A stretch of DNA of 40,915 nucleotides from an uncultured Candidatus Saccharibacteria bacterium. Lineage in GTDB: Bacteria > Patescibacteriota > Minisyncoccia > GWC2-36-17 > CAYHJU01. Below are positions 1 to 40,915 of this stretch, piece after piece. Location of the stretch: NCBI GenBank assembly GCA_964357175.1, contig CAYHJU010000003.1, forward strand, positions 1 through 40,915, given 5' to 3'. The notes under the pieces are model-generated. The model was not told the DNA's origin. It worked only from the letters and a program-made list of their open reading frames with translations, and did no database searches. A program made the translations under genes and the position numbers. Numbering within the stretch: the first letter of the stretch is position 1; each line of letters starts with the position of its first letter.

Positions 1-347
1 GCCTTGATGGAGGGGTGGGTGCCCAGTTGGATGGGGAGAAAGATGGGGAAGTTGTTTAGAGAACAACAATAATTCCGACAGGCCACAAAAATTTCTTTCA
101 TTTTTTCTTCATTACCGGCAAAATCCCTAAAATCGACTTCCGTAAGCCCAACTTTTAAGGCGAGCTGTTCCATTGCAAGCATTGCCAAAAGAAAAGGATC
201 ATTCTTGATAACTCGCGCAGTCACGTCCTGTTGCCAAGATGACGCCTTGCGCAATCTTTCAAAGTCTTCCCTTGTGACACCGTGCCGATCAAGAAGTTCA
301 AGAGTTGCCGTAATTTCAGAGTGCGGTGTCCTAATCAGATCTCCCAT
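1..347 (-). CDS. Hypothetical protein, truncated by the window edge and absent from the ORF track; paralog of 19741..20382
   Basis: Manual translation from ATG at 347 (MGDLIRTPHSEIT...NNFPIFLPIQLGTHPSIK) has no stop to position 1. SD AAGGAG at 355-360. Shares NFP.F..IQ.GTH...K with the 213-aa ORF. Confidence 0.85.
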   Translation of the reverse strand, partial: MGDLIRTPHSEITATLELLDRHGVTREDFERLRKASSWQQDVTARVIKNDPFLLAMLAMEQLALKVGLTEVDFRDFAGNEEKMKEIFVACRNYCCSLNNFPIFLPIQLGTHPSIK

Positions 348-498
348 AAGGGATCTCCTTTCGTCGCGTTTTTGCTCCCTCCCAAAGAGGTCGCATCACG
401 CTCTTGCGCTGTCGAGCTTCCGAGTTATTTCGGATTTGCCACAGCAGAAAAACATCCTTGGTAAAGAATTGCTTTCTGCTGTAGCAAATACAATCAAT

Positions 499-551
499 AT
501 TTCAATGTGCTTTAATTAGACGCATTGTATCACATAAAATAGGTCTGTCAA
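499..551 (-). promoter_or_regulatory. Sigma70 promoter (TTGACA-16-TGnTACAAT) followed by a boxA-like GCACATTGAAAT
   Basis: -35 at 546-551, -10 at 524-529 with extended TG, boxA-like at 499-510, all on the minus strand. Confidence 0.65.
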
Positions 552-674
552 CCTATTTTATGCAGAAAAATAATCTGCGTCTCACATTTGATTTTATTAA
601 TAAAAAGCGCGACTGTTGTTTTGAAAAACCATCCACAGACCTGCCATGGTCCCAGTCCCCTTTTTCTTTTTCAA

Positions 675-936
675 GCAGAGAAATAGCTCGCATCTCCCAT
701 TTGCGCAGTGAAGTTAAAACATGTAAACAATTTTCTAATAATTTTATAAAGAAAAGTCTCTTCGACTGAGCGAGCAGGGTCTAGTATTAAAATCCACCAA
801 TTTGGTGGATTTTAATACTAGGAGCGAGGGAAGAAGCGAAGCGATATTTCCACGCTGGGGAAATTGAGCGTCTTTTCGAATAAAGTTATTAGAAAATAAA
901 CACACAAGCATCTGAGAGGCGCAAATTGTTTTCTGC
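675..936. mobile_element. Nested palindromic MITE-like composite: a B-type shell with an A-type element inside
   Basis: Outer imperfect arms 675-691 and 919-936. Inner arms 731-756 and 871-896. Perfect 20-bp palindrome arms 781-800 and 802-821. Motifs 698-713 and 905-918 are exact reverse complements of 19253-19268 and 19100-19113. Confidence 0.6.
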
Positions 937-937
937 C

Positions 938-2755
938 TTATTCTTTTCTTTTTTCTCTTTTTCTCTGCAACGCGCTCAGAATCTTTTTGCGAATCCTTAA
1001 GCTTTTAGGAGTCACTTCCAAAAGCTCGTCGGGACCCACATATTCAAGCGCTAAATCCAAAGTTAATTCGCGCGGCGGAGTCAAAGATATCGCATCATCT
1101 GATCCGGACGCGCGCACATTGGTCAATTTTTTTGTTTTACAAATATTCAATTCCAGATCTGAATCATAAGCATTTTGTCCCACGACCATCCCCTCATAAA
1201 CCTCAATTCCGGAACCGATAAAAAGAACGCCGCGCTGTTGGGCGTTATTTAGTCCATAGGAATTACTTAGGCCCGGCTCACTGACTATTAAGGAGCCGTG
1301 TTTTTTACCCAAAAACGATTGCTCTTTAACTGGCCCATATGAATCAAAGACGTGGTGAATTATCACCATGCCCTTGGTCTTGGTCAAAAGGATGCTCTTG
1401 AGCCCCAGGATGCCTCTGGTGGGTATTACATATTCAAGCGTTACTACTTTCGATTCCCCTGGTATCATGCTTTGCAAAATACCTTCACGCGATCCAATCT
1501 CTTCAATAACCGCCCCTTGAAAATCCTGCGGCACTTCAATAGTCAAATATTCATATGGCTCGCATGTGGCTCCATTAATTTCTTTTAGAATAACTTCCGG
1601 CTGTGAAATTTGCATTTCAAATCCTTCACGGCGCATCGTTTCAATTAAAATTGCCAGCTGAAGCTCTCCTCTGCCAGAAACCAAAAAGGTGTCCGTGTTC
1701 TCTGTGGCCTGCACGCGCAAAGAAACATTGATTTCTATTTCTTTAAATAATCTTTCGCGAATATTACGTGATGTTACCAAGCTTCCCTCTCTGCCAGAAA
1801 ATGGACTAGTATTTACGCCAAAGGTCATTTTTACTGTCGGCTCATCAACCAAAAGTGGCGGCAAGGGAACCAAATCTCTGATGTCTGACAAAGTTTCACC
1901 TATAGAAACTTCCAAAAATCCTGAAATCGCCACAATGTCTCCGGCTCTGGCGCTCTCAATTTCTTTGCGAAGCAGGCCCTGATAAGCCAAAAGCGCAGTA
2001 ACTTTTCCGTTTGTTTTACTGCCATCAATTTTAAGTTCCACTAGTTGGTCACTTTTTTTAACTTCACCTGACTGAATTTTGCCTATCGCCATTTTGCCCT
2101 TGTAATTATCATAGCCCAAATCAACTACTAACATTTTAAATATCTCGCCCTCATTTATCGTGGGCGGAGGAATATGTTTTAAAATTGTTTCAAAAAGAGG
2201 TATCAGATCTTTACCGTTACCATCACTTTCAAGTGAAGCTGTACCATTTACTGCTGAGGCATATACTATATGAAAATCTAATTGTTCCGGGCTTGCGCCA
2301 AGCTCAACAAACAAATCAAAAGTTTTGTCCACCACTTCATTAATTCGGGCGTCTTTTCGGTCAATTTTATTTATTACTACTATCGCTTTTAAGTTTTTTT
2401 CCAGCGCCTTTTTTAAAACAAAACGAGTTTGAGGCATTGGCCCTTCTTTGGCATCAACCAAAAGCAAAACTCCATCAACCATATTTAAAGTTCTTTCAAC
2501 TTCTCCGCCAAAATCAGCATGTCCCGGGGTATCTACTATATTTATTTTTGTATCTTTGTAATAAATGCTCGCGTTTTTTGCTTTAATAGTGATGCCTCTT
2601 TCTTTTTCCAAATCCATAGAATCCATGATGCGCTCACCCATTTCCTCAATATTTCTCATCGCGCTGGTTTGGCGAAGCATGGCGTCCACCAAAGTGGTTT
2701 TGCCATGATCAACGTGAGCTATGATAGCTATATTTCTTATGTCGTTTCTTTGCAT
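938..2755 (-). CDS. typA: Translational GTPase TypA/BipA
   Basis: [44 protein letters not shown] and C-terminal [12 protein letters not shown]. Start moved to ATG 2755 (MQRNDIRN). Confidence 0.97.
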
Positions 2756-2820
2756 ATGTTTCAATCTCAAAAATAAAATCTCAAATCTCAAGGCCTTTAG
2801 AATAAAATCGAAAGGCTTTT

Positions 2821-2924
2821 TGTCTGTAGTCGGGAGACAGGTAGCAAAAGACCTCGAATGCTTTCGCCACGAGGTCTTCGGCCGACTTAGATCAAAGGGG
2901 ATCTTGCGATCCCGCTCATCTAAG
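2821..2924 (-). ncRNA. Candidate structured leader RNA upstream of typA
   Basis: Stem GGGATC-GCAA-GATCCC inside CTTAGAT/ATCTAAG, and stem AAGACCTCG...GC-GAAA-GC...CGAGGTCTT enclosed by GTCGG/CCGAC. Both loops are GNRA only on the transcribed strand. Confidence 0.45.
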
Positions 2925-2927
2925 GAC

Positions 2928-2955
2928 AGTATAGCAGATTATAAGTTCTTGTCAA
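2928..2955 (-). promoter_or_regulatory. typA promoter GGGG-TTGACA-16-TGnTATACT
   Basis: -35 at 2950-2955 and -10 at 2928-2933 on the minus strand. Confidence 0.75.
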
Positions 2956-3013
2956 CCCCTCACGGTAATGTGTATACTCATATTGCACTTTTAAGATAAT
3001 TTGATTCCGTCAA

Positions 3014-3048
3014 TAAAACCGCCCTGAGCTTGTTGAGAGGTGGTTTTA
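3014..3048. terminator. Possible hairpin terminator downstream of secY
   Basis: TAAAACCGCCCT...AGAGGTGGTTTTA imperfect inverted repeat; no clear U tract. Confidence 0.35.
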
Positions 3049-3071
3049 AGATTTTTCAAATAATTTATAAA

Positions 3072-3206
3072 CCCCCACACCTAATAAGCGCAAAATTCTT
3101 GACAAAGTTAAGCTTGAAAGAATTAACTTGTGGAATTATTAATAAAACGTGTTTATTAAATTGGTAACTGAATTTTAAAACTTTGCGCGCTTATTAGGTG
3201 TGGGGG
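3072..3206. mobile_element. 135-bp MITE with 20-bp perfect TIRs and a 4-bp TAAA target duplication
   Basis: CCCCCACACCTAATAAGCGC at 3072-3091 and its reverse complement at 3187-3206. TAAA at 3068-3071 and 3207-3210. No ORF. Confidence 0.8.
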
Positions 3207-3217
3207 TAAAATCCAAA

Positions 3218-4489
3218 CTAGAATCCTTCGTATTCTCTCATTGTGAGCTGGGAATCAATTTGTTGCATGCTATCCAACAAAACTGCCACTACGATTAAAA
3301 TGGCGGTGCCGCCGATTGTAAGAGTTTTAAAATTAGTCGCATATTGCACCACTAAAGGAATGACAGCCACCGTTCCCAAAAATACCGCTCCCCAAAAAGT
3401 GATGCGTCTTATAATATGGGAAAGATAATCCATGGTGGACGCGCCTGGGCGAATGCCCGGAATAAATCCGCCTTGCTTTTGCATGTTCTCGGCAATGGCT
3501 TTGGGATCAAACACTATGGCCGTATAAAAATAAGTAAACGCCACCACCAGGACAAAGTAAAGCATACCGTAGACTAACTGATTCTGAAAAAACACTTGCA
3601 TGGACCTGGCAAAATTTGCCAACCAAGGTATTGGGGTCGCTGATAAAATTCCCGCTAAAATATTGGGAAACAATAAAAGCGAGAGCGCAAAAATAATAGG
3701 TATCATTCCCGCCTGATTAACACGAATAGGTAGATAAGTAGAAGATCCGCCATATACACGGTTGCCTCTGATTCTTTTCGCGTAAGCCACCGGAACGTTT
3801 CTTTGAGCCTCTGTGATAAACACCACCCCACCCACCACGATGACCGTAATGGCCAAAAATGCCACGTAAGAGGGAATTTGACTGGGATCATAGGTAGTAA
3901 TCAATTGTTTTAAGTCCTGAGGCAAGCCCGCAACGATACCAGCAAATATCAAAAGAGAAATACCATTGCCTATGCTTTTTTCAGAGATCAATTCTCCAAG
4001 CCACATTAAAAGAATTGAGCCGGCAGTAGCCACTATTATATTAAAGGCGATGCTAAGAGGTGTCAGCGCGCCAAGAAGATTCTGGCGCTGAAGGATAACG
4101 ATCAAGCTGTATGCCTGAAGTAGCGCCAGAGGAACAGTCAAAATGCGAGTGTATTGGTTAAATTTGCGACGTCCCGCCTCTCCTCCTTCCTGATACATTT
4201 CTTTTAGAGAAGGAAAGATCATGGTTAAAAGCTGTAAAATGATAGATGAGGTTACATATGGACCAACTCCGAGCATCATCAAAGACATCTGGCTCAAAGC
4301 TCCTCCGGAAAAAAGGTTGATCATTCCGAAAATCTGACTGCCTTCAAAATACGCCTTGATCTGATCGACGTCTATGCCGGGAATCGGGATGGACGCGAAC
4401 AATCTAAAGACAACCAAAATGCCCACAACATAAAGTATTTTATTGCGGATCTCTTTTACTTTAAAAATTTGATATATTTTTTCCCACAT
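3218..4489 (-). CDS. secY: Preprotein translocase SecY
   Basis: VFRLFASIPIPG, LGVGPYVTSSII, SIGNGISLLIFAG, QAGMIPIIFA, FIPGIRPG. Start ATG 4489. Confidence 0.98.
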   Translation of the reverse strand: MWEKIYQIFKVKEIRNKILYVVGILVVFRLFASIPIPGIDVDQIKAYFEGSQIFGMINLFSGGALSQMSLMMLGVGPYVTSSIILQLLTMIFPSLKEMYQEGGEAGRRKFNQYTRILTVPLALLQAYSLIVILQRQNLLGALTPLSIAFNIIVATAGSILLMWLGELISEKSIGNGISLLIFAGIVAGLPQDLKQLITTYDPSQIPSYVAFLAITVIVVGGVVFITEAQRNVPVAYAKRIRGNRVYGGSSTYLPIRVNQAGMIPIIFALSLLLFPNILAGILSATPIPWLANFARSMQVFFQNQLVYGMLYFVLVVAFTYFYTAIVFDPKAIAENMQKQGGFIPGIRPGASTMDYLSHIIRRITFWGAVFLGTVAVIPLVVQYATNFKTLTIGGTAILIVVAVLLDSMQQIDSQLTMREYEGF

Positions 4490-4494
4490 GATCA

Positions 4495-4932
4495 CTAACT
4501 AATTTTTCCGCCGCTTTTTAAAAGCTTCTCCTTAGAATTTTTAGAAAGAACACAATGAGACACATGGAATTTTTTGCTCAAATTCCCGTCCGATAAAATT
4601 TTCACGCTGGGCACATGTCCCTTGTATAGATTTATCAATTTATTTTCCAAAAGAATTTTTGGATTAATCATGCTACCGTCCGAGAAAGCTTTTTCTAGTT
4701 GCTCTAAATTAACCGTAACAAAATGTTCACGTTTTATTTGAGACATTCTATATCCTCTTTTTTTAGGAAATTTTTTAAGTGTCTCTCTAAAAGCTGGACG
4801 GATCTTGTGCCCTGCTCGGGACTTTTGACCCTTGGTTCCGCGTCCAGATGAAGCGCCCTTTTTTCCTCCACGAGCTATTCGCTTTTTGAAAACTCTGGGA
4901 TTTTTGGGTTTAATTGTGTTTAAAGTTACCAT
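4495..4932 (-). CDS. rplO: 50S ribosomal protein L15
   Basis: RIARGGKKGASSGRGTKGQKSRAG, VTVNLEQL; position in spc operon. Confidence 0.95.
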   Translation of the reverse strand: MVTLNTIKPKNPRVFKKRIARGGKKGASSGRGTKGQKSRAGHKIRPAFRETLKKFPKKRGYRMSQIKREHFVTVNLEQLEKAFSDGSMINPKILLENKLINLYKGHVPSVKILSDGNLSKKFHVSHCVLSKNSKEKLLKSGGKIS

Positions 4933-4937
4933 AAAAT

Positions 4938-5411
4938 TTAATGCTGTTGTCTTTTACTTTTAAGTTGGCCCAAGGCCGCCACCGCGGCCCTAGCTATGCT
5001 TATTTTGTTTGATCCTTTGCTTAAAACTTTGGCGCTAATATTTTCTATGCCTGCCAATTCACAAACCGTCCGTAAGGCGCCTCCGGCAATAACACCGGAG
5101 CCTTTGGGAGCGGGCTTGATAAACACTTTGACGCTTTTATACTTCATATTAACTTCGTGCGGAATAGTTTTATCTTTGATCAAAACAGTTTTCATATTCT
5201 TTTTGGCATCTCTAACGGCCTTGTCTATAGACATAGAGACATCCGCGCCCTTACCTATGCCCACGCCGACTTTGCCTTTTTTATTACCCAAAACTATGGT
5301 TGCTCTAAAGTTAAAGCGTTTACCGCCAGCTACTACACGAGTAACACGGTCAATTGCCAAAACTCTTTGGTCAAATTCTGAAGTTTCGCCTTTTCTTAAA
5401 AATTTAGACAT
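4938..5411 (-). CDS. rpsE: 30S ribosomal protein S5
   Basis: DRVTRVVAGGKRFNFRA, PAPKGSGVIAGG. Confidence 0.97.
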   Translation of the reverse strand: MSKFLRKGETSEFDQRVLAIDRVTRVVAGGKRFNFRATIVLGNKKGKVGVGIGKGADVSMSIDKAVRDAKKNMKTVLIKDKTIPHEVNMKYKSVKVFIKPAPKGSGVIAGGALRTVCELAGIENISAKVLSKGSNKISIARAAVAALGQLKSKRQQH

Positions 5412-5426
5412 AAAACATTTTTCTAA

Positions 5427-5792
5427 TTAAAATATTAATCCGGACAAGCGAGCGCCGTTTGCCACCGCCTTCACTCGGCCATGATATTTATAACCTCCGC
5501 GATCAAAAACCACTCTTTTGATGCCTTTCTCTTTAGCCAACTCCGCCAATTTTTTAGCAGCTAGATCAGCTTTTTGGGACTTGGTCATTTTTTTCTTATC
5601 TTCCAACAATCTATCATCAAAACTCACCAGGGTCTTGCCTGATTCATCGTCAATCAATTGCAAAAACACATGCTTGGAGCTTCTGAAGACGGATAGGCGA
5701 GGAATTTTCGCTGTGCCCTTAACCAAAGCTCGCACTCTTTTGTGCCTTCGGATTAAATTTAATTTATTTTTATTTTTTGATCTGTTGTTCAT
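5427..5792 (-). CDS. rplR: 50S ribosomal protein L18
   Basis: PRLSVFRSSKH, VVFDRGGYKYHGRVKA. Confidence 0.97.
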   Translation of the reverse strand: MNNRSKNKNKLNLIRRHKRVRALVKGTAKIPRLSVFRSSKHVFLQLIDDESGKTLVSFDDRLLEDKKKMTKSQKADLAAKKLAELAKEKGIKRVVFDRGGYKYHGRVKAVANGARLSGLIF

Positions 5793-5811
5793 AATTTAAT
5801 CGATTAAGAGA

Positions 5812-6357
5812 TTAGGAGGACGCTGTAGCGGCTTTCTTTCCGGCTTTACGTCTGATTTTTTCTCCTAAATAATGTATGCCCTTGCCTTTGTATGGTTCGG
5901 GTTTTTTGACTGCCCGAATATTTGCCGCCACCTGCCCAACCAATGTCTTGTCAAAACCCGATACTGTTATAGTATTTTTTTCTACGGAAATTTTAATGCC
6001 TTCCGGAGCTTCTAGCTCAACAGGATGAGAAAATCCGACAGTTAAAGTCAACTTATTTCCGGACATGGCGGCGCGATAACCCACCCCTTCTATTTCCAAT
6101 TTTCTTTCAAATCCTTCGCTGACACCTTTTACCATATTGGCCACCAGCGCGCGTGTTAGCCCCCACAAAGCCGGAGTAGATTTAGTTTTTTTCAACGGAG
6201 TTATTATTAATTGATCGCCCTCAAGATTAATATCCACTTCAGGCAAAAAACTATACGAAAGCTGTCCCAACTTACCTTTTACGATAATATTGGGTTTCTC
6301 CAATGTGATTTGCACATCTTTGGGTACGCTTATTGGTTTTTTACCTATACGGGACAT
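5812..6357 (-). CDS. rplF: 50S ribosomal protein L6
   Basis: MSRIGKKPI, GVGYRA, KPEPYKGKGI. Confidence 0.98.
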   Translation of the reverse strand: MSRIGKKPISVPKDVQITLEKPNIIVKGKLGQLSYSFLPEVDINLEGDQLIITPLKKTKSTPALWGLTRALVANMVKGVSEGFERKLEIEGVGYRAAMSGNKLTLTVGFSHPVELEAPEGIKISVEKNTITVSGFDKTLVGQVAANIRAVKKPEPYKGKGIHYLGEKIRRKAGKKAATASS

Positions 6358-6487
6358 AATATAATAAAATTTTTAATTTCTAATTTCTAAACAATTTTCA
6401 ATGATTTAATTTTCAAACTTTTTAATTAGAAATTGAGTAATTGGAAATTGTTTGAAAATTGAGAATTGATAATTGAAAATTAATAAT
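6358..6487. repeat. AT-rich 7-nt-periodic hairpin element, copy 1
   Basis: AATTTCT and GAAAATT units forming an imperfect inverted repeat; about 8 differences from copy 2 over about 133 bp. Confidence 0.85.
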
Positions 6488-6877
6488 CTACCAGACTTCG
6501 CAGATAACCTCTCCGCCAACCTTTAATTTACGCGCCTCACTGTCGGACAAAACACCTTTGGGCGTAGAAACAATAGCCATCCCATAACCCTGCTTTACTG
6601 GTTTTAATTCTGAAATTTTACAGTAAACTCTGCGGCTAGGCTTGCTGACCCTTTTAATACTGGACATCACCGGCTTGCCCTCTGAATCATACTTCAAGAC
6701 AATCTCAAGGCTTTTGTTCAATTTTTTTCCGCTTTTTTCATATTGACCGATAAATCCTTCTCTTTGCAAAATTTTCACCAAAAGCAAATTCATAGCAGAA
6801 TAAGGCACGGCCACTTTGGTGTGCCTCGCCATTTGAGCGTTCCTTATGATGGTTAACATGTTAGCTATAGAGTCCAT
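6488..6877 (-). CDS. rpsH: 30S ribosomal protein S8
   Basis: MDSIANMLTIIRNA, SKPSRRVY, IVSTPKGV, GGEVICEVW. Confidence 0.98.
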   Translation of the reverse strand: MDSIANMLTIIRNAQMARHTKVAVPYSAMNLLLVKILQREGFIGQYEKSGKKLNKSLEIVLKYDSEGKPVMSSIKRVSKPSRRVYCKISELKPVKQGYGMAIVSTPKGVLSDSEARKLKVGGEVICEVW

Positions 6878-7007
6878 GATATAATAAAATTTCTAATTTT
6901 TAATTTCTAAACAATTTTTAATGATTTAATTTCCAAACTTTTTAATTAGAAATTGGATAATTGGAAATTGTTTGAAAATTGAGAATTGATAATTGAAAAT
7001 TAATAAC
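6878..7007. repeat. AT-rich 7-nt-periodic hairpin element, copy 2
   Basis: Near-identical direct repeat of 6358-6487. Confidence 0.85.
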
Positions 7008-7193
7008 CTACCAACTTGATTTTTTAACTCCTGGAATTTCGCCACGATTTGCCATTTCTCTAAAACATATACGGCATAAATCAAAATCTCTGATATAGCC
7101 TCTTTTTCTTCCGCATCGAAAACAGCGATTTGTTTTGCGCGTAGAATATTTCGGTTTTTTTCTTGCTTTGGCTTTTTGAGCTTCCGTGGCCAT
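7008..7193 (-). CDS. rpsN: 30S ribosomal protein S14, zinc-binding short type
   Basis: RCFRCGR...[10 protein letters not shown]...IPGVKKSSW with two CxxC pairs. Confidence 0.97.
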
Positions 7194-7224
7194 AATTGTT
7201 ATTTATAGTGAGCTTGTCAAACTA

Positions 7225-7782
7225 TTATTTTTTACGGGCTTCTTCCTTGGCAAAAGGAATTCCTATTTCCTGAAATAAAACGCGAGCGCTTTCTTTATTT
7301 TTAGCACTTGTGACAATAGTTACCTCCAAGCCAAAAACATTGCGCAAATCTTCAAGAGAAACTTCTGGAAATACTATATGCTCCTTGACGCCGATGGTCA
7401 AGTTGCCGGACTTATCTATGCACTTTGCATTAATACCACGAAAGTCCCTTAGGCGCGGAAGAGTTAAAAATATGAAACGGGTTAAGAAGTCCCACATTCT
7501 TTTTCCGCGCAAAGTAGCCACAAGACCTATTTCCACGCCCTCACGAACCTTGAATCCCGCGATAGATTTTTTGGCTTTTCTTTTGGTGGGTTTTTGTCCG
7601 ACTATCAGAGTAAAGTCTCTGTCTATGGTTTCCAGCGCTTTTTCATCCTTTAAAAATTTTCCTATGCCTGTATTTACAACCACCTTTTTAATTCTAGGAA
7701 CGGCCAAGCTATTGCTTAAATGCAATTCTGTTTTTAGACGCGGCACGGTTTCTGTTTGATATTTTTCAAATAATGTTTTCAT
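7225..7782 (-). CDS. rplE: 50S ribosomal protein L5
   Basis: VPRIKKVVVNTG, IAGFKVREG, LPRLRDFRG. Confidence 0.98.
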   Translation of the reverse strand: MKTLFEKYQTETVPRLKTELHLSNSLAVPRIKKVVVNTGIGKFLKDEKALETIDRDFTLIVGQKPTKRKAKKSIAGFKVREGVEIGLVATLRGKRMWDFLTRFIFLTLPRLRDFRGINAKCIDKSGNLTIGVKEHIVFPEVSLEDLRNVFGLEVTIVTSAKNKESARVLFQEIGIPFAKEEARKK

Positions 7783-7788
7783 ATTGAT

Positions 7789-8097
7789 TTATTGCACTAT
7801 GGTCTTACATTTTTTACAAAAACGAATTTTCTTGCCCCCTTCCAGACGATAACCGACTCGAGTCGGTTTCGAGCAACTAGGACAAACTAATGCCGCGTTG
7901 GCTGAAGATATTGGAGTTGGGAATTCAACTCTCTGTCCTTTTTGCCCCTGTTTTTTGGGCTTTACGTGTTTTTTATGCAAAGACACTCCCTCCACTAGGA
8001 CTTTTGACACCTTGGGCAAAACACGCGCAATGACACCCGTTTTCCCATGGTCTTTACCTTTTAAAATGTATACTTTGTCGCCTTTTTTTAATCTCAT
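7789..8097 (-). CDS. rplX: 50S ribosomal protein L24
   Basis: KKGDKVYILKGKDHGKTG, KVLVEGV. Confidence 0.96.
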   Translation of the reverse strand: MRLKKGDKVYILKGKDHGKTGVIARVLPKVSKVLVEGVSLHKKHVKPKKQGQKGQRVEFPTPISSANAALVCPSCSKPTRVGYRLEGGKKIRFCKKCKTIVQ

Positions 8098-8099
8098 AT

Positions 8100-8465
8100 T
8101 TAAATTATTTCCTGTGCCAAAGAAGCTATTTTGGAAAAACCTCTGTCTTTAATCTCTTTGGGAATCGGGCCGAAAATGCGTCCGCCCTTGGGCTCCATAC
8201 CATCTAAAATAACTATGGCATTCTCATCAAATTTTACATAGGACCCATCTTTTCTTCTAAAAGGACGCACTTGTCTCACTATCACCCCCTTAACAATGTC
8301 GCTTTTTTTAACGGCCTTACGCGGCTCGGCAATCTTCACCGTTCCGACAACCAAATCGCCGATTTGACCCCATTTTCTTTTTGATCCGCCCAAAACCAAA
8401 ATAATCTGCACCAGCTTGGCGCCTGTATTATCAGCTACTTTTACCATTGTGCGTAATTGGATCAT
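8100..8465 (-). CDS. rplN: 50S ribosomal protein L14
   Basis: MIQLRTMVKVADNTGAK, RKDGSYVKFDENA, RIFGPI. Confidence 0.98.
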   Translation of the reverse strand: MIQLRTMVKVADNTGAKLVQIILVLGGSKRKWGQIGDLVVGTVKIAEPRKAVKKSDIVKGVIVRQVRPFRRKDGSYVKFDENAIVILDGMEPKGGRIFGPIPKEIKDRGFSKIASLAQEII

Positions 8466-8484
8466 ATTTTTATTATATTTTCAC

Positions 8485-8727
8485 TTACTTGCTTAAAACC
8501 TTCCATCTTTTATCTTTAGAAATGGGCCTTGTTTCAATCATTTCAACGCGATCGCCTATTTTGTGTAGGTTTTCTTCATCGTGCGCCTTAAATTTCTTAA
8601 CGACAGTATAATATTTTTTATACTTTGGATGTTTTTTAACCTCTTCAACAGCCACAACTATTGTTTTGTTCATCTTGTCAGAAACCACCACCCCTTTAAG
8701 TTTTCTTGGGAATTTTTTTATGGCCAT
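8485..8727 (-). CDS. rpsQ: 30S ribosomal protein S17
   Basis: [25 protein letters not shown]. Confidence 0.97.
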
Positions 8728-8730
8728 AAC

Positions 8731-8931
8731 TTAGTTTTGCGATAATTTATTTGAATTATTTAAAACCGTCATAATTCTAGCGATATCTTTTTTTATTTTT
8801 TTAATCTTAGCCACATTGCTCACCTGACCATAGGATAGATTAAATCTCACCTGACGCAACTCCTCCTGTAAATCAAACAGGTCTTTTTTTAATTCACTTT
8901 CATTTTTATTTTGTAATTCTTTTATTTTCAT
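8731..8931 (-). CDS. rpmC: 50S ribosomal protein L29
   Basis: ELRQVRF...[13 protein letters not shown]; position between rplP and rpsQ. Confidence 0.93.
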
Positions 8932-9341
8932 GCTCTTTTCACTATTTTAGTTTTGAGAGGAAGTTTGGCGGCCGCTCTCATTAAGGCTTCCCTGGCCAAG
9001 GCCTCACTAACACCATCTACTTCGAATAAAATCTTTCCTGGCTTCACAGGAGCGACGTAGTGATCAACGCTTCCCTTGCCACCGCCCATACCCACCTCCG
9101 CGCCTTTTCTAGTAATAGGCTTGTCTGGAAAAAGACGTATCCACACCTTGCCCCCTTTTTGAATATGATGTACTATGGCACGTCTGGCGGATTCAATTTG
9201 TCTAGAATTGATCCATTTTTCTCCAACGGCTTTCAACCCAAAACTACCAAAGCTCAAATAATGACCCCTTGTGGCCATTCCATCAAAACGACGCCTGCCC
9301 TTCTGCCATTTTCTATGTTTTACTTTTTTGGGTGTAAGCAT
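8928..9341 (-). CDS. rplP: 50S ribosomal protein L16
   Basis: [25 protein letters not shown]. Confidence 0.98.
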
Positions 9342-9379
9342 AATTCAAAAATTGATTCTTCGCTCAACAATTTTAGTGT

Positions 9380-10126
9380 TTAGTATCTATTACCTTTAAA
9401 CGATCTATTTTTAGTATCAATATTTCCGCTCTTTTCCTTATCTTCTGTTAAAAAATTCTCTCCTTTAAAAATCCATGTTTTCACTCCCACGGTTCCGTAA
9501 CTGTTGTAGGAGGTTGCCTGTCCATAGTCTATATTGGAGCGCAAAGTTTGCAAAGGCATTTTGCCATCAGCCAACCATTCGTCTCGCGACATTTCAGCTC
9601 CATCAAGACGTCCAGAAACTCTAATTCTGACGCCCTGAGCTTCTTTTTGTTGCATAACTTTTTGGATTGTTTGCTTCAGAGCTCTACGAAAAGGCATGCG
9701 CTTTTCCAATTGTTCGGCAACATCTTGAGCAACTATTTGGGCATCAAGATAAATATTTTTCACCTCCTCCACGTCTATTTTTATATCATTCTTTGCAGAT
9801 CTCAATTTAACGTTCGGGGCCAGATATTTTTTGCGCAAACTTTCTATTTCTCTGGTCAAGTCTTTTCTGAATTTTTCTATTTCTATTCCACCACGACCGA
9901 TTAAAAGACCCGGTTTAGATGTTTTTATGGTGATTTTGGTTTTACTGCCAGATCTATCAATTATAGTGGCAGAGATTCCCTTGCGGGCAAAGATTTTACC
10001 AATTTTTTGTCGAATTAAAATATCTTCACGCAAAAATTGCGCGGACATTCTCGGACTAAACCAATTAGCCTGCCAATCTTTGTTTAATCCCAAACGATAT
10101 GCAATTGGATGAATTTTTTGACCCAT
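9380..10126 (-). CDS. rpsC: 30S ribosomal protein S3
   Basis: MGQKIHPIAYRLG, KPGLLIGRGG, SGRLDGAEMSR, PLQTLRSNIDY. Confidence 0.98.
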   Translation of the reverse strand: MGQKIHPIAYRLGLNKDWQANWFSPRMSAQFLREDILIRQKIGKIFARKGISATIIDRSGSKTKITIKTSKPGLLIGRGGIEIEKFRKDLTREIESLRKKYLAPNVKLRSAKNDIKIDVEEVKNIYLDAQIVAQDVAEQLEKRMPFRRALKQTIQKVMQQKEAQGVRIRVSGRLDGAEMSRDEWLADGKMPLQTLRSNIDYGQATSYNSYGTVGVKTWIFKGENFLTEDKEKSGNIDTKNRSFKGNRY

Positions 10127-10131
10127 AGTAA

Positions 10132-10497
10132 TTATTTATTATTCTTGGACGTTGATTTCGTTAAACTATCAGACAAAACCAGAGTGGTATGGCTAGTTCT
10201 TTTTCTAACCATATAGGCAGATCCCCGCGCCCTAGGCCTTGATCTTTTGAGTTTTTTGCCTTCATCAACAAATATTTTTGAAACAATCAGATTGTCAGTG
10301 TCTGTTATCTTAAAATTGTGCTTGGCATTAGCTTCGGCCGATTTTAAGGCCTTTAAAATTATCTCTGCCACTCCTTTGGTTAGAAATTGCATCTGTATTT
10401 TGGCCTCGGATATTTTTTTTCCGCGTATTAAATCAGCGGCAAGGCGAACCTTGCGCGGCGCAACTGATAAATTATTAATTTTGGATAACATTTCCAT
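10132..10497 (-). CDS. rplV: 50S ribosomal protein L22
   Basis: APRKVRLAADLIRGK, RPRARG, KRTSH. Confidence 0.97.
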   Translation of the reverse strand: MEMLSKINNLSVAPRKVRLAADLIRGKKISEAKIQMQFLTKGVAEIILKALKSAEANAKHNFKITDTDNLIVSKIFVDEGKKLKRSRPRARGSAYMVRKRTSHTTLVLSDSLTKSTSKNNK

Positions 10498-10505
10498 ATA
10501 CTAAA

Positions 10506-10859
10506 TTATTTTTTAACGGCACTAGTGCCTTCAGTTTTTTGCTTAGACATCGCTTCAGTTTCTTTAAGTTTGGTGGCCGCTTCCATTTCCTTCTGCATTT
10601 TTCCTCCGTGTCTAGTAAATTTACGTGTTGGTGAAAATTCGCCAAGCTTATAACCCACCATTTCTTCAACTATAAAAACAGGGATGTGTTGTCTGCCATT
10701 ATGAACCTCTATAGTCAAACCAATCATTTCTGGAACCACCGTACTACTTCTTGACCATGTCTTAATAGACGTCCTGGAAGAGCCTAATGATTTGATCTTT
10801 AAAACTTTTTGAAGAAGTTTTTCGTCAACAAAATAATTTTTCTTTGATGATCTACTCAT
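10506..10859 (-). CDS. rpsS: 30S ribosomal protein S19 with C-terminal extension
   Basis: [28 protein letters not shown]. Confidence 0.97.
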
Positions 10860-10864
10860 ATTTT

Positions 10865-11698
10865 TTATTTACCTTTTTTCTTGCGGCCATACACAATAAA
10901 TTTATTGGAAAGCTTATGTTTGTTTCTGGTTTTTTTACCAAGCGCATGTTTGCCCTGAGGAGTCTTAGGATACGGTAATCCTATAGGTTGGCGACCCTCG
11001 CCTCCTCCGTGAGGATGGTCGCAAGGGTTCATGGCGCTACCTCTGACCGTCGGTCTGCGTCCCAAATGGCGGGATTTTCCGGCCTTGCCCAAATTAGCAA
11101 AAGCATGTTCGGGATTTGAAAGCGTTCCCAAAGAAGCCATACAATTTTCACTCACCTTTCTTATTTCAGAAGAAGGCATCTTGAGATTTGCGTATCCGCC
11201 CTCATGAGCAAAAACTTGAACTGCCACGCCCGCGCCTCGGCCAATTTGTCCGCCTTTGCCAGGTTGCAATTCAACGTTATGCACCATATATCCTACCGGA
11301 ATTTTAGACAAAGGCAACCGATTGCCAGTTTTTAACTCCGCATTGGCATCGCAGGAAACCTTGTCGCCCTCTTTAAGACCGCTAGGAGCCAAAATATACC
11401 TTTTGTCCCCGTCCATGTAGCAAATGAGCGCTATAAAAGATCCGCGATTGGGATCGTATTCTATTGAAGACACTCTTCCCACAACCCCCGGTTTGTCCTG
11501 CTTAAAATCTATCAGACGGTACAATCTCTTGTTACCGCCTCCTTTGTGACGGGTAGTTATCATACCATTTGCCCTGCCATAATTTCTTTTAAAACCGAAG
11601 GTTAAACTCTTTTCAGGTTTTTTATCTTTGGTTAAAGTCGAGTAGTCAACTACTGACATTTGGCGACGAGATGGGGTTGTTGGTTTAAAATATTTCAT
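10865..11698 (-). CDS. rplB: 50S ribosomal protein L2
   Basis: [29 protein letters not shown]. Confidence 0.98.
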
Positions 11699-11702
11699 AT
11701 TT

Positions 11703-12167
11703 TTAATGAGGTAACAAATCTATTTTATAACCCTCTTTGAGCAAAACTGTTGCTTTTTTGTAGCCTGATTTATATCCATACTTATTGCCTCTTCTGCGTA
11801 ATTTTGTTGGTGTATTTATAATATGGACAGATTCCACCTTTACATCATAAAGAGACTGTATGGCTTTTTTAACCTCTATTTTATTTGCTTTAGGAAAAAC
11901 TTTAAACGTGTATTTATTGTTAGCATTATCTCCGGTTGTTTTTTCAGTGATGTGCGGGGCTATGATAACCTTGTGAGCTGTGCCGCTTGAAGCCTTTACT
12001 TGAGGGGCGCGCTTTTCCGATTTTTCATCAGTTAAAATTCCTTCCGATTTTTTCTCTTTGTTAGCCAAAACACTGCGGACTTTTTCGGTCCTTTGCATAT
12101 CTTTTTTGGATTTCTTTGCGCTCGCACCCAATCCTATGGAACTTTTAATTTTATTTAAAAATGACAT
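11703..12167 (-). CDS. rplW: 50S ribosomal protein L23 with about 60-aa N-terminal extension
   Basis: IIAPHITEK, YTFKV, ANKIEVKKAI, YKKATVLL in the C-terminal 90 aa; operon position. Confidence 0.93.
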   Translation of the reverse strand: MSFLNKIKSSIGLGASAKKSKKDMQRTEKVRSVLANKEKKSEGILTDEKSEKRAPQVKASSGTAHKVIIAPHITEKTTGDNANNKYTFKVFPKANKIEVKKAIQSLYDVKVESVHIINTPTKLRRRGNKYGYKSGYKKATVLLKEGYKIDLLPH

Positions 12168-12178
12168 AAATAGAAATT

Positions 12179-12865
12179 TTATTTCTCTGGACTATTTTTT
12201 TTACTAAACAGGCTTTGAATAGGTTCTATGCCTTTTTCTGACAACAACACAACTCCAAAAGAAAGGATTCGGCTTGCGCTGGCGTTACGCGCTTCATCCA
12301 TGAAGGCATATGGCAAATTTCTTATCGAGCGTCCAAAATTTTTATCATATGTGGGAGCGAGTATGAGAGTTTTTGGTGTTTTTGATTTTTTGCCTTCAGA
12401 TACCATTTTCACATTTTTTAAAAATTCCTTCAATAAAACATCTGCTGTTTTGGTCTTGGCGGTGTCTTTTGTTTCAAAATCTTTTACAATAAACAGCTTG
12501 CCCTCTCTTAATTTTTCCGATAAAACGCAAGACAAGGCGCCTTTGAGCATTTTTTTATTTATCTTTTTGTTATCAAAAACTTTTTCCTTTTTTGGTCCAT
12601 GAGAAACTCCGCCACCCCTCCACAAAGGAGATCGGATTGAACCATGACGAGCACGGCCAGTATGTTTTTGTTTCCATGGCTTTCTTCCTCCCCCGCTGAC
12701 CTGGGCGCGATCTTTGGTTGAAGCGATGGTTTTTCGCAAATTGGAAGCAGAAGAAACAACCACCTGATAAACCAAATCGGCATTCCAAGGAATGTTAAAA
12801 ATGTTGTCGGGCAACTGTATTGTCCCTTGTGTTTCTCCTTTTTGATTGTAGAGATTCGTCTGCAT
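12179..12865 (-). CDS. rplD: 50S ribosomal protein L4
   Basis: TKDRAQVSGGGRKPWKQKHTGRARHGSIRSPLWRGGG. Confidence 0.98.
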   Translation of the reverse strand: MQTNLYNQKGETQGTIQLPDNIFNIPWNADLVYQVVVSSASNLRKTIASTKDRAQVSGGGRKPWKQKHTGRARHGSIRSPLWRGGGVSHGPKKEKVFDNKKINKKMLKGALSCVLSEKLREGKLFIVKDFETKDTAKTKTADVLLKEFLKNVKMVSEGKKSKTPKTLILAPTYDKNFGRSIRNLPYAFMDEARNASASRILSFGVVLLSEKGIEPIQSLFSKKNSPEK

Positions 12866-12869
12866 GTTT

Positions 12870-13496
12870 TTACTTTCCTGATTTTATTTCTACTAAAATT
12901 CCGTTTCTGCCCGGCACAGCACCCTTAATGGCCAAAATATTATTTGGGACATCAACTTCAATAACCTTTAGATTTTTGACAGTTATTCTCTTTCCACCCA
13001 TGCGGCCGGCCATTCTTTGGCCCTTTAAAACTCTTTGTGGCCAAACAGAACCAATAGATCCAGGGGCTCTGTGGCTGTGTTTTTGTCCGTGGCTTGCCGG
13101 TCCTCCGTGAAATCCATGGCGCTTTACCACGCCCTGAAAACCTTTAGCTTTAGAAATTGCAGAAACCATCACCTCGTCGCCTTCTTTAAAAATGGAAGCA
13201 TCAAATTTTGAACCACGAACCATCTCCACTCCATCTATTAAAAACCCGCCCGCTTTAGAGGATTTGAATTCTTTCAAGTGTCTTGCGCTTCCAATATCTT
13301 TCAGGTGCCCCTGAAGGGATTTGTTCATTTTCTTTTTAGTGCCAAAACCAATCTGGGCGGACTCATATCCGTCTTTATCTTTAGATTTTAATTGGGTAAT
13401 AACGCAAGGTCCCGCCTCTATCAAAGTGACCGGTATGACTATATCATCTTTCAAAATTTGCGTCATTCCAATTTTTTTACCTAAAATACATTTCAT
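12870..13496 (-). CDS. rplC: 50S ribosomal protein L3
   Basis: GKKIGMTQ, KGFQGVVKRHGF, HRAPGSIG, KGAVPG. Confidence 0.98.
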   Translation of the reverse strand: MKCILGKKIGMTQILKDDIVIPVTLIEAGPCVITQLKSKDKDGYESAQIGFGTKKKMNKSLQGHLKDIGSARHLKEFKSSKAGGFLIDGVEMVRGSKFDASIFKEGDEVMVSAISKAKGFQGVVKRHGFHGGPASHGQKHSHRAPGSIGSVWPQRVLKGQRMAGRMGGKRITVKNLKVIEVDVPNNILAIKGAVPGRNGILVEIKSGK

Positions 13497-13525
13497 AATT
13501 ATTGCGGTAACAAAAATCGGGCGTT

Positions 13526-13550
13526 TAACCCGATTTTCGGCTAAACAAAA
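13526..13550 (-). terminator. Hairpin between rpsJ and rplC (terminator- or attenuator-like)
   Basis: AAAATCGGG-TTAAACG-CCCGATTTTT on the minus strand. Confidence 0.45.
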
Positions 13551-13599
13551 ATAAAAATTAAAAATTTTTTAAAAATAGCATAGGGTTTCTCAAAAATAC

Positions 13600-13977
13600 T
13601 TAGAGCATTTTGAGTTCTATTTCCACGCCAGCTGGCAAACTTAAATTCGTAAGAGCGTCTGTTGTTTTGGGATTAATATTAACTATATCTATCAATCTTT
13701 TATGGACTCTCAATTCATATTGTTCTCTTGAATCTTTGTGCACAAATGTAGATCGATTAACGGTATATTTTCTGAATTCGGTAGGCAAAGGTATAGGACC
13801 TATCACATCTGAACCATTGCGCAGTGCCGCATCCACTATTTGCTTGGCACTATTGTCAATAATTCTATTGTCATAGGAACGGATCTTTATCCGCACCTTG
13901 GTCTTAAATCCTTTACCGTCTATTTCTGGAGAAGCTTCCGGTTTTTTAGACACTTTTTTAACTGATTTTGGAGACAT
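13600..13977 (-). CDS. rpsJ: 30S ribosomal protein S10 (NusE) with N-terminal extension
   Basis: [40 protein letters not shown]. Confidence 0.97.
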
Positions 13978-14011
13978 ACTATTTTGTTAAGAACAATTTA
14001 AATTTTCACGA

Positions 14012-14048
14012 AAAACAGGAACAATTTTCAAAAGTTCCTGTTTTTTTA
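14012..14048 (-). terminator. Hairpin after tuf
   Basis: AAAACAGGAAC...GTTCCTGTTTT inverted repeat right after the tuf stop. Confidence 0.55.
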
Positions 14049-14049
14049 A

Positions 14050-15243
14050 CTACACGATTATCTTGGAGACCGCCCCGGCCCCGACTGTCTTGCCGCCTTC
14101 GCGAATGGCAAATCTCTGTTTTTCCTCGAGCGCCACAGAAGCGAGCAGTTTAACCTTTATGGAGATAGTATCACCTGGCATAACCATTTCAACGCCTTCC
14201 GGTAAAATAACTTCACCAGTCACATCAGTGGTGCGGATATAAAACTGTGGTTTGTATCCTTTGAAAAATGGAGTGTGTCGTCCACCTTCTTCTTTGGTCA
14301 AGACGTAAATTTCACCTTCAAATTCAGTATGGGGATTAACACTTCCGGGTTTCACGATAACCTGTCCGCGCTCCACGTCTTCTTTCTTGAGACCGCGTAA
14401 AAGTATTCCGGCATTATCTCCAGCCACACCTTCATCCAAAGATTTGTTGAACATTTCAATTCCGGTAACAACAGTTTTTTGTGTTGGACGAAGTCCGACT
14501 ATTTCAACTTCATCGTTTACTTTGATTTTTCCTCTCTCAACACGTCCAGTAACTACTGTGCCACGTCCTTCAATTGAGAAGACGTCTTCAATGGCCAATA
14601 AAAACGGCTTGTCGATTTCACGAGTTGGTTCAGGAACATACGAATCCAAAGCCGCCACTAAATCCAAAATTGGCTTAACGGCCGGATCATCCAATGACTT
14701 GGCCTCCAATGCTTTAAGAGCAGAGCCGCGGATAATAGGAGTTTCGTTTCCTGGAAAATTATATTTGGACAAAAGTTCACGAATTTCTACTTCCACCAAG
14801 TCAACAAGCTCCGGATCATCCACCATATCAACTTTGTTTAAAAATACTACTATAGAAGGCACGCCTACCTGACGAGCAAGCAAGATGTGCTCTCTGGTTT
14901 GGGGCATTGGACCGTCAGCCGCAGAAACAACCAAAACCGCGCCGTCCATCTGAGCGGCACCTGTGATCATGTTCTTTATATAGTCGGCGTGTCCTGGAGC
15001 ATCAATGTGAGCGTAGTGCCTATTTTCGGATTCATATTCAGAGTGATGCAAGGCAATAGTAATACCACGAGCTTTTTCCTCAGGAGCATTGTCGATTTGA
15101 TCAACTCCTTCTTCCTTTTTAGCCAAACCCTTCATGAAAAGCACGTGGGTAATAGCCGCGGTCAAGGTAGTTTTACCATGATCAACGTGACCAATAGTAC
15201 CGACGTTCACATGAGGTTTTGTGCGTTCAAATTTTTCTGCCAT
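14050..15243 (-). CDS. tuf: Elongation factor Tu
   Basis: [41 protein letters not shown]. Confidence 0.99.
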
Positions 15244-15315
15244 ATTTTTATTTCTTAAATTATATTAAATTATAAATAATTATGTAATTTAGTTTATTAA
15301 ATTAACATCTATTAC

Positions 15316-15343
15316 ATTTTATACAAAAAAATCTCCTTGTCAA
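15316..15343 (-). promoter_or_regulatory. tuf promoter TTGACA-16-TAAAAT
   Basis: -35 at 15338-15343, directly abutting a mini-MITE. Confidence 0.6.
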
Positions 15344-15395
15344 CCCCGTTAAATAATTTTCTTCGAAAATTGGGACTTTGCCCCATTTAACAGGG
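15344..15395. mobile_element. 52-bp mini-MITE of the CCCCGTTA family with TCAA target duplication
   Basis: CCCCGTTAAAT...ATTTAACAGGG (1 mismatch). TCAA at 15340-15343 and 15396-15399. Confidence 0.7.
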
Positions 15396-15418
15396 TCAAC
15401 CCTCTGGCGCCCTCTCGC

Positions 15419-15688
15419 CTATATGGGCAGGTCAGACAAGCTAAACTTAATATCTTTTTCTTCCGAAACATCATAGGCGATCTCTTCTTCCAATTCGTCC
15501 AACATCAAATTTTGAACCGCATCATCTGACGCATCAACCTCAACGCTTTTGCTCAATTCACTTTCAGCTGGAATCAGTTTTTCAAAAAACGAATACTCCA
15601 TGATGACGTACGCCGGCTTTTCATTCTCCAATATCACTGCTGATGACGCTCCGTTTTTTAGTAACTGCTTTATCTTATTAAGCAACAT
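15419..15688 (-). CDS. Hypothetical protein with Phd/YefM-like N-terminus and acidic tail
   Basis: AVILENEKPAYVIM resembles the Phd VI.xNGKP.AV signature; no toxin gene is adjacent. Confidence 0.6.
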   Translation of the reverse strand: MLLNKIKQLLKNGASSAVILENEKPAYVIMEYSFFEKLIPAESELSKSVEVDASDDAVQNLMLDELEEEIAYDVSEEKDIKFSLSDLPI

Positions 15689-15819
15689 AAAATAATTTCT
15701 AATTTTTAATTTCTAATTTCTAAACAATTTTTAATGATTTAATTTTAAAACTTTTTAATTAGAAATTGAGTAATTGGAAATTAATTGAAAATTGAGAATT
15801 GAAAATTGAAAATTGAAAA
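15689..15819. repeat. AT-rich 7-nt-periodic hairpin element, copy 3
   Basis: Same core as copies 1 and 2 (TTTCTAAACAATTTTTAATGATTTAATTTT...AGAAATTGAGTAATTGGAAATT) with extra GAAAATT units. Confidence 0.85.
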
Positions 15820-17931
15820 CTATCTCTTCTTGCCTTCAACTATCTGTTGAGTAATATTCTGGGGCACTTCTTCATAGTGGCTAAATTCCATCGTGTAAGA
15901 AGCGCGGCCTTCCGTCATAGAGCGAAGCTGTGTTGAATATCCAAACATATTTGCTAACGGAATTTTAGAATCCACCACCCTCATCTGTCCGCGCTCACCC
16001 ATATTATCTATTCTGCCGCGTCGAGAGTTTAAATCGCCTGTCACATCTCCCAAGAAATTTGCTGGAGTCACAACCTCAACTTTCATAATCGGCTCAAGTA
16101 AAATAGGCTCGGCTCTTTTTGCGGCTGATTGTAGCGCCATAGATCCGGCAATTTTAAACGCCGCCTCGGAAGAGTCCACATCGTGATATGATCCATCGTA
16201 AAGCGTTACAGCTACGTCCTGCAGAGGAAATCCAGCCACCACACCCTTTTCCATCGCCTCTTTCACGCCTTTTTCAATAGGAGAAATAAATTCCTGAGGA
16301 ATAACGCCCCCTTTAATGTCGTTGATAAATTCAAATCCTTTTCCACGTTCAAGCGGCTCAATACGAATACGGCAATGGCCATATTGTCCGTGTCCACCCG
16401 ATTGCCTGATATATTTTCCCTCCGCTTCAGCTTCACTTTTAATCGTTTCTTTATAAGCTACCTGTGGCTTTCCTGTATTGACCCCCACATTAAATTCACG
16501 GAACATTCTGTCTACCAAAATTTCCAAATGCAACTCACCCATTCCGGAAATAATCGTTTCAGCCGTTTCCTGGTCCACCTTAACTCTAAAGGTCGGATCT
16601 TCATCCAATAATCTCTTGAGCGCCAATCCCATTTTTTCCTGGTCAGCTTTTGTTTTAGGCTCTACTCTCAAAGAGATGACCGGTTCCGGAAATTCTATTT
16701 TTTCTAAAACAACCATATGGTCTGGATCGCAAAGGGTGTCCCCTGTTCTAGTGTCTTTAAGTCCCACTGCCGCGGCAATTTCACCCGCCTGAACCTCTTC
16801 AATTTCTTCGCGCTGGTTGGCGTGCATGCGCAAAATTCTTCCAATTCTTTCCTTATTGCCACTCGTAGCATTTACAATATAAGATCCCTTATTTAAAACT
16901 CCTGAATAAACTCTAAAATATGTTAAAAATCCAACATATGGATCAGACGCCACCTTAAAAGCTAACGCGGCAAATGGCGCGTCATCTTTGGCTTCCACTG
17001 TAATTTCCGAATTGTCTTTAGAATTTATAGCTTTAAGCGGTGGCACTTCCAATGGCGATGGCAAAAAGTCCGCCACTCCGTCCAAGACCAATTGAACCCC
17101 TTTGTTTTTTAAGGAAGATCCGCAAAGGACAGGATTTATTTTTGACTCAACAGTTAAGCGATGTATTGCCTGACGCAACTCTTCTAGACTAATCTCCTGG
17201 CCATTTAAATATTTTTCCGTTAGCGCATCATCTTCTCCGGCAATCGCCTCAACCATTTTTGCCCTCCAAGACTCTGCAGACCCCTTCAAATCCTCCGGAA
17301 TTTCTTCCAGTACAACTTTTTCTCCTTTTTCTCCTTCAAATCTCACCGCTTTCATTCTTAATAAATCAATCACTCCGGAAAATTTTTCTTCCAGGCCTAT
17401 TGGTATTTGAATTGCTACCGCCTTGGGATTTAAACGCTCATGAATGGACGCCAAGCTTTTTTCAAAGTCAGCTCCAATTCTATCCAATTTATTTATAAAA
17501 CAAAGTCGCGGAACATTATATTTGTCCGCTTGATGCCACACAGTTTCTGATTGAGGCTCTACTCCCGCCACACCATCAAAAACCACCACCCCTCCATCCA
17601 AAACGCGCAAAGATCTTTCAACCTCTGCCGTAAAATCCACATGTCCTGGAGTATCAATAATGTTAATTTTTATCTTTCTTTTTTTAGCTTCTTCTGGACT
17701 AGTTACATAAGTCGGGGACCAAAAACAAGTAGTGGCGGCAGAAGTAATAGTGATACCTCTTTCTCTTTCTTGTTCCATCCAATCCATAATCGCCTCACCC
17801 TCATGCACCTCGCCGATTTTGTGGGAAATTCCCGTATAAAACAAAACCCGCTCAGAAGTAGTGGTCTTGCCGGCGTCTATGTGAGCAATAATGCCTATAT
17901 TTCTTACTTTATCTATCGAATAATCTCTCAT
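15820..17931 (-). CDS. fusA: Elongation factor G
   Basis: [52 protein letters not shown]. Confidence 0.99.
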
Positions 17932-17933
17932 AT

Positions 17934-18401
17934 TTACCAGGAAAAATGAGCGAACGCTTTATTGGCTTCAGCCATTTTGTGCGTATCTATTTTCTTTTTA
18001 ACGGCCGCTCCCTCATTTTTGGACGCTAAGATTAATTCATCTGCCAATCTTTCTGCCATTGGCTTGCCCTTTTTAGACCTAGAGGCATTAAGTATCCAGC
18101 GAAAAGCCAAGGCCTGTTTTCTTTCTCCTCTCACTTCTCTCGGCACTTGATATGTGGCACCGCCTATTCTGCGGGACTTAATTTCCAAAAGAGGCGCGGC
18201 ATTATTCAAGGCCAAATTTAAAACTTCCAATGGCTCCTTTTTGGTTATTTCCTGTACCTTATTTAGGGCGGCATACATCACCTTTTCCGCCACGGATTTT
18301 TTTCCATTCTTCATTACACTATTTATAAACTTTGCCACCACAATGCTCTGGTATTTAAAATCTGGCTCAACACCTGATCTTTTTTTGATTTGTCTTCTCA
18401 T
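17934..18401 (-). CDS. rpsG: 30S ribosomal protein S7
   Basis: [25 protein letters not shown]. Confidence 0.98.
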
Positions 18402-18411
18402 AAATGCTTAA

Positions 18412-18822
18412 TTATTTGGGTTTTTTAGTTCCGTATTTAGATCTCTCCTGCTTGCGGCCCTCCACTCCTCCCATATCTAAAACTCCGCGCACGATATGAT
18501 ATCTCACTCCCGGCAAATCTTTCACGCGCCCTCCCCGGATCATTACCACCGAGTGTTCTTGCAGGTTGTGTCCTTCGCCTGGAATATAAGCGGTTACTTC
18601 CATACCGTTGGTAAGACGCACACGCGCCACTTTGCGCAAAGCTGAGTTTGGTTTTTTGGGCGTAGTGGTTGTTACTTTTGTACAAACCCCTCTTTTAAAG
18701 GGTGAGAAAAAATGAGCCGGTTTATTTTTCAATACATTAAACCCGCGCATCAAGGCTGGCGTCTTGGATTTGGCGGTAATTTTCTTACGAGGCTTTTTAA
18801 TTAATTGGTTTATTGTTGACAT
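18412..18822 (-). CDS. rpsL: 30S ribosomal protein S12
   Basis: [39 protein letters not shown]. Confidence 0.99.
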
Positions 18823-18882
18823 AATAAAATATAGAGATTATAAATCCTGCAAAAAGGTGCAGGATAAACACAATTATTATTA

Positions 18883-18910
18883 AATTTAGCAGAATAAAAG
18901 AAGATGTCAA
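18883..18910 (-). promoter_or_regulatory. str operon promoter TTGACA-16-TGnTAAATT
   Basis: -35 at 18905-18910, directly abutting a MITE; -10 at 18883-18888. Confidence 0.7.
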
Positions 18911-19021
18911 CCCCGTTAGAAGTTCAAACATGTCTTGGATGTTTAATCTGCCAAAAGGCGAAGCCGACTATCGTCTCAAATTGACTTTTTATTAACGATA
19001 TAATTAAAACTTCTAACGGGG
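18911..19021. mobile_element. 111-bp MITE of the CCCCGTTA family with TCAA target duplication
   Basis: Perfect 14-bp TIRs CCCCGTTAGAAGTT (18911-18924) and AACTTCTAACGGGG (19008-19021). TCAA at 18907-18910 and 19022-19025. Confidence 0.8.
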
Positions 19022-19085
19022 TCAACCCCACTCTTTTGATGCCACATTAAAAGAACAAGAATTTTAAAAAATATAGAAACTTTTT

Positions 19086-19286
19086 TAAACGCTTTTTATC
19101 TCTCAGATGCTTGTTCAGATAATTTAAGATTCATTTTCGCTTTGATTCAAAACTCGTCCGCCCTGGGCGGACTCAAACAGGTTGAATCAATCCGCCCAAG
19201 GCGGACATATCCGCCTTGGGCGAGACCGCTCAAATTCATCATTAAATTATATCTTCACTGCGCAAATGTTCGATAAAAAGCGTTTA
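19086..19286. mobile_element. B-type nested-palindrome element holding three TCCGCC-NNN-GGCGGA mini-palindromes
   Basis: Perfect 15-bp arms TAAACGCTTTTTATC / GATAAAAAGCGTTTA. Inner arms GATAATTTAA/TTAAATTAT and TTGATTCAA/TTGAATCAA. Mini-repeats at 19157-19171, 19191-19205 and 19210-19224. Confidence 0.7.
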
Positions 19287-19340
19287 GGGATTAATTAAAA
19301 TTTATCTTTAAAATCATGGGAATTAAAAATGCGAAAAAAT

Positions 19341-19367
19341 AAAAACCCCAGCCATTTTGACTGGGGC
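19341..19367 (-). terminator. Intrinsic terminator
   Basis: GCCCCAG-TCAAAATGG-CTGGGG then TTTTTATTTTTT on the minus strand. Confidence 0.7.
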
Positions 19368-19405
19368 ATCACATTAACACCCACGACCGTTACAGCTCTT
19401 AAGTC

Positions 19406-19615
19406 TTAAGATATAAGACAAAAGAATGCGACCACACCTGCCATAACCCAACTAAGCGCAAATCCAACAACAAGGGATATGATTTTTTGCTTCCAAGTAA
19501 TATCAAAAAAATATCCCCAAGCGATTGCCGCAAAAATCGGTAGCCATGCGATATACCACACATGCAACCAAACTAGCGGAATGATTAAAAGCCAAAGCCT
19601 AAGAAAAAATTCCAT
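19406..19615 (-). CDS. Small hydrophobic hypothetical membrane protein
   Basis: 69 aa with two hydrophobic stretches; SD AAGGAGG 5 nt upstream; own terminator. Confidence 0.75.
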   Translation of the reverse strand: MEFFLRLWLLIIPLVWLHVWYIAWLPIFAAIAWGYFFDITWKQKIISLVVGFALSWVMAGVVAFFCLIS

Positions 19616-19620
19616 ATCGG

Positions 19621-19681
19621 CCTCCTTTTTAAAAGAGCAGATTCTTACTTATAAAGCATACGACACTTTTTTAAAAGTCAA
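19621..19681 (-). promoter_or_regulatory. Weak promoter (TTGACT-15-TATGCT) with boxA-like TGCTCTTTTAAA fused to SD AAGGAGG
   Basis: boxA-like at 19628-19639, SD at 19621-19627; the -35/-10 spacing is suboptimal. Confidence 0.5.
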
Positions 19682-19693
19682 ATCAAGCGAAAT

Positions 19694-19723
19694 AAAAAAA
19701 TCCCCCACGTTTTCGTGGGGGAT
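19694..19723 (-). terminator. Intrinsic terminator
   Basis: ATCCCCCACG-AAAA-CGTGGGGGAT followed by a T run on the minus strand. Confidence 0.85.
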
Positions 19724-19740
19724 AATTCTTAAAAAACCAC

Positions 19741-20382
19741 TCAGTTAGACACAAACACCCACTCGTAGTGAGCGCCCCAGAAAAAGTCAGGGCCACCAAG
19801 ACCTTCGACAAGCTGAGACGTTTTCTCGCTCAAAAAATTACTATTATAGCGCTGCAAACAAAACACGACAAAACGCTTGTTGTCCAACTTAATTATAGGC
19901 TTCATGGCAATAAAGAGAGTTTCGTCTTCTGGCTGGTCTTTGTACTGCAAGCGAAGCTGAGGACCAGCCTCGGCAGGACAGAGGCCCAAGTCGAGTTTTC
20001 TAGCCCTAGCATAAATATTCCTTGTGGTAGCGCCTTTTTCGAAGCCGAGATCATTAACAGAAAGTCGTACCAAATTCAGAGTGACGGGAGTTGAAGCAAG
20101 TTTAATTCTATCTAGAATCTCATTGCAACTGATACGCTGACCGCTTTTCTCAATGTCTTGACGAAGAGACTTGACACAAGAGTGAGTGCCGATCTGAATG
20201 GTACGGAAAACGGGAAAGTTGTGAGCGTCAACCAAACAAAAAGCTCTTTCAAGATTCTCTTGGATGGTTTCAGGATCATCAATCAAGCGTTGCATTTCTT
20301 CGCTGGGAATTTTTGGAAAATTTTGAATAAGCGTAGCGATAAACTTTGCTGTCTGCCTATCGTACTTCCCGTCTTTTGGCAT
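19741..20382 (-). CDS. CPR-type hypothetical protein, possibly CLec-like or DGR-target-like
   Basis: TIQIGTH, LVRLSVNDLGF, LGLCPAEAGPQLRLQYKDQP, IAMKPI, W...YEWVF. SD AAAGGAGG. The family assignment is my recollection of a Parcubacteria-expanded family and is unverified. Confidence 0.75.
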   Translation of the reverse strand: MPKDGKYDRQTAKFIATLIQNFPKIPSEEMQRLIDDPETIQENLERAFCLVDAHNFPVFRTIQIGTHSCVKSLRQDIEKSGQRISCNEILDRIKLASTPVTLNLVRLSVNDLGFEKGATTRNIYARARKLDLGLCPAEAGPQLRLQYKDQPEDETLFIAMKPIIKLDNKRFVVFCLQRYNSNFLSEKTSQLVEGLGGPDFFWGAHYEWVFVSN

Positions 20383-20514
20383 GGCGTTTTTTCCTCCTTT
20401 TGAAGGTGTTCGCCATTTCGCCTTGCTAGAGGACCACCACCACGGCAGCCATAGCCAAAAAACATCAAAAAAATATTTAATATCTTTTGGCTACGGCCAC
20501 CCAAAATATAAATT

Positions 20515-20574
20515 ATTTAAAAGAACTTTACGTTACATTAATCGCAAACTACCACGCAAACCTTATTCTGTCAA
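20515..20574 (-). promoter_or_regulatory. Promoter TTGACA-17-TAGTTT with boxA-like GTTCTTTTAAAT
   Basis: -35 at 20569-20574, -10 at 20546-20551, boxA-like at 20515-20526. Confidence 0.7.
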
Positions 20575-20582
20575 ATAAAAAT

Positions 20583-20745
20583 AAAGCGCAGCTATTGTTT
20601 TAAAAAACCATCCGCAGGAAAATTTGCTCGGTTTATAAAACGAGTACTTTTTAAAAGGTGCTCGTTTTATAAAAATTTTCCGAGGACGTGACGAAATCGC
20701 TCGCAGGAAGCGATTGAGTGTGTTTTGAGAAACAATAGCTGTGCG
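20583..20745. mobile_element. C-type nested-palindrome element
   Basis: Arms GCGCAGCTATTGTTT / AAACAATAGCTGTGC (1 mismatch). Inner TTTATAAAACGAGTAC / GTGCTCGTTTTATAAA. Hairpin AATCGCT...AGCGATT. Left end matches 604-638 at 30/35. Confidence 0.7.
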
Positions 20746-20763
20746 GATTCCGGTTTAAAAAAC

Positions 20764-21807
20764 TTACTTCCTAAACTCCTTGGCCTTTTCTGTATATCTT
20801 CCCACATCTGCGCGCAGAGCATCGCCACAATCATATTTATATTTGTATCCAAATTTTTCTATTTTAGATCCATCAACGATTATCGGATAAGTGTAAGAAT
20901 TTATGCCGGCTGGCACCGTAGGAATTTTGCCACAGCTTACATTCCATAAAAACCAAAATCCAAATTTGCCCAGCCATGCCGGTATACGAATAGTTTTTTT
21001 GCCAATTGAATGCGCCATATCTTTGAGCAAAAAGAAGCAGTGCGGAGCGATATTGAAAATTTCATAATCTCCCCTTGCGCCGCCAAATGCCATCCAAAAA
21101 ATAATATCCGCCACATCGTCTTCATGAATAAATTGGCGCGCCGACTCATCTCCAGTAATAGGAATAATCGGCAGGCCCTCTTTCACCATTTGCAAAAGTC
21201 CAAATCTTTTAAAAATATATTGCCCTCTGGGGCCGGATATGGCGCAGGGCCTGACCATTAAGACTTGCGGCAAAGGATTTTGTCTGGCGCCTTTTTGTAA
21301 ATCGCTTTTTTCTTTTTCAAAAACAGCGCGTAGCTTTTCTTCAATCATCTTTTTATCCACACCATAAAGATATTCGCTTTCTAAAAACGGGTCTTCTTCG
21401 CGAAACCAGCGCTTGATAGAATTTTCCTTGCGCGCGCCATAAGACGCTACGGTAGAAAAATGAATCAGACGCGAAATTTTATTTTTGAAAACAAATTCAA
21501 AAACTTTATCTGCCGCCGTCAAATTGCACTTATTTTGCCATTCTCTTTTTTTGCCATATCCTTCACGAATCACGTAGGCGCAGTGCACCACTACATCCGG
21601 AGCCCCACCCTCCAAAACTTTTTCCTGCCACCCGTCATCTCCCAGATTCCATGTTATCCATTTAAATTTCTGGTTGCCTTTGGGAAATTTATCGCTAGCA
21701 TCTTTCATGTCCAAAACCACCACGCTATCAACTCGTGGGTCTTTTAAAAATAAATCTGCCAGCATCCCGCCAACATATCCCGCCGCACCTGTTATAAATA
21801 TTTTCAT
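20764..21807 (-). CDS. NAD-dependent epimerase/dehydratase (extended SDR)
   Basis: IFITGAAGYVG, VVHCA, HFSTVASYG, YGVDK (YxxxK), QFIHEDDVA. Confidence 0.9.
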   Translation of the reverse strand: MKIFITGAAGYVGGMLADLFLKDPRVDSVVVLDMKDASDKFPKGNQKFKWITWNLGDDGWQEKVLEGGAPDVVVHCAYVIREGYGKKREWQNKCNLTAADKVFEFVFKNKISRLIHFSTVASYGARKENSIKRWFREEDPFLESEYLYGVDKKMIEEKLRAVFEKEKSDLQKGARQNPLPQVLMVRPCAISGPRGQYIFKRFGLLQMVKEGLPIIPITGDESARQFIHEDDVADIIFWMAFGGARGDYEIFNIAPHCFFLLKDMAHSIGKKTIRIPAWLGKFGFWFLWNVSCGKIPTVPAGINSYTYPIIVDGSKIEKFGYKYKYDCGDALRADVGRYTEKAKEFRK

Positions 21808-23099
21808 GATTTAATCCTCTCTCTCTTAATAACTTTAAATTTGCCCAAAAGCCGAGACGCCACCTTGGGCCATTTGATAAGCGGCTCGTTGATAAGCAGG
21901 GCAATCGTTTGTTCCTGCGAATACCCGCCATCTTGCAAGGCCTTGTAAACATTCAGCCCTTCCCAAACGATTTGCTTATATTCATCTTCAAAAATTTGTT
22001 TGTCCGCTTGTTCAAAAAAGCTCTGAATTTTTTGTTTCAACGCTTCATTTTCACCAAAATGCAGATCTTTATAAATTACTTCACCCAAAGTATATTTGCC
22101 CTGAAAAAATATTTCTCTAAGCTGTTTCCTAGTATTGTCAAAATAATTATAGGAACGCTCCTTTTCAACGTTGGTAATCGTTTCAAATATGCCCCTCAAA
22201 GACGCGTCTACTTCTGTTTTCTCAATGGCGTCGTAGCGAGATTTAAGATAGGCCAAAATTTCATTCTTGGCAGACGCCTCTCCCTCTTCACGAAATGATC
22301 TAAAAAATCTCGACAGAGCGCTTTTAATTTTTTCATCATTATTATTCATCGCGGCCTCCATAAAATCGGCGAAAAATCCCTCCCTTTGGGGAATTTCCTT
22401 AAACAGTCTTCTTATGGCGTGCTGTTCCTCGTGCACAAAAATTCTGTCATGATCTTTGTCAGAATTTTTTCCCACCGCCTTTTGCGCGATGATGGTTCCT
22501 GCAAGCTCTTGAATTAATGACGTCTTAATGCTTACGCCGCTAGAATCACTTGCCGAATCTATGTCTTTCGCAGTTAAGACGCGTCCATTTAAAAATGCTT
22601 GGCTGTAGATCAAGGTATAATCTTCCAAATGATAACATTTTACATATAAAGTTATAGGCCCTTCGACTATTTCTACTTTGCCCTGCGGTTTTACGCCAAA
22701 CATCACTTCAAAAAGTTCCGCATCATCGGGATATTCTTTTCTGTATTTACTAACGGCTTGATGTTTTTGTTCATATTCTTGTAAAATTGCTTCGGCAATT
22801 TTTTTCTGCTGGGGAGTAAATCCGTATTTGGCGCCCCACTCATCTAAATTTTTATTTAAATCTTCCAGCGGTATGTCGGGGTTTTCTCTTATTTGAGAAA
22901 CAAAATCTTCTTGCATTTTTGCAAAGCCTTCTTTTTGATAAACATATTTTTCTTTCCACCTATCCAGCGCGTCTTTTCTTTCTTTGGAGGACAACGCCTT
23001 GACGTCTTTCAGCTCAAGCTCCGGAAAAAACATCTCTCCTTCTGAAATTGGAGATTTTTCTTCTTCAGCCTTTTCTATTTTTGGTTTTTCTTGATCCAT
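21804..23099 (-). CDS. Hypothetical protein with HExxH motif, possibly zincin-like
   Basis: IFVHEEQHAI with downstream AKNEILAY; ATGA overlap with the epimerase. Confidence 0.7.
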   Translation of the reverse strand: MDQEKPKIEKAEEEKSPISEGEMFFPELELKDVKALSSKERKDALDRWKEKYVYQKEGFAKMQEDFVSQIRENPDIPLEDLNKNLDEWGAKYGFTPQQKKIAEAILQEYEQKHQAVSKYRKEYPDDAELFEVMFGVKPQGKVEIVEGPITLYVKCYHLEDYTLIYSQAFLNGRVLTAKDIDSASDSSGVSIKTSLIQELAGTIIAQKAVGKNSDKDHDRIFVHEEQHAIRRLFKEIPQREGFFADFMEAAMNNNDEKIKSALSRFFRSFREEGEASAKNEILAYLKSRYDAIEKTEVDASLRGIFETITNVEKERSYNYFDNTRKQLREIFFQGKYTLGEVIYKDLHFGENEALKQKIQSFFEQADKQIFEDEYKQIVWEGLNVYKALQDGGYSQEQTIALLINEPLIKWPKVASRLLGKFKVIKRERIKS

Positions 23100-23125
23100 A
23101 AATATATTTTTATTGTTCGCCTATT

Positions 23126-23207
23126 TCCTCCAGAGGCGGACGGATCGCGCGCCTGCCTGCCGCCTGCCTGCCGGTAGGCAGGGTAGGCAGGAATTTAGAG
23201 AATGATT
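23126..23207. repeat. Cluster of mini-palindromes with a self-nested CCTGCCTGCCGGTAGGCAGG
   Basis: TCCTCCAGAGGCGGA at 23126-23140. Outer copy 23152-23162 plus 23183-23191 is split by an intact copy at 23163-23182. Followed by GAATTTAGAGAATGATT, matching half of the 27764 palindrome. Confidence 0.8.
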
Positions 23208-23238
23208 TTAGATTTGAGATTTAATTTTTGAAATTCTA

Positions 23239-24591
23239 TTACGCTCCCGATCTGGATAGCATTATTCTAATTGTCTTTAAAATAATGGTCAAATCTAAAA
23301 TAATAGAGCGATTTTTAATGTAATAGATATCATAGGCAAGACGCTTTTCTGTTTCCTCCACTGAACTCGGAGCGATTTGTTGTATTTGCGCCCAGCCCGT
23401 TAGTCCCGGCTTGATCAAATTACGAATAGTATAATAAGGTATTTCTTTTTCTAATTTCTGCGCGAAATCCAAAAAATCCGGACGTGGGCCCACAAATGAC
23501 ATATCTCCCACAAACACATTCCAAAGCTGAGGCAACTCGTCCAGGCGCGTTTTACGTAAAAAATTACCGACTTTGGTGATGCGCTTATCTCCTTTTTCTG
23601 GCCATTTGCTATCGGCATCAACGCGCATGGAACGAAATTTTATATGCTTAAAAATTTTACCACTCTGGCCCACCCTTTTATTTATAAAAAATACTGGGCC
23701 TTTGTCGCCGAGCTTAATTGCTAAAATAATAAAGGGATAAAATAAAAGCGACACAACCCCAAAAATCAAAGCGGCCACCACATCCAGCAGGCGCTTGGGA
23801 AGATCATAAAATTCTTTTTTACTTGAAGAAATATTTTCCAGTAGCCACTCCTCATTTACAAAAGAAAGTGGCACATATTGAAAAATGTTTTCGTAAAACT
23901 TCTGAAAATCCATAAACTTTACCCCTCGTGACATCAAATTGTAAAAATAAGCCACCACTTCTTTAGAACAATCCGCAAAAGATTCCACCACTATCGCCAG
24001 ATTCTTGTCGCTTTTTATTAAATCATCAATCTTTTTTTCAGAAACTTCCTGAAAATTTTGGCCAATAGCCTGCGAACTTATCTCTTCCGACACAAAAAAG
24101 CCGTGTTGGGGATGTTCTTTTAGATCATTAACCAATTCCTGAAATTCTTTGCCTGATCCGATAGCTAAAATCGGCTGGGCGGAACTTAAGCGCAAAAAAC
24201 TTCTTACCAATATTCTCCAAAAATATAGAAGCAGGAACGAAACTAGTACATCTGCAATCAAGACCGTCTTAGGAGTAATACCATAATAGGGCAAAAGATA
24301 GAAAAATATTATCGCGATAATACCATTGATAGATTGCGATTTAAAAACAAGGCCAAGCAAACTTTTGCTTTGAAGTTTAAAAGATCTGCCATATAAATCC
24401 GCAATATAAAAAACTACAATCCAGACAACAAAAATAAAAGAAAATGGCAAAAAGTGCTTTATAAAAAGTGCGTTGGATGGAACTTCTAAGTAGCGCAAAA
24501 GTAACGCCACCCACAGCGAGCCGTAGAGAACCGCCAAATCCCCCAAAAGAAGCCCTAAAGATATTAATTTTTGTCCCAATTTAGTCGCCAT
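23239..24591 (-). CDS. Polyprenyl glycosylphosphotransferase (WcaJ/WbaP family sugar transferase)
   Basis: N-terminal TM helices, KRLLDVV, KFRSM, LRKTRLDELPQLWNVFVGDMSFVGPRP, KPGLTGWAQI, YDIYYI. Confidence 0.93.
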   Translation of the reverse strand: MATKLGQKLISLGLLLGDLAVLYGSLWVALLLRYLEVPSNALFIKHFLPFSFIFVVWIVVFYIADLYGRSFKLQSKSLLGLVFKSQSINGIIAIIFFYLLPYYGITPKTVLIADVLVSFLLLYFWRILVRSFLRLSSAQPILAIGSGKEFQELVNDLKEHPQHGFFVSEEISSQAIGQNFQEVSEKKIDDLIKSDKNLAIVVESFADCSKEVVAYFYNLMSRGVKFMDFQKFYENIFQYVPLSFVNEEWLLENISSSKKEFYDLPKRLLDVVAALIFGVVSLLFYPFIILAIKLGDKGPVFFINKRVGQSGKIFKHIKFRSMRVDADSKWPEKGDKRITKVGNFLRKTRLDELPQLWNVFVGDMSFVGPRPDFLDFAQKLEKEIPYYTIRNLIKPGLTGWAQIQQIAPSSVEETEKRLAYDIYYIKNRSIILDLTIILKTIRIMLSRSGA

Positions 24592-24640
24592 AAAATTGAA
24601 TTAATCGCCATTTTGATTCATTTATGTAATACCATTTTGC

Positions 24641-25381
24641 TCAATTTAACACAACCTCTTTCGGCATAACGTTAAATTCCGTCTCGCCAAAGATTTTTTC
24701 TTGTTTAAAGGCCACGATGTTTTGTTTCACGAGTTCCAGCAAGGCCAAAAATGTCACTATTATTTCCGCCCTGTTTTTTGAATCTTTCAAAAGCTCCGAA
24801 AGCTTGGCTTGGCCAACTTTAGAGAAAAATTCCTGTATTCTTTTTATCTTTTCTTCCATGCGCATTACGTTTTCCATTTTTACTTTCACACCCTCTTTGA
24901 CTTCTTGGGTTTTTTGCGTATAAAGCAACACTTTGCTTATCGCGCCAGACAAAGACTCTACGCACAAATTATGCGGAGGAATAAAAATATCATTTTGCGA
25001 ATAAGAAAATTCTCGTTCATAAGAAATATGGGGGCTGGACCATAAAACTCCTACCTCCTTGGCAAGCTCTTTAAATTTTTTATAAAGTTTCAATCTTTCT
25101 TCAAGCTCCTTCAGGTCCTCTTCTACCTCTTCGTCTGCTTCACTTAAAAATGGCAAAAGCGCGCGCGATTTTATCAAAAGAAGCTTGGCGGCGATAACCA
25201 AAAAATCCGCCAATGTCTCCGGCGATCTATTTTCAAAAGTTTTTAGATATGAAATATATTGATCCGTCACCGCCACCAAAGAAACCTCTGTGATAGAAAG
25301 CTCTTCTTTTTCTATAAGTTGCAACAACAAATCCAACGGTCCTTCAAATTTTTGTATTTTAATTATATGTCCTTCTGCCAT
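24641..25381 (-). CDS. scpA: Segregation and condensation protein A (SMC kleisin)
   Basis: FEGPLDLLLQLI, FLVIAAKLLLIKSRALLP, IVTFLALLELVK. Confidence 0.95.
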   Translation of the reverse strand: MAEGHIIKIQKFEGPLDLLLQLIEKEELSITEVSLVAVTDQYISYLKTFENRSPETLADFLVIAAKLLLIKSRALLPFLSEADEEVEEDLKELEERLKLYKKFKELAKEVGVLWSSPHISYEREFSYSQNDIFIPPHNLCVESLSGAISKVLLYTQKTQEVKEGVKVKMENVMRMEEKIKRIQEFFSKVGQAKLSELLKDSKNRAEIIVTFLALLELVKQNIVAFKQEKIFGETEFNVMPKEVVLN

Positions 25382-25385
25382 TAAA

Positions 25386-26783
25386 TTAATCTTTTAATCC
25401 TATCTTGATGTGTGCTTCTTTGAGCTCTTTTTCTCCAACTTCAGCGGGCGCGCCCATTAAAGGATCCCTGGCATCGCCTGTTTTCGGAAAAGCCATCACT
25501 TCGCGGATATTTGGTTCATCGCACAAAACCGCTACCAATCTATCAAAACCAAAAGCCATGCCGCCATGGGGCGGCGCGCCGTATTCAAACGCTTCCAGCA
25601 TATGTCCAAATCTTTCCTGTATTTCTTTTTCCTTGAGTCCCAATTTTTCAAAAATTTTATTTTGCAAATCTCTTTGGTGTATTCTGATGCTTCCGCCCGC
25701 CACCTCAAATCCATTCAATACCAAGTCATACGCTTTGGCGCGGACTTTTTCCGGTTCTTTTTCCAGCATTTCTATGTCTTCATCCGCTGGGTGCGTGAAG
25801 GGATGATGCGCGCTGACCAATTTTTTCTCTGTTTCGGAAAACTCAAAAAGAGGAGGATCAACGATCCAGGCAAAAGCGAGTTCATTGGGATTATTTTTTC
25901 CGCCCAAGGCGGACTTTCTTAAATCCGGCTTGTCGTTGCCATATTTTTCCATAGACTCTTTAAAGCTAATCCTCGGAAAAGGCGTTTGTGATATTTTTTT
26001 GTCGGGCGCAATCTCCTTTATTATTTCTATCACAATCTTTTCCATTAAACTCATTATCATTTCCTGATCTACAAAACTCATCTCTAAATCCAGCTGGGTA
26101 AATTCTGGCTGCCTGTCTCCTCTTTGATCTTCATCGCGAAAACATCTGGCAACTTGAAAATATCTTTCCACGCCCGCTACCATTAAAAGCTGTTTAAATT
26201 GCTGAGGCGACTGCGGTAAGACATAAAACTTTCCCGGGTGAAGCCGCGCAGGCACTAAAAACTCACGCGATCCCTCCGGCGTGCCTTTAGTTAAATACGG
26301 CGTTTCAATTTCAATAAATCCGTTTTTATAAAACGCTTGGCGAAACGCAAAGGCTAAATCATGGCGCAGTTTTAAATTGGCCGCCATTTTTTCATTTCTT
26401 AAATCTAAATAGCGATATTTTAAGCGCAATTCTTCATCCACCTCTTTACTCTTTTCGATTTCAAAAGGCAAATTTTTCGCCGGGTTGAGTATTTCAAAAT
26501 CCACGGCCTGCAATTCTACCTTGCCCGTTTTTAAATTGGGATTTTTCAATTTTTCCGGACGCTCTGCAACCTTGCCTTTTATTTTTAAAACCCACTCATT
26601 TCTTAAAATATCTGCCTTTTTGGCAACGTCCCCCACAAAAACAACCTGCAGAAGTCCTGTTTTGTCGCGCAAATCTATAAAGATAATTTTGCCGTGATCT
26701 CTTCTCACGTTTACCCACCCAGCCACTTCCACGTCCTCGCCCACCTTATTTATAGTTTCTTCAATAAAAATTCTTTTTTGCAT
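25386..26783 (-). CDS. aspS: Aspartate-tRNA ligase, short form lacking the GAD insertion, probably non-discriminating
   Basis: RRDHGKIIFIDLRD, LKYRYLDLR, LPQSPQQFKQLL, CFRDEDQRGDRQPEFTQLD, GAPPHGG. Start moved to ATG 26783, downstream of the predicted promoter. Confidence 0.96.
   Translation of the reverse strand: MQKRIFIEETINKVGEDVEVAGWVNVRRDHGKIIFIDLRDKTGLLQVVFVGDVAKKADILRNEWVLKIKGKVAERPEKLKNPNLKTGKVELQAVDFEILNPAKNLPFEIEKSKEVDEELRLKYRYLDLRNEKMAANLKLRHDLAFAFRQAFYKNGFIEIETPYLTKGTPEGSREFLVPARLHPGKFYVLPQSPQQFKQLLMVAGVERYFQVARCFRDEDQRGDRQPEFTQLDLEMSFVDQEMIMSLMEKIVIEIIKEIAPDKKISQTPFPRISFKESMEKYGNDKPDLRKSALGGKNNPNELAFAWIVDPPLFEFSETEKKLVSAHHPFTHPADEDIEMLEKEPEKVRAKAYDLVLNGFEVAGGSIRIHQRDLQNKIFEKLGLKEKEIQERFGHMLEAFEYGAPPHGGMAFGFDRLVAVLCDEPNIREVMAFPKTGDARDPLMGAPAEVGEKELKEAHIKIGLKD
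25899..25913. repeat. In-frame 15-nt palindrome inside aspS encoding SALGG
   Basis: TCCGCCCAAGGCGGA, identical to intergenic 19191-19205 and exactly on codon boundaries. Confidence 0.8.
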
Positions 26784-26811
26784 CTTGTTTATTTTAACTG
26801 ATACATATTTA

Positions 26812-26840
26812 AGTATAGATAATATTACCATTAAAATCAA
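26812..26840 (-). promoter_or_regulatory. aspS promoter TTGATT-17-TATACT
   Basis: -35 at 26835-26840, -10 at 26812-26817. Confidence 0.6.
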
Positions 26841-26864
26841 AGTTTGCGAGCTGTTTTTCTACGC

Positions 26865-26893
26865 TTGACAGAACATAAATTTGGGTGTATAAT
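26865..26893 (+). promoter_or_regulatory. Consensus sigma70 promoter TTGACA-17-TATAAT
   Basis: Exact consensus, divergent from aspS. Confidence 0.85.
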
Positions 26894-26985
26894 GTGGGCA
26901 CGATACTATAGAAGCGACTACGGCGCTTTTCCAACCTCATAGCCCTTTCAAAACTAAACCCCCCTCCCCATAGAAAGGAAACGCC

Positions 26986-27708
26986 ATGCCTACGACACAG
27001 GAACAGGCCCGAGAAATTCTGGGCAAGGACTTTTCCTCGATCGGGGATGCCTTGCGCCTCTTTCCGGCACTGGACTACTCGAAGGAACATGAAATGAAAA
27101 TGGCCACAGTTCCCTTTTCGACAGATTTTCTGATGTCCCGAAAGGGAAGCCTGATCATCTGCCCCGGATTCAACAGCCTTGATGACGATCTGTTTTCTTT
27201 ACGGACACTTGATGGCATGTTTTTTGACAGGAGCATGCCGCGCATCTCCCATCACAACAAGAGCGTCCCTCACGACAGGAGCGCCATTCACAACAAGCAT
27301 CTCAAGATGACGGAGAGTCGTCCTGATCCTCCTCTCTGGTCGTGGTCCGGAGGTGAAGATTTTTTCTCTGCCACCGCCGAACTCCGGTGGTACGCCATCA
27401 GCAAGCAACCCAAGGCCCCCTATCAGCACGTTGACATCTTCAGGCAAGACGCCATCATGGAGCCGGGCCGCAGGAGGGAGAACGCGTTTGTATACACATG
27501 GGCCGCGTGGCTTCACTTCCTGCGAACAGGAGAGCTTCTGTGGCCCAACATTTCAGTCTGGACTTCAGACACCCTGACCGACGGAAGAAGGGTGGCCGTA
27601 GGCGGATGGGAAGACTCCTCCAAACCCCTCTGGGTCCTCGAGCCGAGCGACCCCACCATGAACAAGTTTCCAAAAACTGTTCCATCGTACGAACCAAACA
27701 GATTTTAG
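26986..27708 (+). CDS. Hypothetical protein, GC-rich; homolog of 27895..28608
   Basis: 240 aa; SD GAAAGGA; AREILG.DF, VPFS.D.L, HFLRTGELLW, WTSD....GRRVAVG. Sampled 60-nt lines are 50-60% GC. Confidence 0.85.
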   Translation: MPTTQEQAREILGKDFSSIGDALRLFPALDYSKEHEMKMATVPFSTDFLMSRKGSLIICPGFNSLDDDLFSLRTLDGMFFDRSMPRISHHNKSVPHDRSAIHNKHLKMTESRPDPPLWSWSGGEDFFSATAELRWYAISKQPKAPYQHVDIFRQDAIMEPGRRRENAFVYTWAAWLHFLRTGELLWPNISVWTSDTLTDGRRVAVGGWEDSSKPLWVLEPSDPTMNKFPKTVPSYEPNRF

Positions 27709-27725
27709 CCCCATCAAGTGGGCTG

Positions 27726-27754
27726 AGCTCTACCGCGCAAGGTAGAGCTTTTTC
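27726..27754 (+). terminator. Intrinsic terminator
   Basis: AGCTCTACC-GCGCAA-GGTAGAGCT-TTTTC. Confidence 0.8.
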
Positions 27755-27763
27755 TTTTCTCTC

Positions 27764-27799
27764 AATCATTCTCTAATTCGCGCGAATTAGAGAATGATT
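27764..27799. repeat. Perfect 36-bp palindrome
   Basis: AATCATTCTCTAATTCGC|GCGAATTAGAGAATGATT. Confidence 0.9.
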
Positions 27800-27821
27800 A
27801 AAAAACAAGCGTCGAAAAATA

Positions 27822-27889
27822 TTGACAAATTACACGCTCAGATTTATATTATGAGCAGGTTCCTTGAAAACAAATTGGCTAAAAGGAGG
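27822..27889 (+). promoter_or_regulatory. Promoter TTGACA-17-TATATT, boxA-like GTTCCTTGAAAA, SD AAAGGAGG
   Basis: -35 at 27822-27827, -10 at 27845-27850, boxA-like at 27859-27870. Confidence 0.8.
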
Positions 27890-27894
27890 ACGCT

Positions 27895-28608
27895 GTGAGA
27901 AAAAACTATGTCACTTGGCCCGAAGCAAGAGAGATTTTGGGGGAAGAAAACTTTCACGATTTAGTTGGCCTACAAGACATGCACCCCGATTTGCGTCTTA
28001 TGCCCGAAGAATGGAATCAGTTCCACTTGATTCCTTATAGCGCCGATGTTTTAGACGAGCACAGAAAAGAAGTTATTTTGTATCCAGAGATTAAAAGTGA
28101 CGTCAAGAGAAATTTTATAACAACGAAATGGTTTGAAAATAATTTTCCAAATATTTTTTCTTTTAATCAAAAGGGTGTGTTCGACCAATACCCTCATACC
28201 TTGGAAGTGATTAACGCAAAATTAAATTCTCCAATGTTACAAAATAGATGGCGCTTGATTTTTAAAACTTTGGGAGATGATTCTTGCACGCACAAAGACA
28301 AAAAGACGTCTTTTGAGATAAGCGGGATGGGAATGCCCAATTATATATTCGCCGCACTGCTTCACTACACAAAAAGTCGTGAGAAGTTGTGGATTGACGA
28401 CGGTCGACCAATTTTTTGTTCGGAATTACAACTTTTAGTAATCGTGAAAAGCACCTCTTTCCGGTTTGTGTTTTCTGCCTGGACAACTAGTGGCTCGGAT
28501 TTTAAATTAACACTTGCTTCATCCACCTCATCAATTCTGAATAAATGTTCGCGCCCCGCGCATATGCAAATAGTTATGCCAACAAAAAAACCGGCATGGT
28601 GGCAATAG
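27895..28608 (+). CDS. Hypothetical protein; homolog of 26986..27708
   Basis: GTG start with SD; EAREILGEENF, IPYSADVL, LLHYTKSREKLW. Confidence 0.8.
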   Translation: MRKNYVTWPEAREILGEENFHDLVGLQDMHPDLRLMPEEWNQFHLIPYSADVLDEHRKEVILYPEIKSDVKRNFITTKWFENNFPNIFSFNQKGVFDQYPHTLEVINAKLNSPMLQNRWRLIFKTLGDDSCTHKDKKTSFEISGMGMPNYIFAALLHYTKSREKLWIDDGRPIFCSELQLLVIVKSTSFRFVFSAWTTSGSDFKLTLASSTSSILNKCSRPAHMQIVMPTKKPAWWQ

Positions 28609-28624
28609 TAAAAACAAGATTGAG

Positions 28625-28655
28625 TAAAACTCCAGCAAAAGCTGGAGTTTTTATT
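28625..28655. terminator. Bidirectional terminator
   Basis: AAAACTCCAGC-AAAA-GCTGGAGTTTT between convergent genes. Confidence 0.8.
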
Positions 28656-28683
28656 TGTTTATAAGCCTCGCTTTTTCTAAAAA

Positions 28684-29301
28684 TTATTTAACAATATAAA
28701 CCTTATCCATCTTAATCGGATTTATCGGTCTGTCATTTGCGCCTGTTTTATCATTCCCTATTTTATCCACCACATCCTGTCCAGAAATGACTTTCCCAAA
28801 AATCGTATAGTTGTGAGGAAGCGGGGTGTCCGCAAGCATTATGAAAAACTGCGAACCGTTAGTATTGGAGCCGGCATTTGCCATCGCTACCACACCCTTT
28901 TTATATCCTTCTTGATATGATGGGGCGCTTGGATTTAATTCATCCGCAAATTGATATCCTGGCCCGCCCATGCCTGTGCCTGTCGGATCGCCGCCCTGAA
29001 TCATAAATCCTTTAATCACTCTGTGAAAAATTATTCCGTTATAAAATCCCTTATCAGCTAGTTTTATAAAATTCTCAACGGTTTTGGGAGCGTCTTTTTC
29101 ATACAAAACAAATTCGATATTTCCGTAGCTAGTTTCTATCACCGCTTTTTTGCTGGTAGCGATAGAAGGTGACGCGCTTTCAGATGGCGCTGGAGAATTT
29201 TCTGAAACATTTTTTAGATTAGATGGTTGCATAAATATATAAATTAAAAAAATTATAAAAGCCAAGACTAACGCACCGATTGTAATATTTTTTATTGTCA
29301 T
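28684..29301 (-). CDS. Cyclophilin-type peptidyl-prolyl isomerase with N-terminal membrane anchor
   Basis: APKTVENF, FHRVIKGFMIQGGDPTGTGMGGPGY, AMANAGSNTNGSQFFI, YTIFGKV. Confidence 0.95.
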   Translation of the reverse strand: MTIKNITIGALVLAFIIFLIYIFMQPSNLKNVSENSPAPSESASPSIATSKKAVIETSYGNIEFVLYEKDAPKTVENFIKLADKGFYNGIIFHRVIKGFMIQGGDPTGTGMGGPGYQFADELNPSAPSYQEGYKKGVVAMANAGSNTNGSQFFIMLADTPLPHNYTIFGKVISGQDVVDKIGNDKTGANDRPINPIKMDKVYIVK

Positions 29302-29400
29302 ATTTAGTAAATTAGAAAATAGTAAATGGAAGAAAATTTAAAATTAAGCATTGGAAATTGCGTAATTGAAAATTGATTGAAAATTAGAAATTGAAAATTA
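29302..29400. repeat. Degenerate 7-nt-periodic element (half copy)
   Basis: TTGGAAATTG...TAATTGAAAATTGATTGAAAATTAGAAATTGAAAATT units like the right arm of copies 1-3. Confidence 0.6.
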
Positions 29401-29470
29401 TTTTACGTTGGATTCTAGCTACTAAATTCTATTATATATTATATCAATTAAATTATTTTATTCAAATCCA

Positions 29471-29496
29471 ATAAAAAACCTCCGACAAGCGGAGGT
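29471..29496 (-). terminator. Intrinsic terminator
   Basis: AACCTCCG-CTTGT-CGGAGGTT-TTTT on the minus strand. Confidence 0.7.
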
Positions 29497-29509
29497 TAAT
29501 AATCCTTAT

Positions 29510-29737
29510 TTATGGTTTCTGTATTACTTCAAATAATTTCATATTAAAGAGCGCAGGCAACACATTTCCGGCCTCGTCTTTAAGCTGTAAAAAAACATCC
29601 TCGCGCCAACCTATCACGCCCACTACATCAAATTCACATTTAAACATCCATTTTGGAAAATTTTTCTTTTGTTTTTCCACGAAAGAATTTTTGGCCATCT
29701 TAACCCTGCCCTTAGACCATTTTTTAGATTCAGACAT
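29510..29737 (-). CDS. Small hypothetical protein
   Basis: Start moved to ATG 29737 (MSESKKWSKG), with SD GAGG just after the upstream stop. Confidence 0.6.
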   Translation of the reverse strand: MSESKKWSKGRVKMAKNSFVEKQKKNFPKWMFKCEFDVVGVIGWREDVFLQLKDEAGNVLPALFNMKLFEVIQKP

Positions 29738-29745
29738 TGCGCCTC

Positions 29746-30072
29746 TTACGCCCCATCTACTTTCTTTGAAAGTCGATAAAGACACGTCCAGTAAGTCCAG
29801 TATTCTTGGGTTGCGTTTTCAGCCAATTTAAAAGTAACAAACCTTGCGGCAAATTCAGCTGTTCTTCGTGGTTTAGAAGTGAGAATTAAAATTTGTCCAA
29901 TGGGGGCGACAGATCTTTTCGTCAGTTGATCCATCATATCCCCTAATTGATTTCCAGGACCCTTTTCAAAATAAATCATTTCATTGGGAAGCAGGTCTCC
30001 CTCTGAAGGCGGCTTCTTGGAAGCGAGAACCTTAACTCTTGCCCCAGGAATTGCGTCTGCTCTTTTTAACAC
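29746..30072 (-). CDS. Hypothetical protein
   Basis: 108 aa, GTG start, SD GAGGAGGT, own promoter and boxA-like motif. Confidence 0.75.
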   Translation of the reverse strand: MLKRADAIPGARVKVLASKKPPSEGDLLPNEMIYFEKGPGNQLGDMMDQLTKRSVAPIGQILILTSKPRRTAEFAARFVTFKLAENATQEYWTYWTCLYRLSKKVDGA

Positions 30073-30076
30073 AAGA

Positions 30077-30149
30077 CACCTCCTCTTTCTTTTTTGTAAT
30101 TTTTCAAAGACCCGACTATAAGAATATTCAAAATAGTTTATGATGTCAA
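30077..30149 (-). promoter_or_regulatory. Promoter TTGACA-17-TATTCT, boxA-like GGTCTTTGAAAA, SD GAGGAGGT
   Basis: -35 at 30144-30149, -10 at 30121-30126, boxA-like at 30101-30112. Confidence 0.8.
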
Positions 30150-30158
30150 ATTTGTAAA

Positions 30159-30186
30159 TTGCAAAAAGTCACATTTTATTTATAAT
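30159..30186 (+). promoter_or_regulatory. alaS promoter TTGCAA-16-TATAAT, probably giving a leaderless mRNA
   Basis: The -10 ends 7 nt before the ATG at 30194. Confidence 0.6.
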
Positions 30187-30193
30187 ACAAGAT

Positions 30194-31978
30194 ATGACAT
30201 CAAATGAGATCCGAGAAAAATTTCTAAAATTTTTTGAACAAAGGGAACATGCTCGCGCTCCCTCTTCTTCACTTTTGCCAGACGATCCTTCGGTGCTTTT
30301 AACTACTGCCGGAATGCAACAATTCAAGCCGTATTTCACAGGACAAGCCGACCCAATAAAGGATTTTGGCAAAAAAAGCACGACATCTTCTCAAAAATGC
30401 TTTCGCACTTCGGATATTGACGAGGTGGGCGATGAGCGCCACCTGACATTTTTTGAAATGCTGGGAAATTTTTCTTTTGGCGGTTCGCCAGCTGGCGAAT
30501 TAAAAAAAGAAGCAATAAAATACGCCAATGATTTTATAAAAGAACTCGGGCTTGAAATTGATTATGTGACAATTTTCGGTGGCGATCCTGATGTCCCCGA
30601 AGATAAAGACTCAGAAAAATATTGGCTGGAGCTTGGAATTCCGCAAGAAAAAATCAAAAAAATGGGACGCGCGGATAATTTTTGGGGACCTACGGGAAAT
30701 GAAGGCCCTTGCGGTCCGACAACTGAAATTTATGTAAAACCGTCCAAGGAGACCGAAGCCATAGAAATATGGAACGTTGTTTTTAATGAATTTTACTGCC
30801 ATCCAGACAAACATTTAGAAAAACTTTCCACCCCCGGAATTGATACAGGAATGGGACTTGAACGACTGGCCGCGGTCGTCCAAAAAGTTCCGACTGTTTT
30901 TGATACGGATTTATTTGAGCCAATATTAGAAGTTATAAAATCAAAAGAGATTGGTACCCCGGACAGAGATGTCAATGTTATAAAAGCGGAAAGAATTGTA
31001 GCTGATCATATGAAAAGCGCCGTGTTTTTGCTGACTGATGGCATTAGACCATCAAATGTTTTGCAAGGATATATTTTGCGCAGAATAATTCGTCGCAGTA
31101 TCAGGTACGCCAAGATGTTGGGACTTCCGGCTGATTTTTATGCAGACGTGATTGATGAGATTATAAAAATATATGACCACAACTACCCGGATATTTTAAA
31201 ACAAAAAGATGCAATTTTAGATGAACTGCAAAAAGAAATTCAGAAATTTGAAAAAGCAGTTGAACACGGAATTAAAAAATTTGAAGAGTTTTATAATCAG
31301 AAAATTTTTGAAGATGAGGCTTCTGGTGCCAAGTGCGCCTTTGAGCTTTATGAGACATACGGCTTCCCTTTTGAGCTAACCGAAGAGCTTGTGAAAGAGC
31401 GTGGAGGAAAATTGAATAAAAATCTTTTTGAAGACGAGCTTTCACGCCACCAAGAAATTTCCCGCGCGGGAGTTGAGAAAAAATTTGGTGGACACGGACT
31501 AAAATTGGACACGGGCGAACTTAAAGCGGCAAGTGAAGAAGAATTAAAAAAAGTCACGAGACTCCACAGCGCCACCCATTTGCTTCACGCTGGACTGCGC
31601 AAAGTTTTGGGCGACACGATTCAGCAACGCGGATCGGACATTACCGCCGAAAGATTGAGGTTTGATTTTTTGTTTGATAGAAAATTAACAGATGAAGAAA
31701 AGGCGGCCGTGGAAGAATATGTAAATGACGCTGTAACTGCCAATGTTGAAATGATTCATAAAGACGCGCCATACGAGGAGGCAATCGCTTCGGGATTTTT
31801 GGCATTTTTCAGAGGCAAATATCCCGCCATTGTTTCTACTTATGAACTTCCGGGCTGGAGCAAAGAAGTTTGCGGAGGCCCGCATGTTTCACGAAGTGGT
31901 GAAGTGGGAAAGTTTAGAATTATCAAAGATGAAGCGTCCAGCGCTGGAGTAAGAAGAATCAGAGCGACGGTAGAGTAA
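30194..31978 (+). CDS. alaS: Alanine-tRNA ligase, short form lacking C-Ala
   Basis: LLTTAGMQQFKP, SQKCFR, HLTFFEMLGNFSFG, IDTGMGLER, ADHMKS, editing HSATHLLH and CGGPH. Confidence 0.96.
   Translation: MTSNEIREKFLKFFEQREHARAPSSSLLPDDPSVLLTTAGMQQFKPYFTGQADPIKDFGKKSTTSSQKCFRTSDIDEVGDERHLTFFEMLGNFSFGGSPAGELKKEAIKYANDFIKELGLEIDYVTIFGGDPDVPEDKDSEKYWLELGIPQEKIKKMGRADNFWGPTGNEGPCGPTTEIYVKPSKETEAIEIWNVVFNEFYCHPDKHLEKLSTPGIDTGMGLERLAAVVQKVPTVFDTDLFEPILEVIKSKEIGTPDRDVNVIKAERIVADHMKSAVFLLTDGIRPSNVLQGYILRRIIRRSIRYAKMLGLPADFYADVIDEIIKIYDHNYPDILKQKDAILDELQKEIQKFEKAVEHGIKKFEEFYNQKIFEDEASGAKCAFELYETYGFPFELTEELVKERGGKLNKNLFEDELSRHQEISRAGVEKKFGGHGLKLDTGELKAASEEELKKVTRLHSATHLLHAGLRKVLGDTIQQRGSDITAERLRFDFLFDRKLTDEEKAAVEEYVNDAVTANVEMIHKDAPYEEAIASGFLAFFRGKYPAIVSTYELPGWSKEVCGGPHVSRSGEVGKFRIIKDEASSAGVRRIRATVE
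30484..30499. repeat. 16-nt palindrome inside alaS
   Basis: TTCGCCAGCTGGCGAA; same CGCCAGCTGGCG core as the intergenic palindrome at 37763-37784. Confidence 0.75.
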
Positions 31979-32006
31979 TGTTTGTTTTTAGATAAGATAA
32001 AAAATG

Positions 32007-32031
32007 AAAAAGACGGCAAGAGGCCGTCTTT
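32007..32031. terminator. Bidirectional terminator
   Basis: AAAAGACGGC-AAGAG-GCCGTCTTTT between convergent genes. Confidence 0.8.
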
Positions 32032-32039
32032 TATTTTAT

Positions 32040-32423
32040 TTATAGAAGAGATTTTATTAAAATTGTTTCCTCTTGAGATTCTTGGTGTGACAATTGATTT
32101 TCAACAAAATCAATAAGAAACTTTTTTTCTTCCTTGGTTAAATCCAGATTGATTATTTTATCGTCCCGAGAAACCACAGACCCTCTACACGTCACTTCTC
32201 CCCATGGAGACCTCAGAAACATTCTTATCTTTCTCAAAAAACGCAATCCGTGCGTTTCTCGAGAAATCACGACAGATACATTTCTCGATTCATACAGAAC
32301 TGCAACGAATTGAACACACCGTAGCCAACCTTCTTTCTGCCATTTCAATTTACCATTTTTAATATCTTCAATAATTTTTGACACGAGCTGTCTTTTGGAC
32401 GACCCAGGCTCAAACACGCTCAT
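32040..32423 (-). CDS. Hypothetical protein
   Basis: Start moved to ATG 32423 (MSVFEPG), which has SD AAAGGAGG 5 nt upstream. Confidence 0.7.
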   Translation of the reverse strand: MSVFEPGSSKRQLVSKIIEDIKNGKLKWQKEGWLRCVQFVAVLYESRNVSVVISRETHGLRFLRKIRMFLRSPWGEVTCRGSVVSRDDKIINLDLTKEEKKFLIDFVENQLSHQESQEETILIKSLL

Positions 32424-32428
32424 CCAAG

Positions 32429-32497
32429 CCTCCTTTGTGCCCATATTTCAAAGAACCGCTTGATGTCAACAGTAAGCTGTTTATGATAAAAAGTCAA
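32429..32497 (-). promoter_or_regulatory. Promoter TTGACT-17-TACTGT, boxA-like GTTCTTTGAAAT, SD AAAGGAGG
   Basis: -35 at 32492-32497, -10 at 32469-32474, boxA-like at 32445-32456, SD at 32429-32436. Confidence 0.75.
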
Positions 32498-32553
32498 TGT
32501 CACATATTAGAATGCCACTGGAGATTAAGCTTTTTTAGTAGTAAAATTAAGAC

Positions 32554-33570
32554 ATGATTAAAAACACAAACATTCTTCTTTTTGATTTTGGAATGGGAGA
32601 CGCCAGGGCGACTTTGGTAGAAAAAAGCGAAGCTGGTGTTAATTTTCTCGCTTTTTCCCAAGAAAATTTTATTCTTGAGCAAAAAGAGCTTGTTTTAAAA
32701 GACGCCGCAGATGTGTGCGCAAAATTAAAAGACGATCTTTATAAAAAATCTGGGCAAGAGGCCGGGGAAATTGTCGTAGGCCTACCGCCATCTTTTGTTG
32801 AGTGTGTCAGTCTGAACGAAAAATTTAAAAGAGATGATCCAGATAAAAAAATATCCGCGGAGGAACTGGAAAAAATAGAAAAAGCTCTCGTGAATTTGGC
32901 TTACAAAAAATTAGAGGAGAGCAAAGAGCTGAAAGAAAAAAATTTAGACCACATTTACACAGACTTTAACCGCTACAACATCAATGGCTACCAAATAGAT
33001 AATATTTTAAATAAAACCGGAAGTGAGGTGGAAATTGGCGCCGTGGTTAATTTTATTTCGAGATCCGATCACGATTTTTTAAATCATATTTTAATAAAAA
33101 ATCTATCTTTACCTATCAAAAAAATATTTTTTTCTCCTCTTGAGCTGTCCCGCCTTTACAAATTTAAAAATCCTCAGTTTAGTGCTATAATTATGTATAT
33201 TGCCCAGAAAAGTTCTGCTCTCGTTTTGACACAAAAAGACGCAGCTTCACACACAGAAGCCTTGCCTGAAGGCCTTGAGCAAATACTAGAAGAGAAGTCC
33301 GGAAACGCCTTTGAAAAACAGCTGGAAATTTACTTGAAAAAAATCTGCGCTTTCGGAAACCCGCCTAAAGAAATTTTACTTGCAGGATTGGGCGTGGAAG
33401 AAATTTTAACGCGCCACACATTTCCAGAAAATCTTACACTCGGCAAGTTGGACTTGCAAAATTTAAATCTGGATCCTGAAAAATATAAATGTTTTGGCGA
33501 AAAAGACACCGCAGAGAAAAATTTATCTATTATAGCTTTAGGAGAAAATTTAATTAATTATGACATCTAA
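32554..33570 (+). CDS. Degenerate FtsA-like (actin-fold) protein
   Basis: LLFDFG (cf. LDIG), VVGLP, INGYQIDN...G.EVEI, FSPLELS (cf. EPLA), AIIMYIAQKSS (cf. IDIGGGTT). Confidence 0.55.
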   Translation: MIKNTNILLFDFGMGDARATLVEKSEAGVNFLAFSQENFILEQKELVLKDAADVCAKLKDDLYKKSGQEAGEIVVGLPPSFVECVSLNEKFKRDDPDKKISAEELEKIEKALVNLAYKKLEESKELKEKNLDHIYTDFNRYNINGYQIDNILNKTGSEVEIGAVVNFISRSDHDFLNHILIKNLSLPIKKIFFSPLELSRLYKFKNPQFSAIIMYIAQKSSALVLTQKDAASHTEALPEGLEQILEEKSGNAFEKQLEIYLKKICAFGNPPKEILLAGLGVEEILTRHTFPENLTLGKLDLQNLNLDPEKYKCFGEKDTAEKNLSIIALGENLINYDI

Positions 33571-35329
33571 AAAAGAAGAAATAATACAAGTAGCCGAAGA
33601 TGAAAGCGTTGATTCAATACTAAAACGCCTGGAAAAAAGCGTGGCGGAAAAAATTATTTTATTTGCCCCGCCCAATGCTTACTTTTTTTCTAGCGCGGAA
33701 AACCTAAAAGCCGTCCAAGAAAAAATGGAGGAAAAAGGCGTGGAGTGGTTTTTGCTTACAGACGATAAATTGGGACAAAAATATGCAGGCATTTTAGGTG
33801 TGGGGCTCATGGGTGAGGTAAAAAAAGAACGCCCGTCAAAAAAAGAGGCCTCGCCAAAAGAAGATGCGGCAGAAATAGAAAATTTTAATAAAAAAAGATC
33901 ATCTTTGGGAGACTGGTTCTCAAAATTTAAACATGAATTGCCCACCAAAAAACATAGCGAAAAAGAAGGCGTGGAAGAAATAGTTGATGAAATGAAAGAA
34001 GAGGCCGAACAGGAGGAAATGGCCACACTCCACCGCAAAAAAAGAGGTACAGACAAAAAGGCAAAGGAGGAGGCTGAAGAAGAATATGAAACCGAAGAAG
34101 ACGTATTGGATTATGGGTCGGAACCAGAAGAAGAGGTGGCATTTAGATCACTGAAAAAAATAGTTAAAAATCACGAAAACCGATTTAAAAAAATAACGAT
34201 TATTTCTTTTGCCAGCGCTGTTTTGCTACTGATGGTCTTTGTGGCGATTTTTGTATTGCCAGAAGCCACCTTGGAAATAAAAAGAAAGACCACGCAACTA
34301 CAAATGAATTTTGCTATTGAATTAAATAAAAACACCAGCGTGATAGATGCCGTGAAAAATACTCTGCCAGCACAATTAATACAGATTCAAAAAGATGTCT
34401 CCAAGGATTTTCCAGTTGATAACAAGCAAGTCTTGAGGGCGAAAGCACAAGGCGAAATTTCTATTTACAATAATTACAGCTCCAAGCCGCAAACTTTAGT
34501 AGCCACTACGCGATTTTTAGCCGAAGGAGGAAAACTTTTCCGCTTAGTCAATAAAGTGGTGGTTCCCGGTGCTTTGATAGAGAATGGAAAAATCATACCG
34601 CGATCAATCAAGGCGGCCGTCATCGCGGACCAGACAGGACCAGAATACAATATCGGACCGACAAAATTTAGCATCCCGGGATTTATGGGAGATCCTAGAT
34701 ATTTGGGATTTTATGGCGTATCTGAAAAATCTATGATCGGTGGAGCCAACGGACAAGTCAATGTGGTCACAAAAGATTTCATAAATAGTTCCATAGATTC
34801 TCTAAAAGACGAAGCTCTAAAGCTTGCTCAAGCCGATCTACAAAATAGAATTACCAGCGACCTCACTCTACTTGATGGAGCGTCCAAGGGAAGGGTGATA
34901 AGCGTAAAATCAAACGTCTCAGCCGGAGAATCGGCCAATTCTCTACATTTAACGCTTACGGCTGAATACGATGCCGTCGTATTTAATATGAAAGATTTAA
35001 AATCATTGGGAGTAAAACTCTTAGAAAAAAACTCTCCCAAAGATCAAGAGGTGGTGTCTAGCACCGTTTCTTTAACGCCGATAGTTGGCAGTGCCGATTT
35101 TGACAAGGGAGTGATGGCTTTACAGCTTTCCGCCAAAGCGCTTACTGCCAAACCAATAAATAAAAATGAAATACGCTCTAAAATATTAGGACTCAAATCA
35201 CAAAATGTCAGCGATATGTTTTTACAAAATGACGTAATCGAAGAAGCCAAGCTGACCTTTTGGCCGTTTTGGGTTTCTTCTGTTCCTACAAATTCATCAA
35301 GAGTAAATGTGAACGTAGAACCACAGTAG
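33560..35329 (+). CDS. Single-TM protein with acidic linker and baseplate-J-like C-terminal region
   Basis: TM near residues 213-234; AQGEISIYNNYSSKPQTLVATTRF, VVVPGA, VIADQTGPEYNI, GG motifs; 11-nt overlap with the upstream gene. Confidence 0.6.
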   Translation: MTSKKEEIIQVAEDESVDSILKRLEKSVAEKIILFAPPNAYFFSSAENLKAVQEKMEEKGVEWFLLTDDKLGQKYAGILGVGLMGEVKKERPSKKEASPKEDAAEIENFNKKRSSLGDWFSKFKHELPTKKHSEKEGVEEIVDEMKEEAEQEEMATLHRKKRGTDKKAKEEAEEEYETEEDVLDYGSEPEEEVAFRSLKKIVKNHENRFKKITIISFASAVLLLMVFVAIFVLPEATLEIKRKTTQLQMNFAIELNKNTSVIDAVKNTLPAQLIQIQKDVSKDFPVDNKQVLRAKAQGEISIYNNYSSKPQTLVATTRFLAEGGKLFRLVNKVVVPGALIENGKIIPRSIKAAVIADQTGPEYNIGPTKFSIPGFMGDPRYLGFYGVSEKSMIGGANGQVNVVTKDFINSSIDSLKDEALKLAQADLQNRITSDLTLLDGASKGRVISVKSNVSAGESANSLHLTLTAEYDAVVFNMKDLKSLGVKLLEKNSPKDQEVVSSTVSLTPIVGSADFDKGVMALQLSAKALTAKPINKNEIRSKILGLKSQNVSDMFLQNDVIEEAKLTFWPFWVSSVPTNSSRVNVNVEPQ

Positions 35330-35337
35330 GATTTAGA

Positions 35338-35357
35338 CCTGCCTGCCGGCAGGCAGG
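35338..35357. repeat. Perfect 20-bp palindrome CCTGCCTGCCGGCAGGCAGG
   Basis: Same family as 23152-23191. Confidence 0.85.
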
Positions 35358-35462
35358 AAATAGTAAGTAGTAAGTAGAAGTTTAAAAATATAAACTTAAA
35401 AACTTCGTGTAATGCGAAGTTTTTAAGTTTACTTCTATTTTCTATTTGCCACTTTTTACTTT
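35358..35462. terminator. Bidirectional hairpin inside a 7-nt-periodic AGTAAGT/TTCTATT tract
   Basis: AAACTTAAAAACTTCG-TGTAATG-CGAAGTTTTTAAGTTT between convergent genes. Confidence 0.65.
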
Positions 35463-36983
35463 CTAACTTTGTGGTCTATACTGCAACGCTTCTGCCAAAT
35501 GTTCCATTTTTATATTTTCCGATCCGGATAAATCAGCAATGGTGCGCGCCACCTTTAAAACTCGGTGATATGCTCGCGCCGAGAAACCCAATTTTTCCGC
35601 TGCTTTTTCCAAAAACATTTCTATTTCTTTGTCTAATTTACAATATTTTTTAATAGCCGGTATTCCCATAGCGCTATTGATAAAAAATTTTTCATTTTCA
35701 AAACGCCCTCTTTGCAAATCTCGCGCACCCTCAACTCTTTCTCTAACTTTTTTACTTTCTTCTGCCAGATTGTCACTGGCTAATTTTTGATATTTCACAG
35801 TGCCCACTCTGATGTGTAAATCTATTCGGTCCAGTAGTGGCCCTGAAATTCTTTTTTGGTATTTATACACCTGATTGGCGTTGCAGACGCAAGATCTTTC
35901 TTCGTCGCCAAAATTTCCGCAAGGACACGGATTCATCGCGGCGATTAAGACAAATCTTGCCGGAAAACTTAAATGTCCTTTGGCACGGGAAATCGTCACC
36001 GTTCCATCTTCAAGCGGCTGACGCAAACTTTCCAGGACACTGCGGGAAAATTCAGGAAATTCGTCTAAAAATAAAATACCGTTGTGGGAAAGCGTTATTT
36101 CTCCAGGTTTTGGATAGGTTCCTCCGCCCACTAAAGCAACATGCGAAGTGGTGTGATGAGGCGCGCGGAAGGGCCGTTTGAATGAAAAATTGTCTCTGTC
36201 GCAAACCAAACCGGCTACGCTATAAATTTTTATCACTTCCAGCATTTCTTCCTCGCTAAGTTTTGGCAAAATAGAAGGCATACTACGCGCAAGCAGCGTC
36301 TTGCCTCCTCCCGGAGAGCCAAAAAGCAAGACATTGTGTCCACCGGCCGCTGAAATCTCCAGAGCCCTTTTGGCAAATTCTTGCCCTGCGATAAATTTAA
36401 AATCATAATCAAAATCCTCCACATCTTGGGGCATTTCCACCTTACCCTGTAAATTTTCCAGTGGTTTTGTGCCTTCCAAATGATCTACAAGCTCTAAAAT
36501 GTTTTTGGGAGAAAAAATATTTATGCCTTTTACCATCGCCGCTTCTTTTAAATTATCTTGCGGAACAAAAATATTTTCTATACTCTGCTTTTTCGCCATT
36601 AAAGCCGCCGACAAAACGCCGTTCACCGGACGAATGGATCCATCCAGCGCCAACTCTCCCAAAAAAAGAGAATTGTCTAAATCCGCCCTAATTTGTCCGG
36701 ATGCGTGTAAATACCCCATAGCGATAGGCAAATCAAAAGCCGATCCCTCTTTATGAATATCGGCTGGAGCAAGATTCACTGTCACGCGTTTATTTTGACG
36801 CGAAGCCGGGCTGGCGCCGCTATTTTTTAAAGCCGAAGCGATGCGCTCTTTTGATTCTTCGACTGATTTATCAGGAAGTCCTACAATGTTGAAAGAAAAA
36901 AGTCCAGGTGATAAATCCACCTCGACTTCTATAAGCCGAGCGTCTAGGCCAATAGTGGATGATGAAAAAACTTTTGATGGCAT
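35463..36983 (-). CDS. comM: YifB/ComM family Mg-chelatase-like AAA+ ATPase
   Basis: IVGLPDKSVEESKER, VNLAPADIHKEGSAFDLPIA, GSPGGGKT, PFRAPHH, LFLDEFPEF, AMNPCPCG, SGPLLDRID. Confidence 0.95.
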   Translation of the reverse strand: MPSKVFSSSTIGLDARLIEVEVDLSPGLFSFNIVGLPDKSVEESKERIASALKNSGASPASRQNKRVTVNLAPADIHKEGSAFDLPIAMGYLHASGQIRADLDNSLFLGELALDGSIRPVNGVLSAALMAKKQSIENIFVPQDNLKEAAMVKGINIFSPKNILELVDHLEGTKPLENLQGKVEMPQDVEDFDYDFKFIAGQEFAKRALEISAAGGHNVLLFGSPGGGKTLLARSMPSILPKLSEEEMLEVIKIYSVAGLVCDRDNFSFKRPFRAPHHTTSHVALVGGGTYPKPGEITLSHNGILFLDEFPEFSRSVLESLRQPLEDGTVTISRAKGHLSFPARFVLIAAMNPCPCGNFGDEERSCVCNANQVYKYQKRISGPLLDRIDLHIRVGTVKYQKLASDNLAEESKKVRERVEGARDLQRGRFENEKFFINSAMGIPAIKKYCKLDKEIEMFLEKAAEKLGFSARAYHRVLKVARTIADLSGSENIKMEHLAEALQYRPQS

Positions 36984-37038
36984 GATTTTAGAAAATAGTA
37001 AATAGTAAGTAGAAAATAGAGGTAGAATTTTTAAAGGC

Positions 37039-37066
37039 TTGACAAATTTTAATATAGGAATATAGT
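37039..37066 (+). promoter_or_regulatory. Promoter TTGACA-16-TATAGT
   Basis: Divergent from comM; SD GAGGAGGT at 37081-37088; no boxA-like motif seen. Confidence 0.65.
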
Positions 37067-37093
37067 GTGGGTAATGCTAAGAGGAGGTGTCAA

Positions 37094-37345
37094 ATGGCAG
37101 AGAAGATCATGGTATGTGCAGGAAGCAACGCTTTTTTGGAAACGACTGAAGACGAGATCGGGATCGTTAGACTGATGATTGAAGAAGTGGGAGGTGATGA
37201 AGATTTGCAAAAAATTCAATCTGTGATCAAAGATCTCGAAGGGCAAGGCTACGAAAAATCGCACGCAATAACGCTTTGCATTGCGGCAGGCTCAAGGATG
37301 ATCAAAATACAACAGCTCGTCCAAACGTTGGACATTTGCCGCTAA
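37094..37345 (+). CDS. Small hypothetical protein
   Basis: Start moved to ATG 37094 after a strong SD; followed by a terminator. Confidence 0.7.
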   Translation: MAEKIMVCAGSNAFLETTEDEIGIVRLMIEEVGGDEDLQKIQSVIKDLEGQGYEKSHAITLCIAAGSRMIKIQQLVQTLDICR

Positions 37346-37355
37346 ACACTGTTGG

Positions 37356-37385
37356 GGCAGGAAAAACTTCCTGCCTTTTTCTTTT
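37356..37385 (+). terminator. Intrinsic terminator
   Basis: GGCAGGAA-AAAC-TTCCTGCC-TTTTT. Confidence 0.8.
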
Positions 37386-37435
37386 TAAAACAATTTTAAT
37401 TTACTTAATTTCCATACTAATTTACAAAAAATAAA

Positions 37436-37464
37436 ATTGCAAGAGACTCGTGCTCTCTTGCAAT
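37436..37464 (-). terminator. Hairpin terminator for the xfp-ackA-ASCH transcript
   Basis: ATTGCAAGAGA-N7-TCTCTTGCAAT followed by TTTATTTTTT on the minus strand. Confidence 0.7.
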
Positions 37465-37495
37465 ATAAACTTCTTTATAAAAAATTATCAATCAA

Positions 37496-37756
37496 TCACT
37501 CAAGTTGAATCACCAATAATCCTTTTTCTTTAATTTCTTTTTCTTGGCCGAATTTATTTAAATCAAATTTTAAAACATAGCCCACCCTCCTCTCGATGCT
37601 TCTGCCTGTATATTCTTTAGTTTCAGGATCCCATTCTTCCAAAACCAAAGCGTCACCCTCTTGAATATCAAAGTCGTTAAGTCTTAATTCAAATTTTTTC
37701 TTTCCAGAAGAAACGAGTTCAAAATATTCCGGTGTGATTTTCTTTTTTATTATCAT
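37496..37756 (-). CDS. DUF3850/ASCH (PUA-like) domain protein
   Basis: KKITPEYFELVSSGKKKFELRLNDFDIQEGDALVLEEWD...YTGR. Confidence 0.88.
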   Translation of the reverse strand: MIIKKKITPEYFELVSSGKKKFELRLNDFDIQEGDALVLEEWDPETKEYTGRSIERRVGYVLKFDLNKFGQEKEIKEKGLLVIQLE

Positions 37757-37762
37757 AGATTT

Positions 37763-37784
37763 TATTCCGCCAGCTGGCGGAATA
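37763..37784. repeat. Perfect 22-bp palindrome TATTCCGCCAGCTGGCGGAATA
   Basis: Read directly; core shared with the alaS insert. Confidence 0.85.
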
Positions 37785-37808
37785 TTTATTATTTTCCATT
37801 TTTTAGAT

Positions 37809-39005
37809 TTAAGATTTGATTTTTGAGATTTGTTTAGCCATCTCCCCCATTTCGTCTGTCTTTAAAACTAAAACTTCAACTTTTGATCCTGCAGAGCTTA
37901 TCGCGCCGTCTTTATCTATAATTTTTTCATTTTTTGACTTATCAATTTTGATTCCTAAAAATTCTAAATCTTTGCATATACGAACGCGCATAATTGGCGA
38001 ACCCTCACCGATGGCGGCTGTAAAAATGAGCGCATTCAGCCCACCCATCGCCGCCGCGTAACTTCCGATATATTTTTTAACACGATAAGAAAAAATATCC
38101 AATGCCAGTCGCGCTTTTTTATTGCCCACTTCATCTAATTCTATTAATTTTCTTACATCCGCCGTTTTTTCGCTCAAGCCCAAAAGTCCGCACTTTTCAT
38201 TTAAAAACTCATCTAATTTTTTTGGCGATAAATTTAATTTTTGCTGTAAATAAACAAGGGCTCCGGCGTCAATATCGCCTGTTCTTGTGCCCATTACAAC
38301 CCCCTCAAGAGGTGTAAATCCCATAGACGTATCAAAGCTTTTGTCGTTTTTCACAGCCGTAATGCTTGCCCCACTCCCCAAATGGCAGATGATTATTTTT
38401 TCAGGAATTTTCTTATTTTTCTCTTTTAATTTATTGATAATAGACTGGCAGGAAATACCATGAAATCCATATCTATGGATTTTCAAACTCTGGGAAATTT
38501 TAAATGGCAGACCATAAAATTTAGAAACATCTGGCAAATCTTTATGAAATTCCGTATCAAATATCGCCACCTTTTTAATATCTGGCAATATTTTCATAAA
38601 TTCTTTTATTTCTGAAATAACAGGTACTAGATGCAAAGGGGCAAGTTCTTTTATTTTTTCTAGCTGAAGAATAAAATTTTTATCAATTTTAGTCGGCGCA
38701 AAAAACTTTTGACCTCCGTGCACCACTCGAAAACCCAAAGCGTCAATTTCTCTTCCTGTTTTTATCAATTTTTCCTTTTTTAAAATATCTATTATTTTCT
38801 GGCTACTTTTTAGAAAATCATTTTTTGAAATTTTAAAACTTTTTTTAGGCTCGCCGCCTCTTTCCTCCCCAAAGGGGTAAATGTGCGACATAAAGCCGTC
38901 TCCCGCCATTTCAAAGTGCGCAAAAAACCTGCGCCTTCCGTTCTCATAAAAAGCGTATTTTTGTGAAGAACTGCCGACATTTACGATTAAAAGTTTTTTT
39001 GCCAT
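37809..39005 (-). CDS. ackA: Acetate kinase
   Basis: LIVNVGSSSQKY, GFRVVHGG, LAPLH, FDTEFH, RYGFHGIS, CHLGSGAS, TSMGFTPLEG, FTAAIGE. Start at 39005 or 39011, overlapping the xfp stop. Confidence 0.95.
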   Translation of the reverse strand: MAKKLLIVNVGSSSQKYAFYENGRRRFFAHFEMAGDGFMSHIYPFGEERGGEPKKSFKISKNDFLKSSQKIIDILKKEKLIKTGREIDALGFRVVHGGQKFFAPTKIDKNFILQLEKIKELAPLHLVPVISEIKEFMKILPDIKKVAIFDTEFHKDLPDVSKFYGLPFKISQSLKIHRYGFHGISCQSIINKLKEKNKKIPEKIIICHLGSGASITAVKNDKSFDTSMGFTPLEGVVMGTRTGDIDAGALVYLQQKLNLSPKKLDEFLNEKCGLLGLSEKTADVRKLIELDEVGNKKARLALDIFSYRVKKYIGSYAAAMGGLNALIFTAAIGEGSPIMRVRICKDLEFLGIKIDKSKNEKIIDKDGAISSAGSKVEVLVLKTDEMGEMAKQISKIKS

Positions 39006-40915
39006 TGCCAATTTGTTATTTCTTCGGGATCAACCCCGTATTTAATAATATAATCCTTGTGTTTTATAATTTTGTCTTTATATTGGGCCATGAGTTTTTC
39101 TGCTTTGTCTGCACTCACCAACCCTCTTTCGCCCATCAGGCCCAGTGCCTCTATCACCAGGTGCCACCTGCTAGTATTGTTGCGAAGCTGCATATCAAAA
39201 GGAGTGGTGGTGGAGCCGCTTTCTGTGTAGCCATGAACTAAAAATCTTTCCTGATTTTTCTCGCCAAAAAGCACCTGTTTGAAAGTTTCCGGATATCCGT
39301 AAAAATTAAATATCACCGGCTTGTCTTTAGTAAAATATTTTTCAAAGTCCATAAACGGAACTTTGCACTCTCCTTCGCTAAAGCCCGCCGCGGTAAGCTC
39401 TATGATATTTACAAAACGAATTCTTATTTCCGGCACAATTTTTCTTAAAATATCAATAGCGGACAGGGCCTCTTTGACTAAATAATCCCCCACTGCCGAT
39501 ATTACGATGTCCGGATTTTCATCGCTGGCAAAATCCCAAACACTCAATCCTTTTTCTAGTTCTTTTTGCGCTTGATCCAGTGTGAGCCATTGAGGTTCGT
39601 CGGTTTTCCCCGCGGCTATTATATTTATTTCATTTTTCGACTTCAGGCATTTTTCCAAAACAGCCAAAGCGCTATTGGCATCTGACGGAAAATAAACATG
39701 CACAAAGCAACCGTGCTTTTCAAGCATATTGCTTATAAATCCGGGATTTTGATGAGAAAAGCCATTGTGATCTTGCCTCCAGCCCGGGGAGGTTAAAATG
39801 TAATTGAGCGACGCCACCTCGCCTCGCCAATGAATTTCACGCATATGTTTTAAAAACTTGGCATATTGGTCTGCCATACTGCTGACAATTTGCACAAACG
39901 CTTCATATGACGCAAAAATCGCATGGCGACCTGTCAAAATGTATCCCTGAGCCAGTCCCTGCAAATTGTGCTCACTCAACATTTCCATAACTCTGCCTGA
40001 AGAAGAAAGGTCTTTGTCCCACTTTTTTAAAGGCAATGCAAAAACGCGCTTGGTAGAGGTAAATACTTCATCCAATTTATTTGAATAAGTTTCATCCGGC
40101 GACATTAGACGAAAATTTTTGTTTTCTTTATTTAGATCAAAAATTTCTTTTAGGCAGCGCCCTACTTTTTTCATACTACTAGCGAAGACGGTGCCAGGGT
40201 TTGCAATATCAAAATTTATCGCAAGGCTTTTAATGTCTGGAAGCAAAAGCGGCTTGTAAGAAAACGCTCCGAAGGCGTGCTTGTTTTGTCCCATTTTATA
40301 TTCATCCTCCGGTATAATATCTAAAATATCTTTGGCGAGCCCACTGTTTTTATCAAAAATTTCATTAAACTTATATGAACGCATCCATTTTTCTACGGCC
40401 TTAAGCTCCACCTTGCTTGTTTTAGCGCTCGTACCCACGACTTGATGGGACAAACAATTTCCCTCAATTTTTTCTCCGTGCAAACTTTTAATGCCCGTCC
40501 ATCCCTTGGGGGTCTTAAGTATTATCATCGGCCAGCGGGGCACTGCACCGTCCTTTCCTGAGCGCGCTTTTTCCTGAGTGGCCCTAATAGATTGATGTGC
40601 CTTTTCTAAAACATCAACCATTTTCTTATAGACCTTATCACTGTGGCCTTCCACAATAATTGGCGCGTATCCATATCCATAAAATAGAGATTTTAATTCT
40701 CTATTGGTCATTCGGCCAAAAATGGTAGGTCCGGAAATTTTATATCCATTGACATGAAGTATCGGCAAAACCGCCCCGTCATTTTTTGGATCAATTAATT
40801 TATTCAGATGCCATGATCCGGCCATAGGCCCTGTTTCCGCCTCACCATCCCCCACCAAACACGCGCTTATTAAATCGGGATTATCCAAAACGGAACCATA
40901 AGCCGTAGATAGGCT
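38987..40915 (-). CDS. xfp: Xylulose-5-P/fructose-6-P phosphoketolase, N-terminus outside the window
   Basis: GDGEAETGP, LHVNGYKISGPT, PDETYSNKL, EMLSEH, YEAF, WRQDHNGFSHQNPGF. The frame stays open to the edge (SLSTAYGSVLDNPD), so the TTG at 40888 is internal. Confidence 0.96.
   Translation of the reverse strand, partial: SLSTAYGSVLDNPDLISACLVGDGEAETGPMAGSWHLNKLIDPKNDGAVLPILHVNGYKISGPTIFGRMTNRELKSLFYGYGYAPIIVEGHSDKVYKKMVDVLEKAHQSIRATQEKARSGKDGAVPRWPMIILKTPKGWTGIKSLHGEKIEGNCLSHQVVGTSAKTSKVELKAVEKWMRSYKFNEIFDKNSGLAKDILDIIPEDEYKMGQNKHAFGAFSYKPLLLPDIKSLAINFDIANPGTVFASSMKKVGRCLKEIFDLNKENKNFRLMSPDETYSNKLDEVFTSTKRVFALPLKKWDKDLSSSGRVMEMLSEHNLQGLAQGYILTGRHAIFASYEAFVQIVSSMADQYAKFLKHMREIHWRGEVASLNYILTSPGWRQDHNGFSHQNPGFISNMLEKHGCFVHVYFPSDANSALAVLEKCLKSKNEINIIAAGKTDEPQWLTLDQAQKELEKGLSVWDFASDENPDIVISAVGDYLVKEALSAIDILRKIVPEIRIRFVNIIELTAAGFSEGECKVPFMDFEKYFTKDKPVIFNFYGYPETFKQVLFGEKNQERFLVHGYTESGSTTTPFDMQLRNNTSRWHLVIEALGLMGERGLVSADKAEKLMAQYKDKIIKHKDYIIKYGVDPEEITNWQWQKNF

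Follow-up and report, generated by a model that had tools for sequence, protein, structure and literature searches.

BoxA and the Nus factors are textbook parts of rRNA and phage antitermination. BoxA is a single-stranded RNA signal bound by NusB and ribosomal protein S10 (NusE) in rRNA leaders, and the rrn antitermination complex, which consists of NusB-NusE/S10, NusA, NusG, S4 and SuhB, counters Rho-dependent termination. SuhB is needed in E. coli both for the full Nus complex and for the repression of suhB. The nut sites of phage lambda combine boxA with boxB and are read by the N protein together with Nus factors. In Bacteroidetes, a few genes led by a Shine-Dalgarno (SD) sequence, such as rpsU, are specially regulated. 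SD-poor translation is described for this group (PMC7797042), in which the ribosome sequesters the anti-SD. Only a handful of mRNA targets of boxA and the Nus factors are known (PMC5725501). The boxA in the 5' UTR of suhB represses translation in E. coli and Salmonella (Baniulyte et al. 2017, PMC5725501); boxA-like sites, searched for in that work with the pattern GYTCTTTAANA, occur before other genes at 0-7 per gamma-proteobacterial genome, few targets being expected per species. Accessory genes are nevertheless known Nus targets, since the gene of a ParE-like toxin of Citrobacter koseri is one further, non-Nus gene with demonstrated Nus-factor regulation (PMC5725501). Our literature search found no published link of boxA or NusB to Patescibacteria.

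The window (the whole stretch of 40,915 nucleotides that was analysed) comes from a tiny groundwater bacterium with a minimal genome. According to a simple custom caller of genes and starts, 630 of its 734 called genes (~86%), including ribosomal-protein genes, tuf and aminoacyl-tRNA synthetase genes, have no SD-like motif, and the SD-less majority is similar (~86%) in three relatives. An A-rich region precedes the start in most SD-less genes. The genome thus resembles Bacteroidetes, in which SD-less genes with A-rich sequence ahead of the start are likewise the majority, and in both a small strong-SD minority looks like a separately controlled class. Unlike in Bacteroidetes, where no boxA is involved, the SD-led class is here marked by boxA, and the 16S tail (...GAUCAUCUCCUUUCU) has a C-to-U change in CCUCC; the anti-SD is kept. 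The SDs read GGAGG and fit the canonical anti-SD better than the UCUCC tail of the host. About 74 genes are strongly SD-led. Roughly half of these are orphans and the remainder includes several proteases and other accessory enzymes (FtsH, Lon, PepF, PrkA, SpoVR and others). The GC3 of the SD-led genes is higher (0.41 vs 0.37, p = 2e-8), about ten of them form a cluster on contig C4, some of the leader families are visibly duplicated, and identical promoter-leader modules precede non-homologous genes.

All seven boxA-like 12-mers that a sequence-only reading of the window had picked out were found at their positions and on their strands. Counted within the window, their excess is marginal, the degenerate pattern GNNCNTTNAAAW having 21 copies compared to 12.7 +/- 3.5 in shuffled sequence; genome-wide, however, the motif is confirmed as real. 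A de novo search by EM upstream of the 74 strong-SD genes (positions -80..-15), started from unrelated AT-rich seeds, arrived at G[CT]TCTTT[GTA]AAAA, with a log-likelihood of 134, none of three SD-less control sets exceeding 78. In the resulting matrix, which reads AG-N-W-C-Y-T-T-N-A-A-A-A, the columns G2, C5, T7, T8, A10 and A12 are near-invariant. The exact GYTCTTTAANA has 18 matches genome-wide, and the exact GTTCTTTGAAAA has seven copies vs ~0.24 predicted by base composition (our own estimate). The consensus of the sequence-only reading, with at most two mismatches and counted upstream in the sense orientation, is found at 25/74 SD-led vs 17/622 SD-less genes (Fisher p = 5e-16). With a cut-off of 10 bits, the matrix matches 50/74 SD-led leaders in sense and 1/74 in antisense (a ratio of 50:1), the corresponding counts for SD-less leaders being 15/617 and 6/617; in two-fold cross-validation it matched 46-68% of the held-out SD-led genes vs 1-3% of the SD-less ones. 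The density of matches of at least 12 bits, per kb, is 7.9 for SD-led leaders, 0.25 for SD-less ones, 0.03 for antisense and 0.06 for coding sequence; SD-led leaders thus surpass SD-less ones by a factor of ~30, and coding or antisense sequence by a factor of more than 100. Chance or AT-richness is ruled out by the shuffled, antisense and SD-less controls and by the pattern read in reverse.

The motif follows the presence of a strong SD, not orphan status and not a particular promoter type. It marks ~50 genes, that is two thirds of the SD-led class and 7% of the genes of the genome. The motif is rare at core genes (~2% vs 58-68% of SD-led genes, a difference that survives cross-validation), and the typA, tuf, rpsL, aspS and alaS leaders indeed have no sense match above 8.2 bits; the set itself is defined by the SD and includes non-orphans. 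The distance between boxA and SD is -1 to +1 nt in 22/53 copies and 2-48 nt in 31/53, so that in ~40% the A-run meets or overlaps the extended SD (AAAGGAGG), and the start codon lies within 80 nt of every one of these copies. BoxA begins ~0-12 nt from the predicted transcript start; among the 32 leaders with a recognisable promoter it lies 6-18 nt past the predicted -10 box in 25, with a full spread of 6-46 nt. A hairpin directly 5' of boxA is seen in about a dozen leaders. Most boxA-bearing genes are laid out as separate promoter-boxA-SD-ORF-terminator cassettes. A role as a DNA operator or alternative promoter element was rejected on the strictly sense-strand occurrence of the motif, the variable distance to the -10 box and the tie to the SD; a partial TTC-N3-GAA dyad is seen in a minority of copies only (G at position 9 in 41%). 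The motif is very probably a functional element at the RNA level.

In the window, the clearest unit has a sigma-70-type promoter (TTGACA-17-TATATT, 27822..27850, +, 11/12 match) followed, 8 nt past the -10 box, by the boxA-like GGTTCCTTGAAAAC (27858..27871, +, 16.8 bits), where syntenic orthologues in L063 and L064 also keep a boxA, and by the SD AAAGGAGG (27882..27889, +), 5 nt 5' of the GTG start of a 237-aa orphan ORF (27895..28608, +) with a terminator at 28626-28651. This ORF has no Pfam family, its homologues are limited to a few metagenome contigs, and it is a paralogue of the neighbouring 240-aa orphan ORF (26986..27708, +; terminator 27725-27750). The neighbour has a promoter with a 12/12 match (TTGACA-17-TATAAT, 26865..26893, +) and the boxA-like AGCCCTTTCAAAAC (26941..26954, +), 32 nt 5' of the ATG, with a C-rich stretch and then a weak SD (AAAGGAAA) downstream of it. 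This 12-mer (from 26942), which the sequence-only reading had called the weaker one, scores 14.2 bits and lies 48 nt downstream of the -10 box of that perfect promoter. On the minus strand, the promoter TTGACA-17-TATTCT (30121..30149, -, 10/12 match) precedes, again by 8 nt from the -10 box, the boxA-like GGGTCTTTGAAAAA (30100..30113, -, 15.1 bits), the SD AGGAGG (30079..30084, -) and the GTG at 30072 of a 108-aa orphan ORF without a Pfam family (29746..30072, -); in L064 the orthologous leader has two such boxA-like copies. The 127-aa orphan ORF at 32040..32423 (-; terminator 32008-32032) has the boxA-like GGTTCTTTGAAATA (32444..32457, -, 12.3 bits) downstream of a weak -10 box, and the SD AAAGGAGG (32429..32436, -) 5' of its ATG at 32423. 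At 19626..19639 (-, 15.5 bits) the A-run of the boxA-like TGCTCTTTTAAAAA overlaps the SD AAAGGAGG (19621-19628) of a 69-aa hydrophobic orphan ORF (19406..19615, -; terminator 19345-19367).

The long leader of the 213-aa orphan ORF at 19741..20382 (-; terminator 19700-19723) contains the only boxA cluster of the genome (20397-20610); a decoy small RNA with several boxA copies was rejected, as no cluster of that kind was found. Besides the promoter-proximal copy AGTTCTTTTAAATA (20514..20527, -, 11.8 bits), a second one, AACACCTTCAAAAG (20397..20410, -, 12.2 bits), which was missing from the earlier list, abuts the SD AAAGGAGG (20393-20400). The last member, AGCACATTGAAATA at 498..511 (-), is weak, scoring 9.1 bits with A in place of Y, and doubtful; it lies 13 nt past a promoter seen by eye (TTGACA-16-TACAAT) and is followed by a structured leader of ~140 nt, an SD (355-361) and the ATG at 347. 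The layout proposed from the sequence, a shared promoter and an SD after each of six 12-mers, needs correction in its details: the promoter is good and of the sigma-70 type, 8 nt upstream, for the 12-mers at 27859 and 30101 and is present by eye for that at 499, whereas 19627, 20515 and 32445 follow poor -10 boxes; the SDs are all present, those of 499-510 and 20515-20526 being ~140 and ~115 nt away, respectively. Known RNA families and tRNAs were not found in the window. It does contain rpsJ (13600..13977, -; PF00338, E = 5.7e-33), the gene of S10/NusE and thereby of the protein presumed to bind boxA together with NusB; rpsJ has no SD and no matrix match in its leader.

The matrix, built from the mRNA leaders of this genome only, was applied to the 16S leaders of 12 genomes of the same order or class. 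Ten of them have a sense match of at least 10 bits, which lies 60-240 nt upstream of 16S and in several cases just after a hairpin (chance P about 1.6e-8). As a matrix trained on mRNA leaders finds these sites, the motif is the rrn boxA of the lineage. The genome's own rrn leader has AGTACTTTGATAAT at -66, which with 7.1 bits is the weakest copy found; no boxA is evident 3' of the 16S end, and the 23S rRNA gene is not in the assembly. E. coli boxA (GCUCUUUAACAA) shares its core with the present G-N-W-C-Y-U-U-N-A-A-A-A, and the element has the same strand, at a position that is predicted to be transcribed. The genome encodes NusB (C11:15958-16341), NusG (C26:1252-1560) and NusA (C9:26492-26992) besides S10. 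Neither a Rho RNA-binding domain nor any member of the inositol-monophosphatase/SuhB family was found in the genome, and none of 31 genomes of the order or class reaches the TIGR00767 cut-off for Rho. The differences from the rrn system are thus that the lineage has no SuhB and no Rho, and that boxA stands before ~50 protein-coding genes, directly against the SD.

Beyond this genome, boxA precedes 6/27 SD-led vs 1/336 SD-less genes in 400 kb from three relatives of the order. In syntenic metagenome orthologues (47-49% protein identity, beside aspS and alaS) boxA and SD are kept while the remaining leader sequence differs. The combined boxA and SD pattern has 19 copies here vs at most five in any of 418 other Patescibacteria genomes.

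Taken together, these data support the original interpretation as a Nus/boxA regulon, and none of the three findings named beforehand as refuting it was obtained: the motif exceeds chance frequency, it is not equally common at core genes, and the genome has nusB as well as a boxA-like rrn leader site. The 12-mer is, judging from its sequence and context, probably the same element as the rrn boxA and read by NusB-S10. We propose, at a probability of about 0.45 for the account as a whole, that the lineage has placed its boxA at the SD and that its occupancy by NusB-S10 gates SD-led translation. NusB-S10 would occupy the short 5' UTR, possibly tethered to RNA polymerase through NusG and NusA, and would compete there with the 30S subunit for access to the SD. 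The free pool of NusB and S10, that is, the state of ribosome synthesis, would then set translation of the whole SD-led class. The distribution of the motif suggests that one switch is common to this entire, mostly accessory gene class. That gating of SD-dependent translation is the main effect of the element is put forward tentatively. The logic would parallel that of E. coli suhB, where the boxA likewise lies in the leader of an mRNA and near the ribosome-binding site, and where the outcome is inhibition of translation. It differs from suhB in that no Nus gene carries a boxA here, that SuhB and a step of Rho-dependent termination are lacking, and in scale, ~50 genes or two thirds of the SD-led class compared to 0-7 reported sites per genome. 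Several observations speak against the proposal: the genome's own rrn leader has the weakest copy found; no boxA precedes a Nus-factor gene; at boxA-SD gaps of 2-48 nt simple steric occlusion is less obvious; the SuhB on which suhB repression depends in E. coli is absent; and the boxA-SD link could partly reflect common descent of portable promoter-leader modules.

The sequence-only reading had offered two functions, the protection of foreign transcripts or the damping of their translation. Since Rho and SuhB are absent, protection from Rho is unlikely, and in a lineage without Rho classical Rho antitermination is probably not the purpose of the element; damping fits better. NusB-S10 could still act on transcription by forming a Nus-modified complex of the rrn type, with fast, pause-resistant and RNA-chaperoning synthesis, which would support full-length synthesis of the GC-richer, probably acquired genes and might uncouple these from the lead ribosome. 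The identity of the motif with the rrn leader boxA, the presence of NusA, NusB, NusG and S10, the position of boxA near the transcript 5' end and the hairpins just upstream of it, arranged as boxB-boxA in the rrn leaders of the relatives, are all in line with this. We nevertheless consider it unlikely: Rho, which such a complex would counter, is absent, the units are short, monocistronic and each closed by a strong intrinsic terminator, so that read-through would be harmful, and the near-confinement to SD-led genes and the frequent abutment on the SD are left unexplained. The likeness to lambda nut sites, i.e., boxA beside a hairpin on accessory or foreign units that use host Nus factors, is limited by the same layout, the units being single genes that end in terminators, and by the order of the elements, as the hairpin lies upstream of boxA (the rrn order) and in lambda downstream.

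The coupling to SD and start codon, tight as it is, might instead point to a reader other than NusB-S10, such as a 30S/S1 standby or enhancer site, an RNase or stability determinant or some RNA-binding regulator. The boxA likeness would then come from shared chemistry (a U-tract, then an A-tract) or from a factor that also acts on the rrn leader. The A-run does lengthen the pairing of the SD to the 16S tail CUCCUUUCU, and many copies lie at the extreme 5' end of the predicted transcript. We regard such a reader as distinctly unlikely, given that the invariant G2, C5, U7 and U8 are the boxA core and not a generic A/U-rich enhancer, and that the same motif is found in untranslated rrn leaders of 10/12 relatives. 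The motif pairs with the available 16S rRNA parts no better than its shuffled versions do; with duplex energies within ~1.5 standard deviations of the shuffles, a 16S rRNA-complementary enhancer was rejected. So was a built-in anti-SD hairpin (CYUU with AAGG), which, reasoned from the sequences, would have at most 4-6 weak pairs and leaves the invariant A-run and the SD-distant copies unexplained. The higher GC3, the better fit of the GGAGG SDs to the canonical anti-SD, the identical modules at non-homologous genes and the C4 cluster would also suit a history in which boxA and SD spread together on portable cassettes or mobile modules among Patescibacteria and have little regulatory meaning in the present host. 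We hold this to be very unlikely: most of the ~50 leaders have only boxA and SD in common, with different promoters and spacers, the motif outlasts its flanks in orthologues of 41-49% protein identity, and possible donor genomes in the phylum hold 0-5 abutting copies each. Nus-factor autoregulation was rejected too, no match of 7 bits or more being found close to the start of nusB, nusG, nusA or rpsJ; the mRNA cases of boxA known so far have autoregulation as their hallmark, which is lacking here.

BoxA thus marks two thirds of the SD-led genes in a minimal genome without Rho and SuhB whose core genes are SD-less. If NusB-S10 reads these leaders, the Nus system has a global regulatory role linked to translation. 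It could account for the way in which SD-poor bacteria deal with genes of the SD type, which are probably acquired, and a co-regulated gene class of uncultured CPR organisms would be recognisable by a simple sequence marker. A stronger version, which we hold to be doubtful, would have two separate regimes of expression, with SD-less core genes on the one hand and nearly the whole SD-led class (~7% of genes), gated by boxA and NusB-S10, on the other. Were it true, a ribosome-biogenesis factor pair would serve as a global post-transcriptional switch, which would make expression of the flexible gene pool depend on the state of ribosome synthesis, or would license newly acquired SD-type genes. As a Nus function other than antitermination this would have no described counterpart of its scale in any organism.

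The genome (758 kb in 30 contigs, GC 39%, the window being its contig C3) makes sparing use of Shine-Dalgarno (SD) sequences. All gene and start positions rest on a custom simple caller that combines codon log-odds with greedy selection of ORFs and scores the start codon together with the ribosome-binding site in iterated rounds. An SD-like motif 4-11 nt before the start is missing in 630 of the 734 called genes, and GGAGG, AGGAG or AGGAGG is found in about 75. In the window, the SD-less genes include all ribosomal-protein genes as well as tuf, fusA, secY, typA, aspS and alaS. Genome-wide, SD-less upstream regions are A-rich from -12 to -2 and have a T at position -1 in 69% of cases (window examples: 14050-15243, 13600-13977 and 30194-31978), which looks like a Kozak-like signature. 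The same pattern is seen in order relatives (about 86% SD-less in 400 kb from three genomes, as in the genome studied here). SD-led genes are compositionally distinct from SD-less genes (median GC3 0.41-0.43 vs 0.37, p = 2e-8). Three SD-less genes of the window (5812-6357, 6488-6877 and 15419-15688; leaders within 6380-6487, 6900-7000 and 15689-15760, minus strand) share a near-identical AT-rich leader, about 45 nt long (aaattgtttagaaattagaaattaaaaatt...), and short tandem repeats, e.g. tagattctaactcctagattctagattct, are found in other core leaders.

The 3' end of the 16S rRNA is GGATCATCTCCTTTCT (contig C22:~125-150), with an intact CUCC anti-SD core and the first C of CCUCC changed to U. The order relatives compared (L007, L009, L011, L012 and L017) have the canonical tail CACCTCCTT, and the anti-SD is wholly missing from the 16S tail of the class relative G019; about half of Parcubacteria are reported to have lost the canonical CCTCCT motif (PMC9297842). 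Despite the altered tail, GGAGG predominates among the SDs here, with 57 cases against 14 of GGAGA.

The sequence-only reading had described six related 12-mers and a weaker seventh before accessory genes, and all seven are present at their positions and on their strands. Within the window, the degenerate pattern occurs 21 times vs 12.7 +/- 3.5 in shuffles, scarcely above chance, and the test was therefore moved to the whole genome. There, the exact string GTTCTTTGAAAA has 7 copies vs about 0.24 expected (an estimate from base composition), near-exact copies (one mismatch or none) are strongly enriched in the intergenic 13%, and many copies continue directly into GGAGG and a start codon. An EM motif search with unrelated AT-rich starting seeds, run on positions -80 to -15 of 74 SD-led genes, converged on G[CT]TCTTT[GTA]AAAA with a log-likelihood of 134, vs at most 78 in three size-matched SD-less control sets. 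The refined matrix has 14 columns (A-G-N-W-C-Y-T-T-N-A-A-A-A-N) and at >=10 bits matches the sense strand of 50/74 SD-led and 15/617 SD-less leaders (Fisher, p = 4e-44), the antisense figures being 1/74 and 6/617, respectively. On two-fold cross-validation the motif was found in 46-68% of held-out SD-led genes and in 1-3% of SD-less genes. The density of >=12-bit matches per kb is 7.9 in SD-led leaders, 0.25 in SD-less leaders, 0.03 on the antisense of leaders and 0.06 in coding sequence. Even the consensus of the sequence-only reading separates the classes (25/74 SD-led vs 17/622 SD-less at up to two mismatches), and its statement that the typA, tuf, rpsL, aspS and alaS leaders lack the motif is borne out, none having a sense-strand match above 8.2 bits. 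The leader element is orientation-specific and coupled to the SD; the motif is a feature of the SD-led class, and a strong SD is the defining trait of the genes that bear it.

The last A of the motif lies -1 to +1 nt from the SD core in 22 of 53 motif leaders and 2 to 48 nt from it in the remainder. A sigma-70-type promoter (at least 9 of 12 positions) is found upstream in 32/53, and in 25 of these 32 the motif starts 6-18 nt past the -10 box, which places it at the predicted transcript start or slightly past it. In about 12 leaders a stable hairpin instead ends 2-6 nt upstream of the motif. Each unit in the window forms a self-contained cassette, running from promoter through motif, SD and ORF to an intrinsic terminator. 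Two sites read earlier need amendment: the string at 499-510 is there, but is a weak match (9.1 bits) whose own SD is about 140 nt away, and the long leader of gene 19741-20382 holds, besides the copy already noticed (20514-20527), an SD-abutting second copy at 20397-20410. In the leader of the 26986 gene, a C-rich tract, CCCCCCTCCCC (26955-26985), separates boxA from the weak SD; the tract resembles an anti-SD and might pair with SD-like purines. About 24 SD-led genes are without the motif, including 37094-37345 (AGGAGG; leader 37024-37093), which lacks a transcribed boxA and whose sole boxA-like string, AGAATTTTTAAAGG (9.2 bits), is upstream of the -35 box.

Of 25 motif-bearing proteins taken without selection, 11 have a Pfam family and 14, among them all five from the window, are orphans; the earlier label "accessory" is thus fair, while "orphan" is half right. 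Together with a further, selected batch, the named families comprise proteases (PepF/M3, M16, S55 as a weak match, FtsH, Lon, S41 and M50), the signalling or stress-related PrkA and SpoVR, enzymes of lipid and acyl metabolism (patatin, acyl-CoA dehydrogenase, AMP-binding enzyme) and of nucleotide metabolism (adenylate kinase, dCMP deaminase, queuosine salvage), and a beta-CASP nuclease of RNA metabolism. About ten boxA/SD-led genes cluster at C4:5500-27000, which may be a genomic island; in several of them a common leader hairpin, ACAATCTCTTCTGC...GCAGAAGAGAT, lies directly upstream of boxA, and its start resembles the rrn-leader hairpin of relatives G007 and G004 (ACAATCTCAA...TTGAGATTGT). 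A near-identical module, TCTTTACAAAAAACAAAAATAAAC-N-TATACT followed by boxA-SD, precedes non-homologous genes at C1:~85880-85957, C4:~21812-21890, C4:~22300-22370 and C23:~15104-15180 (genes for PepF, a nucleoside deoxyribosyltransferase-like protein and a 7-TM protein), which suggests that this promoter-leader unit has been duplicated or is mobile.

The earlier proposal that the motif is boxA is supported: it is identical with the boxA of the lineage's rrn leaders. The matrix, trained on the mRNA leaders of this genome only, matches the 16S leaders of 10/12 same-order or same-class genomes on the sense strand at >=10 bits, 60-240 nt upstream of 16S (chance of at least 10/12 about 1.6e-8 at the genome-wide background of 2.6e-4 per position). 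These copies, e.g. GGTTCTTTGAAAAT, AGTACCTTGAAAAC, GGTTCCTTGAAAAC and AGAACCTTAAAAAC, several of them immediately past a hairpin, have the position and layout of rRNA-leader boxA and agree with its published search pattern, GYTCTTTAANA (PMC5725501). In the 16S leader of the genome itself (contig C12), a perfect TTGACA..TATAAT promoter and a hairpin are present, and AGTACTTTGATAAT lies 66 nt upstream of the 16S start. The 16S gene (C12:23414-24592) matches model positions 9-546 and then 663-723, with about 180 nt unmatched between them and the contig end following, which suggests that the gene has an insertion or that the assembly is broken here. The assembly contains no 23S rRNA gene.

The abutting arrangement, searched as GNWCYTTNAAAA-N0-1-GGAG, has 19 copies in this genome (1 in the reverse-read control), 0-2 in each of 18 other genomes of the order and at most 5 in each of 400 sampled Patescibacteria genomes. 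The boxA-SD link is not unique to this genome, boxA preceding 6/27 SD-led vs 1/336 SD-less genes in three order relatives (partial genomes). Syntenic orthologues of the window orphan genes, adjoining aspS, cyclophilin and alaS on metagenome contigs, have 47-49% protein identity and keep boxA and SD, the other leader sequence being divergent.

Of the factors looked for, NusA, NusB, NusG and S10 (NusE) are encoded, while SuhB and Rho are absent from the genome. None of 31 order or class relatives has a Rho at the model cut-off; the weak matches, none above 54 bits, probably belong to other RecA-type ATPases. Rho antitermination is thus excluded as the purpose of the motif. No boxA precedes nusB, nusG, nusA or rpsJ. 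Two copies of a conserved element, each about 90 nt long (hairpin TTAAATGGAG...CTCCAAT, TTTCTTTGAAAA, then TTATTTAACAGGGTTGAC), lie at C11:~2100-2220 and C26:~1870-1990, one of them upstream of the small gene preceding nusG; several core promoters also carry its TTATTTAACAGGGTTGAC part.

We infer that NusB-S10 binds the boxA/SD leaders, where it would compete with the 30S subunit; the A-run of the motif is part of an extended SD, AAAGGAGG pairing with CUCCUUU of the 16S tail. Such competition would resemble the translational repression shown for E. coli suhB (PMC5725501), and is favoured because the motif is found almost only before SD-led genes, most often directly against the SD, and has its A-run within the extended SD. 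Rival explanations are that a Nus-modified polymerase acts at the level of transcription, that something other than NusB-S10 reads the motif, or that the motif is carried passively on portable cassettes.

BoxA in mRNA leaders is already known, with 0-7 sites per gamma-proteobacterial genome and a few targets per species expected (PMC5725501), and our literature search found no paper linking boxA or NusB with Patescibacteria. What is new is the scale: in this minimal genome boxA precedes about 50 genes, or 7% of the total and two thirds of all SD-led genes, and the lineage has neither Rho nor SuhB. Competition between NusB-S10 and the 30S subunit on these leaders would couple the SD-led class to the free NusB/S10 pool.

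Follow-up and report, generated by a model that had tools for sequence, protein, structure and literature searches.

From the comparative analysis described here, we suggest that the two short palindromic sequences within the window (the whole 40,915-nucleotide stretch of DNA analysed, from an uncultured Candidatus Saccharibacteria bacterium) are non-autonomous, MITE-like hairpin elements that inserted at a TTGA tetranucleotide with a preference for (GGG)TTGA|C and that are probably mobilized in trans by a GIY-YIG nuclease, a reading to which we assign a probability of roughly three in four. In this model, integration would select (GGG)TTGA|C, and TTGA would be duplicated upon insertion. Since the genome is 89% coding, the TTGAC sites in which an element survives would mostly be -35 boxes, giving rise to an apparent targeting of promoters. 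Mobility would be supplied by a single-domain GIY-YIG nuclease of ~86 aa that resembles Ssn and YhbQ, as its association with the element ends suggests. This enzyme probably reads a folded DNA hairpin or cruciform; we propose folded DNA as the recognized form because compensatory changes, exclusively of the Watson-Crick type, maintain the hairpins. The family to which the two elements belong is widespread and barely described.

The shorter element (52 bp, 15344-15395) reads CCCCGTTAAAT…ATTTAACAGGG, an outer 11-bp inverted repeat with one mismatch around two inner hairpins, and has TCAA on either side (15340-15343 and 15396-15399). The longer element (111 bp, 18911-19021) reads CCCCGTTAGAAGTT…AACTTCTAACGGGG, with 14-bp perfect inverted ends (CCCCGTTAGAAGTT) and an AT-rich interior, and is likewise flanked by TCAA (18907-18910 and 19022-19025); inside it lies the 21-mer GAGACGATAGTCGGCTTCGCC (minus strand), which it has in common with a copy at the rpsP promoter. 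Both end in CCCCGTTA…TAAC(A/G)GGG, and their TCAA flanks, read on the minus strand, correspond to the TTGA with which the -35 hexamers of tuf and rpsL, respectively, begin. At the tuf promoter (15316-15343, minus strand, TTGACA-16-TAAAAT), nearly every base of which is retained in relatives with an empty site, the duplication copy at 15340-15343 (TCAA on the plus strand, TTGA on the minus strand) supplies bases 1-4 of the working -35 hexamer, and the second copy lies promoter-wise upstream of the element, preceded by AGGG on the minus strand. At the promoter of rpsL and the str operon (18883-18910, minus strand, TTGACA-16-TAAATT with a TG-extended -10), the TTGA of the hexamer is supplied by the copy at 18907-18910, and GGGG (19026-19029) precedes the second copy on the minus strand. 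Together with the typA promoter, these are the top promoter-like matches on the minus strand (16.5 kb searched), and the identities of the three genes were confirmed with NCBIfam. The typA promoter (2928-2959, minus strand), composed of GGGG (2956-2959) followed by TTGACA-16-TATACT (2955 to 2928), represents the preferred kind of target in its unoccupied state, and neither an element nor a remnant of one was seen adjoining it. Single-strand folding of both elements is far beyond that of shuffled controls (z about -4). On its own, the motif CCCCGTTA is not significantly enriched in the window, with three matches versus 0.78 expected and at least three in 5 of 100 shuffles; the case that the elements are more than chance arrangements comes from the ~31 copies genome-wide and the empty sites in relatives.

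In the two relatives L062 and L063, the tuf promoter is empty and reads cgaGGGGTTGACAgggagatttttttgtaTAAAAT and GGGTTGACAagaag…TAAAAT, respectively, while the occupied form in the window is GGG-TTGA-[52 bp]-TTGA-CAaggagatttttttgtaTAAAAT. Similarly, the rpsL promoter is empty in L065 and L066 (GGGTTGACAtcttttt…TAAATT) and occupied in the window (GGGG-TTGA-[111 bp]-TTGA-CAtcttc…TAAATT), and a third TTGA-flanked copy (contig C11, position 2134) corresponds to empty sites in L102 and L103 (ttTTGACAgc…TATAAG). In all six relatives, the empty orthologous promoter has a single TTGA. Because the promoters of close relatives are empty and have one TTGA, we conclude that these are genuine insertions, each of which duplicated 4 bp of its target. 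This comparison of orthologous promoters shows insertion into the tuf and rpsL promoters to postdate the split from the nearest sampled relatives, and it places the insertion point at the TTGA that opens the -35 hexamer, with duplication of that tetranucleotide. As the downstream TTGA copy is still joined to CA and the -10, TTGACA-16-TAnnnT is regenerated; the sole DNA replaced is that upstream of the -35, by the element's own …TTTAACGGGG end. The idea that the element carries its own promoter was rejected: the sequences that follow TTGA are unrelated between copies and are native in the relatives. So was the idea that, in the TTGA class, TCAA is part of the inverted repeat, as the flanks are direct rather than inverted and empty sites have one copy. 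Among population contigs from Hainich, both elements are present in 11 of 11 and there are no indels, so that no polymorphism was seen. The preliminary description of this DNA had proposed MITE-like elements, had taken the TCAA repeats for target duplications and not for element ends, had seen that removal of the elements restores TTGACA, and had singled out typA as an apparently unoccupied site of the same kind; all of this is borne out, and the empty alleles in relatives, a comparison that it proposed, were found at all three promoters.

Genome-wide, the family comprises ~31 copies of 52-153 bp with common ends. The outer inverted repeat, CCCCGTTA(A/G)A, is conserved and surrounds variable hairpins; interiors and lengths vary, and both orientations occur. 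In a comparison of the hairpins, 94.9% of cells were paired; 38 changes affected both sides of a pair, and G-T states were almost absent. Seven copies have duplications of TTGA, and all seven adjoin a -35/-10 pair; they lie upstream of tuf, rpsL, rpsP, secE-nusG and the genes for a beta-CASP RNase, an M29 peptidase and a membrane protein. By far the larger class (22 of the ~31 copies) has fixed TTTA…TGAA flanks and is situated beside start or stop codons. No 4-bp duplication is visible in this class, and when 2-, 3- and 4-bp duplications and shifted boundaries were tried, none suited all 22 copies. At the one clean empty site of this class (L102 compared with C11 6319), the insertion consists of the core plus 6 nt. 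Lack of a 4-bp duplication in this class and the core-plus-6-nt site therefore indicate that no single cut-and-paste rule holds family-wide. One copy exactly encloses the sole tRNA-Ser(CGA) gene. Among relatives, the distribution is patchy, with copies in 13 of 41 genomes and with 5 versus 0 copies in two genomes of one genus. Thus, terminal inverted repeats, a duplication relative to empty sites, multiple copies, absence of coding capacity and patchiness, which are features of MITEs, are all found here.

The candidate for the mobilizing activity comes from longer elements (263-285 bp) with the same ends, which are present in 11 out of 301 related genomes. Of the 11 long elements read, eight contain no ORF of at least 60 aa apart from an 80-87-aa GIY-YIG ORF that extends into the terminal repeat, and the 4-bp duplications flanking such elements are TCAA, TGAA (twice), TTCA, TGGA and TAAG. 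Three of the 86-aa proteins were scanned and match PF01541 over residues 1 to about 70 (E 8e-15 to 5e-18), and among solved structures, 1zg2 and 1ywl, both UPF0213 proteins, come closest. The autonomous copy that the preliminary description anticipated is not in this genome: none of its seven GIY-YIG matches lies within CCCYGTTA ends, and its six small GIY-YIG genes belong to other cassettes. That ~31 elements exist here without a cognate GIY-YIG copy would fit an alternative in which this ORF is cargo and the mover is an IS200/IS605-type HUH transposase that works on hairpins, a recombinase or the host's own replication or repair processing palindromes. Elements of the IS200/IS605 type and their REP/PATE derivatives depend on an HUH tyrosine transposase with hairpin-dependent recognition and a short specific target, make no target duplication and have tiny intergenic derivatives, and the TTTA…TGAA class, but only this class, behaves in this way, as duplication-free insertion 3' of a fixed left tetranucleotide. 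However, both elements of the window have exact 4-bp duplications, as do 36 of the 61 copies from other genomes, the same ends enclose GIY-YIG as the sole ORF in the long elements, and no other enzyme, including an HUH protein, was found linked to the ends. On balance, we regard a mover other than the GIY-YIG nuclease as unlikely. GIY-YIG nucleases hydrolyse DNA without rejoining it, and we know of no transposition chemistry for them; in the GIY-YIG model that we favor, the nuclease would cut, and host repair or ligation would finish the event.

The 36 copies with perfect 4-bp duplications, among the 61 from other Patescibacteria, also inform on target choice. TTGA is the commonest duplication (13 of 36 versus a background of 1.3%, p about 5e-16) and a -10 is present at the right spacing in 14 of 17 cases versus 47% of intergenic TTGAC (p about 0.003), the backgrounds behind both p-values being taken from this one genome. 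At 17 of 20 sites the base after TTGA is C, and at 8 of 20 the tetramer comes after GGG, a G-run thus being frequent but not required; at one empty site, the -35 comes after TTTT. A GTDB-wide scan returned 29 paired elements with TTGA duplications from many phyla, most with a -10 at 16-18 nt. These site statistics suggest that integration favors (GGG)TTGA|C, which resembles the junction at the element's own end (…GGGG-TTGA-CCCC…). Such a preference and survival only between genes would together explain most of the link to promoters, and nothing in the data requires that the element senses promoters. Active sensing, either of sigma factor or RNA polymerase at the -35 or of the cruciform-favoring negative supercoiling upstream of highly active genes, rather than of bare TTGA|C, might be read from the fact that tuf, rpsL, rpsP and secE-nusG, which have the strongest housekeeping promoters, account for four of the seven TTGA copies, from the frequency of correctly spaced -10s somewhat above the baseline and from the rpsL -35 of L065, which is adjoined by another, different inverted-repeat element. 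But TTGAC and the intergenic baseline alone predict that about half of the sites are promoters, TTGA insertions without a -10 are found in L087, L231 and L241, and TAAA, TGAA, CGAG and other tetramers are duplicated in other genomes, with copies also lying inside genes. Sensing of promoters therefore strikes us as distinctly improbable. The same evidence separates the parts of the preliminary description that stand (mobile elements, the duplicated TTGA and the rebuilt -35) from those that do not, namely site-selective targeting of promoters and its interpretation as a safe-harbour strategy. The family is not promoter-exclusive because 22 copies have TTTA…TGAA flanks by start or stop codons, and copies in a gene and around a tRNA gene point the same way; and as 47% of intergenic TTGAC in this genome already has a correctly spaced -10 and coding sequence takes up 89% of it, residence at promoters is largely as a preference for TTGA|C would produce it, an outcome rather than a demonstrated adaptation.

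That the CCCCGTTA/TAACGGGG repeats form a conserved functional module and are not mobile, acting as a palindrome bound by a regulator, a promoter accessory of the UP or cruciform type or a stem for RNA processing, would agree with the constant position relative to the -35, the compensatory maintenance of hairpins and the exact, processing-stem-like bracketing of tRNA-Ser(CGA), but it is very hard to reconcile with orthologous promoters that do without the element, with 4-bp duplications, patchiness, variable interiors and lengths and both orientations, and, in the case of a structured RNA, which we rejected on the empty sites, the two orientations and the absent G-U states, with the lack of G-T/G-U intermediates and of an Rfam match (a scan of 15000-19400 with E up to 10 gave sub-threshold chance matches only).

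The closest published system is that of the Ssn nucleases and their NTS/SRM hairpin repeats (Chenal et al. 2025, Nat Commun, PMC11893778). SsnA is a single-domain GIY-YIG protein of ~90 aa, and its gene is bracketed by hairpin-forming repeats that are also scattered genome-wide, mostly in intergenic regions (PMC11893778). The authors likened NTS-ssnA-NTS to an insertion sequence, with transposition put forward as a hypothesis; they demonstrated ssDNA cleavage and an effect on transformation, and reported no transposition, target duplications, empty sites or target preference, and the paper also draws a comparison with IS200/IS605 elements and their REP/PATE derivatives (PMC11893778). Compared with Ssn as described there, the nuclease here is also a single-domain GIY-YIG protein (~86 versus ~90 aa), inverted ends also enclose the nuclease ORF (as read in eight of the long elements from other genomes), and some inner hairpins (AATCCCGCAAAGCGGGATT) resemble the NTS core ATTCCCGCG…GCGGGAAT. 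By contrast, the constant part is the outer inverted repeat with variable hairpins within, and the SRM pattern HGTCWY N0-2 YYVSBRH N0-5 WNVSBRG N0-2 RNCYNB does not match anywhere in the genome on either strand (0 matches, compared with 0-3 in shuffles). Beyond the Ssn paper, our literature search on GIY-YIG MITEs or -35-targeting elements found nothing. Relative to that work, target duplications, empty sites and a target preference are documented here by sequence comparison, so that occupied versus empty orthologous sites with exact 4-bp duplications provide direct comparative evidence for transposition of hairpin repeats tied to GIY-YIG, which in 2025 had been raised as a hypothesis. More tentatively, and at somewhat less than even odds, we speculate that these elements represent a distinct class of prokaryotic transposons, in which the sole protein would be the Ssn-like GIY-YIG nuclease of ~86 aa, autonomous units would span ~275 bp, a hairpin or cruciform rather than a sequence would be recognized, and insertion would generate 4-bp duplications and dock at the edge of the -35 by way of (GGG)TTGA|C. 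If so, harmless built-in docking would let elements persist before tuf and ribosomal-protein operons in genomes of <1 Mb. The insertions themselves, in which the duplicated tetramer makes up bases 1-4 of the -35, show how simply a mobile element can settle in the key promoters of a minimal genome and leave them intact. As a target rule, (GGG)TTGA|C is testable, and the candidate enzyme/substrate pairs could serve biochemistry and possibly the development of tools. For annotators, G-runs and palindromes directly upstream of a -35 in Patescibacteria may be element ends and not regulatory sites.

Short, gene-less, multi-copy MITEs with inverted repeats and target duplications that lie next to genes and can affect promoters are well known from other bacteria, for instance the Correia/NEMIS elements of Neisseria, RUP and ERIC. 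Correia elements carry a TA duplication and are regarded as descendants of DDE-type insertion sequences, whereas the duplication here is 4 bp, TTGA|C is preferred, and the sole linked protein is a tiny GIY-YIG nuclease; unlike in Correia, RUP and ERIC, interiors vary freely provided that hairpins persist. Integron attC sites, considered as a further candidate, were rejected, as they need RYYYAAC … GTTRRRY, while the sequence here is GTTAAAT … ATTTAAC on both strands, with the order of the boxes reversed. The palindromic elements of Rickettsia are small and can lie in frame within genes, and to our knowledge neither a -35 preference nor a GIY-YIG link has been described for them; their sequences are unrelated to those studied here, but an in-frame genic copy is a shared trait, as the copy at C13 3529-3626 adds 98 + 4 = 102 nt within a 301-codon reading frame.

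The two hairpin elements of the preliminary description are present as proposed: reading the window verified a 52-bp element at 15344-15395 (TCAA-CCCCGTTAAAT…ATTTAACAGGG-TCAA) and a 111-bp element at 18911-19021 (TCAA-CCCCGTTAGAAGTT…AACTTCTAACGGGG-TCAA). On the - strand, the downstream TTGA runs on as TTGACA-16-TAAAAT in the tuf promoter and as TTGACA-16-TAAATT in the rpsL promoter. The typA promoter (2959→2928, - strand; GGGG-TTGACA-16-TATACT), suggested to be an unoccupied site, indeed matches the preferred target and carries no element, and no element remnant was seen alongside. These three sites are the top sigma-70-like matches on the - strand (16.5 kb scanned), and the identities of typA, tuf and rpsL are supported by NCBIfam.

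Because the nearest species genomes belong only to the "same order", closer relatives were found via a lineage-specific 89-aa ORF between fusA and tuf together with pilC and ftsK homologues. In DNA from these relatives (L numbers), three promoters are empty. The tuf promoter reads …cgaGGGGTTGACAgggagatttttttgtaTAAAATgtaatagatg… in L062 and …cgaaGGGTTGACAagaagattttattgtaTAAAAT… in L063 versus …agaGGG-TTGA-(52 bp)-TTGA-CAaggagatttttttgtaTAAAATgtaatagatg… in this genome; the rpsL promoter reads …ggagctGGGTTGACAtctttttttattctgcTAAATTtaataataattg… in L065 and L066 versus …gagtGGGG-TTGA-(111 bp)-TTGA-CAtcttcttttattctgcTAAATTtaataataattg…; and the M29 peptidase promoter reads …aaatttTTGACAgctaaaatttagtgtgaTATAAG… in L102 versus …tttTTGA-(52 bp)-TAGA-CAgtcaaaatctaacgtgaTATAAG…. 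At 3/3 sites, the occupied sequence minus the element and one tetramer equals the relative's sequence. Thus, the tetramers are target duplications and the promoters predate the insertions, which rules out for these copies that the TCAA/TTGA repeats are part of the element ends. At the sequence level, these comparisons show insertion at promoters with a 4-bp duplication that regenerates the -35 box, and the tuf and rpsL promoters, with their sequence kept relative to the empty relatives, presumably still work. Contig names place the genome in the Hainich aquifer population, and 11/11 contigs of this population, taken from different samples, carry both elements (99.5-100% identity, no indels); therefore, the insertions are fixed there. 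L065, the closest relative, has another inverted-repeat element (1005-1121; CCCAGCTCCAGTTTTGA…TCAAAACTGGAGCTGGG) that stops precisely at this rpsL -35 box; of this element, the window retains no more than a right-arm homologue (catcaaaagagtgggg, 19026-19045). The G-run ahead of the rpsL -35 box may thus represent an older element's end.

Exact and relaxed searches together with BLAST identified ~31 copies with the ends CCCYGTTA(A/G)A…T(T/C)TAACRGGG in the 758-kb genome (30 contigs, the window being contig C3). Their lengths fall into three groups of about 52-63 bp, 97-114 bp and 139-153 bp, and their flanks into two classes. The TTGA class has seven members, i.e. C3 15344, C3 18911, C13 17886, C23 1184, C26 1916, C11 2134, in which one TTGA repeat is mutated to TAGA turning the -35 box into TAGACA, and C16 1875, of which only the left end is present. 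All seven adjoin TTGAC(A/T), 16-17 nt and TAnnnT pointing away from the element, and the downstream genes are tuf, rpsL, rpsP (S16), secE-nusG and those for a beta-CASP ribonuclease, an M29 aminopeptidase and a small membrane protein. Thus, the proposal of a family inserting at -35 boxes holds for this class but not for the 22 copies of the second class, which lie a few bases from stop or start codons, in tight gene junctions or 5' leaders. These copies have TTTA on one side (22/22) and TGAA on the other (20/22), usually followed by T, so that the flanks form no direct repeat and no duplication is visible. The one clean empty site is in L102 (gattaatTTATGgcaagt), against gattaatTTA-(143 bp)-TGAATATGcct in this genome and in L103; therefore, TTTA is native, the insertion comprises the core plus 6 nt, and TGAA(T) arrived with the element. 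The pattern is similar to that of insertion 3' of a fixed tetranucleotide. TTTA…TGAA flanks recur in distant genomes, and at another site in L103 only a solo right end is left. On C13, an open frame of 301 codons (2774-3679, - strand) holds a 98-bp copy (3529-3626) flanked by TTTA/TTTG; element and duplication add 98 + 4 = 102 nt and, therefore, the reading frame is kept. At C10 1610-1723, family ends (CCCCGTTAGAAA…TTTCTAACGGGG) flanked by CTCG and TCAA enclose the genome's sole tRNA-Ser(CGA) gene (1624-1711), which could be element cargo, or the ends could act as a processing stem.

Why are promoters hit? TTGA occurs 9830 times in the genome (1072 intergenic) and TTGAC 1300 times (188 intergenic), and for 89/188 of the intergenic TTGAC sites TAnnnT is already in place 15-18 nt on. 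Therefore, a preference for TTGA-C combined with the loss of most insertions in coding DNA predicts about half of the surviving insertions at promoters. Insertions with a -10 box amount to 6/7 in this genome and to 14/17 overall (p about 0.003, with this genome only as the background, as in all statistics here), which is above the predicted half, but the excess is too small to require promoter sensing. C follows the tetramer at 17/20 TTGA sites and GGG precedes it at 8/20 (background 0.7%), pointing to a sequence preference. The preferred target, GGG-TTGA-C, is a miniature of the inserted element's own junction (…TAACGGGG-TTGA-CCCCGTTA…). The target can do without the G-run, as the empty M29 promoter has TTTT ahead of TTGACA.

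Short copies are present in 13/41 relatives with a patchy distribution, two genomes of one genus holding 5 and 0. Among 61 GTTAGA-type copies from ~25 Patescibacteria genomes, picked by their ends alone, 36 have perfect 4-bp duplications, which are (on either strand) TTGA/TCAA in 13 copies, TAAA/TTTA in 10, CGAG/CTCG, TGAA/TTCA and CAAA/TTTG in three each, TCCA/TGGA in two, and TGTA/TACA and TTAG/CTAA in one each. TTGA is enriched ~28-fold (p about 5e-16; background, this genome's tetramer frequencies). The 13 TTGA duplications are followed by C in 10 cases and by a -10-like hexamer 15-18 nt past the hexamer in 8 or 9. In a GTDB-wide scan for TYTAACGGGGTTGAC, 37 matches have a matching left end, with hosts among Patescibacteria, Planctomycetota, Omnitrophota, Saccharibacteria and other MAGs; TTGA is on both sides in 29/37, and a plausible -10 box is present in ~23 as read by eye and in 16 by strict pattern. 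Together, these flanks show an apparent family-wide preference for TTGA-C. Our literature searches gave no paper describing the -35 association.

The 13 short copies are built alike, with an 11-bp outer stem, a hairpin starting AAT…ATT and then a short GC-rich hairpin. On this structure, 94.9% of cells are paired, compared to 82.9% in shuffles and 31-50% with partners slid. Nine stem pairs are altered on both sides (38 cells), and one-sided G-T states are almost absent; therefore, copies in one genome carry different yet perfectly complementary hairpins. An RNA reading of the hairpins does not fit this pattern, which is consistent with DNA being recognised in its folded form or with one arm having been copied from its partner. 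The promoter copies have a common orientation (GC hairpin, AT hairpin, TTGACA) in 4/4 short copies, a small number. Similarly, the ~112-bp rpsL and rpsP copies share an exact 21-mer, GAGACGATAGTCGGCTTCGCC (window 18957-18977, - strand; C23 1228-1248), in the same orientation to both promoters and absent elsewhere in the genome (n=2).

When the same ends were sought at a spacing of 240-270 bp in 301 genomes of the class, 11/301 had elements of 263-285 bp. In 8/11 elements read, the sole ORF of at least 60 aa is one of 80-87 aa (MFYTYV.QSKK..WYTG.T…REKYLKSGMGKRYLKNRLK.FLSLTG), a GIY-YIG domain (PF01541, E from 8e-15 to 5e-18); the other three gave none in the scan. The …LTG-type ORFs (5/8) read through the terminal repeat and, therefore, the flank supplies the stop codon where it is TGA or TAA. 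The elements are flanked by 4-bp duplications (TCAA, TGAA twice, TTCA, TGGA, TAAG) or, in two cases, by TTTA…TGAA-type flanks. Thus, the autonomous element sought has same-ended candidates in other genomes but not in this one, where none of the GIY-YIG genes lies in a copy with family ends; its six small GIY-YIG genes are in tRNA cassettes and one CCCCCACACC-ended element. Given the ends shown to be shared, as read from sequence, between short and GIY-YIG-bearing elements, we suggest a model in which the nuclease would recognise folded element ends and make staggered cuts, and host repair would finish the insertion.

In its probable mode of action, the closest known system is Ssn. Ssn proteins consist of a single GIY-YIG domain (about 94 aa), bind the single-stranded form of hairpin repeats (NTS/SRM) and cut a few nucleotides upstream; ssn genes have a repeat on both sides, a layout that the authors found insertion-sequence-like and compared with IS200/IS605 and REPs (Chenal et al. 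2025, PMC11893778). The element-encoded protein is similar in size and domain, and the ORF-bearing elements have the same gene-between-repeats layout; however, the SRM pattern has 0 matches in this genome. On these mixed results, we class the CCCYGTTA-ended family as a related variant rather than a member of the Ssn/SRM system. The nearest solved structures to the protein are UPF0213 proteins.

Different hairpin families hit the same junctions, because at pilT-pilC the place of this genome's CCCTGTTAAAT element (C1 41006-41160) is taken in L074 by an element with CCCCCACACC ends and a duplicated TAAA (3385-3500). L074 also has a solo TTCACCTTGTTAAATAA end just ahead of the next gene's start codon. 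The 89-aa ORF (window 15419-15688, - strand) is acidic, is kept in relatives (75% and 53% identity) and has no Pfam or NCBIfam match; relatives also have a 23S_rRNA_IVP-family gene between rpsG and fusA, which the window lacks. The spacer between this ORF and fusA (15689-15819) is a separate ~110-bp repeat, unrelated to the CCCCGTTA family, that recurs at 6354-6467 and 6888-6987, in at least 10 further copies in the genome and many in same-class relatives. At 19110-19260, GC-rich hairpins cluster (GTCCGCCCTGGGCGGAC, CCGCCCAAGGCGG and others), and four independent assemblies of the same population stop at 19112-19138, suggesting a further repeat family there.

What the first reader, a model, noticed from the sequence alone, without database searches (positions are those of the whole stretch)
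25899..25913. An intergenic mini-palindrome inserted in frame in aspartyl-tRNA synthetase
Seen: TCCGCCCAAGGCGGA, identical to 19191-19205 and related to 19157, 19210 and 23126, lies exactly on codon boundaries and adds SALGG in DKPDLRK-SALGG-KNNPNELAF. This is the short linker that replaces the GAD domain in this AspRS. Established: Rickettsia palindromic elements insert in frame into housekeeping genes, but they are about 100-150 bp. Inference: a 15-nt selfish unit whose length keeps the frame and creates new peptide loops in essential proteins.
Basis: partly seen in the sequence, partly recalled or inferred. Interest (0 to 1): 0.65.

Follow-up and report, generated by a model that had tools for sequence, protein, structure and literature searches.

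The report
Tiny hairpin repeat inserted in AspRS
A 15-base GC-rich hairpin repeat, found across this tiny groundwater bacterium's genome and its whole phylum, was copied in frame into its only aspartyl-tRNA synthetase gene, adding a small surface loop, and the same happened in several other essential genes.

Summary
TCCGCCCAAGGCGGA sits at 25899-25913, in frame in the only AspRS gene (25386-26783, minus strand), and encodes S-A-L-G-G. It is one of 25 exact TCCGCC-N3-GGCGGA copies in a 758-kb genome (none expected by chance).

It is a derived insertion. Of 120 homologues, 116 have a 7-residue linker (K-D-K-x-x-x-N). Only this genome and its 94%-identical sister carry the unit. The 91%-identical relative has one GAC (Asp) codon there. 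So 15 nt replaced 3 nt, a net gain of 4 residues, not 5.

The site is the 12-residue linker that stands in for the ~123-residue GAD domain. It is predicted to be a low-confidence coil.

The same unit, alone or in 30- and 60-nt composites, is in frame in TsaD and the CCA-adding enzyme, where close relatives lack it. It also sits in SMC, ParA and DnaJ. Another Patescibacteria lineage gained a different 15-nt hairpin one codon away in AspRS.

The motif occurs in 128 of 301 Patescibacteria genomes (control 6 of 301). Each genome examined has its own dominant loop.

No mobilising enzyme was found; Y1/RAYT and small GIY-YIG genes show no link. My reading is a very small REP/SDR/RPE-like repeat tolerated as a passenger loop. 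It is a new variant of a known kind.

The parts
25899..25913 (-). 15-nt perfect palindrome. The coding strand reads TCC GCC TTG GGC GGA and encodes S291-A-L-G-G295 of AspRS. It is the inserted unit ('U1').
   Evidence: It is absent in the 91%-identical orthologue, which has GAC there (L004-L007). It is present as TCC GCC TCG GGC GGA in the 94%-identical orthologue (L001-L003). The RNA hairpin is 6 bp plus a 3-nt loop, dG -8.9 kcal/mol.
25386..26783 (-). Aspartyl-tRNA synthetase gene, bacterial type but without the GAD domain, 465 aa (P0001). It is the only AspRS in a genome estimated 100% complete.
25881..25916 (-). Linker K290-E301 (KSALGGKNNPNE) that stands in for the ~123-residue GAD insertion domain. 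This is the permissive site of the insertion.
   Evidence: two-stretch alignment to 1EFW. (AF2: coil over 282-300, pLDDT below 50 at 292-295). (the linker is 7 residues in 116 of 120 homologues).
19157..19171 (.). Intergenic family copy TCCGCCCTGGGCGGA.
19191..19205 (.). Intergenic family copy identical to the AspRS unit.
19210..19224 (.). Degenerate family copy TCCGCCTTGGGCGAG (2 mismatches), 4 nt after the previous copy.
19087..19285 (.). 199-nt repeated element with 14-nt terminal inverted repeats (AAACGCTTTTTATC ... GATAAAAAGCGTTT). It carries the three intergenic units. At least 5 copies exist in the genome, with 2-4 units each.
23126..23140 (.). Imperfect relative TCCTCCAGAGGCGGA. On the minus strand its 3' arm, GGAGGA, is the likely Shine-Dalgarno site of the gene at 21804-23099. 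Family membership is doubtful.
   Evidence: A similar sequence is present at the syntenic site in L004.
30484..30499 (+). Sister unit TTCGCCAGCTGGCGAA (4-nt loop), in frame in AlaRS (GNFSFG-GSPAGE-LKKE).
   Evidence: No orthologue comparison was done here.
37766..37781 (.). Intergenic TCCGCCAGCTGGCGGA (same arms, 4-nt loop), 27 nt past the 3' end of the gene at 37809-39011.

Best explanation
The 15 nt are a solo copy of a dispersed family of GC-rich mini-hairpin repeats. The arms are TCCGCC/GGCGGA and the loop is 3 nt.

What is shown:
- The unit was copied into the AspRS gene in the common ancestor of this organism and its 94%-identical sister lineage. It replaced one Asp codon.

What is inferred:
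- It persists for four reasons. Its length is a multiple of three. Frame 0 has no stop. It encodes small flexible residues (Ser-Ala-x-Gly-Gly). It sits in an exposed, unconstrained linker where other bacteria carry a whole GAD domain.
- It is most likely a neutral or slightly harmful passenger, not an adaptation of AspRS.
- The family behaves like very small mobile or copy-pasted DNA. It is mostly intergenic, often just past gene or tRNA 3' ends. It comes in tandem and nested arrays. Each genome has its own dominant variant. It seeds loops in other essential proteins.

What is unknown:
- How copies are made. There is no target-site duplication, no cognate Y1/RAYT transposase and no link to small GIY-YIG nucleases. 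Some trans-acting, hairpin-recognising or template-switching process is inferred, not shown.
For: Family membership:
- There are 25 exact copies in 758 kb, and it is the only enriched GC-rich 6+3+6 palindrome.
- 12 of the 25 are the very 15-mer found in AspRS, in either orientation.

Derived state:
- The linker is 7 residues in 116 of 120 homologues.
- DNA of the 91%- and 70%-identical orthologues reads AAG GAC AAG and CAG GAT AAA at the site.
- The sister lineage keeps both arms and differs in the loop.

Permissive site.

Recurrence in this genome:
- TsaD carries U1 plus CCAGCC-TCG-GGCTGG, 30 nt.
- The CCA-adding enzyme carries a clean 60-nt, 20-residue insertion.
- Both are absent from 84-91%-identical relatives.
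- The 60-nt composite is also in SMC and ParA. It is in TsaD of a related genome too, at the site where this genome has the 30-nt form.

Independent event elsewhere:
- Another lineage gained a different 15-nt hairpin insert (CCC GAA GGG GCA AGC) one codon away in AspRS. Its close relative lacks it.

Purifying filter:
- Only 3 of 25 copies lie in credible genes, although ORFs of 90 aa or more cover about 87% of the genome.

Distribution:
- The motif is in 128 of 301 Patescibacteria genomes, with up to 71 copies. The reversed control is in 6 of 301.
- The dominant loop differs by genome: CAA/TTG here and AGA/TCT in G117. This fits amplification within each genome.
Against: - No enzyme or mechanism was identified. 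The genome has no Y1 transposase.
- Y1-like genes in 20 loci of other genomes are flanked by other hairpins, never by the N3 unit.
- Copy number does not track Y1 counts (rho 0.20, p 0.22) or GIY-YIG counts (rho 0.18, p 0.27).
- No consistent target-site duplication or target motif appears in the filled/empty pairs.
- Identical arms across a whole phylum are unusual for a purely selfish repeat. They could point to a host function.
- The AspRS event is not a clean 15-nt addition, because one codon was lost.
- Arm conservation between the two carrier lineages is not statistically informative. Gene-wide nucleotide identity is 87%, which gives P of about 0.2 for 12 unchanged bases.
Confidence: 0.75

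Rival explanations
1. The family has a host function, for example as REP-like transcript-end, mRNA-stabilising or protein-binding hairpins conserved across Patescibacteria. The AspRS copy would be an accidental ectopic copy made by illegitimate recombination or templated repair. On this reading the unit is not selfish and has no dedicated mobility machinery.
For: - The arms are identical phylum-wide.
- Many intergenic copies lie 7-43 nt past the 3' ends of genes or tRNAs.
- No transposase is linked to the unit.
Against: - The distribution is patchy and burst-like, from 0 to 71 copies per genome.
- Each genome has its own dominant loop variant.
- Arrays are tandem or nested with variable copy number.
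- Most copies have no U-tract after the hairpin.
- These features fit amplification better than site-by-site selection. The two readings are not exclusive.
Confidence: 0.13
2. The hairpin inside AspRS is itself selected. It could act as an mRNA or DNA structure, for example a translational pause between the two halves of the catalytic core, an internal RNase barrier, or a terminator of antisense transcription. Alternatively the SALGG loop could be adaptive.
For: - Both arms are intact in two lineages that are 87% identical in DNA, while the loop changed.
- Compensatory arm changes occur between copies of the 60-nt composite.
- On the antisense strand the hairpin is flanked by T-rich runs.
Against: - The unit is absent from 116 of 120 orthologues, including a 91%-identical one.
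- Arm conservation is not significant.
- The flanking A/T runs are ancestral Lys/Asn codons, present without the hairpin.
- The same unit occurs in unrelated genes and in spacers.
- Compensatory changes in palindromes can arise by arm-to-arm template switching, without selection (established knowledge).
Confidence: 0.08
3. The palindrome arose locally and only resembles the family by coincidence. Codons for small residues are mutually reverse-complementary (Ser TCC / Gly GGA; Ala GCC / Gly GGC).
For: The conserved motif-3 peptide APPHGG of the same gene forms a 16-nt palindrome, GCCGCCATGGGGCGGC, at 25560-25575 purely through codon choice.
Against: - There is an abrupt +12-nt difference from close orthologues.
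- The 15 of 15 identity is to the most common family variant, which has 12 copies.
- The unit is 73% GC in a 42% GC gene.
- Parallel events occurred in TsaD and the CCA-adding enzyme.
Confidence: 0.04

Closest known systems
Rickettsia palindromic elements (RPEs; Ogata et al. 2000, 2002; summarised in PMC10969869, PMC2229807, PMC6649704)
   Same: Palindromic repeats inserted in frame into conserved housekeeping genes of a reduced genome. The proteins stay intact, and the inserts are thought to sit at exposed sites.
   Different: RPEs are about 100-150 bp with about 12-bp terminal repeats, and each family encodes a recognisable peptide. They are restricted to Rickettsia. Here the unit is 15 nt (5 codons), with composites of 30 and 60 nt. 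It is GC-rich in an AT-rich genome and occurs across the phylum Patescibacteria.
Cyanobacterial small dispersed repeats (SDR; Elhai et al. 2008, Genome Res 18:1484; cited in PMC3116915; details are from my own knowledge because the paper is not held)
   Same: Very small hairpin-forming dispersed repeats with no known transposase. They insert into one another and into genes, and they show presence/absence differences between close relatives.
   Different: SDRs are 21-27 nt and cyanobacterial. The unit here is 15 nt, is modular in multiples of 15, and has arms conserved across a phylum.
REP / REPIN elements mobilised by RAYT (Y1) transposases (PMC3116915, PMC3733652)
   Same: Short GC-rich stem-loops that are mostly extragenic, often just past gene ends, single or in clusters, with genome-specific variants.
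   Different: REPs are 20-40 nt, usually carry a GTAG or CGTC head, and have a cognate RAYT flanked by them. Here there is no such head. The genome has no Y1 gene, and Y1-like genes in other Patescibacteria are flanked by other hairpins.
GC-rich palindromic clusters and double-hairpin elements of fungal mitochondria (yeast GC clusters, Allomyces DHEs; from my own knowledge)
   Same: Short GC-rich hairpins spreading in an AT-rich, reduced genome, with optional in-frame inserts in protein genes.
   Different: These are organellar, typically 30-60 nt or more, and the mechanism may differ. No sequence relation was tested.

Membership tests
Rickettsia palindromic elements (RPE) | In-frame insertion into conserved protein genes, leaving the ORF and catalytic motifs intact | tested here: met
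   AspRS, TsaD and the CCA-adding enzyme keep their invariant residues. The inserts are absent in close relatives.
Rickettsia palindromic elements (RPE) | Element length of about 100-150 bp with terminal inverted repeats and a family-specific peptide | tested here: not met
   The unit is 15 nt. The largest composite is 60 nt.
Rickettsia palindromic elements (RPE) | Sequence homology to RPE-1 to RPE-10, and occurrence in Rickettsia | not tested
   The host is a Patescibacteria genome. No RPE sequences were compared.
REP/REPIN-RAYT | A cognate Y1 (RAYT) transposase gene flanked by the repeats | tested here: not met
   PF01797 is absent from this genome. At 20 Y1-like loci in 10 other genomes, no TCCGCC-N3-GGCGGA lies in the fetched flanks of about 1.3 kb. 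The flanking hairpins are different. There is no copy-number correlation.
REP/REPIN-RAYT | A 20-40-nt imperfect palindrome with a GTAG or CGTC head (PMC3733652) | tested here: not met
   The unit is a 15-nt perfect palindrome starting with TCCG.
REP/REPIN-RAYT | High copy number and predominantly extragenic location | tested here: inconclusive
   There are 25 N3 and 18 N4 copies. About 22 of the 25 N3 copies lie outside credible genes. Copy number is modest.
Small dispersed repeats (SDR, cyanobacteria) | Very small hairpin repeats (under 30 nt) that nest within one another and occur in genes | tested here: met
   In the 60-nt composite, two 15-nt units lie inside the stem of CCAGCC-N3-GGCTGG. 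The 30-nt and 60-nt forms occupy the same TsaD site in two genomes.
Small dispersed repeats (SDR, cyanobacteria) | Membership of SDR1-8 sequence families, and a cyanobacterial host | not testable with these tools
   The paper and its sequences are not held. The host phylum is different.
MITE | Terminal inverted repeats plus target-site duplication, derived from an IS | tested here: not met
   No TSD is seen at the AspRS, CCA-enzyme or PEGAS filled/empty pairs. The TsaD case is ambiguous. The 199-nt carrier element at 19087-19285 does have TIRs, but it is not what inserted into AspRS.
DNA uptake sequences (DUS/USS) | Strong genome-wide excess of the single half-site, including in coding DNA | tested here: not met
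   TCCGCC occurs 554 times on both strands against 501 expected from a maximal-order Markov model. The excess is in the palindromic arrangement only.
Intrinsic terminators | A GC-rich hairpin followed directly by a U-tract | tested here: not met
   The flanks of the 25 copies show no consistent T-run. The same is true of the G117 copies.

The most novel reading that the evidence does not exclude
The 15-nt hairpin modules are the smallest mobile units yet seen in cellular genomes. They would be moved in trans, across the whole phylum Patescibacteria, by a still-unidentified structure-specific host or element enzyme. That enzyme would be neither a RAYT nor an obvious GIY-YIG partner. Because the units come in multiples of three and encode Ser/Ala/Gly/Pro-rich peptides, they would act as a continuing source of new surface loops in essential proteins (AspRS, AlaRS, TsaD, CCA-adding enzyme, SMC, DnaJ, UvrA).
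Probability: 0.25. Interest if true: 0.8.

Novelty: new variant of a known kind. Interest (0 to 1): 0.6.

Why it matters
In-frame palindromic repeats in housekeeping genes are known mainly from Rickettsia, at 100-150 bp. Here the unit is only five codons and modular: 15, 30 and 60 nt. It recurs in at least six essential genes of one 0.76-Mb genome, and it belongs to a motif present in about 40% of sampled Patescibacteria genomes.

If the units are truly mobile, they set a new lower size limit for mobile DNA. They would also give a concrete, testable route by which ultra-small genomes gain protein loops.

There is a practical consequence too. These inserts create lineage-specific indels in marker proteins used for phylogeny and annotation of the Candidate Phyla Radiation.

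Tried and rejected
- Rfam on the window (gathering threshold) and on 13 palindrome-bearing loci (E up to 0.1). Only tRNAs and tmRNA turned up nearby. No family covers the hairpins.
- RAYT/IS200 link. There is no PF01797 in this genome, no correlation over 41 genomes, and no U1 next to 20 Y1-like genes elsewhere.
- GIY-YIG link, a lead from earlier notes. Six small GIY-YIG genes exist here, but their neighbouring hairpins are CCTGCC...GGCAGG and others, not U1. The Spearman correlation is 0.18.
- Uptake-sequence idea. The half-site is not enriched.
- Terminator idea. There are no U-tracts.
- Target-site duplication or a target motif. Nothing is consistent across four filled/empty pairs.
- Selection on the arms, from the two carrier lineages. 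The test is underpowered.
- The Elhai 2008 paper is not held.
- Literature searches found no description of such units in Patescibacteria. The library is incomplete, so this is weak evidence of novelty.

Full report
**1. Observation.** The window is contig C3 of a 757,863-bp, 30-contig, 39% GC genome. Its closest named relatives are Parcubacteria/CPR metagenome bins. TCCGCCCAAGGCGGA lies at 25899-25913. Exact TCCGCC-N3-GGCGGA occurs three times in the window against none in 100 shuffles.

The ORF at 25386-26783 (minus strand) is a 465-residue AspRS, P0001. On its coding strand the unit reads AAG|TCC GCC TTG GGC GGA|AAA, which is K-SALGG-K on codon boundaries. It is the only AspRS in a genome scored 100% complete.

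**2. It is a derived insertion.**
- Among the 120 best homologues (62-94% identity), 116 have a 7-residue linker between KPDLR and ELAF, typically K-D-K-N-D-P-N.
- Only P0001 (KSALGGKNNPN) and its 94%-identical sister P0002 (KSASGGKNDPN) carry the unit.
- At the DNA level, P0002 comes from three independent assemblies (L001-L003) and has TCC GCC TCG GGC GGA. The arms are intact and the loop differs.
- P0003 is 91% identical, comes from four assemblies and includes GW2011_GWA2_39_18. It has AAG GAC AAG at the site. P0004, at 70% identity, has CAG GAT AAA.
- So 15 nt stand where one Asp codon stood. The net change is +12 nt and +4 residues, on the branch leading to the window and P0002 lineages.
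- The three lineages are 84-87% identical in DNA. Conservation of the 12 arm bases between the two carriers has P of about 0.2 and says nothing about selection.
- The unit is 73% GC in a 42% GC gene.

**3. The site.** P0001 aligns to Thermus thermophilus AspRS (1EFW) in two stretches: 13-289 to 14-294, and 302-459 to 418-575. Residues 290-301 (KSALGGKNNPNE) therefore replace the ~123-residue GAD insertion domain.

An AlphaFold2 model built on the 26-sequence alignment has mean pLDDT 75. It gives coil for 282-300 and pLDDT below 50 for 292-295. The model is only moderately confident overall, so this is supporting evidence rather than strong evidence.

A second, independent event marks the site as permissive. 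In another Patescibacteria lineage (P0007/L009 and P0045/L010), a different 15-nt insert, CCC GAA GGG GCA AGC, follows the same Asp codon. It contains the hairpin CCCC-GAA-GGGG. The close relative P0008/L011 lacks it.

**4. The family in this genome.**
- TCCGCC is the only GC-rich arm enriched among 6+3+6 palindromes, with 25 copies. With a 4-nt loop the same arms occur 18 times, mostly as TCCGCCAGCTGGCGGA. A second family, CCTGCC-N4-GGCAGG, has 47 copies.
- Twelve of the 25 copies are the very 15-mer of AspRS, in either orientation. Six have loop CTG/CAG, three CGA/TCG, two AAA/TTT, one AGA/TCT and one CCA/TGG.
- Copies occur singly, abutting (15+15), or at a 19-nt period.
- Several sit inside a ~200-nt repeat with 14-nt terminal inverted repeats, whose copies carry 2-4 units.
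- Intergenic copies often lie shortly past the 3' ends of genes or tRNAs. They lack U-tracts.
- ORFs of 90 aa or more cover about 87% of the genome, yet only three of the 25 N3 copies lie in credible genes. This indicates purifying selection against most coding insertions.

**5. Other essential genes carry it, in frame.**
- TsaD (C1:82255-83328, minus strand) has NF-[SARGG PASGW]-DFSFSG. This is TCCGCCAGAGGCGGA followed by CCAGCCTCGGGCTGG.
- The CCA-adding enzyme (C21) has LGF-[SAQGGPQPQADEPWAQASGW]-EIEEKT, a 60-nt insert.
- In alignments, the closest TsaD relatives P0124 and P0125 lack the insert. The four closest CCA-enzyme relatives (84-88% identical by BLASTP, 86-91% in the alignment) show a clean 20-residue gap.
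- TsaD of P0123 carries a 60-nt version at the same site where this genome has 30 nt. That version is 87% identical to the insert in this genome's CCA-adding enzyme.
- The 60-mer folds as the 15-nt hairpin plus a 42-nt nested hairpin, dG about -37 kcal/mol. It can be read as two 15-nt T...A units lodged inside the stem of CCAGCC-N3-GGCTGG.
- Copies differ by paired, compensatory arm changes.
- Two more 57-60-nt copies lie in frame in SMC and in the C-terminal tail of ParA. DnaJ has PSSGW and PASGW units in its G/F region. MnmA and AlaRS carry the 4-nt-loop variants.
- All three N3 units in credible genes here are in frame 0 (SAxGG). That is suggestive, but it is only three cases.

**6. Beyond this genome.**
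- The motif occurs in 24 of the 41 nearest genomes and in 128 of 301 genomes sampled across the phylum. Counts reach 71, 60 and 43.
- The same-composition reversed palindrome occurs in 6 of 301.
- In G117, about 85% of the listed copies are TCCGCC-AGA/TCT-GGCGGA. Nearly all of the 26 copies inspected are intergenic, within longer AT-rich repeat contexts.
- In G034, a double unit is in frame in a UvrA-like ORF (SPPKADPPRAE), and another ORF carries SAQGG.
- Identical arms with genome-specific dominant loops fit amplification within genomes under a shared constraint on the arms.

**7. Mechanism.** None could be pinned down.
- There is no Y1/RAYT gene in this genome.
- Y1-like genes are common in relatives (26 of 41 genomes) and in high-copy genomes (10 of 12). 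Their presence does not track unit number (rho 0.20, p 0.22; Mann-Whitney p 0.91).
- At 20 such loci the flanking hairpins are other sequences. None is the N3 unit.
- Earlier notes of this scan proposed small GIY-YIG nucleases as hairpin mobilisers. Six such genes exist here, but the hairpins beside them are CCTGCC...GGCAGG and others. Counts do not correlate (rho 0.18).
- The half-site is not enriched on its own, so an uptake-signal model fails.
- Filled/empty pairs show no consistent target duplication.

I therefore commit to a reading in two parts. Shown: the AspRS unit is a copy of a dispersed hairpin repeat, acquired recently and tolerated in a permissive linker. Inferred: copies arise by a trans-acting or template-switching process that recognises the hairpin, and the AspRS copy is a passenger without function.

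**8. Comparison with what is known, and novelty.** The behaviour matches three known kinds:
- Rickettsia palindromic elements, for in-frame inserts in housekeeping genes (PMC10969869, PMC2229807).
- Cyanobacterial small dispersed repeats, for very small, nesting, enzyme-less elements (reference in PMC3116915).
- REPs, for GC-rich, mostly extragenic hairpins (PMC3733652).

It fails the defining tests of each family. It is too small for an RPE. It has no RAYT and no GTAG/CGTC head, so it is not a REP. It has no TIR or TSD, so it is not a MITE. My literature searches found no description in Patescibacteria, though the library is incomplete. I rate it a new variant of a known kind.

**9. Limits.**
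- Gene calls were ORF-based.
- The relatives used are metagenome assemblies.
- The SMC, ParA, DnaJ, MnmA and AlaRS inserts were not checked against orthologues here.

Noticed in passing
window 19087-19285 (also C1:1983-2180, C1:81995-82270, C14:4681-4925, C27:5465-5654): A ~200-nt repeated element with 14-nt terminal inverted repeats (AAACGCTTTTTATC / GATAAAAAGCGTTT) and conserved ends. Its interior holds a variable array (2-4) of the mini-palindromes, or a different long hairpin. It has no Rfam match. It lies upstream of the rpsL-side operon and could be a MITE or a structured leader.
   Followed up: partly
window 23140-23190; 47 copies genome-wide: A second hairpin family, CCTGCC(TGCC)GGCAGG(CAGG). 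Copies sit about 45-50 nt upstream of two of the six small (82-111 aa) GIY-YIG genes (C1:51350, C13:22677).
   Followed up: partly
window 30484-30499: TTCGCCAGCTGGCGAA is in frame in AlaRS (GNFSFG-GSPAGE-LKKE). This is the same phenomenon with a 4-nt loop, already noted by another agent of this scan.
   Followed up: partly
L009:501-1880 and L010:285-1691 (AspRS of other Patescibacteria): An independent 15-nt GC-rich hairpin insert (CCC GAA GGG GCA AGC, peptide PEGAS/PEGAG) follows the same Asp codon of the GAD-replacing linker. It is absent in close relative L011.
   Followed up: yes
L025:1501-2646 (TsaD of P0124) and L026 (TsaD of P0123): Close relatives' TsaD genes carry other in-frame inserts bounded by CCCCCACACC ... 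GGTGTGGGGG (about 105 nt in P0124; a shorter piece with GGTGTGGGGG in P0123). GTGTGGGG/CCCCACAC is among the most over-represented 8-mers in this genome (91 copies).
   Followed up: partly
window 25560-25575: The conserved motif-3 peptide APPHGG of AspRS is encoded by a 16-nt perfect palindrome, GCCGCCATGGGGCGGC, through codon complementarity alone. This warns that SAxGG/APPxGG-type peptides can mimic repeat units.
   Followed up: no
window 23126-23140 (minus strand): The imperfect unit TCCGCCTCTGGAGGA pairs an anti-SD-like arm with the GGAGGA Shine-Dalgarno of the gene at 21804-23099. It may be an SD-sequestering hairpin. It is conserved in relative L004.
   Followed up: no
L063-L066, L068, L071, L074, L075 (Y1-like loci of other Patescibacteria genomes): Y1_Tnp-like ORFs (mostly about 220-250 aa; about 160 aa in L074) are flanked on both sides by their own 17-40-nt hairpins, for example ACTTGGAAGTCCGGCTTCCAAGT. 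These look like bona fide REP/RAYT or IS200-type systems in Patescibacteria.
   Followed up: no
C8:7015-8112 (DnaJ), C8:14888-17074 (SMC), C19:13706-14761 (ParA), C6:11452-12615 (MnmA), C11:6461-8710 (FtsK-like): These are further in-frame GC-rich hairpin units in essential genes of the same genome. The peptides are PASGW/PSSGW, HQPWAEVGLGPK, LEPEAHQPGVEVDLGP, NPPAGG and AGPRPVGLGP. They were not checked against orthologues.
   Followed up: partly

Follow-up and report, generated by a model that had tools for sequence, protein, structure and literature searches.

The question raised by this locus is how the gene of an essential enzyme, alanyl-tRNA synthetase (AlaRS), can carry a perfect palindrome at a site that is almost invariant among its homologues. 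The window, i.e. the whole stretch of 40,915 nucleotides analysed here, belongs to the genome of a groundwater bacterium of the Patescibacteria, with a size of 758 kb, a GC content of 39% and a completeness rating of 100%. The palindrome is probably a copy of a selfish hairpin repeat that is found in the only alaS gene of this genome and is tolerated in a permissive loop. The repeat occurs here in a “solo” state and may have spread in an Ssn-like manner. Its membership in a repeat family that extends across the genome and across lineages is invisible from the window alone.

The remodelled connector of alanyl-tRNA synthetase

The alaS gene (30,194–31,978, forward strand) is an open reading frame of 594 codons, the product of which matches the Pfam families tRNA-synt_2c (E = 3.7e-117; 392.6 bits at a cut-off of 30.3) and tRNA_SAD (48.4 bits at a cut-off of 24). 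The gene product is a short enzyme of the Patescibacteria type; domains for catalysis, tRNA recognition and editing are present and the C-Ala domain is absent. The AF2 model has a mean pLDDT of 86 and a target-normalised TM of about 0.85 versus AlaRS catalytic fragments, and the predicted fold agrees with AlaRS crystal structures. The initial annotation had described the frame and all remaining motifs as intact, and indeed all invariant columns in an alignment of 59 proteins (this AlaRS included) are kept, the YF site apart. Among them are R71, N194, D217 and G219 of the catalytic core, which we take to be the motif-2 arginine and the Asn, Asp and Gly of the alanine pocket, respectively, as well as H458, H462, C560 and H564 of the editing domain, presumably the HxxxH and CxxxH of the editing site. 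The block GN(F/W)S(F/L)G(D/G)Y(F/W)K after motif 2 is incomplete: of its residues GNFSFG and K104 remain, with SPAGEL in the place of Y(F/W). This departure makes the alaS product less typical in sequence; it is still an AlaRS.

The altered residues are encoded by a perfect 16-nt palindrome, TTCGCCAGCTGGCGAA (30,484–30,499), which is read as (G)SPAGE(L). Together with its neighbouring codons (30,479–30,505, forward strand; GGC GGT TCG CCA GCT GGC GAA TTA AAA) it forms the connector G96-G97-S-P-A-G-E-L-K104 in place of G-G-Y-F-K, as seen in a codon alignment with the three closest relatives for which DNA is available (L023, L024 and L003), and the protein runs GNFSFG-G-SPAGEL-KKEAI around the insert. 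The same change can be described in two ways, either as the replacement of YF by SPAGEL or, following HMMER, as an insertion of SPAG with substitution of Y by E and F by L; the phmmer alignment with PDB sequences places EL onto YF in this manner. Compared with homologues the net change amounts to four additional residues (12 nt), whereby the reading frame is kept, and both aromatic residues are gone. The proposed insertion with a small replacement at a near-invariant site is supported. In the AF2 model a strand (residues 88–95) is followed by a loop (96–99) and a helix (100–117), with block pLDDT values of 84 and 93. The palindrome is bracketed by a latent AT-rich inverted repeat (30,471–30,512, forward strand), in which TTTCTTTT in the F-S-F codons pairs with AAAAAAAG in the K-K-E codons and lengthens the hairpin. 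Folding of the RNA from 30,470 to 30,515 gives an outer 8-bp stem around the inner 8-bp stem of the palindrome (MFE −16.7 kcal/mol, z = −3.3). This surrounding inverted repeat may matter for targeting.

The connector, defined as the segment between GNFSF and K(K/E)EAI, was compared in 118 full-length proteins out of the 120 best homologues. It is four residues long in 108 of the 118 (GGYF in 76, GGYW in 15, other forms in the rest), and in the other ten (about 9%) insertions at the same point extend it to between 8 and more than 25 residues. Without exception it ends in Y or N followed by F, W or G, asparagine occupying the tyrosine position in four proteins, and in none of these 118 homologues was Glu-Leu found in place of the aromatic pair. 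The initial annotation had stated that DYF of a GNFSFGDYFK motif was replaced. This is correct for YF only, since the motif of this clade is G-G-Y-F-K and not G-D-Y-F-K, and the residue at the D position (G97) is retained. The closest alaS relatives, which are 68, 65 and 61% identical, have GGT TAT TTT AAA at this site, and in the alignment with close relatives suggested in that annotation L023, L024 and L003 read GG(N) TAT/TAC TTT/TTC AAA without any palindrome.

Further insertions are located exactly at this loop in the AlaRS proteins of G005 (+28 residues), G029 (+22) and G034 (+10). Moreover, the enzyme of G032 naturally lacks YF (GNFSFNNACSKKEAI) and that of L005 has leucine at the phenylalanine position. 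The inserts of G034 and G029 are GC-rich and partly self-complementary. The idea that the loop is a hot spot of dispersed repeats in other lineages as well was rejected, as both inserts are single-copy in their own genomes; they demonstrate the tolerance of the loop for insertions alone, and a repeat at this position is established for the host genome only. With the aromatic pair lost and four residues gained in an otherwise intact enzyme, the strand-to-helix connector after motif 2 appears far more plastic than its conservation suggests. Concerning the role of YF in GDYFK, no paper in the library searched joins this string with alanyl-tRNA synthetase.

A dispersed hairpin repeat

The alaS palindrome is one copy of a dispersed, GC-rich and hairpin-forming repeat, TYCGCCAGCTGGCGRA, designated here as family B. 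The genome contains 14 exact 12-nt cores and 28 copies with up to two mismatches to the 16-mer, where approximately one copy would be expected by chance according to our estimate. As already noticed in the initial annotation, the core of the alaS palindrome recurs at 37,763–37,784; both palindromes are perfect and have the 12-mer CGCCAGCTGGCG in common. Within the window this 12-mer occurs twice exactly and once with a single mismatch (0.03 occurrences expected from shuffled sequences at up to one mismatch), but the inexact occurrence at 13,626–13,637 is not flanked by TY/RA and has probably arisen by chance. Family B falls into a TC..GA and a TT..AA subtype without mixed forms. The alaS copy is of the TT subtype and identical in 16 of 16 positions to the copies C8:24353, C15:9408, C20:16896 and C27:7654. 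As many as 20 bases (TTCGCCAGCTGGCGAATTAA) are shared with the copy on C15, which codes for a histidine-kinase tail (...NSPAGELNLKK*). Other in-frame copies are present in mnmA (..EISNL-NPPAGG-QISKL..) and in recJ, there in the linker that joins DHHA1 to the OB domain.

Many copies occupy short gaps between genes, where they lie at the end of a gene or immediately precede a Shine-Dalgarno sequence, for instance those on C29 and the copy at 37,763–37,784. The latter is a perfect 22-nt palindrome of the TC subtype, TATTCCGCCAGCTGGCGGAATA, situated between two reverse-strand ORFs (37,496–37,756 and 37,809–39,011), 6 nt upstream of the start of an 86-aa ORF and 24 nt downstream of the stop of a 400-aa ORF that matches the acetate-kinase gene of the relative L024. 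In this syntenic relative the orthologous gap contains a diverged, family-B-like palindrome (TTCGCCGGCTGGCAAA). Copies are also nested within one another and within tRNA stubs. A general rule of landing in pre-existing hairpin loops was considered and discarded, as the energies of flank pairing, calculated for 28 copies of family B and 43 of family A, did not fall significantly below those of the controls (p = 0.16, 0.10, 0.07 and 0.10; controls were random sites, p = 0.16, and cross-paired flanks, p = 0.07). About 8 of the 28 family-B copies are clearly nested.

Of 61 related genomes, 25 contain the family-B core and none contains the reversed control sequence. The core is conserved letter for letter across many families; its presence among relatives is patchy and ranges from 0 to 14 copies. 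In mnmA of G017 the same palindrome occupies the same loop as in the host mnmA in another frame; compared with the mnmA genes of two congeners of G017 (G001 and G014), which lack it, there is once more a net gain of 12 nt. A search for the 16-mer in 596 Gb of genomes yielded at least 120 loci, with some 139 matches expected by chance (an estimate). Many matches in high-GC genomes represent chance codons of the IRQLAE type, and only multi-copy loci and their context were used.

A second kind of palindrome, family A, is represented in the window by a perfect 20-nt copy, CCTGCCTGCCGGCAGGCAGG (35,338–35,357), between convergent ORFs and by a copy with one mismatch (23,163–23,182) that is nested inside arms of the same kind (gcctgcctgccg...gtaggcagg). 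This means that at least two hairpin families colonise the host genome. A literature search for palindromic-repeat insertions in Patescibacteria gave nothing relevant among the titles and opening parts of abstracts listed.

Nuclease cassettes and related repeat systems

In two genomes, L088 (Wolfebacteria) and G017 (G017:C148), family B is associated with a cassette in which a 5′ stub of tRNA-Asn, a gene for a GIY-YIG protein of about 85 residues and an intact tRNA-Asn follow each other. In the stubs the D-loop bases AAT or AGT are replaced by TCCGCCAGCTGGCGGA, and in L088 the repeat is found on both sides of the GIY-YIG gene. The repeat is also close to a small GIY-YIG gene in L081 and L055. 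Altogether, such adjacencies were observed three times among the 120 loci scanned and, in addition, in one of seven relatives. The nucleases of the two cassettes are 62% identical to each other; these proteins of about 85 residues are members of the Pfam family GIY-YIG, and their matches in NCBIfam and the PDB are only weak. The host genome has six small GIY-YIG genes, all of them more than 400 nt away from any family-B copy, and therefore the link to a nuclease rests on other genomes. The best host homologue of the family-B-linked nuclease is only 36–38% identical, and the host GIY-YIG genes carry other palindromes (CCTGCCTGCCGGCAGGCAGG and CCGCCTGCCGGCAGGCGG). Family B is thus a “solo” repeat in this genome, as none of its copies adjoins a cognate nuclease gene.

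At the level of sequence, the arrangement of palindrome, GIY-YIG gene and tRNA stub resembles the published Ssn systems, in which GIY-YIG single-strand DNA nucleases are accompanied by hairpin repeats named NTS/dRS3 or Ssn-related motifs (Chenal et al. 2025, PMC11893778). Both have a short GC-rich hairpin that is present in many copies, and each nuclease has a hairpin variant of its own. A place beside a small single-domain GIY-YIG gene is shared by the family-B copies of G017:C148 and of L088, where they stand on either side of the gene. Some family-B copies are even embedded in repeats whose 5′ flank is CGTCATT, as is typical of Ssn-related motifs, and GTCATT is found at most 30 nt upstream of 10 of the 136 family-B copies in other phyla (1.7 expected). 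The Ssn-related motif as given there has a length of approximately 28–30 nt, with CGTCATTCCCGCG and GCGGGAATCYRG separated by an N3 loop and with oriented flanks (PMC11893778), whereas family B is a bare, perfect 16-nt palindrome with a CAGCTG centre and a different stem and loop. The tRNA-stub cassette and the colonisation of genes in frame are features of family B that find no mention for Ssn systems in the part of the source at hand. In the host genome, no family-B copy has a small GIY-YIG gene next to it.

REP/REPIN sequences and family B are alike in being short, imperfect to perfect palindromes that number in the tens and lie for the most part between genes, and for both a single domesticated enzyme acting in trans is the presumed mobiliser. 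Family B, unlike the essentially extragenic REPs, is also found in coding sequence, and the RAYT/Y1 transposase (PF01797, Y1_Tnp) had no match in the host genome, the control search matching 6 of 14 reference genomes. MITEs are defined by terminal inverted repeats and target-site duplications of fixed length. In family B, 3–4-nt direct repeats (TCAA, TTGA, TTAA, CAA) that resemble target duplications flank seven copies, while at the alaS and tRNA-stub copies 2–4 nt were replaced and nothing was duplicated. Cyanobacterial small dispersed repeats and HIP1 and the GC clusters of yeast mitochondria are GC-rich palindromes of 8–40 nt in an AT-richer background, sometimes nested and occasionally coding. 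Family B would correspond to this general description, but sequences and hosts differ, and we know of no GIY-YIG or tRNA-stub cassette in those systems.

The Rickettsia palindromic elements (RPEs), reportedly described by Ogata et al. in 2000, are said to be about 100–150 bp long and to add 30–50 residues to proteins. Like family B, they are dispersed palindromes of a small AT-rich genome that stand in frame in protein-coding genes, including essential ones, with the encoded peptide at tolerated surface positions. Family B is set apart by its size, having 16–22 nt and adding four residues in alaS, and further by its presence beside GIY-YIG minigenes in other genomes; to our knowledge no enzyme is associated with RPEs. 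A resemblance in sequence between family B and RPEs is not apparent. In its best reading, the alaS insertion is a selfish hairpin repeat that a permissive loop accommodates, and would be a new form of an event whose kind is already known.

Origin and consequences of the alaS insertion

Could the palindrome be absent from the alaS of the organism, owing to a chimeric join at a repeat or an error of the consensus? The ENA contig has a low coverage (cov 4 in its name) and short palindromes can confuse assemblers, but this explanation is scarcely credible: the insert is exactly in frame with alaS collinear on both sides, a separately named ENA assembly contig is 100% identical to the window over 7785 nt with the insert included, the exact 594-aa protein is encoded by three contigs on record, and the repeat is also in frame in other genes of the host and in mnmA of another genome. 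A mixed population, or a consensus error common to assemblies made from the same samples, likewise appears unlikely. Formation in place by a local template switch or quasi-palindrome correction would agree with the target lying in an AT-rich inverted repeat (TTTCTTTT...AAAAAAAG), and template switching is known to perfect palindromes. Against this, the relatives show no GC-rich precursor at the site, and the identity of the 16-mer to four other copies in the genome, with 20 nt in common with the C15 copy, makes such an origin in place very unlikely.

A selected signal, i.e. an operator, a terminator or leader hairpin or a sequence for DNA uptake or modulation of transformation, with the alaS copy as by-product or with a regulatory role in ribosome pausing or mRNA stability, deserves more attention and is still rather unlikely. 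It would account for the many copies at gene ends or upstream of Shine-Dalgarno sequences, for the palindrome in the orthologous gap of L024 and for the constancy of the 12-mer core across families; furthermore, NTS repeats together with SsnA modulate transformation in Neisseria (PMC11893778). However, a signal bound to intergenic regions is not expected in coding loops of alaS, mnmA and recJ in varying frames, copies are nested within each other and within tRNA stubs, and the distribution among relatives is patchy. It also seems highly improbable that the alaS product is crippled or inactive and that the cell survives by alanyl-tRNA or enzyme supplied from a host or by removal of the hairpin from the RNA. 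Patescibacteria are thought to be episymbionts, and two aromatic residues that are nearly invariant in 118 homologues were lost. Yet the reading frame is intact over 594 codons with every other invariant residue kept, the AlaRS of G032 and L005 deviate at the same pair, and the second alaS that the initial annotation had envisaged does not exist in this genome, where tRNA-synt_2c matched only once. Nothing requires that the hairpin be handled at the RNA level, and we know of no mechanism for the precise excision of a 12–18-nt hairpin from bacterial mRNA. The other possibility raised at the outset, that the enzyme tolerates the insertion, is favoured by the predicted strand-to-helix loop and by the insertions in about 9% of close homologues. 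The alaS product is presumably active, and it would stay functional because the connector is a permissive surface loop of variable length.

If the palindrome is a tolerated repeat copy, as we prefer, family B would have entered alaS at the AT-rich G-Y-F-K-K codons (GGT TAT TTT AAA AAA) by exchanging a few bases instead of by pure addition. The result would be G-SPAG-EL-KK, a loop extended by four residues between the motif-2 strand GNFSF and the next helix, with the aromatic YF changed to EL. In one conceivable path the 12-nt core went in behind the first T of TAT and two T-to-A changes came later; in the other, an ancestor with Tyr-Leu exchanged AT for 14 nt. Both paths are equally simple, and the closest relative is only 68% identical. 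As to the spread of the repeat, Ssn-like single-strand nucleases may cut at or near hairpins and thereby mobilise them, and new copies may arise in loops or AT-rich runs when the repair is templated, i.e. by gene conversion.

A more far-reaching proposal, which we regard as possible but doubtful, is that the 16-nt palindrome constitutes a minimal, geneless mobile DNA unit, copied in trans by Ssn-like GIY-YIG nucleases and recurrently remodelling loops of Patescibacteria proteins. The nucleases of about 85 residues would then be at home in a self-preserving cassette inside tRNA-Asn genes and would introduce nicks into the single-stranded loops of hairpins or into AT-rich runs, whereupon repair from another copy would swap 2–4 bases for the palindrome. 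Such a unit could settle in loops of essential enzymes because either strand reads small, flexible residues (PPAGG or SPAGE), and loops in streamlined proteomes would be remodelled, those at near-invariant motifs like the GDYFK of AlaRS included. Should the link to the nuclease and the repair-based copying be demonstrated, the palindrome would rank with the smallest known units of mobile DNA.

That ultra-short GC-rich hairpins colonise the very small genomes of Patescibacteria and can enter coding sequence in frame is illustrated here by a further clear case, this time from an essential gene, and direct sequence identity ties one such repeat to GIY-YIG/tRNA-stub cassettes resembling the recently described Ssn systems. 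For AlaRS it offers a natural experiment, in which an essential single-copy enzyme has lost its aromatic pair and gained four residues while being otherwise intact. In the annotation of these genomes, unusual stretches of GC-rich codons for PPAGG, SPAGE or SASWR are to be taken as copies of the repeat and not as errors.

The palindrome in alaS and its possible origin

The alaS ORF (30194..31978, plus strand) encodes an alanyl-tRNA synthetase (AlaRS) of 594 amino acids that matches Pfam families tRNA-synt_2c (E=3.7e-117) and tRNA_SAD. The initial annotation postulated a palindrome at 30479-30505 of this gene, and such an element is indeed present: TTCGCCAGCTGGCGAA is a perfect palindrome of 16 nt at 30484-30499. 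Also the proposed common core was found, namely the 12-mer CGCCAGCTGGCG that occurs both here and in the perfect 22-nt palindrome TATTCCGCCAGCTGGCGGAATA at 37763-37784, located in a 52-nt gap between two minus-strand ORFs. This sharing is not due to chance because the window contains two exact matches and one with one mismatch, compared with 0.03 expected at ≤1 mismatch. An unrelated perfect palindrome of 18 nt, AACCGACTCGAGTCGGTT, lies at 7851-7868.

Among the best 120 AlaRS homologues from a search of 5.8 billion proteins, 118 span the connector region, all of them short AlaRS of the Patescibacteria or Parcubacteria type. Between GNFSF and K(K/E)EAI, 108 contain four residues (GGYF 76, GGYW 15, GDYF 4, GGNF 3, others 10) and the remaining 10 from 8 to more than 25, but at the end of every connector stands Tyr, or Asn in 4 cases, and then Phe, Trp or Gly. 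Compared with these 118 sequences the window connector G-G-S-P-A-G-E-L is longer by four residues net and has lost both aromatics. When aligned by HMMER with AlaRS of solved structure, SPAG comes out as an insertion and E-L falls on Y-F of GD-YF-K. The suggested replacement of DYF is thus correct for the Tyr-Phe pair but not for the preceding residue, which in this clade is Gly instead of Asp and is kept in the window protein.

The exact 594-residue AlaRS is encoded on three contigs in public assemblies, and the ENA contig Hain_H41_02um_R3 (10.7 kb) is 100% identical with the window across 7785 nt. At the alaS site the window reads GGC GGT TCG CCA GCT GGC GAA TTA AAA (30479-30505, plus strand) and then AAA. 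Loci of three relatives carry Tyr-Phe codons and no palindrome: GGG GGT TAT TTT AAA CAA in L023 (68% identity to the window AlaRS), GGC GGA TAC TTC AAA AAA in L024 (65%, syntenic over >12 kb) and GGA GGA TAT TTT AAA AAA in L003 (61%). The claimed insertion with a small deletion and a net gain of four residues holds against both this DNA and the 118 homologues. Two equally simple histories would fit these sequences. The 12-nt core may have been inserted behind the first T of TAT, yielding G-SPAG-DFKK, with two later T-to-A changes, one of which would have turned a 14-nt palindrome into one of 16 nt. Alternatively, AT may have been swapped for CGCCAGCTGGCGAA in a Tyr-Leu ancestor, for which the AlaRS of L005 with Leu at the Phe position provides a precedent. 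In both cases a few bases were replaced and 12 gained.

Putative activity of the remodelled enzyme

A second alaS, considered in the initial annotation, is refuted as the gene is the sole tRNA-synt_2c match in a genome rated 100% complete. As had been stated, frame and other motifs are intact: the ORF spans 594 codons and the remaining invariant columns of a 59-protein alignment, which include the motif-2 Arg, the Asn, Asp and Gly of the alanine pocket and the editing-site His and Cys, are all kept. An AlphaFold2 model from the same alignment (mean pLDDT 86) shows strand 88-95, loop 96-99 (G-G-S-P) and helix 100-117, with block pLDDT of 84 and 93, and superposes onto AlaRS catalytic fragments with a target-normalised TM of about 0.85. 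Moreover, connector length varies, being long in 10 of the 118 homologues and extended at exactly the same point in related genomes G005 (+28 aa), G029 (+22 aa) and G034 (+10 aa). From the single gene, the kept invariants, the model and this variable connector we infer that the AlaRS with the SPAGEL connector is active.

The AlaRS of G032 (L011, the single match found there) reads GNFSFNNACSKKEAI, without Tyr-Phe pair and without palindrome in its DNA, and represents a second natural enzyme lacking this pair. Inserts of 4-28 codons occur in the same connector of five alaS genes (L161 of G005, L008 of G029, L164 of G034, L025 and L026); they are GC-rich and partly self-complementary, and Y(F/W)K is kept in all five. 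Those of G034 and G029 have no further copies in their own genomes. Alignments of alaS from G013, G014, G034 and G025 are broken at query residues ~181-189 or ~431-440, which points to additional lineage-specific insertions in other loops of AlaRS.

Distribution of family B and its presence in other genes

The window's genome (757,863 bp, 30 contigs, 39% GC, 0.24% contamination) contains 14 exact copies of CGCCAGCTGGCG and 28 copies of TYCGCCAGCTGGCGRA at ≤2 mismatches, here denominated family B. Counting outward, the arms are conserved at +1 (R) and at +2 (A in 54 of 56) and weakly at +3 (T), therefore the unit comprises 16-18 nt. Only symmetric subtypes, TC..GA and TT..AA, occur; the alaS copy is of the TT subtype and has 20 nt in common with the copy at C15:9408. 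Of 61 genomes from relatives in the same order and class, with 0-14 copies each, 25 carry the 12-mer and none carries its reversed control. Family B is outnumbered by family A, the perfect 20-nt palindrome CCTGCCTRCCGGYAGGCAGG with about 48 genome copies, including those at 35338-35357 and 23163-23182 of the window; many are nested inside CCCACACC-type or AGTAAATAG-type repeats. In the syntenic, 65%-identical relative L024 a family-B-like palindrome, TTCGCCGGCTGGCAAA, lies at 14158 in the gap orthologous to window 37763-37784, flanked by an acetate-kinase gene and an ASCH/DUF3850-like gene. This shared location hints that some intergenic family-B copies are old or functionally retained.

Besides alaS, family B is located in frame in mnmA (C6:11452-12615; ...FFEISNL-NPPAGG-QISKL..., inside the C-terminal barrel domain), in the recJ linker between DHHA1 and OB domains (SASWR), in the final 11 codons of a histidine-kinase gene (NSPAGELNLKK before the stop) and in two unannotated ORFs. 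The frames used give either small or flexible residues (PPAGG, SPAGE) or SASWR. In relative G017 (L149) this mnmA loop likewise contains the palindrome, but read in a different frame (SASWR); it is absent from the congeners G001 and G014, the difference being exactly 12 nt as in alaS. These sequences suggest either separate insertions or one very ancient copy whose frame has changed. In the window's genome the mnmA barrel also contains AAATCTC heptamer repeats in frame alongside the palindrome.

Rickettsia palindromic elements are selfish palindromes that essential genes tolerate within their reading frames. Family B in alaS shows the same functional behaviour but is roughly ten times shorter.

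GIY-YIG nucleases, tRNA-Asn cassettes and mode of insertion

None of the six GIY-YIG minigenes in the window's genome has a family-B copy within 400 nt; their adjoining palindromes are of the family A type, and one copy (C1:51350) is found in a tRNA D-loop-like sequence 30 nt upstream of such a minigene. No Y1/RAYT transposase was found in this genome. A scan of reference genomes (596 Gb) for TCCGCCAGCTGGCGGA gave at least 120 loci, but this raw count is uninformative because an estimated 139 or so are expected by chance and many high-GC hits are ordinary codons. In L088 (Wolfebacteria) palindromes stand on both sides of a GIY-YIG minigene, each inside a tRNA-Asn 5' stub with the D-loop AAT replaced, and an intact tRNA-Asn follows. 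The layout recurs in the same-order relative G017, where AGT is what the stub has lost to the palindrome and the nuclease gene is again followed by an intact tRNA-Asn. Both cassettes (L088 2190-2530; L165, G017:C148, 447-845) comprise the stub with its D-loop replaced by TCCGCCAGCTGGCGGA, a gene of ~85 codons and the intact tRNA; their nuclease ORFs extend at the 3' end into the tRNA gene. Identity between these two nucleases is 62%, whereas their best match in the window's genome reaches only 36-38%.

In other phyla GTCATT lies ≤30 nt upstream of 10 of 136 family-B copies (1.7 expected). This flank of some copies matches that of the published Ssn-related motif CGTCATTCCCGCG...GCGGGAATC (PMC11893778). 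In L081, L091, L095, L114, L042 and L064, all loci of other phyla, the 16-mer lies within longer repeats with the 5' flank (C)GTCATT, and L114 has in addition the 3' flank GGGAATC; both flanks match the published motif. Family B resembles these Ssn/SRM systems, described in 2025, in its hairpin logic and in the enzyme that apparently accompanies it, but its motif sequence differs from the published one and the tRNA-stub layout of L088 and G017 finds no mention in the sections of PMC11893778 consulted.

In the tRNA stubs and alaS the palindrome substitutes 2-4 bases without target duplication, which fits break-and-templated-repair better than cut-and-paste. By contrast, seven intergenic family-B copies are flanked by direct repeats of 3-4 nt (TCAA, TTGA, TTAA, CAA), usually within AAATCTC-type heptamer repeats, so the picture of insertion is mixed. 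In alaS the F-S-F and K-K-E codons form a latent AT-rich inverted repeat with the palindrome located in its loop, but a genome-wide flank-pairing test of palindrome copies was not significant and the G034 and G029 inserts are non-repeated; loop targeting is therefore hypothetical. Some family-B copies lie in terminator-like hairpins or are nested at the centre of other copies (C29:2100, C29:4599, C25:8327, C26:6188, C7:2392), for instance as TTCGCCA-TCCGCCAACTGGCGGA-GGCGAA. Two nested copies are positioned directly upstream of GGAGG and ATG of ORFs with 618 and 802 amino acids.
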